Part shown: in pieces, positions 1 to 64,000 of the stretch
How positions within the stretch are numbered: the stretch's first letter is position 1
Layout of the letters: every line of letters begins with the position of its first letter
NCBI GenBank assembly: GCA_009602735.1
Contig: WELA01002286.1
Coordinates: 104,409-168,408 of the forward strand
Length of the DNA: 64,000 nucleotides
Direction of reading: 5' to 3'
DNA from: Mesotaenium endlicherianum
Taxonomy: Eukaryota
Position numbers and translations under genes: made by a program
The notes under the pieces: model-generated
The model's input: the letters and a program-made list of their open reading frames with translations, nothing else
The model's database searches: none
What the model was told of the DNA's origin: nothing

Positions 1-528
1 CGACAGCGTCGAGCGATCTGGCCCGTTAGAATGAACTCGAACCTTCACGTAAGTTCGGCTGACGCGGAGTGCCGACTAGGTCGATTTACCTAGAAGTTTC
101 GGTTTAGCCTAGCGCGTCTAAGATAGAATATTCTAGTAATGTCGATGCATGTATGTGGACGTCAATTCGGCCCGACACGTCAGATTAGACTGATCTGGCT
201 TACTCACGAATATTCTGGAAGGGACGATTTGACGAACACTTAGGAAAATCCGTAGCTTCCTCCTAGGGAGGAGAACTTAGGCAGAAAATTATAAATAGGC
301 ATAACTTCTTTGTTTCTTATCAGTTTTCACTTCTGTAAATTTCTACGGGTTTGTAATGACAAGGCCTTTCATCCTACATCATTTGTGAGCAGTTTCTTGC
401 TACTCAAAATGTTGAGTAATTTTCCTAAGTTTTGTTAGTGATATGCCGCTGCACTCTCTAGTATGATGGCAACTAGTTCCTTTCCTCGTGAGTCACTACG
501 CTTCCACTAGGGCACTCTGCCCCTTTCA
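1..528 (+). mobile_element. Partial LTR of gypsy family A (cut by window edge)
   Basis: Near-identical to the distal part of the LTRs at 49374-50116 and 54755-55498. Ends in the same ...GGGCAC(T)(C/T)TGCCCCTTTCA terminus at 528. Confidence 0.93.
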
Positions 529-1193
529 TTCATGGCATCTGTTAATTCTTGTGTTAGTGCAGCTAAGTCTACGCTCTCAACAGGTGCAGCAGGTATCGCT
601 CTTCCTGATGACAAAGCGGACAGGCGGGCTTTCGCAGCCTCTTTCTGGATTTTCAAATCTCTTGCCTTCATTTGCTCGTCAAACGCCCATTCCTGGGTAA
701 GGTTCTCATCCTTCCGAAATTGGCGATACAGCAACAAGGCATCCTTGTCCAAGTACTGAACCAAGCTTATAAAAGCGACTGACTGAGTGTAAGAAGAATC
801 CTTTCGGATTTTCTCAAAGAAGTCAGCCCAATAGATCTCATCAAACTCTTCGAAAGTGAGACTATTTCCACTGGTTCGTCCACTAAAGTACTTTGTAGAG
901 AGCTTGAACTTAGGATTTTTATCCTTATCATCACCAGTCATTTCGAGTGGTGACCAAGACTCACTATCTTTATCCCACACGTCGTGCTCTCTGACCAAAT
1001 TGGGTACAAAAGCTCGCGCGTTATACGGATTCTCACCGTTGGTGGCAGTATGGCGAGACTCGTCTCTCGACGGTTGCTCACTCCACAGGTTATCCGTGTG
1101 CTCAGATGTCTCACTTTCTCGTGGACTCTGGCTTGAATCAGAACCTTCCGCAGGCTCCACAGGGTAGTAGAGTCTTCCACTCCTCAACTGCAT
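529..1193 (-). pseudogene. Gag-like ORF of a different retroelement, interrupted by the family A LTR
   Basis: The ORF begins MQLRSGR, a common gag N-terminus, then has a Ser/Glu-rich spacer and a KYFSG...TFEEF...YLDKDALLLY segment reminiscent of retrotransposon capsid. It is cut exactly at the LTR end (528). Family not assignable by eye. Confidence 0.5.
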
Positions 1194-2778
1194 GTACAGT
1201 TGAATTTCTCCGGGTCCCCTTCCAGGTTGAGCACCGACAGCCCTCACAGGCCTCAATCCCCAATTTGCTTGGGAATTTCTATTCACCGGAACCACAAAAC
1301 TGAAGTTCTCAGAAGTAGGACAAAAGTCTCTTACTTCCACATAGGCTTTATGCCTTACGGTTCTTGGGTTCACAGGTGAGCAAATTGTAGTTGCAGAAAT
1401 CACACTCTAAACAGCTTGACATGCAACGTCAGATTCAGAGAAAATCGCCCTTCAGGCTTTCGCTTAACTTCCACAAGTCAGCTTACAAAACTCTGAAACT
1501 ACGTCTATGCTGGCCTGGGTCAAGCTCTTCACTTAACACCGCGCCTTAACAGCTCTTCACTGCCAGGCTGGGCTCACTCAGTTCTTCACTGAGAGCTTTA
1601 TCTGTCAATACTACTCTCTCTCTTCGAGATGCGAATGCGACTTCTGAGAACTTGGAAATCAACACACAACTCACCATTTTAAGGCTGCTTCACACACACT
1701 TGTGGCGTTCGGCTGACTCTGTGCTAATCTCCTAGCAGATTCTATTCTGCAGTTCTCCTTCTTCAACCGTGAGATTCCCTCTTGGGATTTCCTACAATCC
1801 TGACTTATCTATGATATACAGAAGAATCATCAGCGTCGTCAGAGGCGTGGGGCTTTGGCCCTCCAATGGCCTTGGGAACTCCTTCTTCTTCTTCGCGCCC
1901 TTCTTCTCTTTCTTTCTGCTTCTTGGCAAAGGTGCGTGAGAGTGAATGACATGTCTCAGGCAAGATTCGTGCCTTTCGCAGGCACCACACAGCGTCATCT
2001 TTCGAGAATACCGTGCTTAGTCACACAACTTAGCTGCATGTCGCTTCTGCCTAGCCAAGCTTAACTCAAACTTGTAGTCACTCAGCATGCATGCACACCT
2101 TGTGACTATCGCGCGTGGCTGCTTAGCTTCTCAGCTGGCAGTCACGCCTAATTGGCTCATGGCTAAGAACTCCTGAGCGGCGTGCAAGCAAATGCCACTT
2201 GCTCAAGTTTTCCCAACCGGGCGGCCGTAACCTATCTTGGCATTGCAGCCATGACCTGGCTTAATCTGCCAGTCACACAGTACCTGACCTGGGCGGCTCA
2301 TTGCTGATCCCCAGCTCCTAGCCTCGCGGCTGTCTTGTCAAAACCTCCCCCATCCCTGGGTGTGGGGCACACTGACATTGACCTCCTTGCCAGTGGTCTT
2401 GACGCCGCCATAACCGCTGACTGCGATTCAATCAGTCAAGTGGTCGGTGAGTCAACGTTGACTTTCTGCACTAGGTGGCCGTAGCTTGCGCTGCGCGTGC
2501 GACACCGTCAAACGGATAATAGTCGCGACATACCTGGTCTGGCCGACTTCATCTGAAGTGAAACCTTCGACTCACCGTATCCGGATATACTGTCGCCAAT
2601 GCGCACATCGGAAGCGCGCTAGGCTCTGTAGGTGTGCAGTGTCCTTACGTCCTCTGAACATGTATTAAGCTGACTCGTTCAACCATTCAATTTGTATCGG
2701 ATGCATACTAGCTCTGTGTGAATAACACTCGTCATCCACACAAGGCTGTCCCACTACGACGAACTTACGCTGGTCAGA

Positions 2779-5700
2779 ATGGCAGCCTTATCTTCGCCGT
2801 CCATGGTGGCCTTTAGCTCAGCTATCTTCCTGAACGCGAGCTCTCAGAGGTATGACAGCATAATTTGATTGGACATCGTTACTTTTCATGTGGTTATGTG
2901 CGTTACCCCGTATTTTGACGACTGTAGCACTGCATGCAGAGGAAAGCAATCTATGTTTTGGCAGTAATTAGGGACATTGTTGATGTGAGCTTTTAAGTTA
3001 AGCATTTCATGTGGTGAAGACACGACCGCTCGGCATGGGCGTGCGTCGGTATGGTCACACTTCCGGATTGCGTAATCACAGCACACAATGAGCTAGATTG
3101 TGTAAATGGCTGCTCTCACGGACCCGACTGTTTCACCTCGTGTGGAGTCTCCACGGTTAGCCATCAACGTACCAGCTAGCAATGCAGGCTGCTTGCTTCA
3201 ACCCTGTGGTATCTAGACGCAGTTCACGAACGAAAAGGTGTATCAGCTGTAATGGTATGATTGGGGATTCAAGCAACCACCTCCGACAATGCTCTGGCCT
3301 ACTCTATTCTTTTTCTTGTTTTACGGAATTATGTGCGAGTCTTGCTGTGTGTGAGCAGTTTTTGAATGCTGTACTCGGACTATTTTTCGTCCATCATGTT
3401 GTCAATTGTTGTGGTCATGAGTTTCAGTTCTTTCTTGCTCAGAAGCCTGCAGTCCCCTCTGGATTCTTCCTCTTCTATTTCCTAATTGTTTTCTCTTCCA
3501 GTCACCTCACGACCTTTTCTTCTTCACATGCTCTTCCCTCCCGTTCCTCTCTTTGAACTATCCCAACATTTTTTTGGGTTTTTGTCCCCCTCTTGTTCTC
3601 ACTTTTTTTTGGACGTCTAGGAACCAGTCAGCCAAAAAGAACATCACATTTGCCAAATCTGAGATACGCGGTCAGCAGCTATCCCTCCATCTGCCATGTT
3701 TGCATCGACAAGTGGCGGCACCCAAGCATATATCATCAGCCAACGCCACAGAAGTTGCCTCGGTGGGTAAGTTTTTAAAATCTAATTGACATTAGTGCTT
3801 GAGTGCAAGTGTGCATGTGTATAGTGGAAGCAAGCTGTTCTAGTATTGTTGGTCTGTCCTCGTTTCGTCCTTGTGCCGAGGGCAAGGATCTCCTTACTCG
3901 CTTTGGAGCTCACGGGCTTTCCACTGTCATCCACATACTCTCAAGCCCTCAGCCCCGCTCCCTCCTTTTAAATGACTGCCCATGGGTATGTGACCAAAGA
4001 AACAAGCGACTGTCCCAGGCACTGTATCAAATGCTGGATAAATAGCCTCTCAATTGCTGCACTCAACTACATGGGGAATTATCATGCACCAAAGAAGTAG
4101 ATATTTGAACCTGAAAACTAAGCGGGTGGTTCAAGACCCCTGATGAAGGCAAGAACTGACAACACGTGGTCAGTGTTGGTATGGCATGGCTTGTTGGTGA
4201 GGTGTACGAGGCTTGAAGTCTTCTTGGGGGCTCATAGTTACAAGGGATGTAATCAGAGGACGTTGTGACTCACAGCTAGTAGGCATACACGTCTGCACAC
4301 CCTCTTGCCCAGTGCTAGCTATTTAATGATGCAGTGGCACTTGACACCTTGCACCAAGCACCCGTATTGCGTGAACCTTGGTGATGTACGGAGTCAGTGG
4401 TTGTGCTCCTTTCAAAAGTCTGTGTGTTGAAATCTTGTTCCGTGGTCAGCTTCGCAGTGAGTGGTTTACCCTCATACAGCCGCGGCAGATAATCTGCCTG
4501 TGTATTGTCTGCACGTGTGGTGCTTTGCTGATGTGGAATTGCCCTGCTGCGCCAGCGCTTTTGGACGATGTGTGGGGTTTGTTGAGTGCTCGAGGCTCGT
4601 GGAGTACTCTTCCCCCCTGATCAGCCCGTGTTTCTTTTGACGCAGAGAAAATAAAATGGGGGACCAAGAGAAGTGCCATCCTCGCCAACAGTGTATGTGT
4701 GCATCGCTCGCTCCACACATCATGTCCTGAACCTGCTCGTGCTGAAGGCAATTTTGGCGTAGCGTGCGATTACTATGACCATCGTGACAGTATTTGTGGT
4801 TGGTAGGGCGTTAAGAGAGGTTTGGGGACTTGTGCAGCGTGTGCGACTGTTCGAGAGCACTGGTCATAGTCAGCCTGTTGTGCTCATATTAGGGGTGTGG
4901 CAGGTAGTGGTCCCCTTGTACCCCCTCTTACGCTCGTGTCGCGGGCGTCAGATGTCGGGACACCTTTCTGTCCTTGTCAAAGGACGCTTTGTAATGAACA
5001 TTATTGTGGTGCACCTCTCGCCTCCCCGGCAGGTGAGGTCGGTGAACGCCAAGGAGGCCCTGAGGCTGCAGCAGGAGGAGGGCTACTCCATCCTGGACGT
5101 GCGCCCAGTGGCGGAGTTTGAAGAGGTGCCTCTGCCCTGCCTCTGTCATCGGCTCTACTCTTGCGGGCGACAGCTGTCCCTCTTGTCAAGGCTTGTGTAG
5201 GAATCGGGTTTCCGGGTGGGTGGAATTTTGCTGGTGCGGGCTTGTTCACTTGTCGGAGTATTTGCAACTGTCGCCGGTGCAGTGAAGCTGCTGGCGGGCA
5301 CCCCCCCTCCCCTAGGCCAGCTCGAGCAATCCTCTTGCATGATGTCCCTGTGGTATGCACGCCCTCGTTCCTCGTGCGCTTGCCGCTCACGTATCCAGCT
5401 AACACCAGTCATCACATCAGAGGGGACGCCGTTGTCGCCTACAAGCTGGCATGCACAGGCTGGCAGACGCCGCGGGGAAAAGTGTGTCAGTCTTGTGCGT
5501 GAACACGAGAGCATGCTTCCGCTCCTCCGTGCAGGTGCATCCGGAGGGCGCCAAGAACGCGTCGGTGTATCGTCTCATCAAGGAGTGGACGCCGTGGGAC
5601 ATCCTCAGGAGGGCCGGATTTGCCTTTTTTGGGATCTTCGCCGGCACCGAGGGAAATCCCGAGTTTCTCAACGGTGAGGGAGGGGCAGTGTTTCCTCCCC

Positions 5701-6731
5701 TTCTCTCCCCCCTCTGCTGTCAAATTGGATACTGGGTGCGCTTCCTGAGTTTTCGTGGTGCATGTAAATAGGGATTGGAGCCAGTTCTATGTGGTGTGTT
5801 TCTCCCTATTACTATAGTCTTCCAAACCGCAGGATGGTGTCTGCATCGCATTATGGGGTACACTCTGTGATTCCTGAGGGCGTCCTTTTCGCTTCTCTCT
5901 TTTTCCTATCTGTTGCAGAGGTCACCGCAGCGGGGCTCACCAAGGACTCAAAAATCATCGTCGCGTGCTCCTTTGGGGGCACCCTAAAGCCCACCCAGAA
6001 CTTTCCCGAGGGCAAGGAATCGAGGTACGTCGACAAGCAATCGATTCTCCGATGTCGGTGATCCAGCAGCATCTGGAAGTTGCCACCGTGTGTTCTTTTG
6101 CTCGCAACTCGGCGTGAGCATGAGTTGGGTGGGCTACAAATGCAACAGTGACATGCAGTGTGGGAACCCCGCACACGTGCTCCTTCCTGAATCAGCCAGC
6201 CCTCCACTACCTCATGCCCTCTCTGTTCTTTTCCTTCTTGCTCACGCTTCTCCTCGCTGGTGGCAGCGTGTGGGGCGGCGTTTATGTGTGACTTGAACAT
6301 AGTCTTGTTGGGATCTGTGTCGCACGCGACATTAGTGTCTCCCAGCGTGAACAGCACGACTGTAGACGTTGTCGCCGGGGATACGCCCGTGGAGATGCCT
6401 TCAGAGCGCTTTGCAGCGGAGTGGATTGTCTGCTCTGTCCCTTCAACCCCTCTCCCACTTCCTTGTCGCCAACTTTTAAAGCACTGGCTGTGTGCAACGT
6501 GTGAGACAGCCGGATAAGTATGGGTAATTCTGAAGACATAACCCTTGTTCTCATTATGGGTCACTGTGATCCAGTCCCTTAATTAGACATCTCCTGGCGT
6601 GGTTGTGCAGGTCTCTCATCGCTGCGTACATTCTGACCAAGGCAGGCTTCAAGAGTGTGCTGCACATTGAGGGGGGACTCCAGAGCTGGTTCTCGCAGGA
6701 CTTCCCCGTCACGTTCAAGGACGACCAATGA
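2779..6731 (+). CDS. STR14: Chloroplast rhodanese-like domain protein (Arabidopsis STR14-like), 7 exons: 2779-2849, 3621-3766, 4646-4692, 5033-5125, 5535-5673, 5919-6024, 6611-6731
   Basis: All introns are GT-AG with compatible phases. The spliced protein reads MAALSSPSMVAFSSA (transit-peptide-like)...WGTKRSAILANS-VRSVNAKEALRLQQEEGYSILDVRP...YRLIKEWTPWDILRRAGFAFFGIFAGTEGNPEF...IIVACSFGGTLKPTQNFPEGKESRSLIAAYIL...HIEGGLQSW, matching the plant STR14 family. The active-site Cys is retained. Exons 1-2 are less certain than exons 3-7. Confidence 0.9.
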
Positions 6732-6736
6732 TCCGC

Positions 6737-6760
6737 CTCCACTCCACTCCACTCCACTCA
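6737..6760 (+). repeat. (CTCCA)n microsatellite just after the rhodanese stop
   Basis: ctccactccactccactccactca read directly. Confidence 0.8.
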
Positions 6761-8094
6761 ATGCACTGTAGATTAGATGCTCATCATTAGAAGAGACTCA
6801 GGAGCCTTTTTTGCTTCCAAGGATGCGCTGGAAGGCGAACTTTTGAGGTTAAATATGTGAAACGTAGATAGTTCAGTGATGGTTTTGTAACACTGGCAAC
6901 GCTTTGTCCTTGGTGGTGGCCATTTATGAAGGCTTTGGATTACCAAAGACTGGCTTCTGCCCCCCACTTGTACTTATCTTTCGCAAAAATGCGAAGCAGC
7001 GTTATGCATGGAATCCGTCACGTGCAGCATTGCTGTGTTGCAATTTCACGCATTTGCAGGTGCACTTAGGCAGAATACCCACTCGCTGATATCACCCTCC
7101 AACCTCGCATTCCCGTGGGTACGATTTGCCACCGCAACTCATCGTATGTGCCAGTCACTTTGAAAACGAGATCATGTGATAATTAAAGATTTGTCTTTTT
7201 GTTTTTCACTGCAGCACCCACTGCTGCAGGAAGTAAGCTGTTTCACCAACCCACCCGCCCGCTTGCATAGCTGCACCCTTGACGCATGTCAATTAGCCAT
7301 GCGCACAAGCCAGGCTGCATATCACTACTCCACTCTTCTCTCCTTAGCCTGTAACATGTTCTTCATTGTTTATAAAATTATGCAACTTGAAATTATATAG
7401 ACATCAGCTTTGCTTGACCCCCACTCTATAATTTTTCAGCATGGTGGTGACTTGATCGCAAGAACAATTGATAACTTGAGATCGCTATCATAATGAGTTT
7501 ACAGGGGAGGCGTGGTCGCATGAACACATACTGAGTGACCTCAACATGACAGCAATTTTCATGAGCCGAAGCAATCATTGCCCACATGCTCACAATGTTG
7601 ACTCTTTAAAAGAATTTACATGTCGGCCAAATCGCGTCCATGGCCAAGACATCGAGCACAACGCGTACGTGAGGACAGTATTTGTCAATTTAGTATATTA
7701 ACATCATAATAGAGTGATAGTTGTTGTAACAAGTATCCGAGATCTACCCATTTGGTGCACAGAAAGGTTAAGCATTCATCTATCCATGCTCCCACTCTGA
7801 TTCTTCTCGTCATTTTAGAAGAAGGAATATGTAAGTTTATATGAGAAGGATGATATTGTGACATGCGAGGTTGTAGATGCATGTGATGTGCGAGTCTCAA
7901 TCGTCGTGTGACAGGATTGAGCATTATGCTCAAAGGGTCAATAGAACATCAGCTTGAGGACTAAAGGCGCCTTGTGATGAAACATTAAATCTTTTGTTGT
8001 TTAAGCCCATGTAAAGTTTGTGGCTCGTTTTCAACTACGTGCGGGGATGATTTGACTGATTTCGAAAGAAAGAAGGTGATATTAGAAAGAATAG

Positions 8095-8240
8095 TAGGAG
8101 TAGTAGTATGCAACTATAACAACCAACAAAACAGCCACAAAATATTTACAACAAACAACATCATGTATGCAACGACCACAAGCAAGAACCGAGTCAACAA
8201 CCAATCAAACATAACCAATAGCAACAATAATTACAAACAA
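8095..8240. repeat. AAC/AAT-rich low-complexity tract
   Basis: Degenerate (AAC)n runs that translate to Asn/Thr-rich nonsense. Confidence 0.55.
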
Positions 8241-8564
8241 ATATCAGTAGAGTCCTAGGCCTGGTATGCCATCCACGTCCAACAATGTTATGCTCCTTAA
8301 CGTGAGCATGTGCACCCAAATGTCCAGGGGGCCTAGGTGGCCAACCAATGCAACAACAATTTGCCAATAAAAAATCATAAAAAGTAATCATACCAAAAAA
8401 TATAAATTTTCCATGGAGGTTAAAGGCCTGGTTAACAATGTCCAACTACTCACACTCCAAATAACAAAAAATGCTATTAACGCTGGGGCTGGCCATAAGG
8501 CCCCTGGAAGTTTGCTACCTGAGCTGGTGCTAGCAAAGGCTGCCTCTGTTGGGGGCCTGGGCCA

Positions 8565-9400
8565 TTAGGTGGCCCCGAAGGGCAAAAAATGAGATGTGTG
8601 GCCTACCATGTGGCAGTGCCAGCAACTCAAGTCATTTCTAAACATCCTAGGAGCGCGGGGGTTAGCCTTAAACGCATACGGGCTGGCCCGTGGTTTGCGG
8701 CTACTAAAATCAAACTCCCTCTCCTCCTCTTTGTCCTTACTCTTAGCCACTTGCTTTTGGACTCGATTCTCCCAATCCTCGTTCTCATCCTTAGTTTGCA
8801 TGGACTTGACAACCTCATTAATTACAGGCCAGCTATGCAAGTCCGCGAAAATGATTTGCTTTTGCCGAAAAATTATCACCGACAAACCTTCAGTGAGCGC
8901 GCTTTGGGCCGCTTCAATGTCTTCCTTGTCCAGCGCATTTGAGCGTTGTGGCACAGCTCCGCGAGGTTGTTCATGACCTTCATTTGGGCGCGGTTGCCCT
9001 CAGACAACTTGCCCACACCTGCAACCTCACTTTTCCTCTTGAGCCGCTTGAGCTGCTGCAGGATGTCCGCCCCTGCTCCCTCGCCATCGTGAGCTCGCGA
9101 GACCTAGCTTTGCGCTAGTTTGCTCACTGCCTGCTGTAACTTGGCCATTTCGAGATGAGCAGCGTGCTGCGCAGCTTTGAGCGCAGCCGCTTCCGTCTTG
9201 CTGAGCTCGGCCTACTCGCTTTCGTACTCTTTAAGGAACTCTGCATGTAATTTGGCAATTTCGTCAGCAGTAAGCTGGCTCGCTACTCTCGCCCTACCGA
9301 TGTCGTTAATCTGCTCCCCATTGACCTGCTCGCCATCATTGCGTAAGTCGCTCGGGCCTCCCTGGCTTCCCTCACCTCTCTCCGTCATCGCTCGTAAGTG
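8565..9400 (-). pseudogene. Gag relic of a tyrosine-recombinase (DIRS/Ngaro-type) retrotransposon
   Basis: EGLSVIIFRQKQIIFADLHSWPVINE...DENEDWENRV resembles the G-x-LI-xx-RQK-x-I-xx-AD-x-W-xx-V-x-E motif of DIRS/Ngaro ORF1. It is followed by a CCHC-type knuckle CWHCHMVGH. Upstream frames are broken and no RT or recombinase is seen nearby. Confidence 0.55.
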
Positions 9401-10000
9401 AGCAAACACGTCCGAGTCTTGAGTGTTCGCGGATCTATGGAACTCTATCAAGCGAATTTGTATGCCTGACATAAGATTGTTTGAGTAAGTCTCGGCATGC
9501 AATGTCTACCCGGGTATGTGTAGCAACTACCTTCCTGCTGCAATGAGGCTTCTTTGCAACAAGAAGCCTTATGAGGGTTTCGTTTGTCGATGAGACAACA
9601 CGTGTGAAATCGATCAAATTTGAACACTTGTCAAATTTTATTTTGCGACATTTCATGTCGCAAACCTTCAATTTGACTCTTTTCAAGTTGTAAGTCGAGT
9701 TCATGTCAACTTTGATAAAGTGGGCAGACTGAAAACTTTCAGTCAAGTTGTGACGATGGAACTTTGTATGAAGATAAAGTTTGAACTTTTGACAGCACTT
9801 TCAGACTCATCGACCAATGCACATATGAACACTTGTGTGGCGGCAGTACAGAAGCAAAGAGACAGCTGCATACAAGAAACATACGATCATATATAAAATT
9901 TACACGCCAAACAATGAGGCACATGACATGTGCTTACCTACTTTATCAATATCGTTACACCAACGGCACGACCTCCATCGCAAAACCAGCAAATAACCTA

Positions 10001-11340
10001 CTAGTCTAGAAGGGCAGCAACGGCTGTTGCAGCGTCGCGACTAATACTCTCTAACAAAGTGCTATACTCGTCGGCTAAGCCCTGCACAGTGGCCTGGGAG
10101 TAGAGGTCGGTGTTGTAGACAAAGAGCCCCTCGAGCCCGCCTCCGGGCAAAACCTTCACCCCCAAGCCGATCTCCGACTTGGCAAACTCATACCCTGCCT
10201 GATCTGCGGGCTCCACCACCAGACCTGGAAGGCCCGACGTGCCGAGGCCGCCTTCATAGTCCACCTCGTCCAGCGTGAACCCTGTCTGGACCAGGGAGGC
10301 CCTGCTTGTGTCAGCGGCAGCAGAATCCGGGACCAGTGCCTCCACAACGCGGACAAATGGCACGTCCTGGTTGTCAAACGCCTCCAGCACACGCACCCTG
10401 ACTTGGGCCAGGAGGTCCACGAACGTGACACCTGGCGCAAACGTGGCAGCTGCCACCACTGTGTTCACAAACATGCCCAGCAGAGGCTCCAGCTGCGCCC
10501 GCACACGGCCTGCCACGTCAAACGCCACCAGGACCTTCTCCTGGTTGGTGCGGATGTGCAGCAGCGCCTGGTACGCCGCCAGCAGCACCATGAACAGCGT
10601 GCCGCCGTGCCTCTGGCCGACCCTGCGGAGGCCCTGAGCCACCTCTGCGCCGACCACAACCGTCACGCTGCCCCCCCGGTGGCCGAGCACGACTGGCCGC
10701 TCCCAGTCCGTCGCCAACTGCAGCGGAGCCGGGTTGAGGCCTACTACGTCTTGCCAGTACGCCAGCTGGCGATCCAAAAGCGCACCAGACACGAGCTGCC
10801 TGTGCCACAGAACGTAGTCGCCGTACTGCACCGCGAGCGGTGGCAGCCCATCCAGAGACTGCAACTTGTAGCAGTGCGCCAGCTCGGCGCAGAACGGCTC
10901 CGTGGACTCGCCGTCAAATGCCAAGTGGTGCATCGTGAGGAGAAGCACGTGCTCATTCGGTCCCAACGCTATCACGAGGCCTCTGATGGGCAGCGACTGC
11001 GGATCCGTCAGCTGGAAGGGCTTGTTTGCCTCCTCATTGGTCATCCTCGTCACCTCAGCGCCCTGCGTCTCCCCCTCCGGCAGCTCCGAAATGTCCACGA
11101 GCGGCAGCCTGAGTGGCACCTCACCTGCCGGCCGCACAACCTGCACCACATCCCCGCCTTCCTTCACACGGTAGAACATCCTGAGGGACTCGTGCCTGTC
11201 TACTATGAGGCTGACAGCTGTCTCCAGGCGCACCACGTCTAAATCCCCTCTGACCCTCCATGCATAGGGTATGTTTTCACTGCCAGGTGTCTGCAGCTCC
11301 TTGGTCCACGTGATCTTCTGGGGTCCACTCAAGGGCAGCT
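10001..11340 (-). other. NRPS terminal condensation domain
   Basis: MHHLAFDGES (10925-10930), QLAYW, FMVLLAAYQALL, GMFVNT, NQDVPF, FVYNTDLYS, then a stop. No TE or reductase domain follows. Confidence 0.9.
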
Positions 11341-14300
11341 CCCCGTTCTCAAGGCCCGACCGATCCATGGCTGTCAACGGGGGGCCCTGCTCGCCCACCT
11401 TGGAGCCGGCCAGCGCTGCGGCCACGCCTGCCACCGTGGAGTCCTTGAAGAAGACGCTCATGGGGAGGCTCTTGTGCAGCTGCTCCGTCAGCATGGCCAG
11501 CACGCGCACCGCCATCAGGCTGTTGCCGCCCATGCGGAAAAAGTCCGTGCTTGGAGTGACACCTGGCCCTGCGACAGTGCCCAAGACCTCTGCAAAGACT
11601 CCCGCCACCACCTCCTCCTGCTGGCTGAGGGGCCGAGCGGGGCCCTGCGTGGAGGCGCCTCCACCTGTCAAAAACGCTTCCCTCGTAGGCGGCGGCAGCT
11701 TCTTGCGGTCGATTTTACCCGACACGGTCTGCGGGAACTCGTCCATGACCACATACGCCGACGGAATCATGTAGGAGGGCAGCTTCGACACAGCCAGCTG
11801 CTGGACGGCGTGCGCGTCCAGGAGAGCCTCCACCCGGCCTGCACTCTCTGCCAGTGCCGGAGTGAAGTAGGCCACTAGGCACTGCTGCCCGTTGGCATCC
11901 GCCCTCACTGCCACAGCGGCCTGCCCGATCCCCGGCGCCGACGCCAGCACATTCTCGATCTCCCCGAGCTCGATGCGGTTGCCCCTCAGCTTCACCTGCC
12001 ACGCGGCGAAAGGAGAAGAATGATCTCACAGCCCAACAGTTCCTCGGTGCACACCTTGCTTGGCTGCATGTGCGCACACTACTCACACACACCGCTACCA
12101 CGAGCGCCGCCCGGCTGCATATACCAAACGCTGGCACCCAAAAACACATACTGACACACAAATAGACATAATCATAGCATGGAAACACGGAGAAAATGAT
12201 GACGAGCAACGTTTGTGTGTTTTGGGGTAGTTATATGCCAGGCAGTGGGCACTAGGTGGGAGCGAAGGAGCAAGCACAAGGGGCCATGCGGCTTACCTGC
12301 GAGTCCATGCGGCCGAGGAACTGCAGGTGGCCGCTGGGCAGCCAGCGGCAGAGGTCACCCGTGCGGTACATGCGCGCGTCGTGCGCCCCCGTGCTGTACG
12401 GATTGGGGACGAACTTCTCCGCCGTCAAATCGGGCCTGCCCAGGTAGCCCTCTGCCACCTGGATGCCGGCAATGCAGAGCTCTCCCGGGACGCCAACTGG
12501 CAGCAGTTCCGCATGGGGCCCCAGCACAAACGGATACACGTTGGCCAGGCCCTTCCCAATGGTGTCGAACACCTCATCCCCTGCTCCCCAGAGCATGGCC
12601 GTGGCGGTGACGGCTGTCTCCGTGGGGCCGTAGCCGTTGACGCACGTCACGCCCTCGTCAGTCCACTTGCGGATGAGGGACACGGGCACGGCCTCCGCGC
12701 CCAGATCAATGACCTTGAGGCCGGGCGTCTGGGCGGGCTGCAGCGTGGCCACCACCGTGGGCGTGGAAACAGCGTATGTCACCCGGTTGGTCCGCAGGAA
12801 CGCGCCCAGGTCCGTCAGCAGCTCCTCCTTGGAGCAGATTGCGAGCGGCACGCCGTACGCCAGTGCCAGGAACACCTCTTGGACGTGCACGTCGAAGACG
12901 CTGGGTGCCAGCTGGGCCACACAGGTGTCGGCATCCCAGGGCAGGAGGGCCTGGTATGCGCGCACGAGATTGACGACTGACCTGTGCGCCAGCTGCACGC
13001 CCTTGGGCTCGCCCGTGCTGCCGCTCGTGAACAGCACGTAGCAGATGCTCTCGGGCGTGGGCCTGTGCGCCTCCAGGTCCACGTTCCCATGTCCTGCTCC
13101 TGCAGCAGGCTCCTCCAGCGCATCGAGCGCCGTGACCTCCACGCCCTGCTCCGACGGCAGCCAGGCCAGGAGCTCCAAGTGGGCCGCTCCGGACAGCACC
13201 ATCGCCAGCCCCGCCTGCCGCACGATGCTCTCGGTACGCAGCCGCGGGTATGACGGCTCCATGGGCACGTAGCCGCCGCCCACCATCAGCACGCCCAGCA
13301 TGGCCGCCACCCACTCAACGCTGCGGTCAAACACGAGGCCCACCAGCTTGCTGGCCTGCCCCTTGGCCGCCACGTGCGCCGCCACACGCCGCGCCAGCCG
13401 GTGCACTTCCGAGAAGGTGGCGCTGCGGGCCCCATCCACGACGGCCACCCGCGACGCGTCCTTGGCCACCTGCGCCTCGAACAGCTCCACCAGCGTCGCG
13501 GCGGCCACCTCCCCTCCCTGCTCCTGCTCCTCCTCCCCGGCCCCGTCGCTGGCCAGGCCCGCAAACGTCCTCAGGACCAGCTCGCGTTCGTCCGGCTGCA
13601 TGACCGCCAGCTGGCTCAGCGGCGAGGCGGCGTCTCTGCAGATGGAGCGCAGAAGCTCCTGGAAGTGTGACGCCAGCCGCTCGGCGGTGGCGGGGGCGTA
13701 CAGGTCGGCGTTGTAAACGAGCTCCCCGCTCAGGCCGCCATCCTCGACCGTCTCAAGCCCCAAGTCCAGCTCGAACTTGGCGGAGACGCCGCCGCCCCCG
13801 TCCAGCGTGCCCAGCACCTCCACCCCAGCCAGCTGAAGGTCGCTTTCCAAGCTGCCCTTGCCCTCCTCCAATGAGAACATGGTCTGGAAGACGGGCGACC
13901 TGCTGGAGTCCCGCGTGGCCGACACCTGCCCCACGACCTTCTCAAAGGGCACGTCCTGGTGGTCCAGCGCCCCCAGCACGCGCGCCCTCACGTGCGCCAG
14001 GAGGTCCGCAAAGCTCGCCTCTCCCCTGCCCTCTGCAGCCCCCTGAGCCGCCAGGAGCTCGAAGTCAGCCACCGCCACGACCGTGTTTACGAACAAGCCC
14101 ACCACTGGCTCCAGCGCCGCCCTCACCCTGCCGGCAGTGGGGAAGCCCACAATGACGCGCTCCTGCCCCGTGTAGCGGTGCAGCAGCGCCTGGTACGCCG
14201 CCAGCAGCACCATGAACAGCGTGCTGCCGTAGCGCGCCGCCACCTGACGCAAGGCCTCCACGGCCGCCGCCTCCAGCGACACCCTAACGGTCGCGCCCCT

Positions 14301-17300
14301 GTGGCTCTCCACGCCCGGGCGCACGAAATCTGTGGCTAGCTGCAGTGGCTCGGGGTCCACGCCCAGGAGCTCCTTCCAGTAAGCCAGCTGGCCCTCCAGC
14401 ACCGCGCCCGACATGTAGCGACGCTGCCAGACGGCGTAGTCCACGTACTGCAGGGGCAGTGCGGGCAGCCCCTCCGCCGACCCGTCCTTCTCGTAGCAGT
14501 GGGTGAGCTCCTCAAAGAAGACGCCTGCGGACTCCCCGTCAAACGCAATGTGGTGCATCGTCAGCATCACTATGAAGCGGTCCCCGCCCTCCCGGACAAC
14601 GGCCCCCCGAATGGGCCAACTGTCGGGATCGTTGAGATCAAACGGCGCGGCCGCCTCCTCCTCCACCAGCGCCTCCACCTCCGCCGCCTTCCCCTCCTCC
14701 GGGCGGCCGGAGACGTCAAAAACGGCCAGCTTGAACGGCCGGCTGCCCGCGCCTGCAGAAGACCGCACAAACTGCAGGGGCACGCCCGCCCTGCTGCTGC
14801 CATAGGTCGTGCGCAGCACCTCGTGCCTCGCGACGACGGCCGCCAGCGCACGCTCCAGCCGCGCAACGTCCAGGGCCCCGCTTACGCGCCATGCGGCGGG
14901 CATATTGTAGTGGGAGGTGCCCCCGCCTTCGATCTGGTCCATGACCCACATGCGGTCCTGCGCGAAGCTCAGTGGCAAACCCCCGCCGTCGTCGGCCGCC
15001 ACGGCCGCCCTGTCCACCACGCCCAATGGGGGCTCCTCCTTCCCCGACGAGCGCAGGGCGGAGACAAGGCCGGCCACTGTTGAGTTGTGGAAGAAGTCGC
15101 CCACGGTGAGGCTCTTGCCCAGCCGCTCCCGGACCAGCGACACCACGCGGATGGCCATGAGGCTGTTGCCGCCCAGCCCGAAAAAGTCAGACCGCGCGCT
15201 GATGCCCTTGGCGCCGCCCACGGTCAGCACCTCCGCAAAAATGCCGGCCACCATCTCCTCCTGCACCGTCAGCGGCCGCGCGCTCCCCCCGCCGGCCGCA
15301 CCCGAGGCCGAATAGAACGCCTCCGCCGTGGGCGGCGGCAGCTTCTTGCGGTCGATCTTGCCTGACACCGTCTGCGGGAACTCATCCAGCACCACGTACG
15401 CGGTGGGCACCATGTAGCTTGTCAGCTTGGAGGCCGCCACCTGACGCACACCCTCCACGCTGAACGCCGCCCTGTCCTCAGGGCAAAGGTACGCCGTCAG
15501 GTGGTCCCACCCGGCCTCGTCCTTCTTCACCAGCACCACCGCCTGGCCCACGCCCGGCGCCTGGTCCAGCACGTTCTCTACCTCGCCCAGCTCGATGCGA
15601 TTCCCCCGCAGCTTCACCTGCAGACATGCCAGGGCAGATCAGATTCAGGCTCCGCCCACATACAAAGAGATAACGACCTCGTCCTGCACACCTGCAACCG
15701 TGTGAGGTGTTGGTGGCAGGTAACACTGTGCAGCAGTCATGCAGGTGCACTCCATAAGGAGAGGCCGGCGCCTGCTTTGGTCCCCTTCTCCCTTCACACA
15801 TGCATAGAGTGCGACAACAGCTGCGCTGTTGCCTTACAAGTGCAGCAGTCCCTTCGCCCCCCGGCAGACAACAGGACAGTGTAGGCATGCCACTCACTTG
15901 CGAGTCCATGCGGCCGAAAAACTGCAGGTGGCCGCTGGGCAGCCAGCGGCACAGGTCGCCCGTGCGGTACATGCGCGCGTCGTGCGGCCCCGTGCTGTAC
16001 AGATTGGGGACAAACTTTTCCGCTGTCAAATCGGGCCTGCCCAGGTAGCCCTTGGCCACCTGCACGCCCGCGATGCACAGCTCGCCCGGGACGCCGATGG
16101 GCAGCACCTCCCCGTGGTGCGCGCCCAGCACCAGCGGGTAAACCTGCGGCAGGCCGGTGCCGATGGTATCAAATACGTCGGCGCCCGCCTCCCAGAACAC
16201 GGCGGTGGCCGTCACCGCCGTCTCCGTGGGGCCGTAGCCGTTGACCACCGTGGTGCCCGCGTCTGTCCAGCGGCGGATGAGCGCCACGGGCACGGCCTCC
16301 GCGCCCAGGTCCAGCACCTTCAGGCAGCTGGCCTGGCTGGGCTGCAGCCCCGTGGCGAGCGTGGGCGACGTCACCAGGTACGTCACGCTGTGCTGCGACA
16401 GGAACGCGCCCAGGTCCGTGAGCAGCTCCTCCTTGGAGCAGACGGCCAGCGTGGAGCCGCACGCCAGCGCCAGCCACACCTCCTGCACGTGCACGTCAAA
16501 CACCGACGCCGCCAGCTGCGCCATGCAGGCCGTCGCGCCCGCCGGCAGCAGCCTCCGGTACGCCTGCACCAGGTTCACCACCGAGCGGTGCGCCAGCTCC
16601 ACGCCCTTGGGCTCGCCCGTGCTGCCGCTCGTGAACAGCACGTAGCAGCTGTCGTCGGGCGAGGGCTTGCACGCCGTCACCTGGCTCTCTTCTCGGGGCT
16701 CCGCCGGGGGCAGATCCGTGACATCCACCAGCACCAGGGGCACCGCCGCCGCAGCCATCCAGGCGAGGGCGTCCAGGTGCGCGGGCGTGGTAAGCACCAG
16801 GCTTAGCTGCGCCTGCTGCGACACGCTCTCCATGCGCCCTCGCGGGAACGTGGGCTCCATGGGCACGTAGCCGCCGCCCGCCATCATGATGCCCAGCATG
16901 GCCGCCACCCACTCCACGCCGCGGTCCATCACCAGCCCTACCAGGCGGCCGCCCTGGCCCTGGGCAAGAAGGAATGCCGCCACCTGGAGGGCGAGCGCAT
17001 GCACCTCCTGGTAGGTGGCACTGCGCTCCCCCGACAGCACAGCCACCTTCTGTGGGGACGCCGCCGCGGAGGCCAGGAACAAGTCCACCAGCGTCTCCTC
17101 GTAAGTCTCCACCTCCCTGCCCCCGCCGGAGAACTTGTGTAGCACCATGGCCTGCTCCTCCGCGCCCATCAGCGCCAGCTGGTGCAGGGGCAAGCCGGCT
17201 GCAGCCGCGGCCGCCCGCAGGAACTGCTGGTAGTGGCCAGCCAGCCGCTCCACTGTCTCCTGCGAGAACAGGTCCACGTTGTACTCGAGGACACCTGTCA

Positions 17301-20300
17301 GCGTGCCGTCGCCCTCCTTCTGCAGGCTGAGGTCGATCTCGAACTTGGCGGCACCCATCTCCTCCGCCAGGCTGCCCGTCACAGCGACACCTGGTAGCGT
17401 GATAGTGCTCGCTTCCGCCAGCGTGAACATCGTCTGGAAGACCGCGGACCGGCTGGGGTCGCGCACCGTCACGACGTCGGCCACCACCTTCTCGAAGGGC
17501 ACGTCCTGATGGTCCAGCGCCTCCAACACGCGCGCACGCGTCTGCTTCAGGAGCTCCAGGAACGTCACCTCGCCCTTCTCTCCAAAGTCGGCAACGGCCA
17601 CCACGGTGTTGACGAAGAGGCCCACAACGGAGTCCAGCTGCGCCAGAGTGCGCCCGCCCACAGGGATGCCCACCAGCACGCGCTCCTGCCCCGTGTAGCG
17701 GTGCAGCAGCGCCTGGTACGCCGCCAGCAGCACCATGAACAGCGTGCCGCCCGTCTGCTGCCCCAGCTGGCGCAGGTCCCTGGCGAGCGCGGCATCCACA
17801 GAAAAGTGCACGCTGGCGCCGCGGAAGCTCTGCTTGATCGGCCGCGGGAAGTCCAGTGCCAGCTGGAGCGGCTCGGGGTCGACGCCTATCAGGTCCTTCC
17901 AGTACACCAGCTGGCGGCTCAGAGCAGCCCCCGACATGTACTCCCTGTTCCACGCCGCAAAGTCTGCATACTGCAGCGCCACGGGCGGCAGCGTCTCCGC
18001 ACTGCCCCCCTGCTCATAGACGTGTGCGAGCTCGCGGAAGAAGACGGCGCTAGAGCCCTCGTCGAACGCGATGTGGTGCACCGTCAGCATCAGCACCCAG
18101 CTGCTGGCCCCGCATTTGGCCACACGCCCACGCATCAGCAGGCTGCTCGTGTCATCTATGTGGAAGGGCGTCTGCGCCTCCTCCAGGAACAGCCACTCCA
18201 CCTCCGCCTCCTGTTCCTCCGGGGCCAGAGGGGCCAGGTCCACGACAGGTAGACTGAAGAGGCTTGCCTTGTCCTCCTCCAGCACTACCTGCTCACACGC
18301 GCACACACACAGGCACACGCAGATGGCATCGTCGTCTTTAGGAGCAGCAGGAGGTGCTGTCTCAAGGAAGAGCAAGCCGTGAGTGCACAGGGGAGCAGGC
18401 CATGCCAGGCAAGGAAGGCTCTCTGAGTCGAGCTTCATTTCATGCCATCGCTGAAAGTAGGCCCCACCCGACAGGAAGGGGGTCACACACCTGGACAGGG
18501 GTCCCATCGTGGCTGGCGTAGAGCGTGCGCAGGGCCTCGTGGCGCGCGATGAGAGCGCGCACGGCCGACTCCAGGCGGGGCACGTCCAGCGCGCCCTCGA
18601 TGCGCCACGCAAACGGGATGTTGTAGTGGGCGCTGCCCCCGCCGCCCTCCAGCTGGTCCATGGCCCACATGCGCTCCTGCGCAAAGCTGAGCGGCAGCCT
18701 GCCCCCGTCCCCGGCCAGGAGGAGCGCCCTGTCCAGCGGGACGAGGGGCGGAGGCGCCGCACCGCCGCTGTCGGCACCGCCGCTGGCGTTGACGGCGGTC
18801 GCAATGCCGGCCACGGTGGAGTCGTGGAAGAAGGTGCCCACGGTGATGGCGCGCCCCACGCGCTCCTTCACCAGGCTGATCACCTTGATGGCCATCAGGC
18901 TGTTGCCGCCCATGGCAAAGAAGTCGCTATGCGGCCCGACGTCGGCGATAGCGTCACCGCCGCCTGCGAGGCCCAGCACCTCCGCAAACACGCCGGCCAC
19001 CACCTCCTCCTTCTGCGTGAGCGCGCGCTCGCCTGCCTTGACGGCGCCGCCCGACAGAAATGCCTCGGGCGGGGGCTGGGGCAGGTTCTTGCGGTCCACC
19101 TTCCCCGACACGGACTGCGGGAAGTGCTCCATGAGCATGTACGCGCTGGGCACCATGTACGTGGGCAGCCGCGAGGCCGCCACTTGGCGCACGGCCGCAA
19201 TGTCCACTGTGGATGCCTCGCCAACGGAGGGCCTCACATACGCCGCCAGAAAGAGCTGCTGCCCTTCGTCCTTCCTCACCATCACAACCGCCTGGCCCAC
19301 CCCCGGCGCCTGGCAGAGGGCGTTCTCGATCTCCCCCAGCTCTATGCGGTAGCCGCGCATCTTCACCTGCACCACGCACCAGGGCTCGGTTGTCAGCAAC
19401 ACTACCACATCCTCCAGGGGGCCCACCACTGACGGACTTGTCTCTGCTCACTCACTCTCACGTCACAGGGAAGGGCAGGGAGGCGGGGGTGGCGGGCACC
19501 GCACCTGAGAGTCGAGGCGGCCGAGGAACTCGATGTGACCGCTGGGCAGCCAGCGGCAGAGGTCGCCCGTGCGGTACATGCGCGCGTCGTGCGGGCCCTT
19601 GCTGTACGGGTTGGGCACAAACTGCTTAGCCGTCAGCTCCGGCTTGTTGAGATAGCCCTGCGCCACCTGCACACCGGCGATGCAGAGCTCACCAGGAACG
19701 CCCACCGGCAGCACTTCCTGGGTCTTGCGGCCCAGGATGAAGGCATACACCCCGGGCAGCGAGGCCCCGATGGTGTCGTACACCTGCGCCCCCGCCTCCC
19801 ACACCATGCGCGTGCACGTCACCGCCGTCTCCGTGGGCCCGTACGAGTTGACGACCAACACGCCCGCGCTGGTCCACCGTGCGATGAGGCTGACCGGCAC
19901 GGCCTCGCCGCCCATCTCCAGAAACTTCAGCCCCGGCGCCTGCGACGGCTGGATGGTGGCCACCACCGTGGGCGTGGCCTGGATGTACGTGGTGCGCGTG
20001 CGCTCCAAGAAGCCCGGGAGGTCCGTCAGCAGCTCCTCCTTGGAGCACACGGCCAGCGCGGCGCCGTGGCTGAAGGCCAGCCACACCTGGTGCACGTGCT
20101 GGTCGAACACGGCGGGCGACAGCTGGCCCACCACGCTGCCCTCGTCCAGCGGCAGCAGGTGCAGGTACGACTTGACCATGTTCACCACCGAGCGGTGCAC
20201 CAGCTCCACGCCCTTGGGCTCGCCCGTGCTGCCGCTCGTGAACAGCACGTAGCAGATGCTCTCGGGCGTGGGCCTGTGCGCCCGCAGCGCCGCTCGCTCG

Positions 20301-23300
20301 CCCTCGCTCACGGGCGGCATGTCGGCCACCACCGCCACCTCCACGCCCTTCTCCGCCGTGAGCCACCCGAGGCCCTCCGCGTGCTCTCCTGACGTCAGCA
20401 CCAGAGCCAGCTTGCCCTGGCTGGTGATGCTCTCCACCCTCAGGCGCGGGAACGACGGCTCCATGGGCACGTAGCCGCCGCCCGCCATCATGATGCCCAG
20501 CATGGCCGCCACCCACTCCACGCCGCGGTCCATCACCAGCCCCACCAGGTGGGGAGCATCCTGGCCGCCGCTGCCGCCTCTGCCTTTGCCAGCCCCGGCG
20601 GCGGCGCTGCGCCGAGACGCCACAAAGCAGGCCACGCGCTCGGCGCGCGCGTGCATCTCCGCGTACGACACCTGGCAGACGGCGGCATCCACGACGGCCG
20701 TGGCGTCGGGGCGCGCGCGCACCTGCGCCTCGAACATGTCCCACAGCGTCTCGGAGTGCACGGCCACGGGGCGGTACACGCCGGAGAACTTGTGCAGCAC
20801 CAGCGACTCCTCGTCCGCGCGCATGAGCGGGATCTCGTGCAGCGGGTCCTTGGCGTTACGCGGGATGCAGCGCAGCAGCTCCCGGTAGTGCCCCGCCAGC
20901 CGCCGCATGCTGGCCGCCGAGTACAGGTCCGTGTTGTACTCCACCACGCCCGCCAGGCTGCCGTCCGCCTGCCGGTCCAGCGACAGCTGCAGCTCAAACA
21001 TGGCCGCTGCCGACCCGAACGAGAGTGGCGTGACGTCCGCGCCCGCCACAAATTGGCTGTTGGAGCTAGAGATGGCGGCGCCCGCGCCCTCGTCCAGCGA
21101 GAACATCGTCTGGAAGACCGCGGACCGGCTGGGGTCGCGCACCGTCACGACGTCGGCCACCACCTTCTCAAAGGGCACATCCTGGTGGTCCAGCGCCTCC
21201 AGCACGCGCGCGCGCGCCTGCTGCACCAGCTTCACGAACGACAGGTGGCCGCCGTCACCGCCCTCAAAGTCGGCCACCGCCACGACCGTGTTGACGAAGA
21301 AGCCCACCAGGCTCTCCAGCTGAGGGTGCACGCGTCCGGCCACGGGGATGCCCACAATGACGCGCTCCTGCCCCGTGTAGCGGTGCAGCAGCGCCTGGTA
21401 CGCCGCCAGCAGCACCATGAACAGCGTACCGCCCGTCTGCTGCCCCAGCGCCTGCAGCGCCGCCACAGCGTCCGCGTCCACAGAGAGGCTCACGCTGGCG
21501 CCGTTGTGCGTTTGCTTGGCGGGGCGCACAAAGTCGGTGGCCAGCTGCAGCGGGTCCGGGTTTGGGCCGATGAGCTTGCGCCAGTACGCCAGCTGCTCCT
21601 CCAGGCGCGCACCCGACACGAAGGTGCGGTGCCAGATGGCAAAGTCTGCGTACTGCACGGCCATCTGCGCCAGTCCCTCGGCCGTCGAGAACTCGTAGCA
21701 GTGTGCCAGCTCGCGGAAGAATACGCTGTTGGACACGCCGTCGAACGCGATGTGATGCACCGTCAGCAAGAACACGCACGACGCTGCTGTCGCGTTCTCC
21801 TCCTCCTTCAAGTCCTCCTCCACCAGGACGCCCCGCAGCGGCAGTCCCGCCGGATCGTTGAGGTCGAAGGGCGCCAGCGCCTCCTTCCTGGCCAGACGCC
21901 GCACGGCCCCGTCCTCCTCGCCTTCCGCGCTGGCACCGCCCCCGTCAGCCTCCGACAGACGGAGGGTGCGGATCTTGACCTCCACGTCCTCGGCCCGGCG
22001 CACGATCTGCACAGGCGCGCCCTCCACCGTTGCAAAGTAGGTGCGCAGGATCTCGTGGCGGCCCAATAGGGCCGTAAGCGCTTGCTCCAGGCGCCCCAAG
22101 TCAAGGTGCCCGCGAATGCGCCAGGCAAAGGAGATGTTGTAGTGCGCGCTTCCACCCTCCAGCTGGTCCATGGCCCACATGCGCTCCTGCGCAAAGCTGA
22201 GCGGCAGCTTCCCGTCCTTAAACTGCGCGCGCGCTACGGCCGTGAGCGCGGGCCCCTTGCTGATGGCGCGGCCCGCGTGGATCTGCGAGGCCACGCCCGC
22301 CACGGTGGAGTTCTGGAAGAAGCCGGCCATGGAGATGCTCTTGCCCAGCCGCTCGCTGATCAGCGCCAGCACGCGGATGGCCATCAGGCTGTTGCCGCCC
22401 AGCCCGAAGAAGTTGGCGTGCGGCCCAACGCGCACGCTGGCCTGCAGGCCCAGCACCTCCGCAAAGATGCCGGCCACCACCTCCTCCACCTGCGTCATCG
22501 TGCGCTCGTCGCCCAGCGCCAGGCCGCTTGTCAAAAAGGCGTCGCTGGTGGGCTCCGGCAGGCGGCGCCGGTCCACCTTGCCCGAGACGGAGTGCGGAAA
22601 CTCCTTGAGGACCACGTACGCGGCGGGCACCATGTACGCCGGCAGGCGCGACGTGACGGCCGTGCGCACCTCCCCAATGTCCACCTCCACGCCCGAGTGC
22701 GGCCGCAGGTACGCCGCCAGGTACTGCTGCTGCTGCGCGCTGTCCTTGCGCAGCATGGCCACGGCCAGGCTCACGCCAGGCGCCTTGCAGAGCGCGTTCT
22801 CAATCTCGCCCAGCTCGATGCGGTTCCCCCGCAGCTTCACCTGCACACGCAGCAGCCGCCACCGCCACCAGCAGGACAAGGGTGAGGGCGGGGGCCGAGG
22901 ATGCGAACAAGGGCAGGGTATATTGCTGGGGGGGCAAAGCATGCAGCTGCCCGGCAGCAGCGGCTTCACCATTGTATGTAGCGGCAACAACAGGGTGGGG
23001 CTGGGGGGCAGGCCGGCTGACCTGCGTGTCGATGCGCCCGAGGATGTGGATGGAGCCGTCGGGCAGCCAGCGACAGAGATCGCCCGTGCGGTACATGCGC
23101 GCGTCGTGCGGGCCCTTGCTGTACGGGTTGGGCACAAACACCTTGGCATTCAGGTCAGCCCTCCCCAGGTAGCCCTCAGCCACCTGCACGCCAGCCAGGC
23201 AGAGCTCCCCCGGCACGCCGATGGGCAGCAGCTCCTGGTGCGCACCCAGCACGTACGCATACACGTGCGCCAGGGGCCCACCGATGGTGTCCGTGGGCTC

Positions 23301-26300
23301 CGACCCCGCTGCCCACACAGTGCGCGTGACCGTCACCGCGCACTCCGTGGGACCGTACGAGTTGACAACTGTCACGCCTGCTCGCGTCCACCTGGCAATG
23401 AGGCCCACAGGCACGGCCTCACCGCCCATCTCCAGCACCTTGAGGGACGGCGCCAGAGACGGCTCCAGCAGGTCGGCCAGCGTGGGCGTGGCCTGGATGT
23501 AGCACACGTCGTGGCGCGACAGGAACCCCGCCAGGTTCGTCAGCAGCTCCTCCTTGGAGCACACGGCCAGCGCGGCACCGTGACTGAAGGCCAGCCACAC
23601 CTGGTGCACGTGCTGGTCGAACACGGCGGGTGATAGCTGGCCCACCACGCTACCCTCGTCCAGCGGCAGCAGGTGCAGGTACGACATGACCATGTTCACC
23701 ACCGAGCGGTGCGCCAGCTCCACGCCCTTGGGCTCGCCCGTGCTGCCGCTCGTGAACAGCACGTAGCAGATGTCGTCCACAGACGGCCCGCCGTGCGCAG
23801 CCACCTGCGCCGCGTCGCCTGGCGCGGGCGCCAGCGTGTCCACATCCAGGACGCTCACGCCCGCCCCGCCCATCCAGTCCAGGCCGGCCAGGTGCTTGGC
23901 GGTGGTGAGCACAAGCGCCAGCCGTGCCTGGCTGGCAATGCTCTGCATGCGCACCACCGGATAAGACGGCTCCATGGGCACGTAGCCGCCCCCCGCCATC
24001 ATGATGCCCAGCATGGCCGCCACCCACTCCACGCCGCGGTCCATCACCAGCCCCACCAGCAGGCGCGTGCCCCGCCCCCCTTCTCCCTCCTGCTGCAGCT
24101 GCTGCTGCTGCTGTTGGCGGTGGTGCAGGACGGCGGCAGCGACGGCCGTCGCCTTCTCGTGGAGCTCGCGATAGGTCACGCGGCCAACGGCGTCGTCAAT
24201 GACGGCCACGGCCTCGGGCGCCGCGCGCAGCCGCGCCTCAAAGAGGTTTACCAGAGTCTCGGGGTACGCCTGGAACGGCACCTGCGCGCCGCTGAAGCGC
24301 TCCAGGACCAGGGCACGCTCCGCCTCGTCCGTGAAGGGCAGCGCCTGCAGGGGCACGCCCATGTCGGCGTCGCGGGCGGCCGCAAACGCCAGCAGCTGGC
24401 GGTAGTGGCCCGCCATGCGCTCCACAGAGGCCTGCGAGTACAGGTCTGTGTTGAACTCCAGGCAGCCGCCCACACTGCCGTCGTCGCGCTTGCTGAGCAT
24501 CAGGTTGAGCTCAAACATGGCGGCGCCGGTGAACGTGGGGATGGGCGTCACGGCCTCCATGCCCGGCAGCGCCAGCGAGGCGCCCTCGCCCAGCGTGAAG
24601 CCCGCCTGGAAGACGGGCGAGCGGCTGGGGTCGCGCACCGTCACCAGCTTGCCCACCACCTTCTCAAAGGGCACGTCCTGGTTGTCTAGTGCCTCCAGCA
24701 CGCGCGCGCGCGTCTGCTCCAGCAGCTGCAGGAAGGTCAGGCCCTTCTCGCCCGGCGCCGCGTCCGCAAACTCGGCGACGGTGACCACCGTGTTGACGAA
24801 GAGGCCCACGAGCGGCTCGATCTGCGCACGGATGCGCCCGGCCACGGGGATGCCCACCAGCACGCGCTCCTGCCCCGTGTAGCGGTGCAGCAGCGCCTGG
24901 TACGCCGCCAGCAGCACCATGAACAGCGTGCCGCCCGTCTGCTGCCCTAGCGCCTGCAAAGCCGCCACCTGGGGGGGGTCTAGATGCAGCGGCACGTAGC
25001 TCCCGCTGTGCGTCTCGCGCGACGCACGCACGTAGTCCGTCACCAGCTGCAGCGGCTCGGGGTCCTGGCCAATGAGGCCCTCCCAGTAGCCCAGCTGCTG
25101 GCTCAGCAGGCCGCCGCCGCTGCCCACGTAGGCGCGGTGCCACACGGCGTAGTCCACGTACTGGATGCTCATGCGTGGCAGGCCCGCCAGGTCGCCGTGC
25201 TCGTACAGGTGCGCCAGCTCGTGGAACAGCGTGCCCTCTGCGCCCTCGTCAAAGACGCTGTGGTGCAGGGTGAGCAGCACCACGTGCTCGCGCGCACCCG
25301 CGCGGATAACGGCGCCGCGCACCAGCAGGCTGCGCACGTTGCCGAGGTTGAAGGGCAGCTGCGCCTCCTGCCGCACCAGACGCTGGATCTGCAGCTCCTT
25401 CTCGTCAACGTCGCCATCGCCGTCCAGCTCGAAGACGGGCAGGTTCATGGTGGAGTCCTCCACGGGGCGCACCGTCTGCACGGGCACGCCGTCCTCCGCC
25501 TTGTACACAGTGCGCAGGATCTCGTGGCGCTCCAGCAGCAGGTTCAGCGCGCGCTCCAGCCGCGCCACATGCAGGGGCCCGCGCACGCGCCACGCGTACG
25601 GCAGGTTGTACTGCGAGCTGCTGCCGTCCAGCTGATCCATGACCCACATGCGCTCCTGCGCGAAGCTGAGCGGCAGGAAGCCCTGCCGGTACTGCGCGCG
25701 GTCGATGGCCACCAGCGGCGCGCCCGCGGCCTTGACGGAGTCGCGCCCCGCCAGCGCGCTCGCCACGCCTGCCACCGACGACTGCTTGAAGAACTTGCCC
25801 ACCGTAAGCGTCTTGCCCAGCCGCTCGCGCAGCAGCGCTATCACTTTCACTGCCATCAGGCTGTTGCCGCCCATCTCGAAGAACCCAGCCCCCGCGGGGA
25901 TGTCCGCCGCCGCAGCCGTCCCCAGCACCTCCGCAAACACGCCCGCCACCGCCTCCTCCTCTGGAGTCCTTGCCCTCCTGTCCCCCTCCTCCTCCCCCTG
26001 CTCGCCTCCCTCAAAGCCGCCCCCGGGGATGTGGAACGCCTCGGGCGGCGGGGGTGGCAGCTTCTTGCGGTCCGTCTTGCCGGAGACGGTCTTGGGGAAC
26101 TCGTCCAGCACCACGTAGGCAGCGGGCACCATGTAGGCAGCCAGGCGCTTGACGGCCGTCTCGCGCACCAGGCGCAGGTCCAGCGGCGTGGCGGGGTCCA
26201 CGGGGCTCACGTACGCCACCAGGCTCTGCTGGAACACGGTGCTGATGGCCTTGGCCACGCCGGGCGCCTGGCACAGCACGTTCTCGATCTCGCCCAGCTC

Positions 26301-29300
26301 GATGCGGTTCCCCCGCAGCTTCACCTGCCCACGCAGCAGCCGCCACCGCCACCAGGCCGGGATGCTCAGTCACCTACCCTTTTGCTACTTTCGTTTCACA
26401 CCCTCCCTGCTTCCCCCCAGTTTCTCTCCTGGGGAGCAGAGTGGAAGCTTTATCTCCCTGAGGTAGCAGAGATATGCATGCATGCGCACCACCTGATTGC
26501 TCAAGGGGTGCCAGGCTTGCAACCGACCCACTGACTGACGCACGGCACTACCCTGTGGAGGACATCCCAAACAACACTAGCGTCGCGTCCCGCCACTGGG
26601 GAGGAGGAGGGGCGAAGGGGGATGGGCAGAGAGAGCGCACCTGGAAGTCGATGCGACCGAGGAAGTGGATCTGGCCGTCCGGCAACCAGCGGCAGAGATC
26701 GCCCGTACGGTACATGCGCGTGTCCAGGCTGCCGTTGGCGCCGCTGCCGCCCATGGCGCTGAGGCCGCTGCTGTAGGGGTTCATGGCAAACTGCTTGGCC
26801 GTGGCCTCCGGCCGGTTGAGGTACCCCTGCGACACCTGCACGCCCGTCAGGCACAGCTCGCCCGGCACGCCGATGGGCAATGCCTCCAGGTGGGGCCCCA
26901 GCACGTATACGTTGACACCTGGCAGGCTGCGGCCGATGGTATCCACCACGCGGTCCCCCCGCTTCCAGACCTTGTTGAGAGCAGTGACGGCGCACTCCGT
27001 GGGACCGTAGCCGTTGACGACTGTCACGCCCTCGGCAATCCACTTGGTGATGAGGGGCACGGGCACAGCCTCCCCGCCAAATTCCAGGATCTTGAGGGTG
27101 GGCGCCTGGCTGGGCTCCAGCAGCGCAACGACTGTGGCCGTGACCTGGATGTACGTCACGCGGTGGCGCATGATGAAGGCCCCCAGGTCCGTCAGCAGCT
27201 CCTCCTTGGAGCACACGGCCAGCGCGGCGCCGTGCCCGAGCGCCAGCCACAGCTGCTGCACGTGCAGGTCGAACACGGACGGCGCTACCTGGCCTATGAC
27301 GTCGGCCTCCGTCAGCGGAAGCTGCGCCAGGTAGGACTTGACGATGTTCACCACCGAGCGGTGCGTCAGCCGCACGCCCTTGGGCTCGCCCGTGCTGCCG
27401 CTCGTGAACAGCACGTAGCAGGCGCTGTCCAGCTCGGGCGCGCACGCGGGGACCGCGTCGAGCGCCCCCGGCGAGACGTCCGGCAGCGCCCTGAGGTCCA
27501 GGAGCGCCACGCCCTTCTCCTCGCGCTGCCACGCCAGGTCGTCCGCGTGCTCCGTGGTGGTGAGCACAAGCGTGAGCCCCGTCTGGCGGATGATGCTCTC
27601 CATGCGCAGCCGCGGATACGACGGCTCCATGGGCACGTAGCCGCCGCCCGCCATCATGATGCCCAGCATGGCCGCCACCCACTCGATGCCACGGTCCACG
27701 ATGAGCCCCACCAGCTGGCGCCCTGCCCCCGCCAGCCCCCCCTGCGCGCGCCCGTGCTCGGCCACGAGGGCGGCCACGCGGAGCGCCAGGTCCTGTAGCG
27801 CCATGTACGTGATGGTGCGCTCGCCGTCCACCACGGCCACGTTGCTGGGCGTGCGCGCGCACTGCGCCGCAAATAGGTCCACCAGCGTCTCGCGGTGGGG
27901 CGCGTAGGGGCGTGCGGCACCCGAGAAGGTCTGCAGCACCGTGTGCATTTCCTCTAAGCCCATCACGCGCAGCTCGTGCAGCGGCGCGCTGGCGCTCTTG
28001 CCCGCGGACGCCGCCAGCTCCTGAAAATGCGCCGCCAAGCGCTCCGCCGACTCGCGCAGGTACAGGTCCGGGCGGTACTCCAGCACGCCGCTCACGCTGC
28101 CATCTGCGCTCTCGCTCAGAGCCAGCGCCACCTCCGCACCCCCCCAGCCGTCCCGGGCATCGTTGTCGCCGCCTGCCAGCTGGCTGACGACGCGGCTGCC
28201 TTTGACGAGCCGCGCGCTGCTGAGCACAAACGCCGCCTGAAAGAGGGGCGCGCGGGCCGGGTCGGGCGCGGATACCAGGGCGCGCACAAGCTCGCCCAGC
28301 GGCAGGTCGCGGTGCTGCACCGCGTCCATAAGCTGCTCCCTCATCTGCTGCACCAGCTCGATGAACGTCATGGCCTTGCCCTCCTCGAAGGTGCCGACTG
28401 CCACCAGCACGCCACCGTTTGCCTGGCTGGCAACGGCGCCTGGCGCCTTCGAGGCAGCCCCTATAGGGAGCCCTACAGACAAGCGCTCCATCCCGGTGTA
28501 GCGCTGGAGGAGGGCGGCAAAGGCAGCCAGCAGGACGGTGAAGAGGGTGGCGCCCTGGCGGTGCGCCAGGCCATCCAGGGCATGGACGACGTCGGCGCTG
28601 ACCTGGACGCTGATCTGGGCCTTGTGGTGGGTCAGCACGTTGGGGCGCGGCAGGTCCGCCACCAGCTGCAGGGGCTCGGGGTCGCCCTCGATGAGCCCCG
28701 TCCAGAAGGCCAGCTGCTCCGGCGCCGAGAACTTCCTCCTGCTGGCCGCTTTCAGGATCTGCCAGTGGGGGGGAGAGCACAGTTGGTGGCTCGCTTCGTC
28801 ACAGGTTCCACCATGTGCGGAGAAAGGGACAGTTGTTGCACCCTTGATCAAGCAGCATTCCCAATAGCGTACGACCATACGTTTCACTGACAACAAATAC
28901 TTGATGCTCACAACCATTGAGGGAAAGTGAAATTGAGTCACACGGGAAGCACTGCCCAAGCGCGTGCCCATGATCCGATTCAGAAAGAGAGAGAGAGGGA
29001 GAGAGAGAGTGTGACCTGGGCAATCCAAGAGGGGAAGACGGCGTGCGCGTCGCCGTCCAGGCCCAGGGAGACAGCCAGTCCCTGCAGGCCCTGCGCCAGG
29101 CCTTCGTGCGTCACCTCCACCGCGCTCCCCTCCTCGCTGTCGTACTTGAGATAGGCCAGGCTGCGCAAGGAGGCCTGCGGAGCGGAGTCGCGCCCATTCT
29201 GGTGCCCGTTCATGTCGCCATTCTCCGCATGCTTCCCGCTTGGCGGCTCGCTGGGAGGGACATCGATGAGTCGAGGAGTGGCAGCGCTGGTCTTGCATTG

Positions 29301-31885
29301 GCTGCCACCGCGACTGGGCAGGCCGCCACTAGTAGACTCCGTCGGCTGCACAAGCCAGCAGCGAGGATCAGCGGCTGTAATGAGTGCTATCTGCAGCCCA
29401 GTCTTGATGATGACAACACACCCCCCCGGCTGCTGTGACATCACTCGGTTGTCCTTCCCTCTCTCCATCTCCAGGTTGAGCGCACCCCCCCGCAGACTGA
29501 CTCCTCATCCACACTCTGCGACTGCCATGCAGTGGGTCAAGGGAGGGGCAGGCTGCAGCACCCAGTGCCCTCCCTCCCAGCTGCTGCAAAGCCCATGAGG
29601 AGAAGGGAAAGGGGATGACTCATGAGCATGAGCAGCAACGGCAGCACTGGATCGAGAAATCAGGAGCGCAGGCTGGGGGAGCACTAGCACCTGTCGGGGC
29701 GAAGGGGAGGGGGAGGGGGAGCTGGGGGAGGAGGAGGAGGCGAAGCTGTTGGGCAGCACATGCAGCTGCTGCGGGGCGCCTCCTCCCTCCCGCGAGCTCA
29801 GCGCCTCCACAAACTCAAAGTACTCCGCAGTTGTCAGCCCGGCAGTCACGCCGCTTGCCGCCACCACTGCGGTCAGATGCTCCGCCAGCAGATCGGACAG
29901 CTCCGGGAGCTCGACCGGCACGGGGACCACACCTGGCAGCACCATAGCAGGGCGCCACAGCACTTGCCACCCGGCCAGTCAGCCCATCGTCGCACCCACC
30001 ATCTGCAGGGCGCCCGGTGCCAAGAGAGGCCTGGGAGGGGGCTCAGATGGAGGCGCTGGTTGGCAGTAGACCTGAGCTCTAATCAGTAGCAGCAAGGGAG
30101 CTTGACACGCCCCCAGACAGAGAGAGGGACACCTGTCATCCCGCAAGAGAGGAAGCACAGGGACGGCCAGGCAGGCCCTTCCTGGACAACCGGCCACAAG
30201 TGTGACCTGGAGGACGAGAACAATGGCATAGAGAAGAAGGGAGGGCGCGGACGAGGAACACACTGGGTGGCAGACATGGGTAAACCCCCCCCCACCCCCC
30301 CCCACCNNNNNNNNNNNNNNNNNNNNNNNNNNNNNNNNNNNNNNNNNNNNNNNNNNNNNNNNNNNNNNNNNNNNNNNNNNNNNNNNNNNNNNNNNNNNNN
30401 NNNNNNNNNNNNNNNNNNNNNNNNNNNNNNNNNNNNNNNNNNNNNNNNNNNNNNNNNNNNNNNNNNNNNNNNNNNNNNNNNNNNNNNNNNNNNNNNNNNN
30501 NNNNNNNNNNNNNNNNNNNNNNNNNNNNNNNNNNNNNNNNNNNNNNNNNNNNNNNNNNNNNNNNNNNNNNNNNNNNNNNNNNNNNNNNNNNNNNNNNNNN
30601 NNNNNNNNNNNNNNNNNNNNNNNNNNNNNNNNNNNNNNNNNNNNNNNNNNNNNNNNNNNNNNNNNNNNNNNNNNNNNNNNNNNNNNNNNNNNNNNNNNNN
30701 NNNNNNNNNNNNNNNNNNNNNNNNNNNNNNNNNNNNNNNNNNNNNNNNNNNNNNNNNNNNNNNNNNNNNNNNNNNNNNNNNNNNNNNNNNNNNNNNNNNN
30801 NNNNNNNNNNNNNNNNNNNNNNNNNNNNNNNNNNNNNNNNNNNNNNNNNNNNNNNNNNNNNNNNNACCCCCCCCCCGTTTTCCAGAAAAGAATTAAAAGA
30901 AAACAAAATGACAGCAATCGGCCCGCTGCTACCGAAGCTAGTGAAGCACTTGCGCAGCAGCTTGCAGACAGGCAAAGAAGCCCAGCTGCTGCAGCGGTCA
31001 GGCGATCCCGCCTGGCTCAAAATGCTCGAGGCAAAGAGCCCCTAGTCAGATCTTGGGCGTTTTAACTCACAGTATCTAGACTGCGCCCGTTACGTGATGT
31101 GTGTATACATTCACATTTCCATAGGGCAGGGGGCGGGGGTGACATCCCTTAATTATGCTTCTGACGACCCGGGTGCACAGCCAGCTGAGAAGGTACCAAA
31201 AATAGGTTCACGGTCCCACCCTTAGGCCCCCTGCCTTGCGTGCGACTGTGTCTGCTCTGTCCCTTACCTGTCAGGTAACACAGCGGGTATCTGAGTGAAA
31301 AGGAAGGGAAAGGGGGCACTTTTAGTACGCATCTCATTGACGTCAGACAACTCCCAGCTAGCTACTCCAGCCCAGGGTCAAAGAATACCGGCGCTAGGCT
31401 GAAGATCAGAAATGGCCTTCTTCTTATTCACACTGACCTGCATATAGACATGCGAGAAATGTGCATGCCAGCTGTGGTCCAGGAGGAAATGCGAGGAGGA
31501 CACGCGTCTCTCTTCTGATCTGCAAGACGGCAGTCAGCTGTTGCTCCACTGCCAGGACCTTCTGGCGGAGATCCTTGTACGTGCAGGTAACCTCATCGCT
31601 ATGTCCATTCACAACCGGAATGCCAACTGCACCGGGCGTCCTTCGGGATATCGACAACCAACGGAGGGCGACGTCATCGGGGTAATTGATGGCAGCTTCT
31701 TCTAAGAAAGAGATTAGAGTCTGAGGGGAGTGCTTTGATATTCCCCCACTGGTGCCATGACTCTGCAGCCAGATTGGACTGTTACTGAAAGATCGAGGAC
31801 TACTAGCAAATCCATGACTAATCCGTCTTATTAATGCACCATACGGTGGAGCTCTTTCTATATTCAGAGGGTAAGCAGGTGCCAT
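10001..31885 (-). CDS. Five-module NRPS, ~6,119 aa, 10 exons: 31885-31438, 29932-29691, 29345-29016, 28758-26641, 26324-23022, 22840-19505, 19366-18491, 18288-15898, 15617-12297, 11995-10001
   Basis: Five A domains (YVLFTSGSTGEPKG, N[G/S]YGPTE, RMYRTGDL, GRxDxQVK, SGKxDR), five T domains (FFxxGGNSL) and five full C domains (HHxxFD[G/E]) plus a half C. All nine junctions are GT-AG and phase-compatible, with no internal stops in the spliced frame. Exons 4-10 are high confidence; the exon 2/3 boundaries are inferred. Confidence 0.93.
11410..14980 (-). other. NRPS module 5: C-A5-T5
   Basis: C MHHIAFDGE (14550-14555), A5 FDVHVQE, T5 FFRMGGNSL (Ser 11519-11521). Boundaries approximate. Confidence 0.92.
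15055..18705 (-). other. NRPS module 4: C-A4-T4
   Basis: C VHHIAFDEG (18073-18078; this C has a private intron 18490-18289), A4 FDVHVQE, T4 FFGLGGNSL (Ser 15162-15164). Boundaries approximate. Confidence 0.92.
18790..22210 (-). other. NRPS module 3: C-A3-T3
   Basis: C VHHIAFDGV (21752-21757), A3 FDQHVHQ, T3 FFAMGGNSL (Ser 18899-18901). Boundaries approximate. Confidence 0.92.
22285..25680 (-). other. NRPS module 2: C-A2-T2
   Basis: C LHHSVFDEG (25260-25265), A2 FDQHVHQ, T2 FFGLGGNSL (Ser 22388-22390). Boundaries approximate. Confidence 0.92.
25750..28758 (-). other. NRPS module 1: C-terminal half of a C domain + A1 + T1
   Basis: Starts at EQLAFW...PLQLVADLPRP with no HHxxxD lobe. A1 has FDLHVQQ. 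T1 is FFEMGGNSL with the Ser codon at 25860-25862. Boundaries approximate. Confidence 0.88.
28985..29009. repeat. (GA)n microsatellite in NRPS intron 3
   Basis: agagagagagagggagagagagag read directly. Confidence 0.75.
29016..31730 (-). other. NRPS N-terminal FAAL (fatty acyl-AMP ligase)-like domain, truncated and degenerate (exons 1-3)
   Basis: TLISFLEEAAINYPDDVALRWL...TYKDL...VLLAFPPGPQLACTFLACLYA|GVVPVP...HLTAVVAASGVTAGLTT...LAYLKYDSEEGSAVEVTHEGL...FPSW is colinear with the N-terminal half of FAALs. The TSGSTGxPKG loop is lost and the domain stops at the SW(LP) position. Confidence 0.75.
30307..30865. other. Assembly gap (559 N) flanked by poly-C runs, within predicted NRPS intron 1
   Basis: Run of N with C-homopolymers on both sides. 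Confidence 0.99.
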
Positions 31886-32846
31886 AGGAATAGTACTGGC
31901 CTCACTATCCGCCCGTCAATTACAACACAGATAACGATAGGATCAACATTGACGGCATCTTTCACATGGTGCTTCTACATGCAGTCTTTCGCAATCCTTC
32001 CCGCTGACCTCATCAGCACTGTTCTCATCGGCGTTGCTAAGTGCTTGGAAGCAACTTACTCCTTTGTTTTGAGGGAACATACAGCATGCTACATTACCCA
32101 GCAGGGGGTCCTGCTTTTCGGAATCAACACCTGCGCACCTTTTTTCACACGAGGGTGCCGCGCATCTTTAATGTCGTCGACCTTCACTCCTGCATGTCGC
32201 CGGTCAGCACCACAAGTCGGCCACAACGCATGTTGAACATGAGCTCAGCGGCTCACAGACTCAGTATAAAGCACGCGCCGCTCCTGATCTGGCTTCTCCA
32301 ATCAGGCTGCTTTGTGCTTATTCGACGCATTCGACGTTGACTTGTATAGCCATGCTGTCACTCTACCGCCAAAATCTCTTGCAAAATCTCTGACTTAAAT
32401 CGTCGATTCCTGCATCGTTCGCAGAAGTCTTAGCTTTGTAGTCTGCAAGTGCTCCTTGTATCCAGGCCTCAGTCTGTACTAGCAGCCCTAAGCTTCAAAC
32501 GTTAACAATCATTGACAATACGGCGCTGGACCAGTCATTAGCAGTAACCTATTGTCATCTTTCTCTTTATGAACCGCTACGAGTTGCCACCAGTGCTTAA
32601 TTCCTGCTTGATTCATCCACTGACAGCTTGCACTGACCGTTTTTTACGAGAGCATATATGTGATACCACCCGTTGGATGCAATATCGGTACATTTAAATG
32701 CCTAACAAGCTTGACAGGTCATGTTGGACGCCCCCCATAAAAACACATAACAAGATCCAAGTATGGATAGATCTGGGCTGCCCCACCAGCTCTCCTCCAC
32801 CGACATCACCGAGCAACCCATCAACTCTGGAGTTTGAACTTCGGAT

Positions 32847-33258
32847 ATGGGGTGCTAACTGTCACAACGTTCCCCAAGACATTGATTTTTTTCGCAAACT
32901 TTGCAAGAGCGTCGCCGAAATCCTTGTCTCAATGATTTTTTTGCGCAATGTATAATTCCGACGCAAGGTACTGCGGACAAATGATTCTTGGCGCAACAAC
33001 CTCGACAAAAGCGCCAAGAACTGTATTATATTGGCATTTTCACATCATGTAGATATGGTGGAATACATCACAGAGATGCCCATGAAATTGTTTTTTGTCG
33101 CAAGGTAGTTAGACCGCTTGAGATAAGTCACCAAAATTTGTCAATATTGATTTTCTTCGTACTAACGCAAGAATTATTTAAGAAACAAATCGCCAATCAA
33201 AATATTTTGATTGTTTTCGCCAAGAGGCCCCTTCAGATGAAAAGAGTTAGCACCCCAT
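32847..33258. mobile_element. Possible MITE / non-autonomous DNA-transposon remnant
   Basis: Perfect 14-bp inverted repeat ATGGGGTGCTAACT (32847-32860) / AGTTAGCACCCCAT (33245-33258) around an AT-rich non-coding core. A weaker outer IR (GAGTTTGAACT / AGTTCGAACTTC) is present. No clear TSD. Confidence 0.45.
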
Positions 33259-34848
33259 CCCTTCGGACACTGCTTAAAAATTGGCTCGACCGTGCACAAG
33301 CCTTCCTCGTGATGAGTTCGAACTTCAAAGCTGGGAGGTTATAACGCCCAGGAGTGCCCAGGAGCATTTCCACCTGTTCACACCAATTCGTCTGTAACGT
33401 CACTTACAATTTGCATGCCGCTTCTGTCAGCAGGCTAAAAGCCTAGTGGCCAGTAGGCGGCAGCCAATGTCGGCAGCCGCTTAAATATTGATGTTCGACG
33501 TTGATAACTCCTCAGGTGACGGGCAGGAATGTGACCGTCCGAACAGCGTCGGAAGCGAATGCGGAGACTCGAGAGTCGAGACTGGTCGAGACAGGCCAAT
33601 ACAGGCAGAGGCAGGCCCTCATTGACAGATGTGCATGGCTCGTGGCGCGTGGGTGCTCGATCGCTCAGCACGGACCAGCGCGGACGCTTGGGTGGTCATC
33701 AGCAATCGAGAGCCGAGGCCCGTGGTCGAAGCAAAGGGGCCTGGTGGGGCCAGGCGACGCCAAGTCGAGGCGCCGCTTCCTTTCATGGCCCAATCGGGCC
33801 TTATGAGCATCGACGAGCATCACGAAGTGTTCAATCGTGCGAAGGCCTCTGAGCTACTATGAGCCAGTGTGAGGCTTGAGCAATTTAGGACAATTCAGGA
33901 CAAAGTAGCTGCGGATTGAATGACGTCAACCCCGAAGTGTCGCGACAAGAAAATTTCAAGCAGCCGACCGCGCGTGCGGGTTGCGTTTAAAGGAGGTCAG
34001 CGACGCAGGTGCATCGACGTCCGCTCAAGCGTGTGAGTACAATTCTCTTCGGCGACCGGACTACAAAATTGGAGGTAATTCAAGGCTAGGCCTGAGTGCA
34101 CAATGAATGTTAAAAGTTGCAAGAAGTTCTTAAAAGATGATATAGGGCTCCATCTATGTTGCGTTTAGTTCTTTGAACACTTAAGACATCGATGGTAGAT
34201 TGCTAAGCTCTATGAAGATAAAATTAAGAAGCTTCTTGGAAGTCTAAGGAAGACCAAGGATGGAGAAAGCTCTATCATGTCAAAAAAAGACGTTTTTTTG
34301 GTCTTGCCCTCAGTTTGTCGGAAGTCATACTCTATTACTAAATCAAAGTGCTTGTGAGCTAGCAACACCCGAAAGTGTTATATGTAGATGTGAGGAAGCT
34401 CCAGACTCAAAGTGAGATGCTGAATGTTGTTCATTCAGTGCGAGAAGCGCTAGGCACAAACACTCTAGGACTTCACAATTGTTTTTAAATCCCAAAAGAG
34501 TAAAGATTGCCACAAAGGCGTTCCTCTAAATTTTGCAAGCTTTACTTGCCTCGCATTGTTGTTAGCTGATTTTAGACTCGATTGCCAGTAAGTGACCAGT
34601 GACGAAACGAAAGCGCGCTATTAAGAAGCTTACTAATTGAAGACAATGAGCATTGTATTGAGAAGATATAAGCTTACGTATTTTGTGAAGACAAAAACTA
34701 GAGTTTTTGTAACGAGCTGAACTTGCCTGAAAAAAGTTTACAGCGAAAACCAAAGAATTGAGAAAATGTTTGTGAAGAATCTAAAATCTTGGTTCTAATA
34801 GTTTGAAAAAATGACGCAATTGCGAAGTAATACGATGTACCATCTCCC

Positions 34849-35130
34849 ATGGAAGTCGTGCTTCATTGTTTGAAGTTGGACAGAGGAAGAGGACTATCAT
34901 GCGAGGTTAGCTTAAGTACCCAAGATTGCCACAAAGAGAGTGGTGGCTTACATTGCTGCACTGGAGCACATGGAGATGCATCGAATGGACGTGAAGACTA
35001 TAATTTTATATGGAGAGTTGACGAGGATGTCTACATGAGGCACCAAGAAGAGTTTGTGGACTTCAAGTTTCCTAAGAAAGTGTGCAAGTTGAAAGACTTT
35101 CTGTATGGACTAAAGTAATGACAACAGTGA
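34849..35130 (+). pseudogene. Ty1/copia reverse transcriptase (RVT_2) fragment
   Basis: MEMHRMDVKT..LYGEL /frameshift/ DEDVYM.....FVD...PKKVCKLKDFLYGLK corresponds to the copia QMDVKTAFLNG...VCKL.KSLYGLKQ motifs. Decayed copia sequence probably extends upstream toward ~33.9 kb. Confidence 0.85.
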
Positions 35131-36043
35131 GACATGAAGTGCAGGCGGGAGCTTTGCAGCAAATTTATAATGAATCAGGATATTGGTAAATATATTACTT
35201 TAATTAATAATATTAGTTAAATAAATTTAATCTGTTGAACTTTAGTTAGTATTCAGTATGTTGGATTTTTAGGAATATTCAATATAATGACTCAGTCGGA
35301 AGCAACGAGCTGAAGTCAACTTCAGTCACCTTGCTGACTCATTCTTTAACAGTTAGTTGATCGTCCTAAGAGGTACCAGTGAACCGCCTAGTAATGCATC
35401 TAAATGTGGTGTGCTAGATGGATGACCAGATAACGCCTTGGGCGGTTGGCGATTTGGGATGATGGAAGATGGCTGTGGATTTGGTTAGCCGAGGTCCTAC
35501 AAACGTGGTTAGGTGGGTGCCATCGCACTTGCCGTTGTGCAGTAAACTCATTCTATGTACATATGCTAGATATTACCAACAAGTTCGGCATTCAGAAACA
35601 AGGCCAAGTCTCGGTACAGAATACTGAGAGAAGATATGAATCCAAGGCTGCAAGTCATTTCACAAATTGCTTATTAACCTTGCTATTGCATAATTGACGT
35701 AGTATTGTATGAGAAATTGCTAATGCTGCAGCAAGAGGGAATTTGGAAGCTGCTGCTGAGCGAGTCAATGCTGCTGCTACTGCTATGGCTGGATTGCCAT
35801 CTCCAAATGTTGATTTGGGTGCATTGTTCATTTAAATGCAGTCTCAGATGAGTATGATGTATCAGTCTCAGCAGGAGGACAAGAGAAATATGATAGCAAT
35901 GTTACGAGATAAGGACCAACTGGGTTCTCGCAATATTGGAGGTGGCATGGGACCTAGCACGCCAAAGCCAAAACCACCTCAGGGCTATGACGTTGAGAAA
36001 AAGAAGAAATTTAACTTGGTAAAATTTCTTGGTGCTGTTGAGC

Positions 36044-39000
36044 TGTAGTGAAATAGATAGATAAAGTACTTAATAAAGTAGAATACTGAATCTATTCAAG
36101 ACTAGGATCTTTGAACACAAGTGGTAGCTTCTTGAACGAGAGATGGTTTCTAGAACATCAATATATTTTTCAAACTTGGCAAGTACAAAAGTGATTATCC
36201 AATGCCTTTCTATGCTCTAGCTCTTGTTTATATACTTGCTACGTAAGTAACTTCTAGGAAGGTGCACGTTGATGTGTTGGCACCCAACACATCCCAAAAC
36301 TTGCTACATCTTTTGAAAGGGGCGAAGTGCCCTAGTGGAAGCGTAGCGACTCACGAGGAACAAAGATGGCTGCAATCATACTCTAGAGTGCAGCAACATA
36401 TCACTAAGAAAGCTTAGGAAAATTAATTGACATTTTGAGTAGCAAGAAACTGCTCACAAATGGACTAGGATGAAAGGTCTTGTCATTACAAACTCGTAGA
36501 AATTTGCAGAGTGAATACTGATTGAAAATGAAGTAGTTAAGTTCATTTATACTTTTCTACGACGGCCGCTTGCCCCTAGGCGGGAGGGCCGCTTAGCAAC
36601 GGATTTTGCTGAGTGTTTAACAAATCGTCCCTTCCAGAATAATCGTGAGAAAGCCAAATCAGTCTAATCTGACGTGTCGGGCCGATTTGACGTCCACATG
36701 CATGCATCGAAATATCCAGAATATACTAACTTAGACGCGCTAGGCTAATCCGAAACTTCTAGGTAAATCGACCAAGTCGGCACTCCGCGTCAGCCGAACT
36801 TACGTGAAGGTTTGAATTCACTCTAACGGTCCAGATCGCTCGACGCTGTCGGTCAATCTGTCGGTCACGCTCACAGCAAATCAAGGACAGTCATCAACCG
36901 ACCTCAAAACTAATGACACTTTGGAAATTCATAACTCTCTCAATACTTGACCAAATCCGATGAACGTTATAACAAAAAGACCAAACAAATGCACTCTACG
37001 CTTAAGCAATCAAAATTTACATTCAAGGAACTAAAAAATGCTCTTTATAAACGTAGGACCTTACATCATCCCGCTCCTCAAGATGTGACGTCCTTCACGC
37101 ATTCTGCAGATAACGTCTCAACTTACTCTTACAATGAGTCAAGTTGGCCTTCGGCTCCCAAGTGTTGCCGTTCGCATGATAGCTTTTCCACTTGACCAGA
37201 TACTCTTGAACAAGACGTTGACCTCGCTTTACTCGTCAATCGTCAACAATCGCCTCCACTTCGTACTCCAATACATCATCGATCTCGACCGGTAGTGGCG
37301 GTGTAGGTAGTTGTCCTGGATGTATTTCATTTGGGTCAATGAATGGCCGCAGGTAACTGACACGGAACACATCATGTAAACCCCAACGTGAAGGAAGTTC
37401 CAACTTGTAGGCCAATGGATTCACCTGCTTGACCACCGAAAATGGATCTGTGAACCATGCCCGCGGTTTCCTCTTGCCCGTGAAAGGTAGATCCTCTGTG
37501 GACAAGAGTACTTTGTCGCCCACATGGAATGTCACTTCCCTCCTGTGCTTGTCAGCATGCTTGACCTGCTCTTCTTGTGCCTTCCGTATAGACGTCTTAG
37601 CCATGTCCCAAGTCTTGGCCATCTGCTCCATAAATGCTTGCGTAGTAGGAACCTGAGTCTCCTTGGCCTTCTCCAACAAGATGTTCTCTGGATGATATAC
37701 TTCTCTTCCATAAACCATCGTGAATGGTGACTGCTTTGACGATCCTTGCATGCTGTTGTTGTAGGCAAACTCCAATCCTGGCAGCTTCTTGTTCCACTCT
37801 GAAGGGTCCACCATAGTGAAACTCCTGAGCACCTCTTGCAGAATTCTGTTGAGCCTCTCACTCTGCCCGTCTGTCTGAGGATGATAGGAAGTGCTCAGAC
37901 TCAGCTTGGTCCCCATCAAAGTAAGCAATGGCCGCCAAAAGTTGCTCGTAAACCTTGGATCCCGATCTAAACCAATCATCTTCGGCAACCCATGTAGCTT
38001 GAAAATATGATCAAAGAGTTGCCGTGCCACATCTGCAGCCGTGGAAGTCTCCTTCGTGAGAATGAAGTGCGCCATCTTGCTGAGTCCATCAGACACAATC
38101 CATACTGCATCGTGTCCTTGACCACTCACTGATAAAGATGTGGTGAAGTCCATAGCAATCTGCTCCCAAGGATACTCTGGAATAGGCAGGGGCTGCAATG
38201 TACCTCCCTTCTTTTGATTTGGTGTCTTGTTTCTTTGGCACGCATCGCAACTCCTTATCCACTCCTTGATGTCCTTGTCCATATTTCTCCATAAATACTG
38301 CCGCCTTAACACGCTTGCCGTCTTCTGGCTTCCAAAGTGTCGAGCATATAAGCAAGCAAAATGCTCCGCAAGTAGTAAATCTCGTAGGTTCTTGACGTCA
38401 GGTACCACCACTCTCTTGGAATCACCATAACACCATATGCCGTCCTTCTTCTGCATACTTGAGTTGGACTCAGTTGCTCCACCATCTGCAATCTTTGGGT
38501 CCTCCTCATAACCTCTCTGAAGCTTCTTCTCGAAGTCCATATTTTCCTTGCTGACTGAGACAGCTACAAGGTCGCACCTCCTGGATAAGCATTTGCAGGG
38601 TTGATCTTCCCCAGTAAGTACTCAATCTTGTGGTCGACCTGTAGCAGATACTCCATCCGCCTTGCTTGTCTTGGTGTCAACGTTAACTGCGTCATAAATT
38701 TCTCCAAGCTCTTGTGGTCGGTCTTGATGGACAACTTCTGGCCGTCCACATAACATCGCCAAATCCTCAAAACCTGGATAATAGCTAACATCTCCCGCTC
38801 GTGTGCTGTATAGTTTTGCTCAGCGGGACTCAACTTTCTGCTCTCATATGCCACAGGTTGCAAACCTTTGCCCTGGTCCTGGAGAAGAATTGCCAACACA
38901 AGTGCCTGTGTCAACAACTCCATAATCTTCTCAAAGACTTGCTGCTCCTTGTCACCCCATAGCCACTTCTCCTGCTTCTTTAACATGTCCGTGAGTGGTG

Positions 39001-42000
39001 CACACACCTTGGCAAATCCTTAAATGAAGCGTCGATCATAGTTTGCCATACCGAGGAAGCTCCTGAGTTGATGAATATCAACAGGTACCGGCCAATCTCT
39101 GACTGCTTGCACCTTCTTCTGCTCCACCTTGACTCCTTCAGCTCCCACTATGTGCCCAAGAAACTCGACTTCTTTGAGACAGAAATCGCATTTACTCATC
39201 TTCCTATATAGCTTCTGATCTCTCAAGACCTCCAACACCTTCCTCAGATGCTCCACATGCTCTTCCAAGGTCTTCGAATAGATCAAGATATTGTCCAAAA
39301 ATACCACCACAAACTGGTCCAAGTGGGGTATGAAGATACTATTTATGAGTCCTATGAATATAGCAGGTGCATTGGTTAACCCAAAAGGCATGACTGTAAA
39401 CTCAAATAATCCATAGCGAGTCCTGAAAGAAGTCTTCTAAACGGCTCCTTCCGCAATTCGTACCTGGTGATAGCCACTCCTCACATCCATTTTTGAGAAA
39501 TACTTCGCCCCGACAAGCCTGTCAATCAACTCATCCACTCGTGGAAAATGGTACCTGTTCTTGATGGTGACCTTGTTGAGTGCCTGGTAGTCGACACACA
39601 TCCTCATAGTCCCATTCTTCTTCTTCACAAAATATAGACTCGCTGGGTTGGATGAATCCCTTTCCAATAACTCTATCAGCTGCTTTCTCAACTCATCCAA
39701 CTCCGAAACGATTATCAATAGGTGGGTCTCACTGGTGGCTTGCTCCCCGGTTCCAACTCAATCTTGTGCTCCATAACTCTTTGTGGAGGTAATCTTGCTG
39801 GTAGCTCCTCTGGAAGAACCCACTTGAACTCCTCCAACAGCGCCATGATTTGGGCAGGCATCTCAGCAGGCTTTTTCTCTTGAGCAGTTGGGCTCTGCTT
39901 CTTGTAAGCAAGGGGATTGGAAACCACTACTTGCTCTTTCGGCAATGTACATTCGGCGAGGCTGTAACTTGTGGTCGTATCTACCTCTCCCTGTTTCGCT
40001 GTCTCCATTCAACCATCACGCCCTTGGACCTTCACTTGTCCTGTGCTCCAATGTACTTGAGGGTTGGCTTTCCTCAGCCATGTTCGGCCCAATATCACCT
40101 CATGGTGACCTAACTCTGCCTGCTCCATAACTTCAGTACTCTGGTGCCCCGCTACTTCCACGTGAATAGCTTCTGTAGGTGGAACACACTTGAGTCTCTG
40201 CCCATTCGCCAAACCTGCCTCCTTAGACTCATAATGCTTCTGCACAGGGATTTCCCACTCCTTCACAAGCTTCTTGTGGATAAAATTTGCACTTGCGCCA
40301 CTGTCGACCATACACTTCGCCTTGTTGCCGTCGACTACTCCTTCCACGATAATAGGCTTGTCAACATCCCGTCTTTCGCTTCTCGGCAGGCTCCTCGAGT
40401 TAATGTCCTTGTGGATTCCCATCTTCACGCCAGTAAACACCCCAGAACGACTTACTGACGTTCTCCTTTTTCCTGTTGCTGAGGTTGCTTTGCCTTCACA
40501 TGGCAGTCCCCCACCAGATGCCCAAGTTTGCCACAATTATAGCAGGGTCCTCTTGGCTTGTAATTTTGCTGCCTGCGCTGGTTCTGAACAAGTCTAAACT
40601 CCATAGGTATTGGACCATCACCACTCGTGTTTGGCGTTTAAGATCCAAAGTGTTGATGTCCTCCAAAGTTGTGGCTGCTTCATTGTCTCTGGCTATTCTC
40701 CACAGCGTCGACCCTCGTTGCCAATCCCATCTTTTCACCAAGACTGGTAGGGTCCTTGAGCGCCACTTCCTTGGCCACAGTTGGCTTGAGTCCCCTCATG
40801 ATGTTGTCCATCATCTCTAACTCGTGCATGGATGAACTTTGAAGCACCGGCTCGTTGAAGCGCAATACATACTCCTAAACGCTTCCTTGTTGGCGAAGGT
40901 GCACCAATAGATCTCGAGCGGTAGCCTCGGGTGCGATAGGTTGAAATTGCCTCGTCAGGCCATCAAAGAGCTGATCAACAGTAGCAGGAACTCCAGACAG
41001 CTGCTCCTCTCGCTCATACCAAGCTACAGCACTCTTCTTCAGCAAAGTAATCGCAAAGACGACTTGCCTGTCGGGCGTGAGCGCAGAATACTCCACAAAC
41101 TTCTTCACTCCAACAATCCATTGATGAACAGGCGGCCATCCGGGCTCTCCTGTGTACACTTCAGGCTTAGGCGCACGCACTCCTGATTGGGGTGGAATAA
41201 TTGGTTGCATCACTGTATTAACATGGATTGGTGGTACAACAGGTGCAGGTGCCGAACTCGTCAAAGCGGCATTTCCAACAAGAACTCGCACCATTCTCTC
41301 CACCTCCGCCGCATATTTTGTTGAAATTGGGCGTAGACTTCTCCTCCAATTGCATTTGCCATTTGCCTTGGCATCGCCTGCATCTCTTGTTGCTCTCTGG
41401 TCATTGTTGGTGCTACCTGCTGCTCCACGCGCTCAACATGCTCGACATGTTCGCCTCCTCCAGCTGCCGGCTGCAACTCCATATTATAATATGCAAACTA
41501 GCCCAGCTCCGATACCAAATGAAAGAGGCGAAGTGCCCTAGTGGAAGCGTAGTGACTCACGAGGAACAAAGCTAGTTGCAATTATTCTCTAGAGTGCAGT
41601 AGCATATCACTAAGAAAGCTTAGGAAAATTACTTGACATTTTGAGTAGCAAGAAATTGCTCACAAGTGGACTAGGATAAAAGGTCTTGTCATTACAAACT
41701 AGTAGAAGTTTACAAAAGTGAAAATTGATAAGAAATGAGGAAGTTATGCCTATATGTAATTCTCTGACCTAAGTCCTCTCTAGGCGAGAGGACCGCTTAG
41801 CAACGGATTTTCCTAAGTGTTTGTCAAATCGTCCCTTCCAGAATATTCGCGAGTAGGCCAGATCAGTCTCATCTCTCATCTGACGTGTCGGGTTGATTAG
41901 ACGTCCTCAGTCATGCATCAAAATATCTAGAATATACTAACTTAGACGCGCTAGGCTAATCCGAAACTTCTAGGTAAATCGACCTAGTCGGCGCTCCGCG

Positions 42001-42515
42001 TCAGCGGAAGTTACATGAAGGTTTGAATTCACTTTAATAGCCCAGATCGCTTGACGCTGTCGATCAACCGACGGACGCGCTCACCGCAAATCAAGGACAA
42101 TCGTCAACCGACCTCAAAACTAATAAAACTTCAGAAATCCATAACTATCTCACTACTTGACCAAATTTGATGAACGTTATATCAAGATGACCACACAAAT
42201 GCACTCTACACTTCTATGCAATAATAACCAACTTTCAAGGAACTCAAACATGCACTTTGTAAACCTACGACCTTACATCTTTCTAGAATAATGTACACAT
42301 GTCCTTTTGACCTACTAATGGCCTATTTGACTTTTGCCAAATGGAGTTATTTTAGGTCCTTCCTCTAACTTTGAAAGTGCCGTAGATGGTTCAAAGGACA
42401 TAAACCAAGTCCTTAAAGTATCTATTTACACTTGAATCCACACAAAATTATTCTAAAAATATTTAAAAGCATTCAAACATAAGTATGTTAATATAATATA
42501 ACTCACATCACCACA
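36044..42515. mobile_element. Solo LTR-like insertion (family B, ~500 bp) split into 36044-36313 and 42283-42515 by the family A element
   Basis: The two halves join (...CCCAAAACTTGC.AC.TCTTT|CTAGAATAATGTACACATG...) to match the uninterrupted copy at 57614-~58111. Termini TG...CA. Confidence 0.8.
36314..42277 (-). mobile_element. Full-length Ty3/gypsy chromovirus, family A, decayed
   Basis: LTRs 41520-42277 (5') and 36314-37065 (3'), perfect 5-bp TSD TCTTT, PBS TGGTATCGGAGC (iMet-type). Internal order: gag, protease (MVDSGAS), RT (VFLDNI), RNase H, integrase (HPQTDGQSER), chromodomain (YEVEAIV). Many stops, frameshifts and deletions. Confidence 0.96.
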
Positions 42516-45500
42516 TAAGATGTGGATGGAGAGCTCTCTAGACCTGCATGATGCTGAGAAGATCAGACAGATCGGTGCTTTGCTAAAAGGCAGCGTAGTA
42601 GATTGGTGGTCCTTCTAAAAGGAAGAGCGGAAAGCTAACCAACTCAGTGACCACACAGCGATAGAGTTCGCGAAGGGAGTGTTTTGAAAAAATATTGTGA
42701 TCAATGAGAAGGAGATAGCTATTCATGCAATGATCTCCTCGACACTGAAGCAGACCACTTCACTTGCTGAGTATGCTTATATACTTTAGGTGAACATGGT
42801 GAACCAGCCGACCTTGCCAGAGCTGTATAGGCTAGCATACTTCACGTACGGCTTGAAGTTTGAGGTATCGAGTCATTTTGCTGAAAAGAAGTATGAGAAG
42901 CTGGCTGAGTTGATGCGAGACACTGATGCTTGCGATCAACAGCAGTACAACCACAAGCGCCAAACTACTGCTTTGGTGGCTAAGATTCTCACAAAGCCAC
43001 GTGGTTCCTACAATGCTAGTAAGAAGATTAGGCTGAAAATGTTCAGGTGGATGAGCAGGAGTCTTACGGGTATGAGTATAATGCTACGCAGTCTAGAGAG
43101 AGAGGTGGATACTCTCGAGGAGGCTTTATGAGAGGTGGTGGTAGGACTAAGCCAAGACCAACCTCAGCAAACTCAATATGGTACCATTGCCAAGAGAGAG
43201 GTAACTACCGAGAGTATTTTTCAAAGAAGAACCTACTCAAGGTGGATAAAAAAGAGGCAAAAGAGAAGAGCGGAAGAGGCACATGCAGAATACTTGCAAT
43301 TCCGTGGCGACATCGAATCATCCTCCATCTCCGCTCGGGAATCACAACGACTCCAACAACAGCGGAAGGCACAGAAGAAGAAGGAGAAGGAGAAACAAGC
43401 CAAACTGAGGCAGGAAGAACTGGACAAAAAAGCTGCAGAGGAGGCCAAGAAGGCAGTGGAGGAGAGGCAAGCTGAAGAGAGGCGGAAGCAGCAGGCTGAA
43501 GAAGAAGAACAGAGGAGAATCAGCAACTACTGCTACACAGTGTTGGGCAAGGGCTTTGATCTACTGCAGGAGGCCTTCAAGTATGCCCAGAGAAGTCGCA
43601 GTGAGTCGCAGAAGGAAATCTTGCAGAGGGAAGGGGAGACATCCGAAAACTTTGACAAGTAAATAGAGGTCAGCACAGGGCTCCTCCTCTACCACAATTA
43701 TGCCAAGATGGTAGGGTGTACAGTCAGAGAGGCCAAGGCAATGGCCCAAGTGAATGAGGCAGGAGCTGTATCAATTCGAGGTGTTTGGAGGGAAGATAGG
43801 GTCATCAGAATGATCCCCGTGGACGCGGACAGCTTTAAGGACTCTCCATCCCATAACAGGTTCAAGGCCATGTATAATGAGGTGGAGAGGAGGAGCTTAG
43901 AGATTTTGGCCAAGGAAACCAGTCAGCTGGACTTTACAGGGCACTGATACCCCTGTACTCTGAAAAAGACAGACCTTGCCTTTTTCGAGAAGCCCACTGA
44001 TAGGCGGTGGATGACCATCAACATGAGGGACCAGCAGAATGACAGGGTAGGGGAGGAAGATTTTCTAACAGACCTACAGGAGAACATAGTATTGCCTCCT
44101 CACACTGCAGCTTGGGACCCAAGATTGGATGGAGTAAGGAACTGTATGAGTCAAGAAATGCAGCAGGACGAGAGCAGGGCCCGCGAGGCATTCTTTAAAG
44201 GGAAGCACGCTTATGCCAAATGGGCAAGCAAGCAAGGAGAGAAAGACCTGTATGCGGTCAAGACTCAACAGCCTCCACCAGCACCCAAAAAGGGGAAGGT
44301 CGGTAAGGTACTCCTTTTCTCGGGCAGAGCTGGAGCAGGTGACAGAGGAGAACCCAGCAGTCTCAGCGGAGCCGGGGGAAGAAGAGGAGGAGTCAGAGGA
44401 AGAAGAGGAGAAAGACAAGGAAGAGGACACTAGCCCCGCTGTGACCCAGACACCTGCCACATTCCCTATAATAGAGAAGACTGGGTTGGCCAAGGCAGAC
44501 AGGGCTCTGCACTAGCTCGCTGAAGAGGAAGATATCACTTGGCTGGGGACTGCCAAGGGACAAAGCCCAGTTGCAGGCGCAGAGACCCAATCAGACAGGG
44601 CAGACGGAAGGGCTGCAAGAGAAATAGCCAGAGGCCTACCAGCATCTCCCTTGCAGAGAGGACATGTGCCCTTGGCTCATGTCATGCAGCATTCTTCTGG
44701 GATGCCGGTATATGTGCCTGTCAGTTTGAGAGATGCCCACGAGAAGGCTGCCTCCCTCCACTTTCAGACTGTGCAAGAGGAAACAACCCAGTTACTACGT
44801 TGTCCCCTTGGTTCCCCCTAATTGGAGCCCCCAGGCTTCAGGATACCCCAAGACAGAAGCAAGAGGTCTGGCTCCCCGTCTCGCTCCCCTAACCGTAGAG
44901 CCCCAGAAACATCTCCTTCATAAGGGCAGTAGGCTGAGGGGAAGGAGATCAGTACTTCAGTTGGGGAAAAACATGTACCTAGCATTAGTGTTGTCGAGGC
45001 GACAACCTGTTAAGTTGGAGGGATTGTAATGAATCAATATATTGGTAGATATAATATTCATTTAAATATAATAGTTAAATAAGTTCAACTTGCTCAACTT
45101 AGTTAGTATTGAGCCTGCTGGACTTTGTATGATTACCAGCTTAATGACTCAGCCCGGAGCAGCTGGCTGAAGTCTACTAGGTCAGCTTGCTGACACATTC
45201 TTTTACAGCCAACGGACGTCCGTACTCGGTAGCAGCGAACTGCCTAGATATGCATCTAAGTATGGTGTGCTAGATGAATGGCCAGATGACATCCCTATGA
45301 TGGATGGCGATTCGGGATGATGGGAGATGGCGGTGGATTTGGTTAAACAAGGTCCTACCAACGTGGTTAACTCCCGGGTAGGCGGTGCCATCGCACTGAC
45401 CGTTGAACAGTAAACTCATTCCATGTACATATGCTAGGTATTGCCCTCGAGTTCGGCATTCGGAAACGAGGCCAACTCTCTTGTGCAGCTTACTGAGAGG

Positions 45501-45741
45501 GATTTGAATCCAAGGCGAGAAGCCATTGATATGCACTGTCTCTTAGCCTTGCTTATGTGTGAGTTTACCGATTGCATTATTGATGCCAGTTTACTTCTAT
45601 TTGACTTACAAGTATTGTCCACAGCTTGTGTGTTGTCTTTTGCTGTTTCATCAATTAACAGAAAATACCATAAAGATTACTTGCTGATATAAAGATCTTC
45701 ATTAACTGTTAATCCCCTATTTGGTAAGTCGATTCATTTCA

Positions 45742-48700
45742 CTGTGGCTTATGAGAGGAGGAAGTTGACTCCTGCTGAGCAGAACAATGCAGCACATGAG
45801 CGGAAGATGTTGGCTATTATCCAGGCTTTGAGAGTTTGGCGATGTTCTGTGGACGGACAGAAGGTGTTCATAATGACAAACTACAAGAGTTGGGAGAAGT
45901 TTATGACGCAGCCGACGTTGACACCGAGAAAAGCAAGGTGGATGGAGTTTTTGCAACAGTTCGACCACAAGATTGAGCACTTACCAGGGAAGATCAACCC
46001 TGCAGACGCTCTATCCAGGAGGTGTGACCATGCAGCTGTATCAGTCATCAAGGAGAGTATGGATTTCAAGGGATAGCTTAAGAGAGGTTACGAGGAGGAC
46101 CCAGAGTTTGCTGATGGTGAAGCAGGTCAGTCCAATTCAAGTATGCAGAAGAGAGACGGCATATGATATTGTAGTGATTCAAAGAGAGTGGTAGTACCTG
46201 GCGTCAAGGAGCTACAAGACGGACTACTTGCAGAGCACCGTGATTGCTTATATGCTGGACACTTTGGAAGCTAGAAGACGACAAGCGTGTTGAAGCGGGA
46301 GTACTATTGGAGAAATATGGACAAGGACCTTGAGGATGAAAGGGGCAAAGTGTCCTAGTGGAAGCGTAGTGACTCACGAGAAAAGAAACTAGTTGCTATC
46401 ATACTAAAGAGTACAGCGGCATATCACTAAGAAACCTTAGAAAAATTACTCAACATTTTGAGTAACAAGAAAATGCTGACAAATCAACTAGGATGAAAGG
46501 CCTCGTCATTACAAATGTGTAGAAATTTACAAAAGTGAAGAATGATAAGAAACAAAGAAATTATGCCTAAATATAGTTTTCTGAACTAAATCTTTCTCTT
46601 TAGGCGGGAGGGCCGCTTAGCGACGGATTACCCTAAGTGTTTGTCAAATTGTCCCTTCTAGCACATTCATGAGTAAGCCAAACAAGTCTCATGTGACGCG
46701 TCGGGCCGATGTGACGTCCACATGTATGAATTAGAACATATAGAATATGCTAACTTAGACGCGCTAGGCTAATCCGAAACTTCTAGGTAAATCGGCCTAG
46801 TCGACACTCCGCGTCAGCCGAAGTTACGTGAAGGTTCAAATTCACTCTAACGGCCCAGATCGCTTGACGCTGTCGGTCGATCCGACGGTCGCGCTCTCCA
46901 CGAATTAAGGACAGTCGTTAGTCGGCCTCCAAACTAATTAAACTTCGAAAATTCGTAACTCTCTCAATACTTGACCAAAATTGATGAACTTATATATCAG
47001 AATGACCACACAAATGCACTCTACACTTCTATGCAATTAGAATCTACTTTTGAGGAACTCAAAATTGCACTTTATAAACCTATGACCTTACATCTTTCTC
47101 ACATCTTTACCAGCGAGTGATCAAGTGCATGATGCAGTATGGGTTGTATCTGATAGACTCAGCAAGATGGCACACTTCATTTCCATGAAGGAGACTTGTA
47201 GGCAGTAGATGTGGCACGGCCATTCTTCGATCATATTTTCAGGCTACATGGGTTGCCAAAGATGATTATTTTAGATCGGAATTTAAGGTTTACAAGCAAC
47301 TTTTGGCGGTCATTGTTTACTTTGATGGGGACCAAGCTGAGCATGAGCGCTTCTTATCATCCTCGGACAGACGAGCAGAGACTTAATAAAACTCTGCAAG
47401 AGGTGCTCAGGACATTCACTATAGAGGACCCTTCAGAGTGCGACAAGAAGCTGCCAGAGTTGGAATTTGCCTACAATAACAGCATGTAGGGATCGACTAA
47501 GCAGTCACCATTCACTATGGTTTATAAGAGAGAAGTGTATCATCCAGGGAACATCTTGTTGAAGAAGGCCAAAGAGATTCAGGTTTCCACTACACAAGCT
47601 TTCATGGAGTAGATGGCCAACACTTGGGATATGGCGAAGACGTGTATTTGGAAGGCACAGGAAGAGCAGGTCAAGCATGCTAACAAGCACAACAGGGAAG
47701 TGACATTCCATGTGGACGACAAAGTACTCTTGTCAACAAAGAATCTACCTTTCACGGGCAAGAGGAAACTGCGGGCAAGATTTACAGGTCCATTTTTGGT
47801 GCTCAAGCAGGTGAATCCAGTGGTCTACAAGCTGGAGCTTCCTACAGACTGGGGCATTGCATGATGTGTTCCATGTCAGTGACCTACAGCCATACGTTGA
47901 CCCGAATGAAGAACATCGAGGACAAATACCTACACCGCCACCACCGGTCGAGATCGATGATGTATTGGAGTATGAAGTGGAGGCGATTGTCGGCGATCGT
48001 CGAGTCAAGCGCGGTTAACGACTTGCTCAAGAGTATCTGGTTAAGTGGAAAGGCTACCATGCGGACAACAACACTTAGGAGCGGGAGGCCAACTTGACTC
48101 ATTGTAAGAGTAAGTTGAGACGTTATCTGCAGAATGCGTCGAGGACGTCGCATCTTGAGAAGGGGGATGATGTAAGATCATATATTTATAAATTGCATTT
48201 TGAAAGTATCTCTTGATTGCATAGAAGTGTGTAGTGCATGCTTGTGGTCATTTTTATAAAAAGTTCATCGAATTCAGTTACGTGTTGAGAGAGTTAAGGA
48301 TTTCCAAAGTTCAAATAAGTTTTGAGGTCTGTTGACGACAGTCCTTAATTGGCGGTGAGCACGACCGTTGGATTAACCGATAGCGTCAAGCGATCTGGGC
48401 CGTTAGAGTGGATTGGAGCCTTTACGTACTTTCGGTTGATGCGGAGTGCCGACCAGGTCGATTCACCAAGAAGTTTCGAATTAGTCTAGCGCGATTAAGT
48501 TAGTATATTCTAGATATTTTGATGCATGCATGTGGACGTCAAATTGGCCCGACACGTCAGATGAGACTGCTCTGGCCAACTCACGAATGTTGTGGAAGGG
48601 ACGATTTGACCAACACGTAGGAAAATCCGTTGCTCAGCGGCCCTCCCGTCTAGAAAGGGAGACTTAGGTCAAAAAACTATTAATAGGCCTAACTACTTCA

Positions 48701-48916
48701 TTTCTTATCGGTTTTCAATACTGTAAATTTCAACGACTTGATTATGACAAGGCCTTTCATCCTAATCTATTTGTGAGCAGTTTCTTGCTACTCAATATGT
48801 TGAGTAATTTTTCTAAGCTTTCTTAGTGCTATGCCGCTGCACTCTTTAGTATGATTGCAACTAGTTCTTTTCCTCGCGATTCACTACGCTTCCACTAAGG
48901 CACTCAACCCCTTTCA
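45742..48916 (+). mobile_element. 3' fragment of a family A chromovirus (RNase H-integrase-chromodomain, PPT, 3' LTR 48171-48916)
   Basis: VAYERRKLTPAEQN..., integrase and chromodomain frames align to the 49374-55498 copy. PPT GAGAAGGGGGA precedes TGTAAG. Confidence 0.92.
46337..47092 (-). mobile_element. Family A LTR inserted in opposite orientation into the family A fragment
   Basis: TGAAAGGGG...CCTTACA termini on the + strand. No TSD (GAGGA vs TCTTT) and adjacent integrase sequence is deleted. Confidence 0.9.
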
Positions 48917-51900
48917 ATCAGCATACCTCTAACCATATCGCGTGCTCCCCTCCTTGTAATTGCGTCCTCTGGGCATTTTTGCCTCTCGTTGCTGCCAAGT
49001 ACACTCAAATCTCCTTCTTCCTCTGCCTAGGCAGGTGGGCTGGGGGACCAAGCTTGAGGTCCATTTGCCGCCACAGTAAGGGTCACAGCCCATCCCGTTG
49101 CTCGAGGCCCTCTAGGAGGAAGTGTCTCTGCTTGTCCCTGGATCTCCTGAACTTTGGCGAATGATGTCTCTCCTCTGCCCTGTTCTTCTTCGTCCTCCTC
49201 CTTATCTTCCTCCTCTGAGAGGGTAGGGGTCTCATCCACCAAGTCATTGTACTCCTTGGTAGATATGGATAAATCTATTGACCGCCCTTTCTTAGGACGA
49301 GCTGGGGGTTGCTTGGCCTTCAGCTTACTGATATCTATCCGCCCTGCATTCTTTGCCTATTTGACAAAGGCATTGTAAGGTCATAGGTTTATAAAGTGCA
49401 TTTTTGAGTTTCATAAAATTATGTTTTGATTGAGCATTCATGAAGAGTGCATTTTTGTGGTCATTTTGATATAAAGTTCATCAAATTTGGTCAAGTATTG
49501 AGAGAGTTACGGATGTCTGAAGTTTAAGTAGTTTTGAGGTCGGTTGACGACTGTCCTTATTCGCGGTGAGCGCGACCGTCGCATTGACCGACAGCGTCGA
49601 GCGATCTGGCCCGTTAGTGTGAACTCGAACCTTCACGTAAGTTCGGCTGACGCGGAGTGCCGACTAGGTCGATTTACCTAGAAGTTTCGGTTTAGCCTAG
49701 CGCGTCTAAGATAGAATATTCTAGTAATGTCGATGCATGTATGTGGACGTCAATTCGACCCGACACGTCAGATTAGACTGATCTGGCTTACTCACGAATA
49801 TTTTGGAAGGGACGATTTGATGAACACTTAGGAAAATCTGTAGCTTCCTCTTAGGGAGGAACACTTAGGCAGAAAATTATAAATAGGCATAACTTCTTTG
49901 TTTCTTTTCAGTTTTCACTTCTATAAATTTCTACGGGTTTGTAATGACAAGGCCTTTCATCCTACATCATTTGTGAGCAGTTTCTTGCTACTCAAGATGT
50001 TGAGTATTTTTCCTAAGCTTTGTTAGTGATATGCTGCTGCACTCTTGAGTATGATTGCAATTAGTTCCCTTCCTCGTGAGTCACTACGCTTCCACTAGTG
50101 CACTTTGCCCCTTTCATCTGGTATTGGAGCAGGACTAGTCTGCATATTATATTACGGAGTCGCAGTCGGCAGCTGGAGGAGGCGAACATGTCAAGCATGT
50201 TGAGCGCGCGGGGCAACAGGCAGCACCAACAATGACCGGAGAGCAACAAGAGATGCAGGCAATGCTAAGACAAATGGCAAATGCAATTGGAGGAGAAGTG
50301 TACACCCAGTTTCAACAAAATATGCGCGCGGAGGTGGAGAGAATGGTGCGAGTTGTTATGGGGAACGCCGCTTCGACGAGTTCGGCACCTGCACCTGTTG
50401 TGCCACTGATTCATGTCAACCCAGTGGTGCAACCAGTTATTCCACCCGCATCAGGAGTGCGTGCGCCTAAGCCTGAAGTTTATACTGGAGAGCGTGGATC
50501 GCCGCCTGTTCATCAATGGATTTTTATGGAGTACTCTGCGCTCACGCCCGACAGGCAAGTCGCCTTTGTCATAACCTTGCTGCAGAAGAGTGCTGGAGCT
50601 TGGTATGAACGAGAAGAGCAGTTGTCTGGAGTTCCTGCTACTGGTGATCAGCTATTTGAAGGCTTGAAGAGGCAATTTTGACCTATTGCACCCGAGGCTA
50701 CCGCTCGAGATCTATTGGTGCGCCTTCGTCAGCGAGGAAGCGTTCAGGAGTATGTTTTGCGCTTCAACGAGCTGGTGCTTCAATGCCCATCCATGCACGA
50801 GTCAGAGATGATGGACAAGATCAAGAGGGGACTCAAGCCAACTGTGGCCAAGAAAGTGGGGCTCAAGGACCCTACCAGTCTTGGGAAAATGATGGCATTG
50901 GCAACAAGGGTCGACGCTGTGGAGTATAGTCAGAGGCAGTGGGGCAGCCACAGCTTTGGAGGATATCGACACTTTGGATCTCAAGCGCCAAACACAAGTG
51001 TTCAACGTCCAGTACCCATGGAGTTGGGACTTGTGCAGTACCAGCGCAAGCAACAGAATTTCCAGCCGAGAGGACCCTGCTATAATTGCGGCAAGCTTGG
51101 ACATCTGGCTCGAGACTGTCATGTGAAGGCGAAACAACCTCAACAACAGGAAAAAGGAGGACGCCAGTAAGTCGTTCTGGGGTGTCTACTGGCGTGAAGA
51201 CGAGAACTCACAAGGAGGTTATCCCCAGGAGCCTGCCGAGAAGCAAAGGACAAGACGTTGACAAGCTTATCATCGTGGAAGGAGTGGTCGACGGCAATAA
51301 TGTGAAGTGTATGGTCGACAGTGACGCAAGTGCAAATTTTGTGCACAAGAAGCTGGTGAAACAGTGGCGAATCCCTCTGCAGAAGCATTATGAGCCTAAG
51401 GAGGCAATTTTGGCGAATGGGCAGAGACTCAAGTGTGGTGCACCTACGAAAACTATTCACGTGGAAGTAGCGAGGCACCAGAGTACTGAAGTTATGGAGT
51501 AGGCAGAGTTAGGTCACCATGAGGTGATATTGGGCCGACCATGGCTAAGAAAAGCCAACCCTCAAGTTCACTGGAGCACAGGACAAGTGAAAGTCCAAGG
51601 GCGTGATGGTCGAATGGAGACAGCGAAACAGGTGGAGGAAGATACGACCACAAGTAACTGTCTTCTGTCGAGCCTGCAAGTTAAGAAGCTATGCAGGGCG
51701 AATCAGGTGAAGGAGATGTACCTTGTTTCGGTGGCCCTGACCAGGTCATCAAATGGAGCAAGCGTGAATCCTAACAGCCTGGGCGAATGTACATCGCCGG
51801 AGGAGCAAGTAGTGGTGTCTGATCCCCTTGCTCAGAAGGAGCAGAGCCCAACTGCTCAAGAGAAGAAGCCTGCTGAGATGCTTGCCCAAAATAAGGTGCT

Positions 51901-54900
51901 GTTGGAGGAGTTCAAGTGCGTATTTCCTGAGGAGCTACCTGCAGGATTACCTCCACAGAAAGCTATGGAGCACAAGATTGAGTTGGAACCAGGGAGCAAG
52001 CCACCAGTGAGACCCGCCTATCGACAATCGTTTGCGGAGTTGGATGAGTTGAAGAAGCAGCTGACAGAGTTGTTCGAGAAGGGGTTCATCCGACCCAGCG
52101 AGTCTCCATTTGCAACGCCAGTCTTATTTATTAAGAAGAAGGATTGGACTATGAGGATGTGTGTCGACTACCGGGCACTCAACAAGGTCACCATCAAAAA
52201 CAGGTACCCACTTCCACGGATGGACGAGTTGATTGACAGGCTTGTCGGGGCGAAGTATTTCTCGAAGATCGATTTGAGGAGTGGCTATCACCAGGTACGG
52301 ATTGCGGAAGGAGACGTTCAGAAGACTGCTTTCAGAACTCGCTATGGTTTGTTCGAGTTCACAGTCATGCCTTGGATTCACTAATGCACCTGCTACATTC
52401 ATGGGACTCATGAATAGTATCTTCAGACCCTACTTGGACCAGTTTGTGGTGGTATTTTTGGACGACATCCTAATCTATTCGAAGACCTTGGAAGAGCATG
52501 TGGAGCATCTGAGGAAGGTGTTGGAGGTCTTGAGAAATCAAAAGCTGTATGGGAAGATGAGCAAGTGCGACTTCTGTCTCAAGGAGGTTGAGTTTGTTGG
52601 ACACATAGTGGGAGCTGAAGGAGTCAAGGTGGAGCAGAAGAAGGTGCAAGCAGTCAGAGATTGGCCGGTACCTGCTGATATTCATCAACTCAGGAGTTTC
52701 CTCGGCATGGCGAATTATTATCGACGTCACATTGAAGGATTTGCCATGGTATGTGCACCGCTGACGGACATGTTGAAGAAGCAAGAGAAGTGGCTATGGG
52801 GTGACAAGGAGCAGCAAGCCTTCAAGAAGATTAATGAGATGTTAACACAGGCACCTGTGTTGGCAATTGCCAGTCCAGAGCTTCCTTTCACCATCATCAC
52901 GGACGCATCAAACTTTGCAGTGGGAGCCATTCTTCTCCAGGACCAGGGCAAAGGATTGCAGCCTGTGGCATATGAGAGCAGGAAGTTGAGTCCTGCTGAG
53001 CAAAACTATGCAGCACACGAGCGGGAGTTGTTAGCTATTATCCAGGCTTTGAGGATTTGGCGATGTTATGTGGACGGCCGGAAGGTGTTCATAAAGACCG
53101 ACCACAAGAGCTTGGAGAAGTTTATGACGCAGCCAACGTTGACACCAAGACAAGCAAGGTGGATGGAGTTTTTGCAACAGTTCGACCACAAGATTGAGTA
53201 CTTACCTGGGAAGATCAACCCTGCACACGCTCTATCCAGGAGGTGTGACCTTGCAGCTGCTTTAGCCATTGAGGACAATATGGACTTCAAGCAGAAGCTT
53301 CAGAGAGGTTATGAGGAGGACCCAGAGTTTTCTGATGGTGGAGCAGCTGAGTCCAACTCGAGTATGCAGAAGAAAGACGGCATATGGTATTATGGTGATT
53401 CCAAGAGAGTGGTGGTACCTGACATCAAAGAGCTACGAGACTTACTACTTGCGGAACATCATGACTGCTTATATGCTGGACACTTTGGAAGCGAGAAGAC
53501 GGCAAGCGTACTGAAGCGGGAATACTACTGGAGAAATATGGACAAGGACATCGAGAAGTGGATCAGGAGTTGCGATGCGTGCCAGAGAAACAAGACACCA
53601 AATCAAAAGAAGAGAGGTACATTGCAACCCCTGCCTATTCTAGAGTATCCCTGGGAGCAGATTGCTATGGACTTCATCACATGGTTACCAGTCAGTGGTC
53701 AAGGGCACGATGCAGTATGGGTTGTGTCTGACAGACTCAGCAAGATGGCTCACTTCATTCCCATGAAGGAGACTTCTACGGCAGCAGATGTGGCACGGCT
53801 ATTCTTTGATCATATTTTCAGGCTACGTGGGTTGCCGAAGGTGATTGTTTCAGATCGGGATCCAAGGTTCACTAGCAACTTTTGGCGGTCATTGTTTACT
53901 TTAATGGGGACCAAGCTGAGTATGAGCACTTCCTATCACCCTCAGATAGATGGGCAGAGTGAGAGGCTCAACAGAACTCTGCAAGAGGTGCTCAGGAGTT
54001 TCACTATGGAGCACCCTTCAGAGTGGGACAAGAAGTTGCCAGGATTGGAGTTTGCCTACAACAACAGCATGCAGGGATCGACCAAGCAATCACCATTCGC
54101 TATGGTTTATGGGAGAGAAGTATATCACCCAGGGAACATCTTGTTGGAGACGGCCAAAGAGACTCAGGTTCCTACTACACAAGCTTTTATGGAGCAGATG
54201 GCCAAGACTTGGGATATGGCGAAGACGTGTATTCGGAAGGCACAGGAAGAGCAGGTCAAGCATGCTAATAAGCACAGGAGGGAAGTGACATTCCATGTGG
54301 GCGACAAAGTACTCTTCTCAACAGAGAACCTACCTTTCACAGGCAAGAGGAAATTGCGGGCACGGTTTACAGGTCCCTTTGTGGTGCTCAAGCAGGTGAA
54401 TCCAGTGACCTAGAAGTTGGAACTTCCTTCAGGCTGGCGTATCCATGATGTGTTCCACGTCATTTGTTTGCGACCATACGTTGATCCGAATGAAGGACAT
54501 CCTAGACGACTACCTACACCGCCACCACCGGTCGAGATCGATGATGTATTGGAATATGAAGTGGAGGTGATTGTCGGCGATCGACGAGTCAAGCAAGGTC
54601 AACGATTTGTCCAAGAGTATCTGGTCAAGTGGAAAGGCTACCATGCGGACGACAACACTTGGGAGCCAGAGGCCAACTTGACTGATTGTAAGAGTAAGTT
54701 GAGACGTTATCTGCAGAATGCGTCGAGGACGTCGCATCTTGAGGAGGGGGATGATGTAAGGTCATAGGTTTATAAAGTGCATTTTTGAGTTTCATAAAAT
54801 GATGTTTTAATTGTGCATTCATGTAGAGTGCATTTTTGTGGTCATTTTGATATAAAGTTCATCGAATTTGGTCAAGTATTGAGAGAGTTACGGATGTCTG

Positions 54901-56480
54901 AAGTTTAATTAGTTTTGAGGTCGGTTGACGACTGTCCTTATTTCGCGGTGAGCGCGACCGTCGCATTGACCGACAGCGTCGAGCGATCTGGCCCGTTAGT
55001 GTGAACTCAAACCTTCACGTAAGTTCGGCTGACGCGGAGTGCCGACTAGGTCGATTTACCTAGAAGTTTCGGTTTAGCCTAGCGCGTCTAAGATAGAATA
55101 TTCTAGTAATGTCGATGCATGTATGTGGACGTCAAATCGGCCCGACACGTCAGATTAGACTGATCTGGCTTTCTCACGAATATTGTGGAAGGGACGATTT
55201 GATGAACACTTAGGAAAATTCGTAGCTTCCTCCTAGAGGGGAGCACTTAGGCAGAAAATTATAAATAGGCATAACTTCTTTGTTTCTTATCAGTTTTCAC
55301 TTCTGTAAATTTCTACGGGTTTGTAATGACAAGGCCTTTCATCCTATATCATTTGTCAGCAGTTTCTTGCTACTCATAATGTTGAGTATTTTTCCGAAGC
55401 TTTGTTAGTGATATGTCGCTGCACTCTTTAGTATGATTGCAACTAGTTCCTTTCCTCGTGAATCACTACGCTTCCACTAGGGCACTTTGCCCCTTTCAAG
55501 CATGCTTCTTTTAAAAAGAGGTAATCTCGTCCTCTTGTACTCCTTGGTTTTTGCATTCATGTTACTCAGGCATCCATTAAGCTTGGAGTCCCAAGGAGCA
55601 ATGTGAGGTGGCAAGATGAGGTAGCCCTCTAGCCCATAGTGGAAGTCATCCGGGTGGGCCTGTTCACACTTCGCCTTCCGGTTAGTGACGATCATCCACT
55701 TCCTGTCCGTGGGCTGCTGGCAGTCTTGTGGCCCAAGTTCAGCCTTTTTCAACTTACAAGGGAGTCAGTGGGGAGAGAAAATTTGCTGCCCTGCTTCCCT
55801 AGCTAAGTACTCCCAGCTTCTCCTCCTGACCTCATTGTGGGCTGGCATCAGGATTTGGTAAAATACGATATCTTTAAAGTTGTCGAGCTGCATGCTCACC
55901 ATCCTGTTGAGCCTCTGATTCCCCATTTTGCTAGGTACTGGTACTAGCTTATCTTTCGAGTCATTTGCAAGGAACCGCGCTTGCTCTACTGTATACCCCA
56001 CCATCTTGGCATAATTTTTGTAGAGGACAACACCTGTGTGTGTCTTAATATACCTATCCAGAGCTTGAGCTCCTTGCTTCTGCAACACTGCTTGCTGGGC
56101 AACCCGATTGATTTTTTGGGTTGCCAGTAATGCCTCCTTCAGGCTATCAAAGGTTTGGCCACCCACCACCTGTAAGTGGCCAGGCTCTTTTGCGTCTTAG
56201 CTTCCGCCTTCTTACTCTTTTCTTCCTCCGCAGCCGCCGCTTCCTCTTATAGTTTCTTTTGTCTCTCTTCTTCGGCCTTCTTGAGGTTTTCAGCCTCCTT
56301 CTTCTTTTGTGCCTCCTCCGAAGCCTCTTGTTGTCTGCGGACTCTATCTTGTTCTCTTTTGGAACGTCGCCGCCAACTCTTTCCGCCATCCGGTACCGCT
56401 CCATTGTTCTCATAGCTTCTTCTGCCTTACGCGTCCTGTCTTTTTTTTGTGTGGTGGGAGTCATCCTGCACAAGTAGCCA
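48917..56480 (-). pseudogene. Second copy of the family C unknown ORF, split by the 49374-55498 insertion (pieces 56480-55499 and 49373-48917)
   Basis: Shares LYxNYAKMVGxTV, NEVxRRSxExLAxE, PTDRxWM, LPPHxAxWD and QPPxxPKKG with 43135-44500, in the same order. Confidence 0.8.
49374..55498 (+). mobile_element. Full-length Ty3/gypsy chromovirus, family A, relatively young but inactivated
   Basis: LTRs 49374-50116 and 54755-55498 (TG...CA, few substitutions), TSD GGCAT/AGCAT, PBS TGGTATTGGAGC 50119-50130, PPT 54741-54751. Gag has CYNCGKLGHLARDC, then protease, RT (VFLDDI), RNase H (TDAS), integrase and a chromodomain YEVEVIV...YLVKWKGY...NTWEP. Premature stops at 50679, 51500 and 54411, and a frameshift near 52372. 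Confidence 0.97.
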
Positions 56481-57613
56481 AGACACTAATTAGTGGGCTC
56501 CCATTCATCGTCACTGTAGATGAAGAAAGAGGAGTAAGTTTGTATCATCACAGCATATCTGTTCTCTTACCTTACCGCGTGGGTACGAAGAGTTAAGCGT
56601 GATAAGAATAACGAATGAATGTGTGTGCAACGTGAATTTAAGTAATTCGTGTATGTGCTGGTCTCTCTCTCTTTTTGAGTAGTGAGCTCTTTCCAACTGA
56701 GCTCAAGGTGAGCCTGGCTGGCCCATCTGTTACTTAACTGCAACCTTCCGTCACATTCCTCTCCAACTTAAATGGAGACAAGACCTCCTGTCACCTTCCG
56801 ATGTTAACTAAAATGACAGTTAAGGAGGTCTCCCAGCCACCCGAAGGTGAAAGCGTTTCAACGCCCCTTTGGCATTGGTTAAATGGTTGTCAAACTCCCA
56901 AGTATCCCTTGAGGCATTGTAACCCTTCCAGCGGACCAGTTATTTTATGACATACTTACAAGATTGACGAACAGAGCGAGCTTCGAGAATCTCATCCACC
57001 TCATATTCTGCAAGGTCACCATCTCGGACAGCGGGGACCGGTCCCGGTTGGATAGGTGACCGACTTGTGAATAGTGTGTCACCCTTAATGTACAATTCTA
57101 GAAGGGAGACATTAAAAACAGGGTGACACTTGTATTCCGCTGACATGTTTGGTTTGTAAGCATTCTGACCGACACGACGTACCATCGAGTATGGATCGAC
57201 CCAAATTAGACCCAGCTTTTTCTTGACCACAGTAGGCAGGTACAGGTGCTGAGAATGCAGTTTGACCAAATTGCCCTTGGAAAATGTCACCTCTCGACGG
57301 TCTTGATTAGCATATGTTTGTTGATTTTTTTGTGCTTTGTGCAAGATTTGTTGCAGTCCTAATAGGGTGTTAGCAAACTCCTGAGTTAACATGAGGGATA
57401 CCGGGTTGTCAATCCCCTCAGGATGGGTGAAAGACTCCCCTAGCACATTTGAAGAAGACTTGGGCACCCTTCCCAGATTGAGTTCAATAGGAGTCTTGCC
57501 TGTTGACGCATGCACCGCACTTTTGATCGCAAATTGAATTTGGGGCAGCAGTTCATCCCAATTATCTTGTTCTTCTTATTAGTATAAGCTCTCAGCACCT
57601 CCTACATGACTCG

Positions 57614-58111
57614 TGTAGTGCACGTGGATAACGTACTTAGTGAAATATAATACTATATCTATTCTAGACAAGGATCTATCAACACAAGTGGTAGCTTCTT
57701 GAAAGAGAGCTGGCTTCTTGAAAGTTAATATATTTCTGGACTTTGGCAAGTACAAGAGTGATTTTGGAATGTCTTTCTATGTTCTAGCTCTTGTTTATAT
57801 AGTTGCTACATAAGGAATTTCTAGGAAAGTGTATGTTGATGTGTTGGCACCCAACACATCCCAAAACTTGCCACCTCTTTCTAGAATAATGTACACATGT
57901 CCTTTTGACCTAAAAATGGCACATTTGACTTTTGCCACATGGAGTTCTTCTAGGTCCTTCCTCTAACTTCAAAAATTCCTTAGAAGGTTCAAAGGACATC
58001 AACCAAGTCACTAGAGTATCTAGTCACTCTTGCCTCCACACAATACTACTCCAAATATATTCAAAAGCATCAAAATATATGTTAACTCATATATTATATC
58101 TCAAATCACTA
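57614..58111. mobile_element. Family B solo LTR-like insertion in the family D integrase
   Basis: Interrupts QTDGQIERIN|RVM. Homologous to 36044-36313 + 42283-42515. Confidence 0.82.
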
Positions 58112-60697
58112 TTGATTCTTTCAATCTGCCCATCAGTCTGAGGGTAGTATGCTGTGCTGAGCAGCTGTTTGACTTTCATTAACCCCATGAAAGCTCTCTA
58201 GAACTTTGAGGTACATTTTCAATCCCTGTTGAGACAATATTTGAGCGTTGCCCATGTTGGCAGACTACATGATTGTAGAACCGTTTCGGGGTTTTGAGGG
58301 CAGTCATCTTGACAGTGGTGGGGATGAAAATGAACATTTTTGTATATTTATCCACTACTACCAGGAGAGAATGATGCCTATTTGCAGTTCTTGGTAGCGT
58401 TACCATCCAGTCCATAGATATTGTTTCCCATCGTCCAGCTGGGATGGGTAGTGGGTGTAATAGCCCTCCGAGTGGTGTGCGTCGAGACTTGTTTTTCTGA
58501 CACTGATCACAGGACTTGACATATTTCAAGACGTCCCAAAGCAACCCTTCACGGTGATAGTGTTAGCCTGACTCAGTAATAAAGACCTCATTTTCAAGGT
58601 ATTCGCAATTACCAACTTCTGTCTATCTTAAGTGGTTTCCATTACCCAGACTCCTCCCTTGACATTATACTCAAGTGCATTAGCAGGACACACACCATCA
58701 GTGGGGCTAGGCTCAAATGTTGGGTCAAAAAAGTAGGCTTTCCTAAGTTGTTGAAGGAAGGACTTTTTGATTTTTAATGAGGTGAGTGCACAAAGAACTT
58801 TGTCTATAGCATGCTGACTAAAGTTCCTTCTTTGCAAGTCAGGTCTTTTAGAGAGTGCATCAGCGAGATTCAACTTCCCTGGTTTGAAGTCGATCTGGAC
58901 TTGGAAATGCTCCAGCATCTGGCTCCAGCGGTTCTCCCTCCTCAACAGCTGGGACTTTTTCTGAAAGTGAGTCAGAGCTAGATGATTTGTAAATTGCTCA
59001 AATGCTTTACCATGTGAGTGTGCTCTCCACTGTTTGAGAACAGGTTCGCTAAGATCATACATCGCTAAGATTAGGGCATAACAAAGGGCATCTTAAGGGT
59101 CTGGAAAGCAGCTTGCTGCTCTTTCTCCCACACATACCCTATGTTCTTCTTAGTAAGGTCAATCAATTTACGGGCCTTTGTAGAATATTCTCAGTAAATC
59201 TCCTATAGTAGTTAGCTAATCCAAGGAAGGATCTAACTTCCGAGATAGACTGTGGTACTGGGCAATCCCTTATGGTCTGGACTTTCTTAGAATCCACACT
59301 GATGCCTTGTTTCTGACAACGAGTTGTGAGAATTCATTACTCCCTTCAAACAGAGCCCACTTGCTCATTTTGATATAAAATTGATTCTTTCTTAGAGTGT
59401 CCATAACTTTCTTCAAGTGCTAAGAATACTTAATTTCATTTCTAGAGAAGGTTAAAGTATCTTCCAAAAAGACTTGCACAACTTATCCAAGTAAGGCCAG
59501 AGAATGTCATTCATAGTACTCATGAAGGTTGCAGGGGCATTAGTCAGTCCAAATGGCATCCATTAGACTCATAGTGTCCATACCATGTGCGGAAGGCAGT
59601 CTTGTGTTCATCCCCCTCAAAGATTTGATTTGGTGATTATTGCTCTTGAGATGTATTTTACTGAACATTTTAGCAGGAAACAGGGTATCAAGCAAGTCCT
59701 TGATTCTCAATGATGCGTACTTGTTCTTCACTGTAGTTTTGTTAAGACCTCTATAGTCCACACACATTTGCATACTGCCATCCATCTTTTTAACAAATAT
59801 GATGAGTGCGCCACAAGGTGATTTACTGGGAAAAATGTAACCGTTTTCTTCCAGCTCTGCAAGCTGTGTTCTTAACTCTTCACTCTCCCCATAAGACAAG
59901 CCATGTGCGTTGCCAGGGTGGTTGACTCTTAGGTAGTAAATCAATCTTATAGTCTACTTCTCTTTAAGAGGGCACATCTGTAGGCATATAAAAAACATCA
60001 GTATGCTGAGCAACAATTTTTGCAGCAGTAGGGTGCTCCGGAGGGCTCACCTTTTTCTCAACCACTTCTTCAGGTTGAGGAGGTACCTCTTCCAGCAACA
60101 GACCAAACATTCTGTCTTCCTTTTGGTTCCAACTTTCGATGAACTTCATTGCATTCAGAAATTTGCATCCTCCTGGAAGCCTCTTCTTTTCCTTCATTTG
60201 CCATCTATACATGACAAGAGGAAGAGCACTAGTGGGTTGCCAAGTTAGTCTGCCCATTATTGGGTCCTCTCACTTTAACTCTACTTTTGCTCCAACACAC
60301 TTCAGCTTGATGTCTATTGAGCCAGGACTTTTGTAGCACCAGTTCAAAAATGCCAATAATGAATATCTCAAATATTAGCGTTTCAGTTAGAATTGTAATG
60401 CCAGATCCTGACTGGACCTCAATAGGCTTGGTTATAACTCCTCCCGTGATTCTTCAGGCCTTTCCAAGAAATATTTTTCTGTTCTCTTGAGTGACAGTAG
60501 GCAGCTTTACCCGCTTAACTAAGCCCTTTTAGATAAAAGTATGTGACGCCCCTCCGTCAACAAATGCCCTCACCTTCTTGCCTGCAATTATACAATGCAG
60601 AAGGATACGGGGGGCTAACTTTTTTCCTGACTTTCACATTGTTCTCCTGACTTAGCAAAGAAATGTTGGACATCAGGTAGAACAAGACCATTCTGAG

Positions 60698-61453
60698 TGT
60701 AAGGTCATAAGTTTATAAAGTGCATTTTTGAGTTTCATGAAAATATAATATGATTGTATAAATAGTGTAGATTTTATTTTTGTGGTCATTTTGATATAAA
60801 GTTCATCAAATTTGGTCAAGTAGTGAGAGAGTTATATTTTTCCAAAGTTTAATTAGTTTTGAGGTCGGTTGACGATTGTCCTTAATTCGCGGTGAGCGCG
60901 CCCGTCGGATTGACCGACAGCGTCGAGCGATCTGGACGATTAGAAGGAATTCGAACCTTCACGTAAGTTCGGCTGACGCGGAGTGCCGACTAGGTCAATT
61001 TACTTAGAAGTTTCGGATTAGCCTTGCGCGTCTAAGTTTGTATATTCTAGATATTTCGATGCATGCATGTGGACGTCAAATCGACCCGACACGTCACATG
61101 AGACTGATCTGGCTTTCTCACATATATTCTGGAAGGGACAATTTGACAAACACTGAGGAAAATCCGTTGCTAAACGGCCCTCCCGCCAAGGGGCGAGCGG
61201 CCGTCGTAGAAAACTATAAATAGACATAACTACTTCATTTCTTATCAGTTTTCACTTCTGTAAATTTCTACGGGTTGCTAATGACAGGGCCTTTTATTCT
61301 ACATCATTTGTGAGCAATTTCTTGCTATTCAAAGTGTCAAGTAATTTCCCTAAGCTTTCTTAGTGATATGCCACTGCACTCTTTAGTATGATTGCAACTA
61401 GTTCTTTCCTTCGTGAGTCACTACGCTTCCATTAGGGCACTTTGCCCCTTTCA
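60698..61453 (+). mobile_element. Family A solo LTR
   Basis: TGTAAGG...CCTTTCA, TSD CTGAG/CAGAG (4/5), sitting between family D gag and protease. Confidence 0.93.
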
Positions 61454-63165
61454 CAGAGTGTGCACTCTCTAAAGATCTATATATCTGATGGTCTCTTTTA
61501 TCCGTTTGTCAGGCATGCATAGTGAATCCAGTTCAGCGGGACCCATAATATCTGCTACAAGGGCAGCTAGTGACGACTCACTATCTCTAGCATCCTCGCA
61601 GTCAGTAGAATGGATTACTGAGTGTTGCTGTCTATTAAAGGCTGATTCTTTCTCTCGACTCTTGAAGGGTGCTACTTAGAACACTGCTCTCTGTAGTGAC
61701 CTAACTTCTGTCAGTGGTAACAAATAGACTTTGTTGAGGCTGGTCTTGGCTTCGTCCTACCACCACCTCTTCCATAGCCATCTCGAGAGTATCCACCTCT
61801 CCTTCTAGACTGTAGAGCATTATAAGCGTACTCATACTCATCACTCTGATTGTCCTCAGCCTGATTTCCTTCAATTGCATTGTAGGAACCATATGGCTTT
61901 TTGACAATCTTGGACACCAATGCATTGCTCCGGCGCTTGTCATTAAACTGTTGCTAATTCCAGACATCATCATCCTGGATCAACTCAGCCAATTTCTCAT
62001 ATTTTCTTTCTGCAAACTGACCTGAGATTTCAAACTTCAAGCTATACCTGAAGTAGGCTATCCTATACCGCTCTGGCATTTTTTGGTGCTTCATCATGTT
62101 CTCTTAAAACTCTTGAGCAAACTCACCAACTGAAATGGTCTGCTTCATTGTCAAGGAAATCATAGCATGAATAGCTTTCTCCTGTTGATTGATAACATCA
62201 AATTTCTCATGCAGCTTCTCGACAAACTCTACCAAAGTAGGGTCACCGAGTTGTTGAGCCTTACGCTCACCATTCCAATACAGCTACCAGTCTGCTGTAC
62301 TGCCTTTCAATAAAGCACCGGTGTGGCTCACTTTCCCGTAGTCTTGCAGTTTTGGGTAATAATCCAGCCACTGCTCAACATCCGCAAAAAACTTGATGAA
62401 ATAATATTTGTTGTTTCCCTCAGGGTCATAGTCCTGAGGAGGTTGTGGCTTAGGTTTACTACGCCCTCTGTCGCTACCAGCAGTGGTTTGAGAACCCAGT
62501 TGGCTTTATCACGCAGCAATGCCATCATGATCCTTCTGTCCTCTTGTTGGGACTGATACATGCTCACCATTCGCGATTGCGTTTGCACAAATGCAGCTTC
62601 TAGATCTACATTATGAGTTGGTAGCCCAGCAAACGTAGCAGCAGTAACATAAGCTCGATTAGTAGCAGCTTCGGCATTCTTGATTGCTAACGATCCGGCT
62701 GATCCTGTTGCATTCAGTTGTCTGCGAATGTGAGGGAGAGGTATAACTGTAGGCACAGCAGGAGGTTGGAATCCGAGATTGGCCCTCTCTACCATCTGCT
62801 CTTTCACCGTCCTTTTATCAGGGGCCCTTCTTTTTACTGCCTCTTCCTCTTACGTTCCGATTTTTGAGTCATCTTGCTCAATCATAAAGACAATGCAGTC
62901 AGTGAAGTCATGATACTTTGCCACTACTGAATGCCCGTGGTAAAGAAGTACGTGATAGGGAGAGTCCCTAGTGTGTAGTACCTTGTGTGAGTGAGTATAA
63001 GCAAGAATTGAGTTGGTGACAAAAAGTGAGTTTGAACGCAAGTTGAGTGTGTAGAATGGTTATAAAATTCGCTTGGCTGGTCTCGAGACGGAACACACTC
63101 CCCCCAACTTATTTTAAAGGTGGGCTGCCTGTCACAACTGTCACTATCTGTCACTAACTGTCATA

Positions 63166-64000
63166 TACCCCTCCGACTTATATGGAGACAGGCTCTCCTG
63201 TCACCTGTCCATGTCCACTGAAATGTCAGTTAGGGAGGGGTGCCAGCCGCCCGAAGGTGGAACCGTTTCAACGCCCCCTTGGCATTTGTCAGCTGGTCTT
63301 TAAATTCCCAAGTGTCCCCAGAGGCATCGTAACCCTTCCATCTGACCAGGTACTTTATGACATAATTAGATGATCGACGGATGGAGCGAGTGTCTAAAAC
63401 CTCCTCGACCTCATATTCCTCAGGGTCACCATCCCGGACAGCGGGGACCGGTCCCGGTTGGACAGGTAACCAGCCAGTGAACAGTGTGTCTCCATTAATT
63501 TATGGTTCTAGGAAGGAGACATTAAAGACTGGGTGACCATTGTATTCTGCTACTATGTTCAATTTGTAAGCATTCTGACCGACACGGCGCACCACCAAAT
63601 ATGGACCGACCTAGACAGCACCAAGCTTTTTGTTGACCACACCAGGTGGGTACAGGTGCTGAGAATGCAATTTGACCAAATCGCCCTTAGAAAAAGTCAG
63701 TTCTCAACGGTGCTAATTAGCGTACTTTTGTTGGTTTTCTTGGGCTTTGTGCACGTTCTGTTGGAATTCTGACAAGGTGTCAGGAAACTCCTGGGTGAAC
63801 TGGAGGGAGACCGAATTGTCAATTCCTTCAGGGTGTGTTAAAGACTCCCCTAGTACATTCATAGGAGACTTAGGGACTCTACCCAGGTTCAATTCGAAAG
63901 GAGTCTTGCCCGTTGACGCGTGCATTGCACTGTTGACCGCAAATTGGATTTGAGGTAACAGGTCATTCCAATTATCTTGTTATTGGTCAATATAGGCTCT
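63166..64000 (-). mobile_element. 3' end (integrase C-terminus, chromodomain, PPT) of another family D element
   Basis: HASTGKTPFELNLGRVPKS...EYEVEEVL is homologous to 56760-57590. Purine tract near 63170. Confidence 0.88.

Follow-up and report, generated by a model that had tools for sequence, protein, structure and literature searches.

The window analysed here, a stretch of 64,000 nucleotides from Mesotaenium endlicherianum, contains a gene encoding a multimodular linear NRPS with intact catalytic motifs, from which activity is predicted. We see about an even chance that this is a zygnematophyte nuclear NRPS of five modules that builds one five-residue peptide, likely ring-released by its last condensation (C) domain, C5. 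The parts of this reading differ in strength: that the five modules form a working line released by C5 is quite probable, and, given such a line, a ring is somewhat favoured over a capped or linear product.

A spliced gene resident in the alga

The first-pass annotation had proposed a spliceable frame of about 6,119 codons with nine GT-AG introns. Our splice model arrives at exactly 6,119 aa with no internal stops, and the rebuilt gene has nine such introns and 10 exons. The features are, in order of the gene and then of its neighbourhood:

31885-10001, minus strand: NRPS gene, 10 exons, 6,119 aa, about 653 kDa
31885-31438, 29932-29691, 29345-29016, 28758-26641 and 26324-23022, minus strand: NRPS exons 1-5
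22840-19505, 19366-18491, 18288-15898, 15617-12297 and 11995-10001, minus strand: NRPS exons 6-10
29933..31437, minus strand: intron 1, 1,505 bases, with a 559-N gap (30307-30865) inside; removed whole in RNA
29016..31738, minus strand: FAAL remnant, aa about 50-340, exons 1-3, ending at intron 3
27970..28758, minus strand: C0, C-terminal lobe of a condensation domain, HHxxxD lobe missing
25749..27897, minus strand: module 1, A1 (aa 628-1138, DLQQEGGVTK) and T1 (Ser1201); intron 4 at 26640-26325
22277..25676, minus strand: module 2, C1 (HHSVFDE), A2 (DQHQEGSVTK) and T2 (Ser2298); intron 5 at 23021-22841
18788..22207, minus strand: module 3, C2 (HHIAFDG), A3 (DQHQEGSVTK) and T3 (Ser3415); intron 6 at 19504-19367
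18490-18289, minus strand: intron 7, private to C3
15051..18697, minus strand: module 4, C3 (HHIAFDE), A4 (DVQVDGGVTK) and T4 (Ser4500); intron 8 at 15897-15618
11408..14978, minus strand: module 5, C4 (HHIAFDG), A5 (DVQVDGGVTK) and T5 (Ser5614); intron 9 at 12296-11996
10004..11338, minus strand: C5, full-length terminal condensation domain (HHLAFDG), candidate release domain
about 8086-9650: high-copy repeat between the NRPS and rhodanese genes, depth about 1,500-8,600 against about 60-75 in the flanks
2708..6990, plus strand: rhodanese-domain host gene, spliced, seven exons, coding sequence 2779-6731, 240 aa

All nine junctions are supported by RNA, eight as read joints, which occur in none of the DNA contigs of run X1, and one, the removal of intron 3, in contig 13 of X5; the joint table has no entry for intron 3, one edge of which falls in a skipped repeat. 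The 559 N in intron 1, the sole gap of the whole window, had been left unmentioned in the first-pass annotation; the gap is crossed by spliced reads (17 in X24, one in X21) and by one contig of X5. RNA coverage lies on the sense strand, rises toward the 3' end (polyA), occupies 30 of 30 bins and is continuous over the NRPS; a second polyA sample concurs, and the rhodanese gene served as opposite-strand control. The nine junctions together with the unbroken coverage are compatible with one transcript, whose predicted 18.4 kb are spanned by no single read. Its level resembles that of the rhodanese neighbour in the RNA runs mapped.

A public gene model tagged Mesen1 (Mesotaenium endlicherianum, Zygnematophyceae) is identical from residue 150 onward. 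Its first exons (33820-33700; 32190 onward), which lie partly beyond the stretch used for read mapping, differ from the read-supported exon 1, and among the mapped reads the intron 31437-29933 alone joins into exon 2; the read-supported first exon is offered as a correction to the public model. A back-joint from 26322 to 23020 (6 reads) was read as mis-mapping, the exon starts being near-identical. Splicing, transcription and the match to a named streptophyte gene model bear out the earlier claim of residence in a green-lineage nucleus.

Could the gene instead come from a co-cultured eukaryote, a fungus or protist, or have been mis-joined into an algal scaffold? The neighbour is, as annotated, a rhodanese gene, spliced in seven exons of which the last matches rhodaneses; Pfam gave no match on three short exons. 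The gap-free join to it holds in the assembly but runs through the high-copy repeat, bridged by no listed short-read contig, which leaves some room for a foreign gene, as does the GC of the exons, about 0.69 where the flanks have about 0.46. The host rhodanese exons, however, are likewise GC3-rich (0.73; 0.81 after residue 90). In X3, four pieces of the NRPS have contig depths of 73.6-77.8, next to 75.6 for the rhodanese gene, and 20 of the 24 listed sequencing runs, from 6 studies under one organism label, contain the stretch. No RNA run is listed among these 20, and the expression evidence comes from the mapped reads alone. In X1, which with X3 represents one sample, possibly the source of the assembly, contig depth is uneven (rhodanese 63.6, NRPS exons 74-147, NRPS 5' end 51). 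With the X3 depth equal to that of a host gene and with the bacterial-type relatives described below, a co-assembled fungus or other eukaryote, against which the first-pass annotation had warned, is very improbable, as is a mis-join. The rhodanese gene itself is context and depth control, outside the pathway; its physical link to the NRPS rests on the assembly.

Five modules of one descent

The protein reads as a FAAL remnant and a half C followed by A-T-[C-A-T]x4-C, a tally of 15 whole and 2 partial domains. As first reported, the A core motifs are intact (A3, A5, A7, A8 and A10 in all five A domains by motif search), the five T domains each have the GGNSL serine and PF00550, and HHxxxD is present in C1-C4 and the terminal C5. 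TIGR01733 scored above cut-off in all 3 scanned exons holding an A core, and the TE, R, E and MT families had no match in the 10 reading frames scanned. Domains C1-C4 belong to the LCL class: they carry the C1 motif with its gate Arg (located via the score difference between wild-type and R2577G structures, 54.1 vs 51.0 bits), their nearest solved relatives are LCL domains and no E domain lies upstream. The contrast drawn earlier with stop-riddled transposable-element copies stands, as 18,360 coding bases run without a stop beside broken retroelements.

The modules resemble each other far more than anything outside. A1-A5 are mutually 59-68% identical, against 34-42% for the four best-scoring outside domains, and form an exclusive clade with support of 1.0 among 304 outside domains and 100/100 among 29; the C domains do the same among 240 outside domains (C1-C5 1.0, C0-C5 0.993). 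The tree pairs A2+A3 (99/97) and A4+A5 (95/89) mirror the specificity codes, which are identical within each pair and separate in A1. Each of the five A domains is interrupted by an intron at one and the same codon, for which the rough chance is 2.5e-7. Judged by these trees and this intron, the modules are of single origin, and a single module probably expanded in situ into the whole line. Modules have diverged by 32-41% with motifs conserved in all; dN/dS between them (A pairs 0.42-0.70, C1-C5 pairs 0.37-0.61, pairs with C0 0.61-0.86) is only moderately below 1 and distorted by a GC3 of 0.88.

Relatives from outside show 30-48% identity, and those with a name are almost all bacterial. Identity is 32-40% in the best 120 of 2,987 matches (1,928-5,000 aa), 30-39% in the best 120 of 3,698 and 33-48% in the best 120 of 2,116, the 48% extending over 62% of the query; the best 150 of 177,594 comprise the gene itself and otherwise only matches of 31-40%, in lists ranked by summed score, where a long orthologue above 50% identity would hide in the cluster of P0241. 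Of the stretches picked out by pattern scans, 2 of 166 from metagenomes, 11 of 88 from prokaryote genomes (32-37% identical, except for a 70% match over only 23 residues) and 0 of 128 from viruses were confirmed, and atlas searches returned generic A and C clusters only.

The nearest relatives are bacterial-type LCL lines, not fungal ones. A chytrid A domain does fall in the sister group of A1-A5, a point for a contaminating fungus, but that group is weakly supported (86/58), and the C domain of the chytrid protein reaches no more than 54 bits at 21-23% identity, where bacterial C domains reach 38-44%; a chytrid link (P0423, P0519) was rejected. Introns used in vivo, host-level depth and bacterial nearest relatives fit a resident, horizontally acquired gene. 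We suggest that a bacterial FAAL-ACP-C-A-T lipopeptide gene may have entered the alga, gained one A-domain intron and then undergone tandem copying, after which the lipid starter would have been lost and the last C copy would have become a release domain, in parallel to the fungal CT domains.

A lost starter and a candidate release domain

How would such a line begin and end its product? The FAAL named in the first-pass architecture is present as N-terminal sequence but incomplete: about a third remains, with a degenerate P-loop and a low-complexity insert, cut after the WLP-equivalent motif and with no carrier protein behind. In a local search the remnant aligned, at a best E of 9e-10, with the N-terminal beginnings of FAAL-NRPS proteins from bacteria. 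The first 50 residues of the protein may serve as a targeting peptide. C0 spans Pfam positions 193-452 only, and no carrier protein (PF00550) was found upstream of A1, where reads splice straight over the N gap. The complete FAAL with P-loop, the ACP and the catalytic starter C of a FAAL-initiated lipopeptide line are all wanting here. On its motifs the FAAL is dead, so that synthesis likely begins at A1; with a truncated FAAL, a broken P-loop and neither ACP nor first C lobe left, no lipid start is expected. We propose that a host PPTase primes T1-T5 and that A1-T1, because the FAAL is dead and C0 is without its catalytic lobe, would start the chain with a free amino end, C0 merely propping up A1. 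C1-C4, of LCL type and with no epimerase domain, would then add residues to give X-Y-Y-Z-Z.

C5 is, by its motif and kinship, LCL-derived. It is 46-50% identical to the internal LCL domains of the same protein, sits within the algal C-domain clade and scores 217 bits to a Txo1 LCL domain against 26 bits to the TqaA CT. Its acceptor-side Arg and nearby residues are altered, with HHxxxDG and full length kept; the gate position, Arg in C1-C4 and in 237 of 240 outside domains, is occupied by Ile. The role of that Arg is described in PMC8097023, where its replacement in the R2577G structure opens the acceptor tunnel. Terminal C domains act in release and cyclisation according to two further sources (PMC11546977, PMC10510592), the second of which gives SHxxxD as the fungal CT motif. 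An identification of C5 as a fungal CT was rejected, as it has HHLAFDG and is kin to internal C domains rather than to the TqaA CT; ring closure therefore rests on analogy. By that analogy C5 likely releases the X-Y-Y-Z-Z peptide, and the product is most likely a ring: C5 would receive the chain from T5 and close the ring at either the free N-terminus or the amine of a side chain. Five-residue all-L rings are strained. A fold prediction for T5-C5 (4-row alignment) gave a poor model (pLDDT 60.7, pTM 0.40).

Loss of the gate Arg is equally compatible with the entry of a free amine. C5 might then let go of a linear peptide by transferring it to water or to some small free amine or alcohol, like VibH and other bacterial terminal C domains. 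The LCL descent and canonical HHxxxDG of C5 suit this alternative, as do the tunnel opened by replacement of the gate Arg in R2577G and the small free amine taken by VibH, as given in PMC8097023 and PMC10510592 respectively. Ile, however, is bulkier than the tunnel-opening Gly, a scan of 32 frames in the rest of the window turned up no gene that would supply an amine, and loss of the lipid starter leaves the N-terminus free for ring closure. We regard linear release as rather unlikely and prefer release as a ring.

The same losses raise the prospect of a decaying or incomplete line, transcribed but inactive after starter loss, or dependent on a partner such as the second A+C+T gene counted for the species. 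The dead FAAL, the halved C0 and the GC3 of exon 1 (0.47, against 0.88 for the whole frame) would agree with this, and C5 might be what is left of a sixth module. Yet the long stop-free frame beside broken retroelements, the intact catalytic motifs retained across diverged modules and the steady expression speak against decay, which we consider improbable; the preferred reading is still a working line released by C5.

Substrates and known systems

Not one of 1,683 outside domains shares any of the codes, the best agreement being 5/9, 5/9 and 6/9 positions, and neither nearest code nor pocket-region identity makes any substrate class stand out. All five A domains have an acidic residue at pocket position 299, against 29 of the 1,683 outside domains; this acid is a hint that the substrates are basic or polar. 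The DVQ codes could be read as proline-like, but this was rejected, that class being among the farthest in the tree. Would such residues make the product a metal chelator, siderophore-like, with ornithine- or lysine-type residues? FAAL-started and C-terminated lines include siderophore synthetases, a precedent that, with the acid at position 299 and repeated codes suited to repeated chelating residues, favours the idea; it applies to any release mode and so overlaps our explanation. Nevertheless, the codes are no closer to the DVGEI or DME/DLE classes than to others; no monooxygenase, acyltransferase or transporter is encoded by the 32 frames scanned in the remainder of the window; and transcripts stay near the rhodanese level in the runs mapped. 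We consider a siderophore doubtful.

Streptophytes, including the land plants, are usually regarded as having no peptide synthesis of the assembly-line type. We found no text describing this gene; the novelty claimed at first pass is tempered by NRPS genes already sparsely reported in algae, including chlorophytes. Surveys list a Bigelowiella natans NRPS of 490 kDa with 10 domains and single-C genes in Chlorella variabilis and Coccomyxa, and none for Klebsormidium or Chara (PMC4661987, PMC7073580). Those genes are likewise nuclear, in photosynthetic eukaryotes and with product unknown; the present one is larger (653 kDa, 15 whole and 2 partial domains) and lies in Streptophyta. A Pfam table counts A+C+T genes in Mesostigma (2-3), Mesotaenium endlicherianum (2) and Zygnema (1 in 3 of 4 assemblies), and three genes with A+C in Spirogloea (PMC11096116 supplement file 5); these counts come without architecture, and the genes are absent from the main text. 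By these counts our gene, which probably accounts for one of the two in its species, is not the only one in its lineage, the others sharing domain families and broad lineage, as compared by counts alone.

We hold only tentatively the wider reading that this is the first streptophyte multimodular NRPS pathway, built by the alga itself out of a single module of bacterial origin, its pockets new and perhaps suited to basic amino acids of non-protein type, its C-domain ring closure an independent invention, in an unrecognised family of Zygnematophyceae and Mesostigma that land plants lack. The line would represent a natural experiment in NRPS evolution, in which an intron-marked module was copied five times with three new codes, a lipid starter was discarded and an LCL domain apparently turned release domain. 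An enzyme adapted to the green-plant cell would also be a useful start for NRPS expression in plants.

Bacterial linear NRPSs (myxobacterial, Acidobacteria, Gemmatimonadota; Txo1/Txo2, TycC, DhbF) have the same C-A-T order and A core motifs and, in their LCL domains, the gate-Arg C1 motif of the algal C1-C4, at 30-44% identity per domain. Unlike them, the algal gene is nuclear, has nine introns, no TE or R domain and no gene cluster in the window, and its modules all derive from one unit with matchless codes. Bacterial FAAL-ACP-C-A-T synthetases (PRK05691/PvdL-like; P0070, P0074, P0101, P0106, P0354) also begin with an N-terminal FAAL followed by NRPS modules, whereas the algal FAAL is cut after about a third and has a broken P-loop, and both the ACP and the first C lobe are lost. 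Fungal NRPSs with a CT, such as TqaA (PMC11546977), are also eukaryotic single polypeptides with introns, an inactive first C and a C replacing the TE; the algal C5, as a sibling of internal LCL domains, would be a parallel solution and not a member. HtmB2-CT (PDB 8z0q/8z0r, known by title) is the third-best PDB match to C5, at 179 bits; C4 also matches it, and the score therefore reflects general LCL likeness.

Gene model and transcripts

The spliceable frame of 6,119 residues proposed in the first-pass annotation was reproduced by an independent splice model, in which ten minus-strand exons (31885-10001) are joined over nine GT-AG introns without an internal stop. Its core motifs were also found again: the P-loop, YGPTE, YRTGD, GRxDxQ and the A10 lysine are retained in all five adenylation domains (A1-A5), the phosphopantetheine serine in all five carrier (T) domains and HHxxxD in the condensation domains C1-C5. 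GC content is 0.63-0.71 per kb across 10001-30000 and about 0.40-0.55 in the flanks, while GC3 is 0.47 in exon 1 against 0.88 overall. Residues 1-50 (31738-31885, minus strand), ahead of a FAAL remnant, are rich in Ser, Arg and Pro with one acidic residue and, judging by sequence, could be a candidate organelle targeting peptide. A polyglutamine insert in A2 (24090-24125, minus strand), at the loop bearing Gly-rich inserts in A1 and A3, attracts stray reads.

The NRPS stretch is present in 20 of the 24 sequencing runs listed (19 with at least half its words), which carry one organism label and come from six studies; reads along the gene were examined from six of the 24.

Reads spliced across NRPS introns in two RNA runs
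Intron 9: X21 30, X24 34
Intron 8: X21 11, X24 28
Intron 7: X21 0, X24 36
Intron 6: X21 4, X24 43
Intron 5: X21 2, X24 22
Intron 4: X21 7, X24 30
Intron 2: X21 2, X24 15
Intron 1: X21 1, X24 17

Eight of the nine proposed junctions are thus seen as read joints, and intron 3 is spliced out in contig 13 of a third RNA run, X5, whose contigs also carry seven of the other eight joints. None of these eight occurs in the DNA run X1. Intron 1 is spliced out whole, so that the 559 N inside it, the sole gap of the window, conceal no constitutive exon. First mates of a stranded polyA run fall on the plus strand, indicating minus-strand RNA, and depth, ~1-3 near the start of the gene, climbs to ~20 by its 3' end, the pattern of one long transcript; no single molecule covering the whole gene occurs among the reads examined. 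In RNA run X22, depth is 63-115 in the last NRPS exon versus 125-167 in exon-rich bins of the neighbouring rhodanese gene, whose RNA comes from the opposite strand. A back-joint, 26322-23020, coincides with the ends of exon 5 in six X24 reads; it is probably a mis-mapping, though it may be a circular RNA.

Host assignment and surroundings

The public gene model P0241 (6,035 aa; jgi/Mesen1/1435/ME000131S00500) is identical to the splice model from residue 150 onward. Mesen1 denotes Mesotaenium endlicherianum in a passage of PMC10739892, and the species is classified in Zygnematophyceae, Streptophyta. P0241 opens with 65 different residues encoded further upstream (33820-33700 and 32190-32139, minus strand); the reads examined join exon 31885-31438 to exon 2, not these public first exons, and support the exon 1 of the first-pass annotation. 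In DNA run X3, contig depth, a rough measure, is 75.6 for the rhodanese gene and 73.6-77.8 for four NRPS contigs, an equality that speaks against a co-assembled foreign eukaryote. Depth in X1, from the same sample (possibly the assembly's source), is uneven (rhodanese 63.6; NRPS 74-147, with 51 in its 5' part); we read this as GC bias. Splicing, RNA, the named gene model and X3 depth together support the earlier reading of a resident algal NRPS. Its gapless junction with the rhodanese gene stands in the assembly; no contig among those listed bridges the intervening high-copy repeat, and the physical join therefore rests on the assembly.

Features around the NRPS gene
2708-6990, plus strand: rhodanese-domain gene, seven exons
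8086-9650: high-copy repeat
36300-42100, minus strand: broken Ty3-type retroelement (RT, RNase H, integrase among the four stretches)
45700-46100, plus strand: the same
50100-54800, plus strand: the same
56900-59100, minus strand: the same

A Pfam scan of 32 other frames in the window, all of at least 100 aa (28 of the 53 listed and four from the 5' part), returned retroelement domains save for two weak stray matches, and no gene cluster around the NRPS. A chromodomain lies in a plus-strand Ty3-type copy, and LTR-like sequence was noted by eye at 40-520, 36330-36900 and 41520-42100. The 8086-9650 repeat shows no clear terminal inverted repeat. RNA reads placed on it bear sequence variants belonging to other copies, which puts transcription of the family at other sites. 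The rhodanese gene has minor splice variants, with the intron 1 acceptor 7 bases later and the intron 2 donor 4 bases earlier.

The assembly line from loading to release

By every sequence test the gene is a member of the linear NRPS family. Substrate pockets were read by motif and by alignment with LgrA, using what we take to be the pocket numbering. The codes are DLQQEGGVTK (A1), DQHQEGSVTK (A2 and A3) and DVQVDGGVTK (A4 and A5); their best matches among 1,683 outside domains agree at 5, 5 and 6 of 9 positions, and no code class is clearly nearer. An acid at 299 and His at 237, found in 29 and 25 of those domains, occur together in all five algal A domains. The conserved Asp235 points to alpha-amino acid substrates, and basic or polar side chains are our guess. 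C1 and C3 carry HHxxxDE, associated with small acceptors in part of PMC8097023; the motif gives no consistent hint, because C2, ahead of the identical A3 code, has DG.

Over residues ~50-200 the protein can be aligned to the N-terminal part of FAAL-NRPS proteins from bacteria, and the region has weak PDB and NCBIfam matches to FAAL-type proteins; a low-complexity insert is followed by a P-loop reading LAYLKYDSEEG versus LAFLQYTSGST. Intron 3 marks the boundary between the remnant and C0, which is the C-terminal lobe of a C domain. Neither an ACP nor a catalytic C lobe is present, and the gene is not of the FAAL-lipopeptide type. Lipid initiation would have been lost and A1-T1 would start the chain, with C0 perhaps retained as a structural partner of A1; N-terminal C domains without catalysis are known in fungal NRPSs (a section of PMC11546977).

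At the protein's end, C5 is full length. Its best PDB matches are of the bacterial LCL type (Txo1, 217 bits), it scores 26 bits to the CT domain of TqaA, and it lacks SHxxxD, given as the motif of fungal CT domains in part of PMC10510592, all of which sets the gene apart from the fungal CT type. The acceptor-gate Arg, whose function is taken from a portion of PMC8097023 and which was located by the WT/R2577G score step, is lost in C5 alone, where a few adjacent residues also changed; the loss would fit a domain no longer taking a carrier-bound acceptor. We favour ring closure by C5 with release of the peptide, since the N-terminus would now be free. The main rival is capping of the peptide by C5 with a free amine, and a weak fold model of the domain does not discriminate between release modes.

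Relatives and module history

Outside relatives, among the matches listed by word-based searching (three rounds) and a full HMMER search, are 30-48% identical, those named being all bacterial except one chytrid fragment. Scanning metagenomes, viral contigs and the genomes of prokaryotes for sequence patterns yielded none closer. No close orthologue emerged among the matches listed, where long close orthologues could be masked. In the parts of the literature covered, PMC4661987 records NRPSs for 7 of 32 algae, the largest being 490 kDa, with no entry under Klebsormidium, and PMC7073580 has none in Klebsormidium and Chara and 1-3 in three chlorophytes. Entries in supplement file 5 of PMC11096116 give Condensation genes for Mesostigma (6), Spirogloea (7), Mesotaenium endlicherianum (2) and Zygnema (2 each), and 0 for Chlorokybus, Klebsormidium, Chara, Penium, Marchantia, Physcomitrella, Arabidopsis, Chlamydomonas and Volvox. 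Its Pfam table, as far as covered, counts a second A+C+T gene for Mesotaenium endlicherianum; none appeared among our protein matches. NRPS terms are absent from the main texts of PMC11096116, 10.64898/2026.02.10.704744, PMC10505561, 10.1101/2023.10.20.563300 and PMC13519894, and from seven supplement files of PMC11840003. No paper on the gene was found in a literature scope that excludes subscription journals, the preprints' supplements and those of PMC10505561 and PMC13126170; streptophyte-algal NRPS lines are tabulated in print but, as far as we found, without description.

Identity is 59-68% among A1-A5 and 53-60% among C1-C4, to which C5 is 46-50% and C0 32-42% identical. With outside rows drawn solely from 514 fetched proteins, A1-A5 form an exclusive clade on a long stem (FastTree 1.0 against 304 of 1,631 near-complete rows; IQ-TREE 100/100 against 29 chosen neighbours), as do C1-C5 (long stem, 1.0, against 240 of 1,429 rows) and, in a C-lobe alignment, C0-C5 (0.993). 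The chytrid neighbour in the A-domain tree has support of 86/58, which leaves the donor lineage without firm placement, and its C domain is only 21-23% identical.

All five A domains share a phase-0 intron at the equivalent codon; the rough chance that six introns placed freely on 80 phase-0 AG|GT sites occupy all five equivalent sites is 2.5e-7. The simplest history is a single gain before module duplication. Spread of the intron by gene conversion is possible, given that 31 pairs of exact tracts, 40-101 bases long, link modules whose synonymous sites elsewhere differ by 35-61%. Introns 4 and 5 have near-identical 3' ends (26325-26350 and 22841-22866, minus strand), continuing into 42 identical exon bases, and this identity, together with the exact tracts, suggests gene conversion between modules.

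Follow-up and report, generated by a model that had tools for sequence, protein, structure and literature searches.

A five-module NRPS gene of the green alga Mesotaenium endlicherianum carries an intron at the same A8 position in every module

Introduction

Mesotaenium endlicherianum is a zygnematophyte, a green alga whose class is generally regarded as the sister group of the land plants. On the minus strand of a 64,000-nucleotide stretch of its genome (contig WELA01002286.1; here called the window) lies a five-module NRPS gene in which each A domain is split by an intron at core motif A8. The locus raises the question of whether a eukaryote can extend a single imported module into an assembly line or acquires such a gene whole, for which the A8 intron serves as a natural tag. 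NRPS genes were stated to be unknown in plants in a 2010 fungal phylogenomics paper (PMC2823734), and the table of a 2015 algal survey gives none for its one streptophyte, Klebsormidium; the largest microalgal NRPS known to that source was a 10-domain protein of 490 kDa (PMC4661987). The literature searched yielded no report of a multimodular NRPS from a streptophyte alga. That M. endlicherianum has an intact and expressed five-module gene suggests that this cultured alga makes a peptide metabolite not yet described.

Results and Discussion

Architecture of the gene

Joining seven exons from 28758 to 10004 yielded 5,779 codons without a stop, and the translation showed no differences from the public gene model ME000131S00500 (P0361). 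Pfam matches gave the order half-C/A-core, four times Asub-T-C-Acore, and Asub-T-C, i.e., a half C domain followed by five A-T-C units, amounting to 16 NRPS domains over some 6,000 residues (Table 1). The core motifs of A domains are FTSGSTG, FD, YGPTE, RTGD, GRxDxQVK, and GKxDRK, and in alignments this set was present in all five. Pfam AMP-binding likewise matched five of five, and TIGR01733 scored above its cut-off in all four A-core exons scanned (those of A1, A2, A3, and A5). All five T domains carry the phosphopantetheine serine motif (GGxS) as GGNSL, and HHxxxD occurs in C2 to C6, with HHLAFDG in the terminal C6. In alignments, the catalytic motifs are intact in A1 to A5, T1 to T5, and C2 to C6, and the locus encodes a multimodular NRPS in one expressed reading frame with all six junctions found in RNA reads. 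Ty3/gypsy elements flank the gene and, together with its spliceosomal introns, fit a nuclear location.

Table 1. Coordinates of the NRPS gene and its introns in the window
Feature	Position	Strand	Remarks
Candidate first exon, FAAL-like N-terminal piece	31438..31885	-	Absent from public model; link to gene inferred
5' exon, FAAL-like remnant continued	29691..29932	-	In P0361; intron 29690-29346 spliced in 17 reads
5' exon, degenerate P-loop-like stretch, end of FAAL remnant	29016..29345	-	P0361 residues 147-256; weak FAAL match
Intron	28759..29015	-	In public model; absent from RNA junction list (repeat 28973-29017 skipped there)
Exon, C1 C-terminal half (no HHxxxD lobe) and A1 core	26641..28758	-	
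Intron I1, phase 0 at A8	26325..26640	-	316 nt; 40 junction reads
69-nt tract, 31 nt of I1 3' end and 38 nt of exon	26287..26355	-	Matches 22871-22803, one mismatch
Exon Asub1-T1-C2-A2core	23022..26324	-	1101 codons
Intron I2, phase 0 at A8	22841..23021	-	181 nt; 38 junction reads
Exon Asub2-T2-C3-A3core	19505..22840	-	1112 codons
Intron I3, phase 0 at A8	19367..19504	-	138 nt; 61 junction reads
Exon Asub3-T3-start of C4	18491..19366	-	292 codons
C4 intron, module-specific, phase 0	18289..18490	-	CAG|GT; 202 nt; 45 junction reads
Exon, C4 remainder and A4 core	15898..18288	-	797 codons
Intron I4, phase 0 at A8	15618..15897	-	CAA|GT; 280 nt; 64 junction reads
Exon Asub4-T4-C5-A5core	12297..15617	-	1107 codons
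Intron I5, phase 0 at A8	11996..12296	-	301 nt; 126 junction reads
Last coding exon Asub5-T5-C6	10001..11995	-	Stop TAG; no thioesterase

Splicing and transcription

The initial annotation, made from the genomic sequence, had placed five phase-0 introns between GRxDxQ and VK, one further intron in C4, and between them symmetric exons of about 1,100 codons. All of this was borne out: the introns are GT..AG on the minus strand, and the exons are 0-0 in phase throughout. Short RNA reads from four raw runs with the same species label, of which 6 to 13% each was sampled, used exactly these junctions. All six module introns were spliced, the five at A8 with 329 junction reads over the four runs, every one at the predicted position. 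The RNA derives from the minus strand with depth biased to the 3' end, which fits one long poly(A) transcript, and we infer from the short reads a single end-to-end mRNA molecule.

The further suggestion that exon skipping might yield shorter assembly lines was not supported by these data. No skip junction was listed in the four short-read runs at a threshold of 3 reads from 2 starts, against 22 to 43 reads for each normal junction in the most even run, and the full-length mRNA was the sole form observed. Rare or condition-specific module skipping may nevertheless occur. A joint going back 3303 positions (26322 to 23020; 6 reads in one run, with a side of 30 letters) was considered as circular RNA and rejected because its side falls within the 38 identical letters that open both exons. 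Loose read ends were seen at 12995-13017, 16905-16922, 24020-24037, and 27372-27394; these look like cross-mapping of another AMP-binding gene at the A3 motif.

A FAAL-like remnant at the 5' end

Upstream of the modules, the candidate first exon matched Pfam AMP-binding at 1e-6, which is below the cut-off, and positions 7-87 of the PRK05691 profile. A junction of this exon with 29932 gave a FAAL profile match that continued from one side to the other (E 2e-16); the proposed intron of 1505 nt would contain the N gap 30307-30865. The GC3 of the exon is 0.46 versus 0.89 in the modules. The FAAL-like match covers only profile positions 30-132 of 592, and its P-loop is degenerate. The first two exons of the public model (33820-33674 and 32187-32137) had no FAAL match, and no ACP was found in the public model or in the candidate 5' join, where the N gap could hide more.

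PRK05691, or the PvdL type, stands for bacterial lipo-initiating NRPSs of the order FAAL-ACP-C-A-T. Among NCBIfam profiles, it ranked first or second for all six pieces scanned (the C4-A4 exons lay outside the scan), and the algal gene shares with this type both these matches and the N-terminal FAAL-like piece. In contrast to the complete FAAL, ACP, and whole C domain of such enzymes, the algal FAAL is an N-terminal remnant, followed by half a C domain with no ACP between them, and lipo-initiation is therefore predicted to have been lost.

Relationship of the modules to each other and to outside domains

In trees with outside homologs, the modules formed one clade for each domain type, as the initial annotation had anticipated: A domains 5/5 with a support of 100 (obtained both against the 250 best outside domains and in smaller IQ-TREE sets), C domains 6/6 with 100, and T domains 5/5 with 95. 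Quick mixture-model trees of A and C domains served in place of careful bootstrap trees, and the outside domains in all trees were the top-scoring ones (250 or 25 to 29 of 1,552 A, 200 or 25 of 1,508 C, and 200 of 1,291 T domains). The named outside relatives were bacteria and one chytrid, the latter being the single fungal sample. All three domain types share a long stem. Identity among A domains was 56 to 67% within the gene versus at most 42% to any of the 1,552 outside A domains; for C domains, it was 45 to 57% within versus at most 46% outside. The modules differ from each other at about 40% of residues. C6 grouped with C1 to C5 of its own gene (support of 100) in trees that were built without fungal C(T) sequences. 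A Kofleriaceae protein (P0499) was sister in the A trees with a support of 93 to 96; given its long branches, it was not accepted as donor.

Neither an orthologue nor a one-module relative was found in word-based searches of proteins of 218 to 5,000 amino acids, which returned the gene's own model only. An HMMER search of 1.84 billion representatives likewise returned no orthologue besides this model, and the best other module in any of these searches was 41% identical; as the representatives stand for 50% clusters, an orthologue of >5,000 amino acids and >50% identity could hide behind P0361. A GTDB scan yielded 10 loci at 29 to 38%, 128 pattern matches in viral contigs included no relatives, and the ESM Atlas held generic bacterial NRPS clusters only.

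Origin of the modules and of the A8 intron

On this evidence, we favor with fair confidence that the A8 intron was gained once and that the module was then amplified inside the algal lineage from a bacterial-type precursor, with the intron likely within the copied unit. A gene of the bacterial FAAL-ACP-C-A-T-C type would have been acquired, its starter region surviving as the FAAL N-terminal piece and the half C domain. A single intron would have entered the pre-existing CAG|GT of QV, and unequal crossing-over between repeated domains would have multiplied the module. One more intron would later have been gained in C4, short-tract gene conversion among the modules would be continuing, and the symmetry of the exons would be a by-product. 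As read from the extant sequence, intron gain most likely preceded amplification. The C4 intron was likely gained after it: C6 has a CAG|GT that matches the C4 site, but no intron there.

The claim of amplification within a eukaryote in place of a ready-made import was thus upheld in part. Domain monophyly and the shared junctions speak for it, as does the very low probability of five independent gains, but the exclusive clades are also compatible with concerted evolution of an import. Homogeneity like that of its modules is uncommon (5 of 248 outside multi-module proteins), which speaks for amplification, but it does occur elsewhere, and conversion acts in this gene, so that monophyly cannot separate the two. 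For 12 of the 15 pairs of units, runs of identical codons exceeded those in shuffles at p ≤ 0.001, and conversion tracts between modules reach 101 nt. The 69-nt tract shared by I1 and I2, found nowhere else in the 64-kb window, likely reflects gene conversion across a 3' splice site. Elsewhere the introns of the gene show no alignable similarity, with 1 of 15 pairs reaching significance, which counts against a single gain followed by amplification. The modules therefore still exchange short DNA tracts and combine gene-specific clades with conversion tracts, the marks of concerted evolution.

Because one of these short tracts crosses the 3' end of an intron, the intron could have spread by conversion, and a multi-module gene imported whole from a bacterium, with an intron gained once and modules homogenized afterwards, would be an alternative origin. 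Concerted evolution is known to give gene-specific branching in bacterial NRPSs (PMC4256081). We nevertheless regard this origin as unlikely. Transfer of an intron requires a tract over the intron and both flanks, but the tracts do not exceed about 100 nt and no two introns resemble each other at both of their ends. Next to the introns, synonymous identity (224/314; 0.71) equals the gene-wide level (2510/3633; 0.69). Moreover, four successful transfers would be needed while the C4 intron stayed put, and the long stem common to all domain types also argues against import.

The ~1,100-codon 0-0 exons had further suggested that Asub-T-C-Acore is itself the duplicated cassette, with crossovers within introns, and the common 3' ends of I1 and I2 and the common starts of the exons that follow would agree with this. 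Given the A-core pairs 2/3 and 4/5, however, such duplication predicts the pairs Asub1/2 and Asub3/4; the closest pairs observed were Asub2/3 (64%) and Asub4/5 (66%). Quartet sites favored 23|45 both at the A-core end (9:0:0 nucleotide sites) and, beyond the intron, in Asub (10:2:0), and Asub quartets had no excess of 12|34 (3 versus 4 versus 2, with few informative Asub sites). As the A2/A3 and A4/A5 pairing continues across the intron, the exon cassette was probably not the duplicated unit. It would also leave the first repeat unexplained, as a lone intron cannot enclose a cassette, and we consider this origin improbable. Quartets of C and T domains gave no resolved pairing, so that the 23|45 signal may stem from later conversion among A domains.

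Five independent gains at an A8 proto-splice site are less probable still. The donor context is CAG|GT in all A8 introns except I4, the C4 intron shows that gain at CAG|GT occurs in this gene, and QVK, present at A8 in 1,189 of 1,506 outside A domains, makes A8 a ready-made proto-splice site. Modules 1 to 5, however, contain 5, 6, 7, 7, and 6 in-frame CA[AG]|GT sites, two of which are common to all five, so that even if only these sites were usable, one random intron per module would coincide with a probability of about 2/8820 (2e-4). The second all-module site (G[VI]Q|V, with CAG|GTG in 5/5) is empty, and the modules do not join different foreign clades. A search of metagenome contigs for A8 followed by GTRAGT, a pattern that recovers just one of the five A8 introns of this gene among contigs in which eukaryotic NRPS genes are presumably scarce, gave 14 loci, none with an intron and all continuing in frame through QVS. 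Finally, an assembly artefact or bacterial contaminant, as might be suspected from a repetitive gene with an N gap upstream and almost exclusively bacterial named relatives, is refuted by spliced poly(A) reads in all 30 bins of all four runs, and the divergence among modules and the presence of the stretch in 20 listed runs, made in 6 studies of a single organism, also speak against it.

Predicted product and comparison with known megasynthases

By the pocket residue numbering of A domains, the residues of A2 equal those of A3 and those of A4 equal those of A5. The predicted order of the five loaded amino acids is accordingly X-Y-Y-Z-Z, and the pentapeptide would be released through the terminal C6 by cyclization or amide formation. 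A wider scenario, about which we are evenly divided at best, is that a captured bacterial module gained an intron and was multiplied five-fold, that its last C domain became a release domain, and that the pockets are still remodeled by conversion between modules; the hinge intron might occasionally allow a whole module to be spliced out.

An end in a C domain in place of a thioesterase is shared with fungal C(T)-terminated NRPSs. Module duplication is already known for fungal NRPSs, and the cyclosporin synthetase SimA and peptaibol synthetases have one-gene A-domain clades that were likewise read as tandem duplication in a eukaryote (PMC2823734). SimA, too, starts with a truncated C domain (bioRxiv 10.1101/2020.08.21.262279). 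Unlike these enzymes, the algal gene belongs to a streptophyte, an intron marks its every module, and conversion tracts are visible in its DNA; the main text on SimA and the peptaibol synthetases does not use the word "intron" (PMC2823734). MpcA and MpbA of Mortierella alpina are five-module, bacterial-like, intron-bearing enzymes of a eukaryotic host as well, begin with a truncated C domain that lacks the HH motif, and were attributed to horizontal transfer, but they end in a thioesterase, contain dual E/C domains and nine introns, and resemble whole bacterial enzymes (bioRxiv 10.1101/2020.08.21.262279). The algal gene, in contrast, has a terminal C domain that groups with its other C domains and lacks a close counterpart among bacteria (no module exceeds 41% identity).

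Among algae, in which NRPSs are rare, multimodular type I PKSs are comparable megasynthases whose closely related modules arose by duplication, but these are PKSs, of chlorophytes and others (PMC4661987, PMC7073580). Concertedly evolving NRPS and PKS modules of bacteria resemble the algal modules in having A and C domains that branch in a gene-specific manner and in internal recombination (PMC4256081). Unlike in the bacterial systems, the conversion tracts described here represent module homogenization at the DNA level in an intron-bearing, spliced eukaryotic gene, where one tract crosses a splice site.

Structure and expression of the NRPS gene

The five-module NRPS gene reads as 5,779 codons without a stop from seven exons (28758 to 10004, GC3 0.89), and Pfam orders its domains as a half-C followed by five times A-T-C, with intact motifs and, in the exons read, no thioesterase. 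The five introns that the initial annotation had placed at the A8 hinge (I1 to I5) were recovered at their coordinates, each GT..AG, in phase 0 and between GRxDxQ and VK; a sixth lies in C4. The gene coincides with a GC island at 10000-30000 (GC 0.63-0.71 versus 0.40-0.58 around; module GC3 0.89) and is flanked by pieces of Ty3/gypsy retrotransposons. Another 34 reading frames scanned in the window (12 + 22, one being a piece resembling a fatty-acyl-AMP-ligase, FAAL) yielded no recognisable tailoring gene.

Coordinates of introns, mobile elements and features of the 5' region
Feature	Position	Strand	Details
I1	26640-26325	-	A8 hinge
I2	23021-22841	-	A8 hinge
I3	19504-19367	-	A8 hinge
C4 intron	18490-18289	-	phase 0, CAG|GT junction
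I4	15897-15618	-	A8 hinge
I5	12296-11996	-	A8 hinge
Fragmented Ty3/gypsy retrotransposons	37239-40536; 45693-46073; 50682-54410; 56943-59092	-; +; +; -	gag, protease, RT, RNase H, integrase, Tf2-type SH3
FAAL-like exon	31885-31438	-	left out by public model; joined to 29932, aligns through junction
FAAL-like remnant, second piece	29932-29016	-	5' of modules
N gap	30307-30865		559 bases
23-nt stretch	about 31290-31268	-	after FAAL-like exon

Four raw RNA runs with the same species label (two studies; 6-13% of each read) covered all 30 bins of 9900-29899. The predicted junctions were borne out by spliced reads at all six introns (summed reads: I1, 40; I2, 38; I3, 61; C4 intron, 45; I4, 64; I5, 126), and the gene is real and expressed. 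In three runs the first mate lay mainly on the plus strand, which in most stranded libraries denotes minus-strand RNA; these runs also lost depth in the 3' to 5' direction, with about 80-100 at the former end and a few at the latter. The suggestion that exon skipping might yield shorter assembly lines gained no support, as no module-skipping joint (threshold, 3 reads from 2 starts) was listed in the four runs, with normal junctions at 22-43 reads each in the most even run. A backward joint (6 reads) is best read as a misplacement, falling within the 38-letter identity of two exon starts.

Among 1.84 billion representatives, the best match was the public gene-model protein P0361 (6,035 aa; source label jgi/Mesen1/1435/ME000131S00500, where Mesen1 presumably denotes Mesotaenium endlicherianum). 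Since it is identical to the spliced model at 5,779/5,779 residues, the gene was already in public annotation with the same introns. The species belongs to the Zygnematophyceae (Streptophyta), described as the algal group closest to land plants (PMC9915684).

Relationships of the modules

Among the matches listed in protein searches, no relative exceeded 41% identity per module, and the named ones were bacteria plus one chytrid. The latter's bacterial-type NRPS pieces (P0352 and P0516, Boothiomyces), the only named eukaryotic matches among those listed, do not group with the gene's modules. Domains cut from 517 outside proteins (1,552 A, 1,508 C and 1,291 T) were compared with its own: identity within the gene was 56-67% for A, 45-57% for C and 52-62% for T, versus at most 42%, 46% and 54% to outside domains. 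In trees with the best-scoring outside domains (SH-like support), the A domains, the C domains including half C1 and terminal C6, and the T domains each formed one clade on a long stem (support 100, 100 and 95), as the initial annotation had anticipated. Such module homogeneity is rare but present elsewhere, being equalled in 5 of 248 outside proteins with at least four A domains.

The A cores pair as 2/3 (support 96) and 4/5 (support 91-94), with identical pocket residues within each pair (numbered by the GrsA convention). If the symmetric exon cassette had been the copied unit, one would expect the small A subdomains downstream of the intron to form the pairs 1/2 and 3/4. Instead they pair 2/3 and 4/5 (quartet sites 10:2:0, without a 12|34 excess), so the proposed cassette was probably not the duplicated unit, and the intron lay within the unit that was copied or converted. 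Quartets of C and of T domains gave no resolved pairing.

History of the shared A8 intron

The A8 site is a ready-made proto-splice site: QVK occurs there in 1,189 of 1,506 outside A domains. Units 1 to 5 hold 5, 6, 7, 7 and 6 in-frame CA[AG]|GT sites, two common to all five, of which the second is empty in 5/5. One random intron per module at such sites would coincide with a probability of about 2e-4 (our own arithmetic). A metagenome scan of other organisms found an A8-site intron in 0/14, a count of little weight.

Spread of the intron among modules by gene conversion stays a live alternative. Fourfold sites are near saturation between modules (0.32-0.70 versus about 0.50 expected), and identical tracts of up to 101 nt are nevertheless shared; for 12 of the 15 pairs, the longest runs exceed shuffles (p<=0.001). 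Conversion can reach into these introns, since I1 and I2 agree at 30 of their last 31 bases and over the next 38 exon bases, as nowhere else in the window. The remaining 14 pairs of introns could not be aligned. Against spread by conversion, the tracts are short, no pair of introns is alike at both ends, synonymous identity next to introns (0.71) equals the gene average (0.69), and no other module has taken up the intron of C4. A single gain before module amplification, the main proposal of the initial annotation, is probably right. In almost all module pairs, the longest identical tracts recur at three shared motifs (C-domain GGTLFMVLL, A-domain EWVAAMLG and the A3 motif), which suggests preferred conversion sites or selection on the motifs.

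In eukaryotes, modules duplicated in tandem are on record for SimA and the peptaibol synthetases (PMC2823734) as well as for algal PKSs (PMC4661987), and concerted evolution of modules is described for bacteria (PMC4256081). Among the literature matches listed, titles and abstract openings mentioned neither an NRPS in Mesotaenium or zygnematophytes nor a shared A8 intron; subscription papers and supplements, genome-paper tables included, may list the gene. A metagenome NRPS frame (L018:2501-2572) runs from A8 straight into T-like sequence, apparently without a small A subdomain.

Putative origin and the 5' end

The gene would be of bacterial origin, and its predicted product is a pentapeptide X-Y-Y-Z-Z, putatively released by C6. 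A bacterial-like NRPS described from Mortierella resembles it in having five modules, introns and a truncated starter C (bioRxiv 10.1101/2020.08.21.262279).

Upstream of the modules lies a FAAL-like remnant, whose best-matching exon is skipped by the public model; the first two exons of that model match no FAAL, and its 5' end may be incorrect. Joined to 29932, the skipped exon gave a match (E 2e-16) to a profile built from 14 FAAL-like N-termini, which suggests descent from a bacterial FAAL-ACP-C-A-T type gene with a decayed starter. This join is a candidate: it spans a gap in the assembly, GC3 of the exon is low, and the RNA analysis covered 9900-29899. The gap lies inside the candidate first intron and could hide exons. 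The 23-nt stretch after the exon carries good-looking acceptor and donor signals and would introduce a stop if included in phase, so the FAAL-like exon might instead be part of a separate truncated unit.

Follow-up and report, generated by a model that had tools for sequence, protein, structure and literature searches.

The window, the whole 64-kb stretch of DNA analysed, contains a spliced gene for a nonribosomal peptide synthetase (NRPS), delineated from Pfam domains and the spliced frame (Table 1). The window also holds a neighboring spliced rhodanese-like gene and Ty3 remnants. The NRPS gene has a GC content of 68% (GC3 88%), versus 39–54% in its flanks, and eight of its nine introns are supported by RNA reads, the exception being the junction at 29015-28759. 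From residue 150 on, the predicted protein is identical to P0121, which is labeled as a gene model of Mesotaenium endlicherianum (Zygnematophyceae). The stretch is present in 20 of the 24 listed sequencing runs (six studies, one organism), three runs being possibly its source. Bacterial contamination is ruled out by the GT-AG introns joined in RNA reads, the spliced neighboring gene, and the Ty3 remnants. The NRPS gene is a spliced and transcribed zygnematophyte gene.

The encoded protein starts with a dead FAAL-like remnant and half a condensation (C) domain, followed by five adenylation (A), carrier (T), and C domain sets, (A-T-C)x5, the last C domain being terminal. The stop codon comes directly after this domain, and no TE, R, or E domain was found with Pfam in the spliced frame. 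The P-loop (motif A3), Asp235, and the A5, A7, and A10 Lys motifs are present in all five A domains, the T-domain serine in all five T domains, and HHxxxD in five of the six C domains, C1 being the one without it. The catalytic motifs of A1–A5, T1–T5, and C2–C6 are all intact, in a frame open over 6,119 codons. The FAAL-like remnant matches NCBIfam PRK05691 (7–87, E-value 3.7e-4) and PRK12476 (E-value 0.019) as well as Pfam AMP-binding (E-value 7.7e-6), and also has weak matches to N-terminal FAAL domains. C1 shares 107 of 244 residues with the C-terminal half of C3. A FAAL-initiated lipopeptide NRPS would have a FAAL P-loop, an ACP, and an active starter C domain; here, the P-loop is degenerate, a carrier is lacking, and the half C domain has no HH. 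C6 lies after the last T domain, as does the cyclizing C domain of fungi (CT). The fungal CT motif, SHxxxDx (PMC10510592), is absent from C6, which groups with C2–C5.

Table 1. The NRPS gene and its domains in the window; codon starts of residue 299 are minus-strand positions
Feature	Position	Strand	Code or motif	Intron	Codon start, residue 299	Remarks
Spliced NRPS gene	10001..31885	-				10 exons, 6,119 aa, without internal stop
Exons 1-3, degenerate FAAL-like remnant	29016..31885	-				aa 1-340; P-loop lost, truncated, without carrier domain
C1, C-terminal half of condensation domain	27964..28758	-	without HHxxxD			Pfam Condensation profile 193-444 only
A1 + T1	25758..27888	-	DLQQEGGVTK	26640-26325	27084 (E)	
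C2	24333..25673	-	HHSVFDE			
A2 + T2	22286..24257	-	DQHQEGSVTK	23021-22841	23432 (E)	
C3	20825..22204	-	HHIAFDG			
A3 + T3	18797..20749	-	DQHQEGSVTK	19504-19367	19918 (E)	
C4	17170..18694	-	HHIAFDE	18490-18289		
A4 + T4	15060..17094	-	DVQVDGGVTK	15897-15618	16311 (D)	Ala302
C5	13572..14975	-	HHIAFDG			
A5 + T5	11417..13496	-	DVQVDGGVTK	12296-11996	12707 (D)	Ala302
C6, terminal condensation domain	10004..11335	-	HHLAFDG			then stop codon

Module duplication and relatives

With IQ-TREE, A1–A5 form one clade (support 100/100), in which A2/A3 (100/95) and A4/A5 (99/96) are sister pairs. A separate comparison places C2–C6 in one clade. Each of the five modules has a phase-0 intron at the same place following motif A8, and the A cores are 60–68% alike among modules, versus a mean identity of at most 0.40 to 1,389 other A domains. 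Judged from the single A-domain clade and the common intron, the modules were duplicated within the alga. The gene is likely of bacterial origin. FastTree links A1–A5 to Pls and PosA domains (support 0.56–0.87), but this link is not recovered by IQ-TREE, leaving descent from these domains unsupported.

No close relatives of the NRPS were found. The best match was 42% both for module 5, among proteins of 609–1,941 aa, and for the pocket region, among proteins of 703–2,005 aa. Of 1.84 billion representatives, none stands out except the model of this gene itself; because these were ranked by total score, relatives with one or two modules may have escaped notice. A metagenome pattern search gave two distant loci among 166 matches, the ESM Atlas generic AMP-binding clusters only, and a literature search nothing on this Mesotaenium gene.

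Algae rarely have multimodular NRPSs, and the searchable literature yielded no description of one from a streptophyte alga. In the available parts of two surveys (PMC4661987, PMC7073580), algal multidomain NRPSs are likewise rare and their products not known; the largest has 10 domains, while in Mesotaenium 15 A, T, and C domains are intact, and none is given for Klebsormidium, the sole streptophyte in the table. An expressed, intact NRPS in a cultured member of the group closest to land plants makes nonribosomal peptide production in the plant lineage, and its purpose, directly testable.

MpcA and MpbA of Mortierella alpina are, as far as the accessible text describes them (bioRxiv 10.1101/2020.08.21.262279), also intron-containing, five-module, bacterial-type NRPSs of a eukaryote, with an N-terminal C domain that is truncated and lacks the HH motif, and with codes departing from bacterial ones. 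Unlike the algal NRPS, they are fungal and make cyclopentapeptides, using TE release, dual E/C domains, and mostly hydrophobic pockets, with Arg being read by Asp331, whereas the algal protein has a terminal C domain, no epimerization, a FAAL-like remnant, and an acid at position 299 in every module. FAAL-initiated bacterial NRPSs (PRK05691 type, pyoverdine hydroxy-Orn) share the FAAL-like start, LCL-type C domains, and the GGVTK tail; in the algal protein, however, the P-loop is lost, the starter C domain is halved, and an ACP, E domain, and Glu239 are missing.

Pocket codes and the acid at position 299

The sequence-only reading had derived the pocket codes by manual alignment to GrsA, and all 50 letters were reproduced. 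The A5 pocket aligns with GrsA (1AMU, the top phmmer match) without gaps around 235/236/239, 278, 299/301, 322, and 330/331, and aligning A3 to LgrA A2 recovers the published code of the latter, DIANLCIIYK, in the same register, thereby ruling out a register error. The spacing from Asp235 (+41, +62, +86) is equal in A1–A5. The interval given for the pockets, 12590..27300, excludes Lys517 of A5 (11716); in each A domain, Lys517 is encoded by the next exon, beyond an intron. An AlphaFold model of A5 (five-row alignment, pLDDT 58) was left out of the analysis. A1–A3 have Glu299 and keep the conserved Gly302, while A4 and A5 have Asp299 and, as the earlier reading had not recorded, Ala in place of Gly302.

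The five codes follow a real X-Y-Y-Z-Z pattern, but one that is not independent of relatedness, because the domains with equal codes are each other's sisters. Silent differences affect 6 of the 10 code codons between A4 and A5 and none between A2 and A3; those of the former pair suggest selection on its common code. It is quite improbable that the code is uninformative, whether because Asp/Glu299 is a structural mark of lineage, because the pockets are promiscuous, or because some modules are skipped, the product then being something other than X-Y-Y-Z-Z. Consistent with this, code identity tracks module ancestry, A2 and A3 are 96% identical at the start of the pocket and show few silent changes, a pattern resembling that left by gene conversion, and decay has already set in at the beginning of the gene. 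Residue 299 can also point away from the substrate, as in PosA (available part of PMC10522769). Against it, the ten residues of A4/A5 are kept despite the silent changes, and the catalytic motifs and the long frame are intact.

No characterized code identical to any of the five pockets was found, and the pockets add a code class outside the characterized tables. An acid at 299 is rare: it occurs in 15 of 1,221 A domains from bacterial matches (49 of the 1,221 are gapped at this position, and among the 15 several seem to be misaligned) and in one of about 508 published bacterial signatures read by eye, the Trp domain of LgrD (DVSSEGCVGK). It is absent from every Orn, Lys, Arg, Dab, and Dap code in the published tables compared. 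Read by eye, the nearest published codes to A4/A5 are DGEVCGGVTK, DGEVVGGVTK, and DVESIGGVTK (7/10), several GGVTK codes match A1 at 6/10, and the Lys code DTSDIGSVTK is nearest to A2/A3 (6/10). Overall, the nearest characterized codes (6–7/10) are for Orn, hydroxy-Orn, Lys, and Arg, with their acid at 239/278; matches at this level are weak, and A4/A5 also agree at 6/10 with Pro and aromatic codes. The basic-type tail (Gly301, small 322, Val/Ile330, Thr/Ser331) is present in all five A domains, but the acid of basic-substrate codes at 239/278 (or 331) is missing (Gln/His239, Gln/Val278, Thr331), with an acid at 299 instead. Among non-gut matches with a G-[GSAT]-[VI]-[TS] tail, 31 of 46 domains bear an acid at 239 or 278.

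The closest pocket regions among the matches (0.39–0.41 identity) are those of Pls, PosA, and Bdello_A, cationic homopoly(amino acid) synthetases that share a G-[GT]-V-[TSI]-K tail; the two closest have the codes DSECYGGVT and DLESIGTVT, and PosA is among the top five PDB matches for the A5 pocket. In these enzymes, residue 239 is Glu and a membrane polymerase domain is present, whereas the algal NRPS has Gln/His239, the acid at 299, and C-A-T modules. According to the accessible part of the same source (PMC10522769), a domain with DSECYGGVTK has modest L-Arg activity, the acid may occupy differing code positions, and PosA requires Glu221 (position 239); in its structure, Asn280 (position 299) makes no ornithine contact.

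A gut-anaerobe family with a similar pocket

The pockets of A4 and A5 resemble those of a large NRPS family from gut anaerobes (Bacilli, Erysipelotrichaceae, Lachnospiraceae), with codes such as DLQTDGGVT, DAQFDGGIT, and DVMTDGGIS, of which the best matches A4/A5 at seven of nine letters. Asp299 and Ala302 with a G-G-[VI]-[TS] tail occur in the algal NRPS in A4 and A5 only, and of the 238 A domains of the gut/rumen family, 122 belong to this pocket class; two clusters of the family have 755 and 1,668 members. Asp299 is accompanied by Ala302 in 117 of 121 domains of the gut family as well as in A4/A5, and the pairing points to a deliberate pocket design. Unlike the algal protein, the gut-family proteins have one to three modules and end in a reductase (reductive release), and their A cores are only 31–37% identical to it. 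Three FastTree trees and the best IQ-TREE tree separate the two sets of A domains, but a joint clade is not rejected (AU p 0.42), so convergence with the gut family is not established. In 30 of the 87 neighboring ORFs, at six loci, no substrate clue was found. With some doubt, we consider that the streptophyte NRPS might make a cationic cyclic pentapeptide, reading basic side chains by an undescribed pocket chemistry (acid 299, Ala302) common to this widespread family; if so, decoding A4/A5 would decode the gut-anaerobe family too.

Predicted product

Alpha-amino acid substrates, as proposed from the sequence alone, are predicted by Asp235 in all five A domains, and the paired codes predict a product with two repeated residue pairs. 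The proposal of basic or polar side chains stands in part: the nearest codes and the closest pocket code favor it indirectly, but the feature given as its rationale, Glu/Asp299, has no precedent among the basic codes compared, its sole precedent is for Trp, and position 299 of PosA makes no ornithine contact. The nearest codes make basic substrates for A1–A5 likely, although these codes carry their acid at 239/278 and PosA 299 lies off ornithine. Our preferred reading, held tentatively, is a five-module zygnematophyte NRPS of likely bacterial origin, with modules duplicated in the alga, whose predicted product is an unacylated, all-L X-Y-Y-Z-Z peptide of likely basic residues (Orn/Lys/Arg type). 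Eukaryotic NRPS codes are reported to be unreliable (PMC7073580, in the part available).

In this preferred reading, residues would be loaded by A1–A5 in the order of the gene, and no lipid would be added, the FAAL being dead and C1 only half a domain. The small Gly301 and Gly/Ser322, with Val330/Thr331, would leave a long pocket with Glu/Asp299 at its floor as counter-ion, in place of the usual Glu239/Asp278; A4/A5 (Val236, Ala302) may take the longest residue. C2–C5 would couple the residues, and C6 would free the finished chain, either closing it to a macrolactam or passing it to a free amine. This predicted algal peptide, so far unseen, would likely be cationic, with a role in defense or surface binding.

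It is unlikely, though less so than an uninformative code, that the substrates are polar but uncharged, or aromatic, residues with a hydrogen-bond donor (Gln, Asn, citrulline, His, Trp), with acid 299 as hydrogen-bond acceptor rather than counter-ion. The only characterized acid-299 code compared is indeed a Trp domain, A1–A3 are amide-rich (Gln/His239, Gln278) and several Gln codes have Gln278, while DVSAIGCVTK and DVQCIGDVCK match A4/A5 at 6/10. The best code matches nevertheless remain basic or hydroxy-Orn, and in most Gln/Glu codes residue 331 is Asp and residue 322 is bulky, versus Thr331 and Gly/Ser322 here.

A siderophore-like chelator, also suggested by the sequence-only reading, finds little support. 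A hydroxamate siderophore of N5-hydroxy (acyl) ornithine, made by an NRPS derived from a pyoverdine-type FAAL-NRPS, would agree with the GGVTK tail of pyoverdine-type hydroxy-Orn codes (7/10 to A4/A5) and with exon 1, whose best match is the start of PRK05691, which we take to be the PvdL family. Fungal siderophore synthetases, moreover, end in T-C. Yet Glu239, present in all DGE-GGVTK hydroxy-Orn codes, is absent from A1–A5, the FAAL is dead, and the scanned ORFs of the window include no oxygenase, hydroxylase, or acyltransferase, although the genes of a pathway are not necessarily clustered in eukaryotes. In the gut family, whose pocket is of the A4/A5 type, the neighboring ORFs sampled (30 of 87, six loci) include no conserved hydroxylase either. 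We regard a siderophore as quite improbable, and this reading as weaker than that of basic substrates.

A point against the preferred reading is that C2 and C4 bear HHxxxDE, a C motif reported to favor small acceptors such as Gly (PMC8097023). Among the sampled C domains, however, a Gly-type code follows only 3 of 25 with HHxxxDE, versus 49 of 803 overall, which makes the motif a weak marker of Gly in this sample.

A transcribed five-module NRPS gene

The larger result of this analysis is that a streptophyte alga has a five-module NRPS gene, spliced and transcribed, whose adenylation pockets fall outside the characterised code tables. The covered part of PMC12448838 places Zygnematophyceae as sister to land plants. 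Condensation (C), AMP-binding (A) and PP-binding (T) domains are spread over six long minus-strand frames, and joining these frames at GT-AG sites results in a gene of 10 exons and 6,119 codons with zero internal stops. RNA reads, from polyA libraries among others, span eight of its nine introns; the remaining one adjoins a repeat at which the reads were cut, and has the same junction in the public model. In stranded runs, NRPS reads come mostly from the minus strand and their depth drops steadily from 3′ to 5′, as expected for a single long polyadenylated transcript. The stretch is present in 20 of the 24 sequencing runs listed (6 studies, one organism), three of which may be its source. The NRPS is host DNA, since it is flanked by a rhodanese-like gene, itself spliced, and by remnants of Ty3 elements.

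When 1.84 billion representatives were searched with a profile, the best match was P0121, which equals our model from residue 150 on and carries the label jgi/Mesen1 ME000131S00500, which we take to be a Mesotaenium endlicherianum gene model. Its residues 1-65 are unlike our exon 1, for which 18 reads span the splice junction, and the public model probably has a wrong 5′ exon. The gene thus already exists as an automatic gene model, and later algal genome-mining surveys may have counted it. Literature on Mesotaenium, streptophyte algae, moss or fern with NRPS yielded no description of it, and NRPS terms are absent from the main text of PMC10505561, PMC12448838 and PMC13069868. An algal survey (PMC4661987), in the portion available, lists no NRPS for Klebsormidium and a largest algal NRPS of 10 domains.

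Features of the window
Feature	Position	Strand	Remarks
Rhodanese-like gene, seven exons	2652-6965	+	Well covered; six GT-AG introns, all seen in RNA; extended at the N terminus by a stretch resembling a plastid transit peptide
Repeat just 3′ of the NRPS	8483-9455		Covered by RNA reads differing at many positions, whose origin is probably a different copy; a Cys/His knuckle-like motif in one frame
NRPS gene	31885-10001	-	
Additional Glu at the HHxxxDG end or directly behind it, four of five active C domains	25265, 18078, 14555, 10930	-	DEG in C2 and C4, DGE in C5 and C6
NRPS intron next to the repeat where reads were cut	29015-28759	-	
Assembly gap of 559 N in NRPS intron 1	30307-30865		Reads splice directly over the gap
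NRPS exon 1, FAAL-like start	31438-31885	-	RNA-supported
Ty3/gypsy pieces	37236-40536, 51524-54413, 56940-57515	-, +, -	Protease, RT, RNase H, integrase, SH3; separate frames

Domain order, duplication and paired pockets

By weak matches only, residues 1-340 are similar to the N-terminal part of a fatty acyl-AMP ligase (FAAL), with a degenerate P-loop, an early end and no carrier domain. This remnant is followed by the C-terminal half of a C domain (C1) lacking the HH motif, and then by A1-T1-C2-A2-T2-C3-A3-T3-C4-A4-T4-C5-A5-T5-C6, after which the frame stops. Motifs A3, A5, A7 and A10 and Asp235 are preserved in each of the five A domains, the Ser in each of the five T domains, and HHxxxD in C2-C6. 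Pfam detects no TE, R or E domain in the protein. As for the extra Glu of the active C domains (table), 803 bacterial C domains include 2 with DEG and 12 with DGE.

A phase-0 intron lies after motif A8 at the same place in every module, the five A domains form one clade (support 100/100, in a tree of 48 rows chosen from 139), and C2-C6 form another (support 1.0); we therefore infer that a single module, already with its intron, underwent duplication within the alga. Among themselves the A cores share 60-68% identity, and their mean identity to 1,389 other A domains is at most 0.40. Named organisms among the 120 matches listed for module 5 are all bacterial, in keeping with a likely acquisition from bacteria.

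Motif-based extraction returned, letter for letter, the codes that the sequence-only reading had obtained by manual alignment (A1 DLQQEGGVTK; A2 and A3 DQHQEGSVTK; A4 and A5 DVQVDGGVTK). Their register holds, as the alignment of the A5 pocket with GrsA is gap-free at pocket positions, and they are indeed not standard bacterial codes. The pairing behind the proposed X-Y-Y-Z-Z residue order stands as well, but it tracks ancestry, A2/A3 and A4/A5 being sister pairs in the tree. Over 50 columns at the pocket start, A2 and A3 are 96% identical, with 11% silent change versus 25% for the whole module, suggesting gene conversion or selection. A4 and A5 share all ten code residues with silent differences in 6 of 10 codons, a hint that selection has favoured one common substrate.

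Predicted substrates and release

In the proposed mechanism, three different L-amino acids, all likely basic, would be loaded by A1-A5 as X-Y-Y-Z-Z; residue 299 would serve as the counter-ion, C2-C5 would join them, and C6 would release the chain by macrolactam closure or transfer to a free amine. The degenerate FAAL P-loop, the half C1 without HH and the lack of TE, R and E domains together point to no lipid in cis, L residues and release by C6. C6 resembles the fungal terminal C domain by position and is proposed to work likewise; the fungal domain, however, has an SHxxxDx motif (covered part of PMC10510592) that C6 lacks, and C6 would derive from the other C domains of this gene.

Basic substrates had been predicted from the acid at 299. 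As characterised codes, we used signature tables S3-S21 of PMC12283262, compared by eye (508 by the paper's count; a few pages are without text). There, an acid at 299 occurs in one signature, the LgrD Trp domain, and in none of the Orn, Lys, Arg, Dab or Dap signatures, where the acid is mostly at 239 or 278; among bacterial A domains from sequence matches, 15 of 1,221 carry it. The prediction nevertheless keeps some ground, since the nearest signatures are of basic type: hydroxy-Orn and Arg/homoarginine for A4/A5 (7/10) and A1 (6/10), and Lys for A2/A3 (6/10). Further support comes from the 46 domains that share this code tail, 31 of which have their acid at 239 or 278, and from the closest pocket region, which carries DSECYGGVT, the code of Bdello_A, a domain with modest L-Arg activity in the part of PMC10522769 covered. 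Against it, the same part of that paper describes no ornithine contact for the residue at 299 in PosA and an essential Glu239, and A4/A5 match Pro and aromatic codes at up to 6/10. HHxxxDE, present in C2 and C4, also counts against basic residues, being linked to small acceptors in the covered part of PMC8097023; this link is weak here, with a Gly-type code following 3 of 25 such C domains versus 49 of 803 overall. Basic amino acids are our best guess, held tentatively at somewhat short of even confidence.

A similar pocket in gut and rumen bacteria

P0285, one sequence match with code DLQTDGGVT, served as the query for gathering a gut/rumen NRPS family that ends in a reductase, with named members in Bacilli, Erysipelotrichaceae and Lachnospiraceae. 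An acid at 299 occurs in 122 of its 238 A domains, and Gly302 is replaced by Ala in 117 of 121 acid-299 domains versus 6 of 114 of the rest. The Asp299 and Ala302 pair is also present in algal A4 and A5. The family is only 31-37% identical to the algal A cores and placed apart in trees, yet the AU test does not reject a joint clade (p 0.42), and both shared descent and convergence stand as explanations of the likeness.

The literature searched names no substrate for this family. No conserved hydroxylase was found near these NRPSs among the 30 of 87 neighbouring ORFs scanned, which suggests that the anaerobes use the Asp299/Ala302 pocket for an ordinary metabolite, and if so, hydroxy-ornithine would be less likely. 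The siderophore-like chelator that the sequence-only reading had named as one compatible product is rated unlikely. Conserved neighbours are MatE-HATPase and SpoIIE-HATPase, with a PPTase in some loci. At five of the loci (L005, L006, L010, L013 and L014), an Asp299/Ala302 NRPS is followed by SpoIIE-HATPase and usually also by MatE-HATPase. Elsewhere, a short metagenome contig (L001, 1-1361) encodes a C-A NRPS fragment, 32% identical, over three frames as if split by introns; its source is possibly another eukaryote.

Follow-up and report, generated by a model that had tools for sequence, protein, structure and literature searches.

A FAAL fragment joined to half a condensation domain opens a transcribed five-module NRPS gene of Mesotaenium endlicherianum

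Results

The window analysed, a 64,000-nucleotide stretch of M. endlicherianum DNA, carries on its minus strand a GC-rich NRPS gene (31885-10001, Table 1) whose ten exons, separated by nine introns with GT-AG borders throughout, splice into one open frame of 6,119 residues (653 kDa). The encoded synthetase comprises, in linear order, a leader, a FAAL fragment, half a condensation (C) domain, A1-T1, four C-A-T modules and a terminal C, with exons 1-4 at 31885-31438, 29932-29691, 29345-29016 and 28758-26641. The gene start given by the first-pass annotation has to be moved about 50 codons upstream, to an in-frame ATG at 31885. Among the first 50 residues of the leader so gained, one is acidic, four are basic and ten are Ser or Thr, a composition resembling that of a transit peptide by the criteria we assume, and the leader is possibly an organelle transit peptide. 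RNA coverage reaches to about 32290, beyond this ATG, and the transcribed upstream region 31886-32293 contains 13 further ATGs, which leaves two readings, a transcript whose true 5' end is shorter or control of translation by upstream ORFs. The gene is flanked by remains of Ty3/Gypsy-type retroelements, whose pol regions carry protease, RT, RNase H, integrase and SH3, and the open frame at 507-1406 is possibly a retroelement gag fragment.

Table 1. Coordinates of features in the 64,000-nucleotide window
Feature	Position	Strand	Basis or remark
Open frame, 299 codons	507-1406	-	no Pfam match
C2-A2-T2-C3-A3-T3-C4-A4-T4-C5-A5-T5-terminal C	10001..25691	-	stop at 10001-10003
A1-T1, interrupted by intron 4 (26640-26325)	25743..27897	-	A3 loop, A10 Lys and carrier Ser intact
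C-lobe-only condensation domain, C*-type, without HHxxxD	27913..28758	-	Pfam, structure alignment, predicted fold
Intron 3, 257 nt, phase 0, fusion point	28759..29015	-	contigs, RNA contig ends, depth
Exon 3: low-complexity insertion, strands around the destroyed ATP loop, next helix, end at the SW Trp	29016..29345	-	
Intron 2, 345 nt	29346..29690	-	RNA joint
Exon 2: FAAL-like segment, then Ser/Pro-rich insertion	29691..29932	-	RNA, profile, alignment
Intron 1, 1505 nt, contains a 559-N gap	29933..31437	-	RNA joint
Exon 1, FAAL subdomain-A part	31438..31735	-	NCBIfam and PDB best matches
Leader with start codon (31885)	31736..31885	-	~50 residues, Ser/Pro/Arg-rich, one acidic residue
Ty3/Gypsy-type pol region	37236-40536	-	broken by stops or frame changes
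Ty3/Gypsy-type pol region	51503-54413	+	broken by stops or frame changes
Ty3/Gypsy-type pol region	56940-59092	-	broken by stops or frame changes

The joints at the start of the gene were followed in RNA, using reads from two raw runs (X21 and X24) and contigs from a third (X5). Removal of intron 1 is seen in 18 reads (1 in X21, 17 in X24) and one X5 contig, and that of intron 2 in 17 reads (2 and 15, respectively) and one X5 contig; the 559-N assembly gap (30307-30865) sits within intron 1 and is skipped by the RNA joining exons 1 and 2. Intron 3, at which the FAAL fragment meets the half C domain, is marked as spliced because X5 RNA contigs stop at 28761 and restart at about 29016, i.e. at both splice sites, no loose read end is listed at the start of exon 4, and the implied RNA depth in the intron is about 1.4 versus 19-30 in the exons. 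A CT repeat (28973-29017) was masked in read mapping and one joint row is absent there; with the joint itself thus masked, we strongly infer that exon 3 is spliced to exon 4. At the intron-4 donor 35 reads have loose ends, with a tail that matches the beginnings of exons 5 and 6 equally well, and introns 5-9 are predictions from GT-AG sites and frame, without read support.

An artefact, in which sequence missing from the assembly created the fusion, or a minor isoform, in which the protein would start at an ATG within intron 3, could be argued from the masked joint, from the absence of stops and presence of Met codons in intron 3 in the exon-4 frame, and from one X5 RNA contig that retains the intron (depth 5 versus 22-26). 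Against this, intron 3 is spanned with 0 differences by a 2,617-nt DNA contig, possibly derived from the source sample, and by a 314-nt contig of a separate study; the assembly therefore lacks nothing there, and an assembly deletion is rejected as the cause of the fusion. The open frame is of a kind that arises by chance (9% of shuffles, 3/8 introns) and was likewise rejected as meaningful, while the RNA contigs end at both splice sites and cover exons 1-3 as deeply as exon 4. This explanation is largely refuted, and we rate it as very improbable. The union of a FAAL N-terminal half with half a C domain across a 257-nt intron, as described in the first-pass annotation, is accordingly real and transcribed.

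The FAAL motifs quoted in that annotation are present in exons 1-3, and in a profile comparison on the spliced exons, of the kind it had proposed, residues 92-197 are closer to FAALs (43.4 bits, profile built from 11 bacterial sequences) than to NRPS A domains (14.9 bits, 112 sequences). In a local BLAST search the seven best matches are all FAAL-bearing proteins. Exon 1 on its own ranks a PvdL-type N-terminus (E 7e-5) and FAAL PRK12476 (E 0.002) first and second in NCBIfam, with an acetoacetate-CoA ligase model next (E 0.0026), the profiles used for the spliced piece being those of FAAL and A domains only, and its best PDB matches are 7r7g/7r7f/7r7e and 3kxw; taken alone it would thus weakly favour FAAL-type models and structures, the CoA-ligase model being close behind. 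A search for exon-1 homologues yielded 0 of 229 candidates, which is weak evidence. The fragment as a whole runs colinear with FAAL residues ~1-210, its end falling on the SW-motif Trp. The exon-3 piece alone matches nothing in database searches and scores 0.7 bits, and its assignment to FAAL therefore rests on colinearity.

Alignment agrees with the earlier observation that the ATP (A3) loop is replaced, in that it reads DSEEGSA (~29144-29124) and is three residues shorter; of the invariant residues, 4/15 survive in the ATP-loop region versus 9/18 elsewhere in the stub. This degenerate region (29180-29016) may resemble that of DIP2-type FAAL-like domains; the ATP loop of DIP2 and Cps1 is probably also degenerate. 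The FAAL-specific helix and insertion, as described in PMC8460268, are absent, as are the remaining N-terminal domain and the C-terminal domain. With acidic residues in place of the ATP loop and about two thirds of the domain gone, the stub cannot adenylate. Hydrophobic columns are kept at 50/62 positions versus 16/76 for polar columns, a pattern that alignment bias partly builds in, and the stub looks to be folded but catalytically dead; such a conservation pattern does not separate a passenger from a functional domain.

Exon 4 opens in the middle of a C domain without the HHxxxD lobe, again as noted earlier, matching only positions 193-452 of 456 in Pfam Condensation and aligning to the C-A structure of Txo1 (6oyf) from its residue 191 onwards. 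This half C directly precedes A1 and scores 164 bits on a bacterial C profile. The fold predicted for exon 4 from a 64-row alignment (pLDDT 90, pTM 0.91) is a C-lobe plus A core that matches C-A didomain structures (6oyf, TM 0.81), although the prediction largely reflects its homologues; a single-sequence fold reached pLDDT 36. In the alignment-based fold the low-confidence loops (101-114 and 185-204) include a motif decayed in the half C copy only. Identity of the half C to C2-C5 is 38-40%, that of C2-C5 among themselves 55-63%, that of A1 to A2-A5 60-62% and that of A2-A5 mutually 58-68%. The half C end branch is 1.0-1.5 long versus 0.24-0.45, and 35 of 64 highly conserved bacterial C positions are kept versus 46-50 in C2-C5. 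As the half C has diverged much further than the neighbouring A1, the truncation is old; the N-lobe would so have been lost long ago and the remaining C-lobe would still be constrained.

Judged by its predicted structure the half C is of the C*/ADA type, being half size, consisting of the C-lobe only and lacking HHxxxDG, and is thus of a kind already known and not novel. PMC7884236 describes C* as the C-lobe-only domain that precedes the first A in ACV synthetases; its deletion abolishes the activity of module 1 and leaves modules 2-3 functional. In PpzA the partial C is called a relic and thought to stabilise the A domain (PMC6926027). The half C shares with ACV synthetase C*, the ADA of Lys2-type reductases and the PpzA partial C its C-lobe-only make-up, lack of HHxxxDG and position before the first A, as far as these two sources describe them. 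Unlike them, it follows a FAAL fragment, shows far less decay and groups with the C domains of its own family, in a tree without ACVS rows. The view that the half C is a simple leftover is weakened by this comparison, a domain of the same type being required for module 1 in ACV synthetase (PMC7884236).

The remainder of the synthetase is a five-module NRPS with complete catalytic motifs throughout. The A3 loop and A10 Lys are present in 5/5 A domains, the carrier Ser in 5/5 T domains and HHxxxD in 5/5 full C domains (C2-C6), with HHxxxDG intact in the terminal C. C2 (25691-24291) and C4 (18703-17128) carry HHxxxDE, not HHxxxDG. By its motifs A1-T1 is the first catalytically complete unit; it is intact, as the proposal that it now initiates synthesis implied, and initiation itself is likely. 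The terminal C (11347-10001) is full-length and ends the synthetase, with neither thioesterase nor reductase. Pocket residues are common to A2 and A3, and likewise to A4 and A5, and one pocket position, in the numbering we presume to apply, is acidic in all five A domains. The introns with donors at 26640, 23021, 19504, 15897 and 12296 are phase-0 and lie at the same A8-hinge point in A1-A5, which indicates that the modules were duplicated after intron gain, in a eukaryote.

Among the best 120 of 2,946 matches to the A1-A5 profile, the proteins closest to the synthetase are zygnematophyte single-module C*-A-T-C NRPSs. Four eukaryotic-type relatives drawn from this set (P0150, P0173, P0186 and P0239) show 46-48% identity versus 29-39% for the rest. 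P0150 is labelled jgi/Mesen1 ME000153S01465, 'Mesen1' being read by us as Mesotaenium endlicherianum; P0186 is one of three copies in Spirogloea muscicola, the others, P0241 and P0242, being members of its 90%-identity cluster and equal in length. A decayed C-lobe, not preceded by any FAAL, forms the N-terminus of P0150, P0173 and P0186, and in two of these three the first seven residues are identical; P0239 is without that part. The synthetase resembles these enzymes in its A domains (42-49% identity), N-terminal half C and terminal C, but has five modules and a FAAL fragment where they have one module and no FAAL; their C* domains are much more decayed (1-20 bits per segment; 23-25% identity to the half C) and their predicted substrate pocket is different.

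In a quick A-domain tree that includes 10 bacterial A domains, from which the algal group stands apart, A1-A5 form a clade (SH-aLRT 96) sister to the single-module zygnematophyte NRPSs (100). A second C-lobe tree, with 8/20 bacterial C rows dropped, including long branches, and with no ACVS or Lys2 rows, splits all algal domains from 12 bacterial ones (98/97) and leaves the half C in a polytomy. AU tests reject none of three half C placements (p 0.21, 0.36, 0.19), the first being a clade of half C and C*. As the sister NRPSs start at a half C without FAAL, such a start is a family trait, and capture of 5' exons is a live rival to deletion as the origin of the fusion.

No orthologue or other relative with an intact FAAL-ACP-C start was found in protein searches that spanned up to 2,000-3,530 residues, a range below the expected orthologue length. 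Among possible bacterial donors, 10 genome loci gave best full-length matches of only 31-36% identity; no viral donor was found in viral contigs, and the ESM Atlas returned only generic AMP-binding and Condensation clusters. The donor search in metagenomes yielded 1/166 stretches. A short contig (L001, 1-1361) carries an apparently intron-containing NRPS C-A junction, 38% identical to A1, and represents another eukaryotic NRPS lineage.

Discussion

The domain order at the start of the synthetase invites comparison with bacterial FAAL-ACP-C lipopeptide starters (PvdL type, NCBIfam PRK05691), in which an N-terminal FAAL-type sequence is likewise followed by C and by A-T modules. In 12/12 fetched bacterial FAAL-NRPS proteins the FAAL is succeeded by a gap of ACP size (~110 residues), then by a complete C and then by an A, and the stretch from the SW Trp to the position corresponding to the exon-4 start measures 649-689 residues. 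The ACP and a complete C between FAAL and first A are absent from the synthetase, which lacks these ~650-690 residues; its ATP loop is destroyed, its gene has nine introns and it ends in a terminal C, not a thioesterase. Without ATP loop and ACP, lipidation in cis is not possible. The shared FAAL-ACP-C-A order makes deletion the natural origin, and the start of the synthetase would be most simply accounted for as what an ancient deletion left of a FAAL-ACP-C starter, an account that is the likeliest but unproven. The deletion put forward in the first-pass annotation thus gains the domain order and the uniform gap, without an intact relative to match, and the lipopeptide-type ancestor stays conditional given sister NRPSs that start at the half C without FAAL.

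Traces of the event were sought within the locus. Neither introns 1-3 nor any other part of the window contain lost FAAL, A or C pieces, and around the breakpoint there are only short chance repeats. Intron 3 as a decayed C N-lobe was rejected at both the protein level, where 70-259 of 300 shuffles score equally, and the DNA level, where it does no better than other introns.

Exon capture is a less probable but real rival, given the half-C start of the sisters and the join in a phase-0 intron. Here there would have been no FAAL-ACP-C ancestor: a C*-A-T-C gene, its module duplicated to five, would have captured three FAAL exons through intron 3, and these would supply promoter, start codon and perhaps a transit peptide. 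The sister position of A1-A5 to the single-module NRPSs, the half-C start of P0150, P0173 and P0186, the position of the join exactly in an intron and the AU test that does not reject half C plus C* (p 0.21) all fit such a course, and plants and algae have FAALs of their own (PMC8460268 and PMC9342972). It would, however, require that the captured piece happened by chance to be the domain that normally precedes C in NRPS starters; the half C is nearer to its own C2-C5 than to the sister C* domains; and no donor FAAL was found, the whole genome lying outside the search. We consider capture unlikely, while still a serious candidate.

The stub might instead, whatever its origin, now be a selected pseudo-domain that regulates the synthetase, packing on the exposed C-lobe face in place of the N-lobe or binding lipid, acyl-ACP or a partner protein. 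The two breakpoints coincide with structural borders, that of FAAL subdomain A and that of the C-lobe, the hydrophobic pattern and an identity of 24-31% to bacterial FAALs are kept despite the long half C branch, and second-position GC is 0.44-0.45 in the FAAL-like segments versus 0.67 in the insertion. DIP2 continues to depend on a FAAL-like domain even though that domain is catalytically degenerate (PMC9342972). Yet an insertion of ~87 residues, low in complexity and rich in Ser, Pro and Gly, splits the stub, and the sister enzymes manage without one, so that we think this role distinctly doubtful. The DIP2/Cps1 domains, compared by their description in the same paper, are like the stub eukaryotic FAAL derivatives, one of them without adenylation motifs, but they are complete domains arranged in tandem, are reported from opisthokonts only and are not joined to an NRPS.

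Deletion is, in our view, on balance the probable reading, with FAAL remnant and C-lobe as the scar of a lost FAAL-ACP-C start and A1-T1 initiating a lipid-free pentapeptide. Some 650-690 codons would have been lost long ago, the join now lying within intron 3. The C-lobe would have been retained as a brace for A1, by analogy with C* in ACV synthetase, and the FAAL stub carried along as a folded but dead passenger, its exons kept mainly for the gene start and perhaps a targeting peptide. A1, so braced, would load the first amino acid onto T1, C2-C5 would lengthen the chain and the terminal C, in a synthetase with no thioesterase, would release or cyclise the product.

FAAL-NRPS fusions are described in Chlorophyta, Oomycota and Chytridiomycota in PMC12820801, in five supplementary files of which five algal names gave no match. 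A 2015 survey (PMC4661987) lists NRPSs in 7/32 algae, none in its one streptophyte, Klebsormidium, and a preprint (bioRxiv 10.64898/2026.02.10.704744) places a UV-induced Mesotaenium gene, unnamed in its available text, in a FAAL clade. In the literature searched, outside which most subscription journals lie, we found no published dead FAAL stub on a C* or half C and no published zygnematophyte NRPS, single- or multimodular; the combination of such a stub with a half C and the expressed five-module NRPS in this lineage appear to be undescribed.

If the deletion reading is true, the gene documents how an NRPS in nature changed from starting a lipopeptide to starting a plain peptide. A half C would then have arisen again, next to an entire family of algal NRPSs that begin with C*, and the case bears on the function and the origin of C* domains. 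Of greater consequence than the FAAL stub may be the host gene. At 653 kDa, against a maximum of 490 kDa in the 2015 survey, the synthetase is expressed and bacterial-like, with modules duplicated after intron gain, and offers a testable target for a pentapeptide in a lineage close to land plants.
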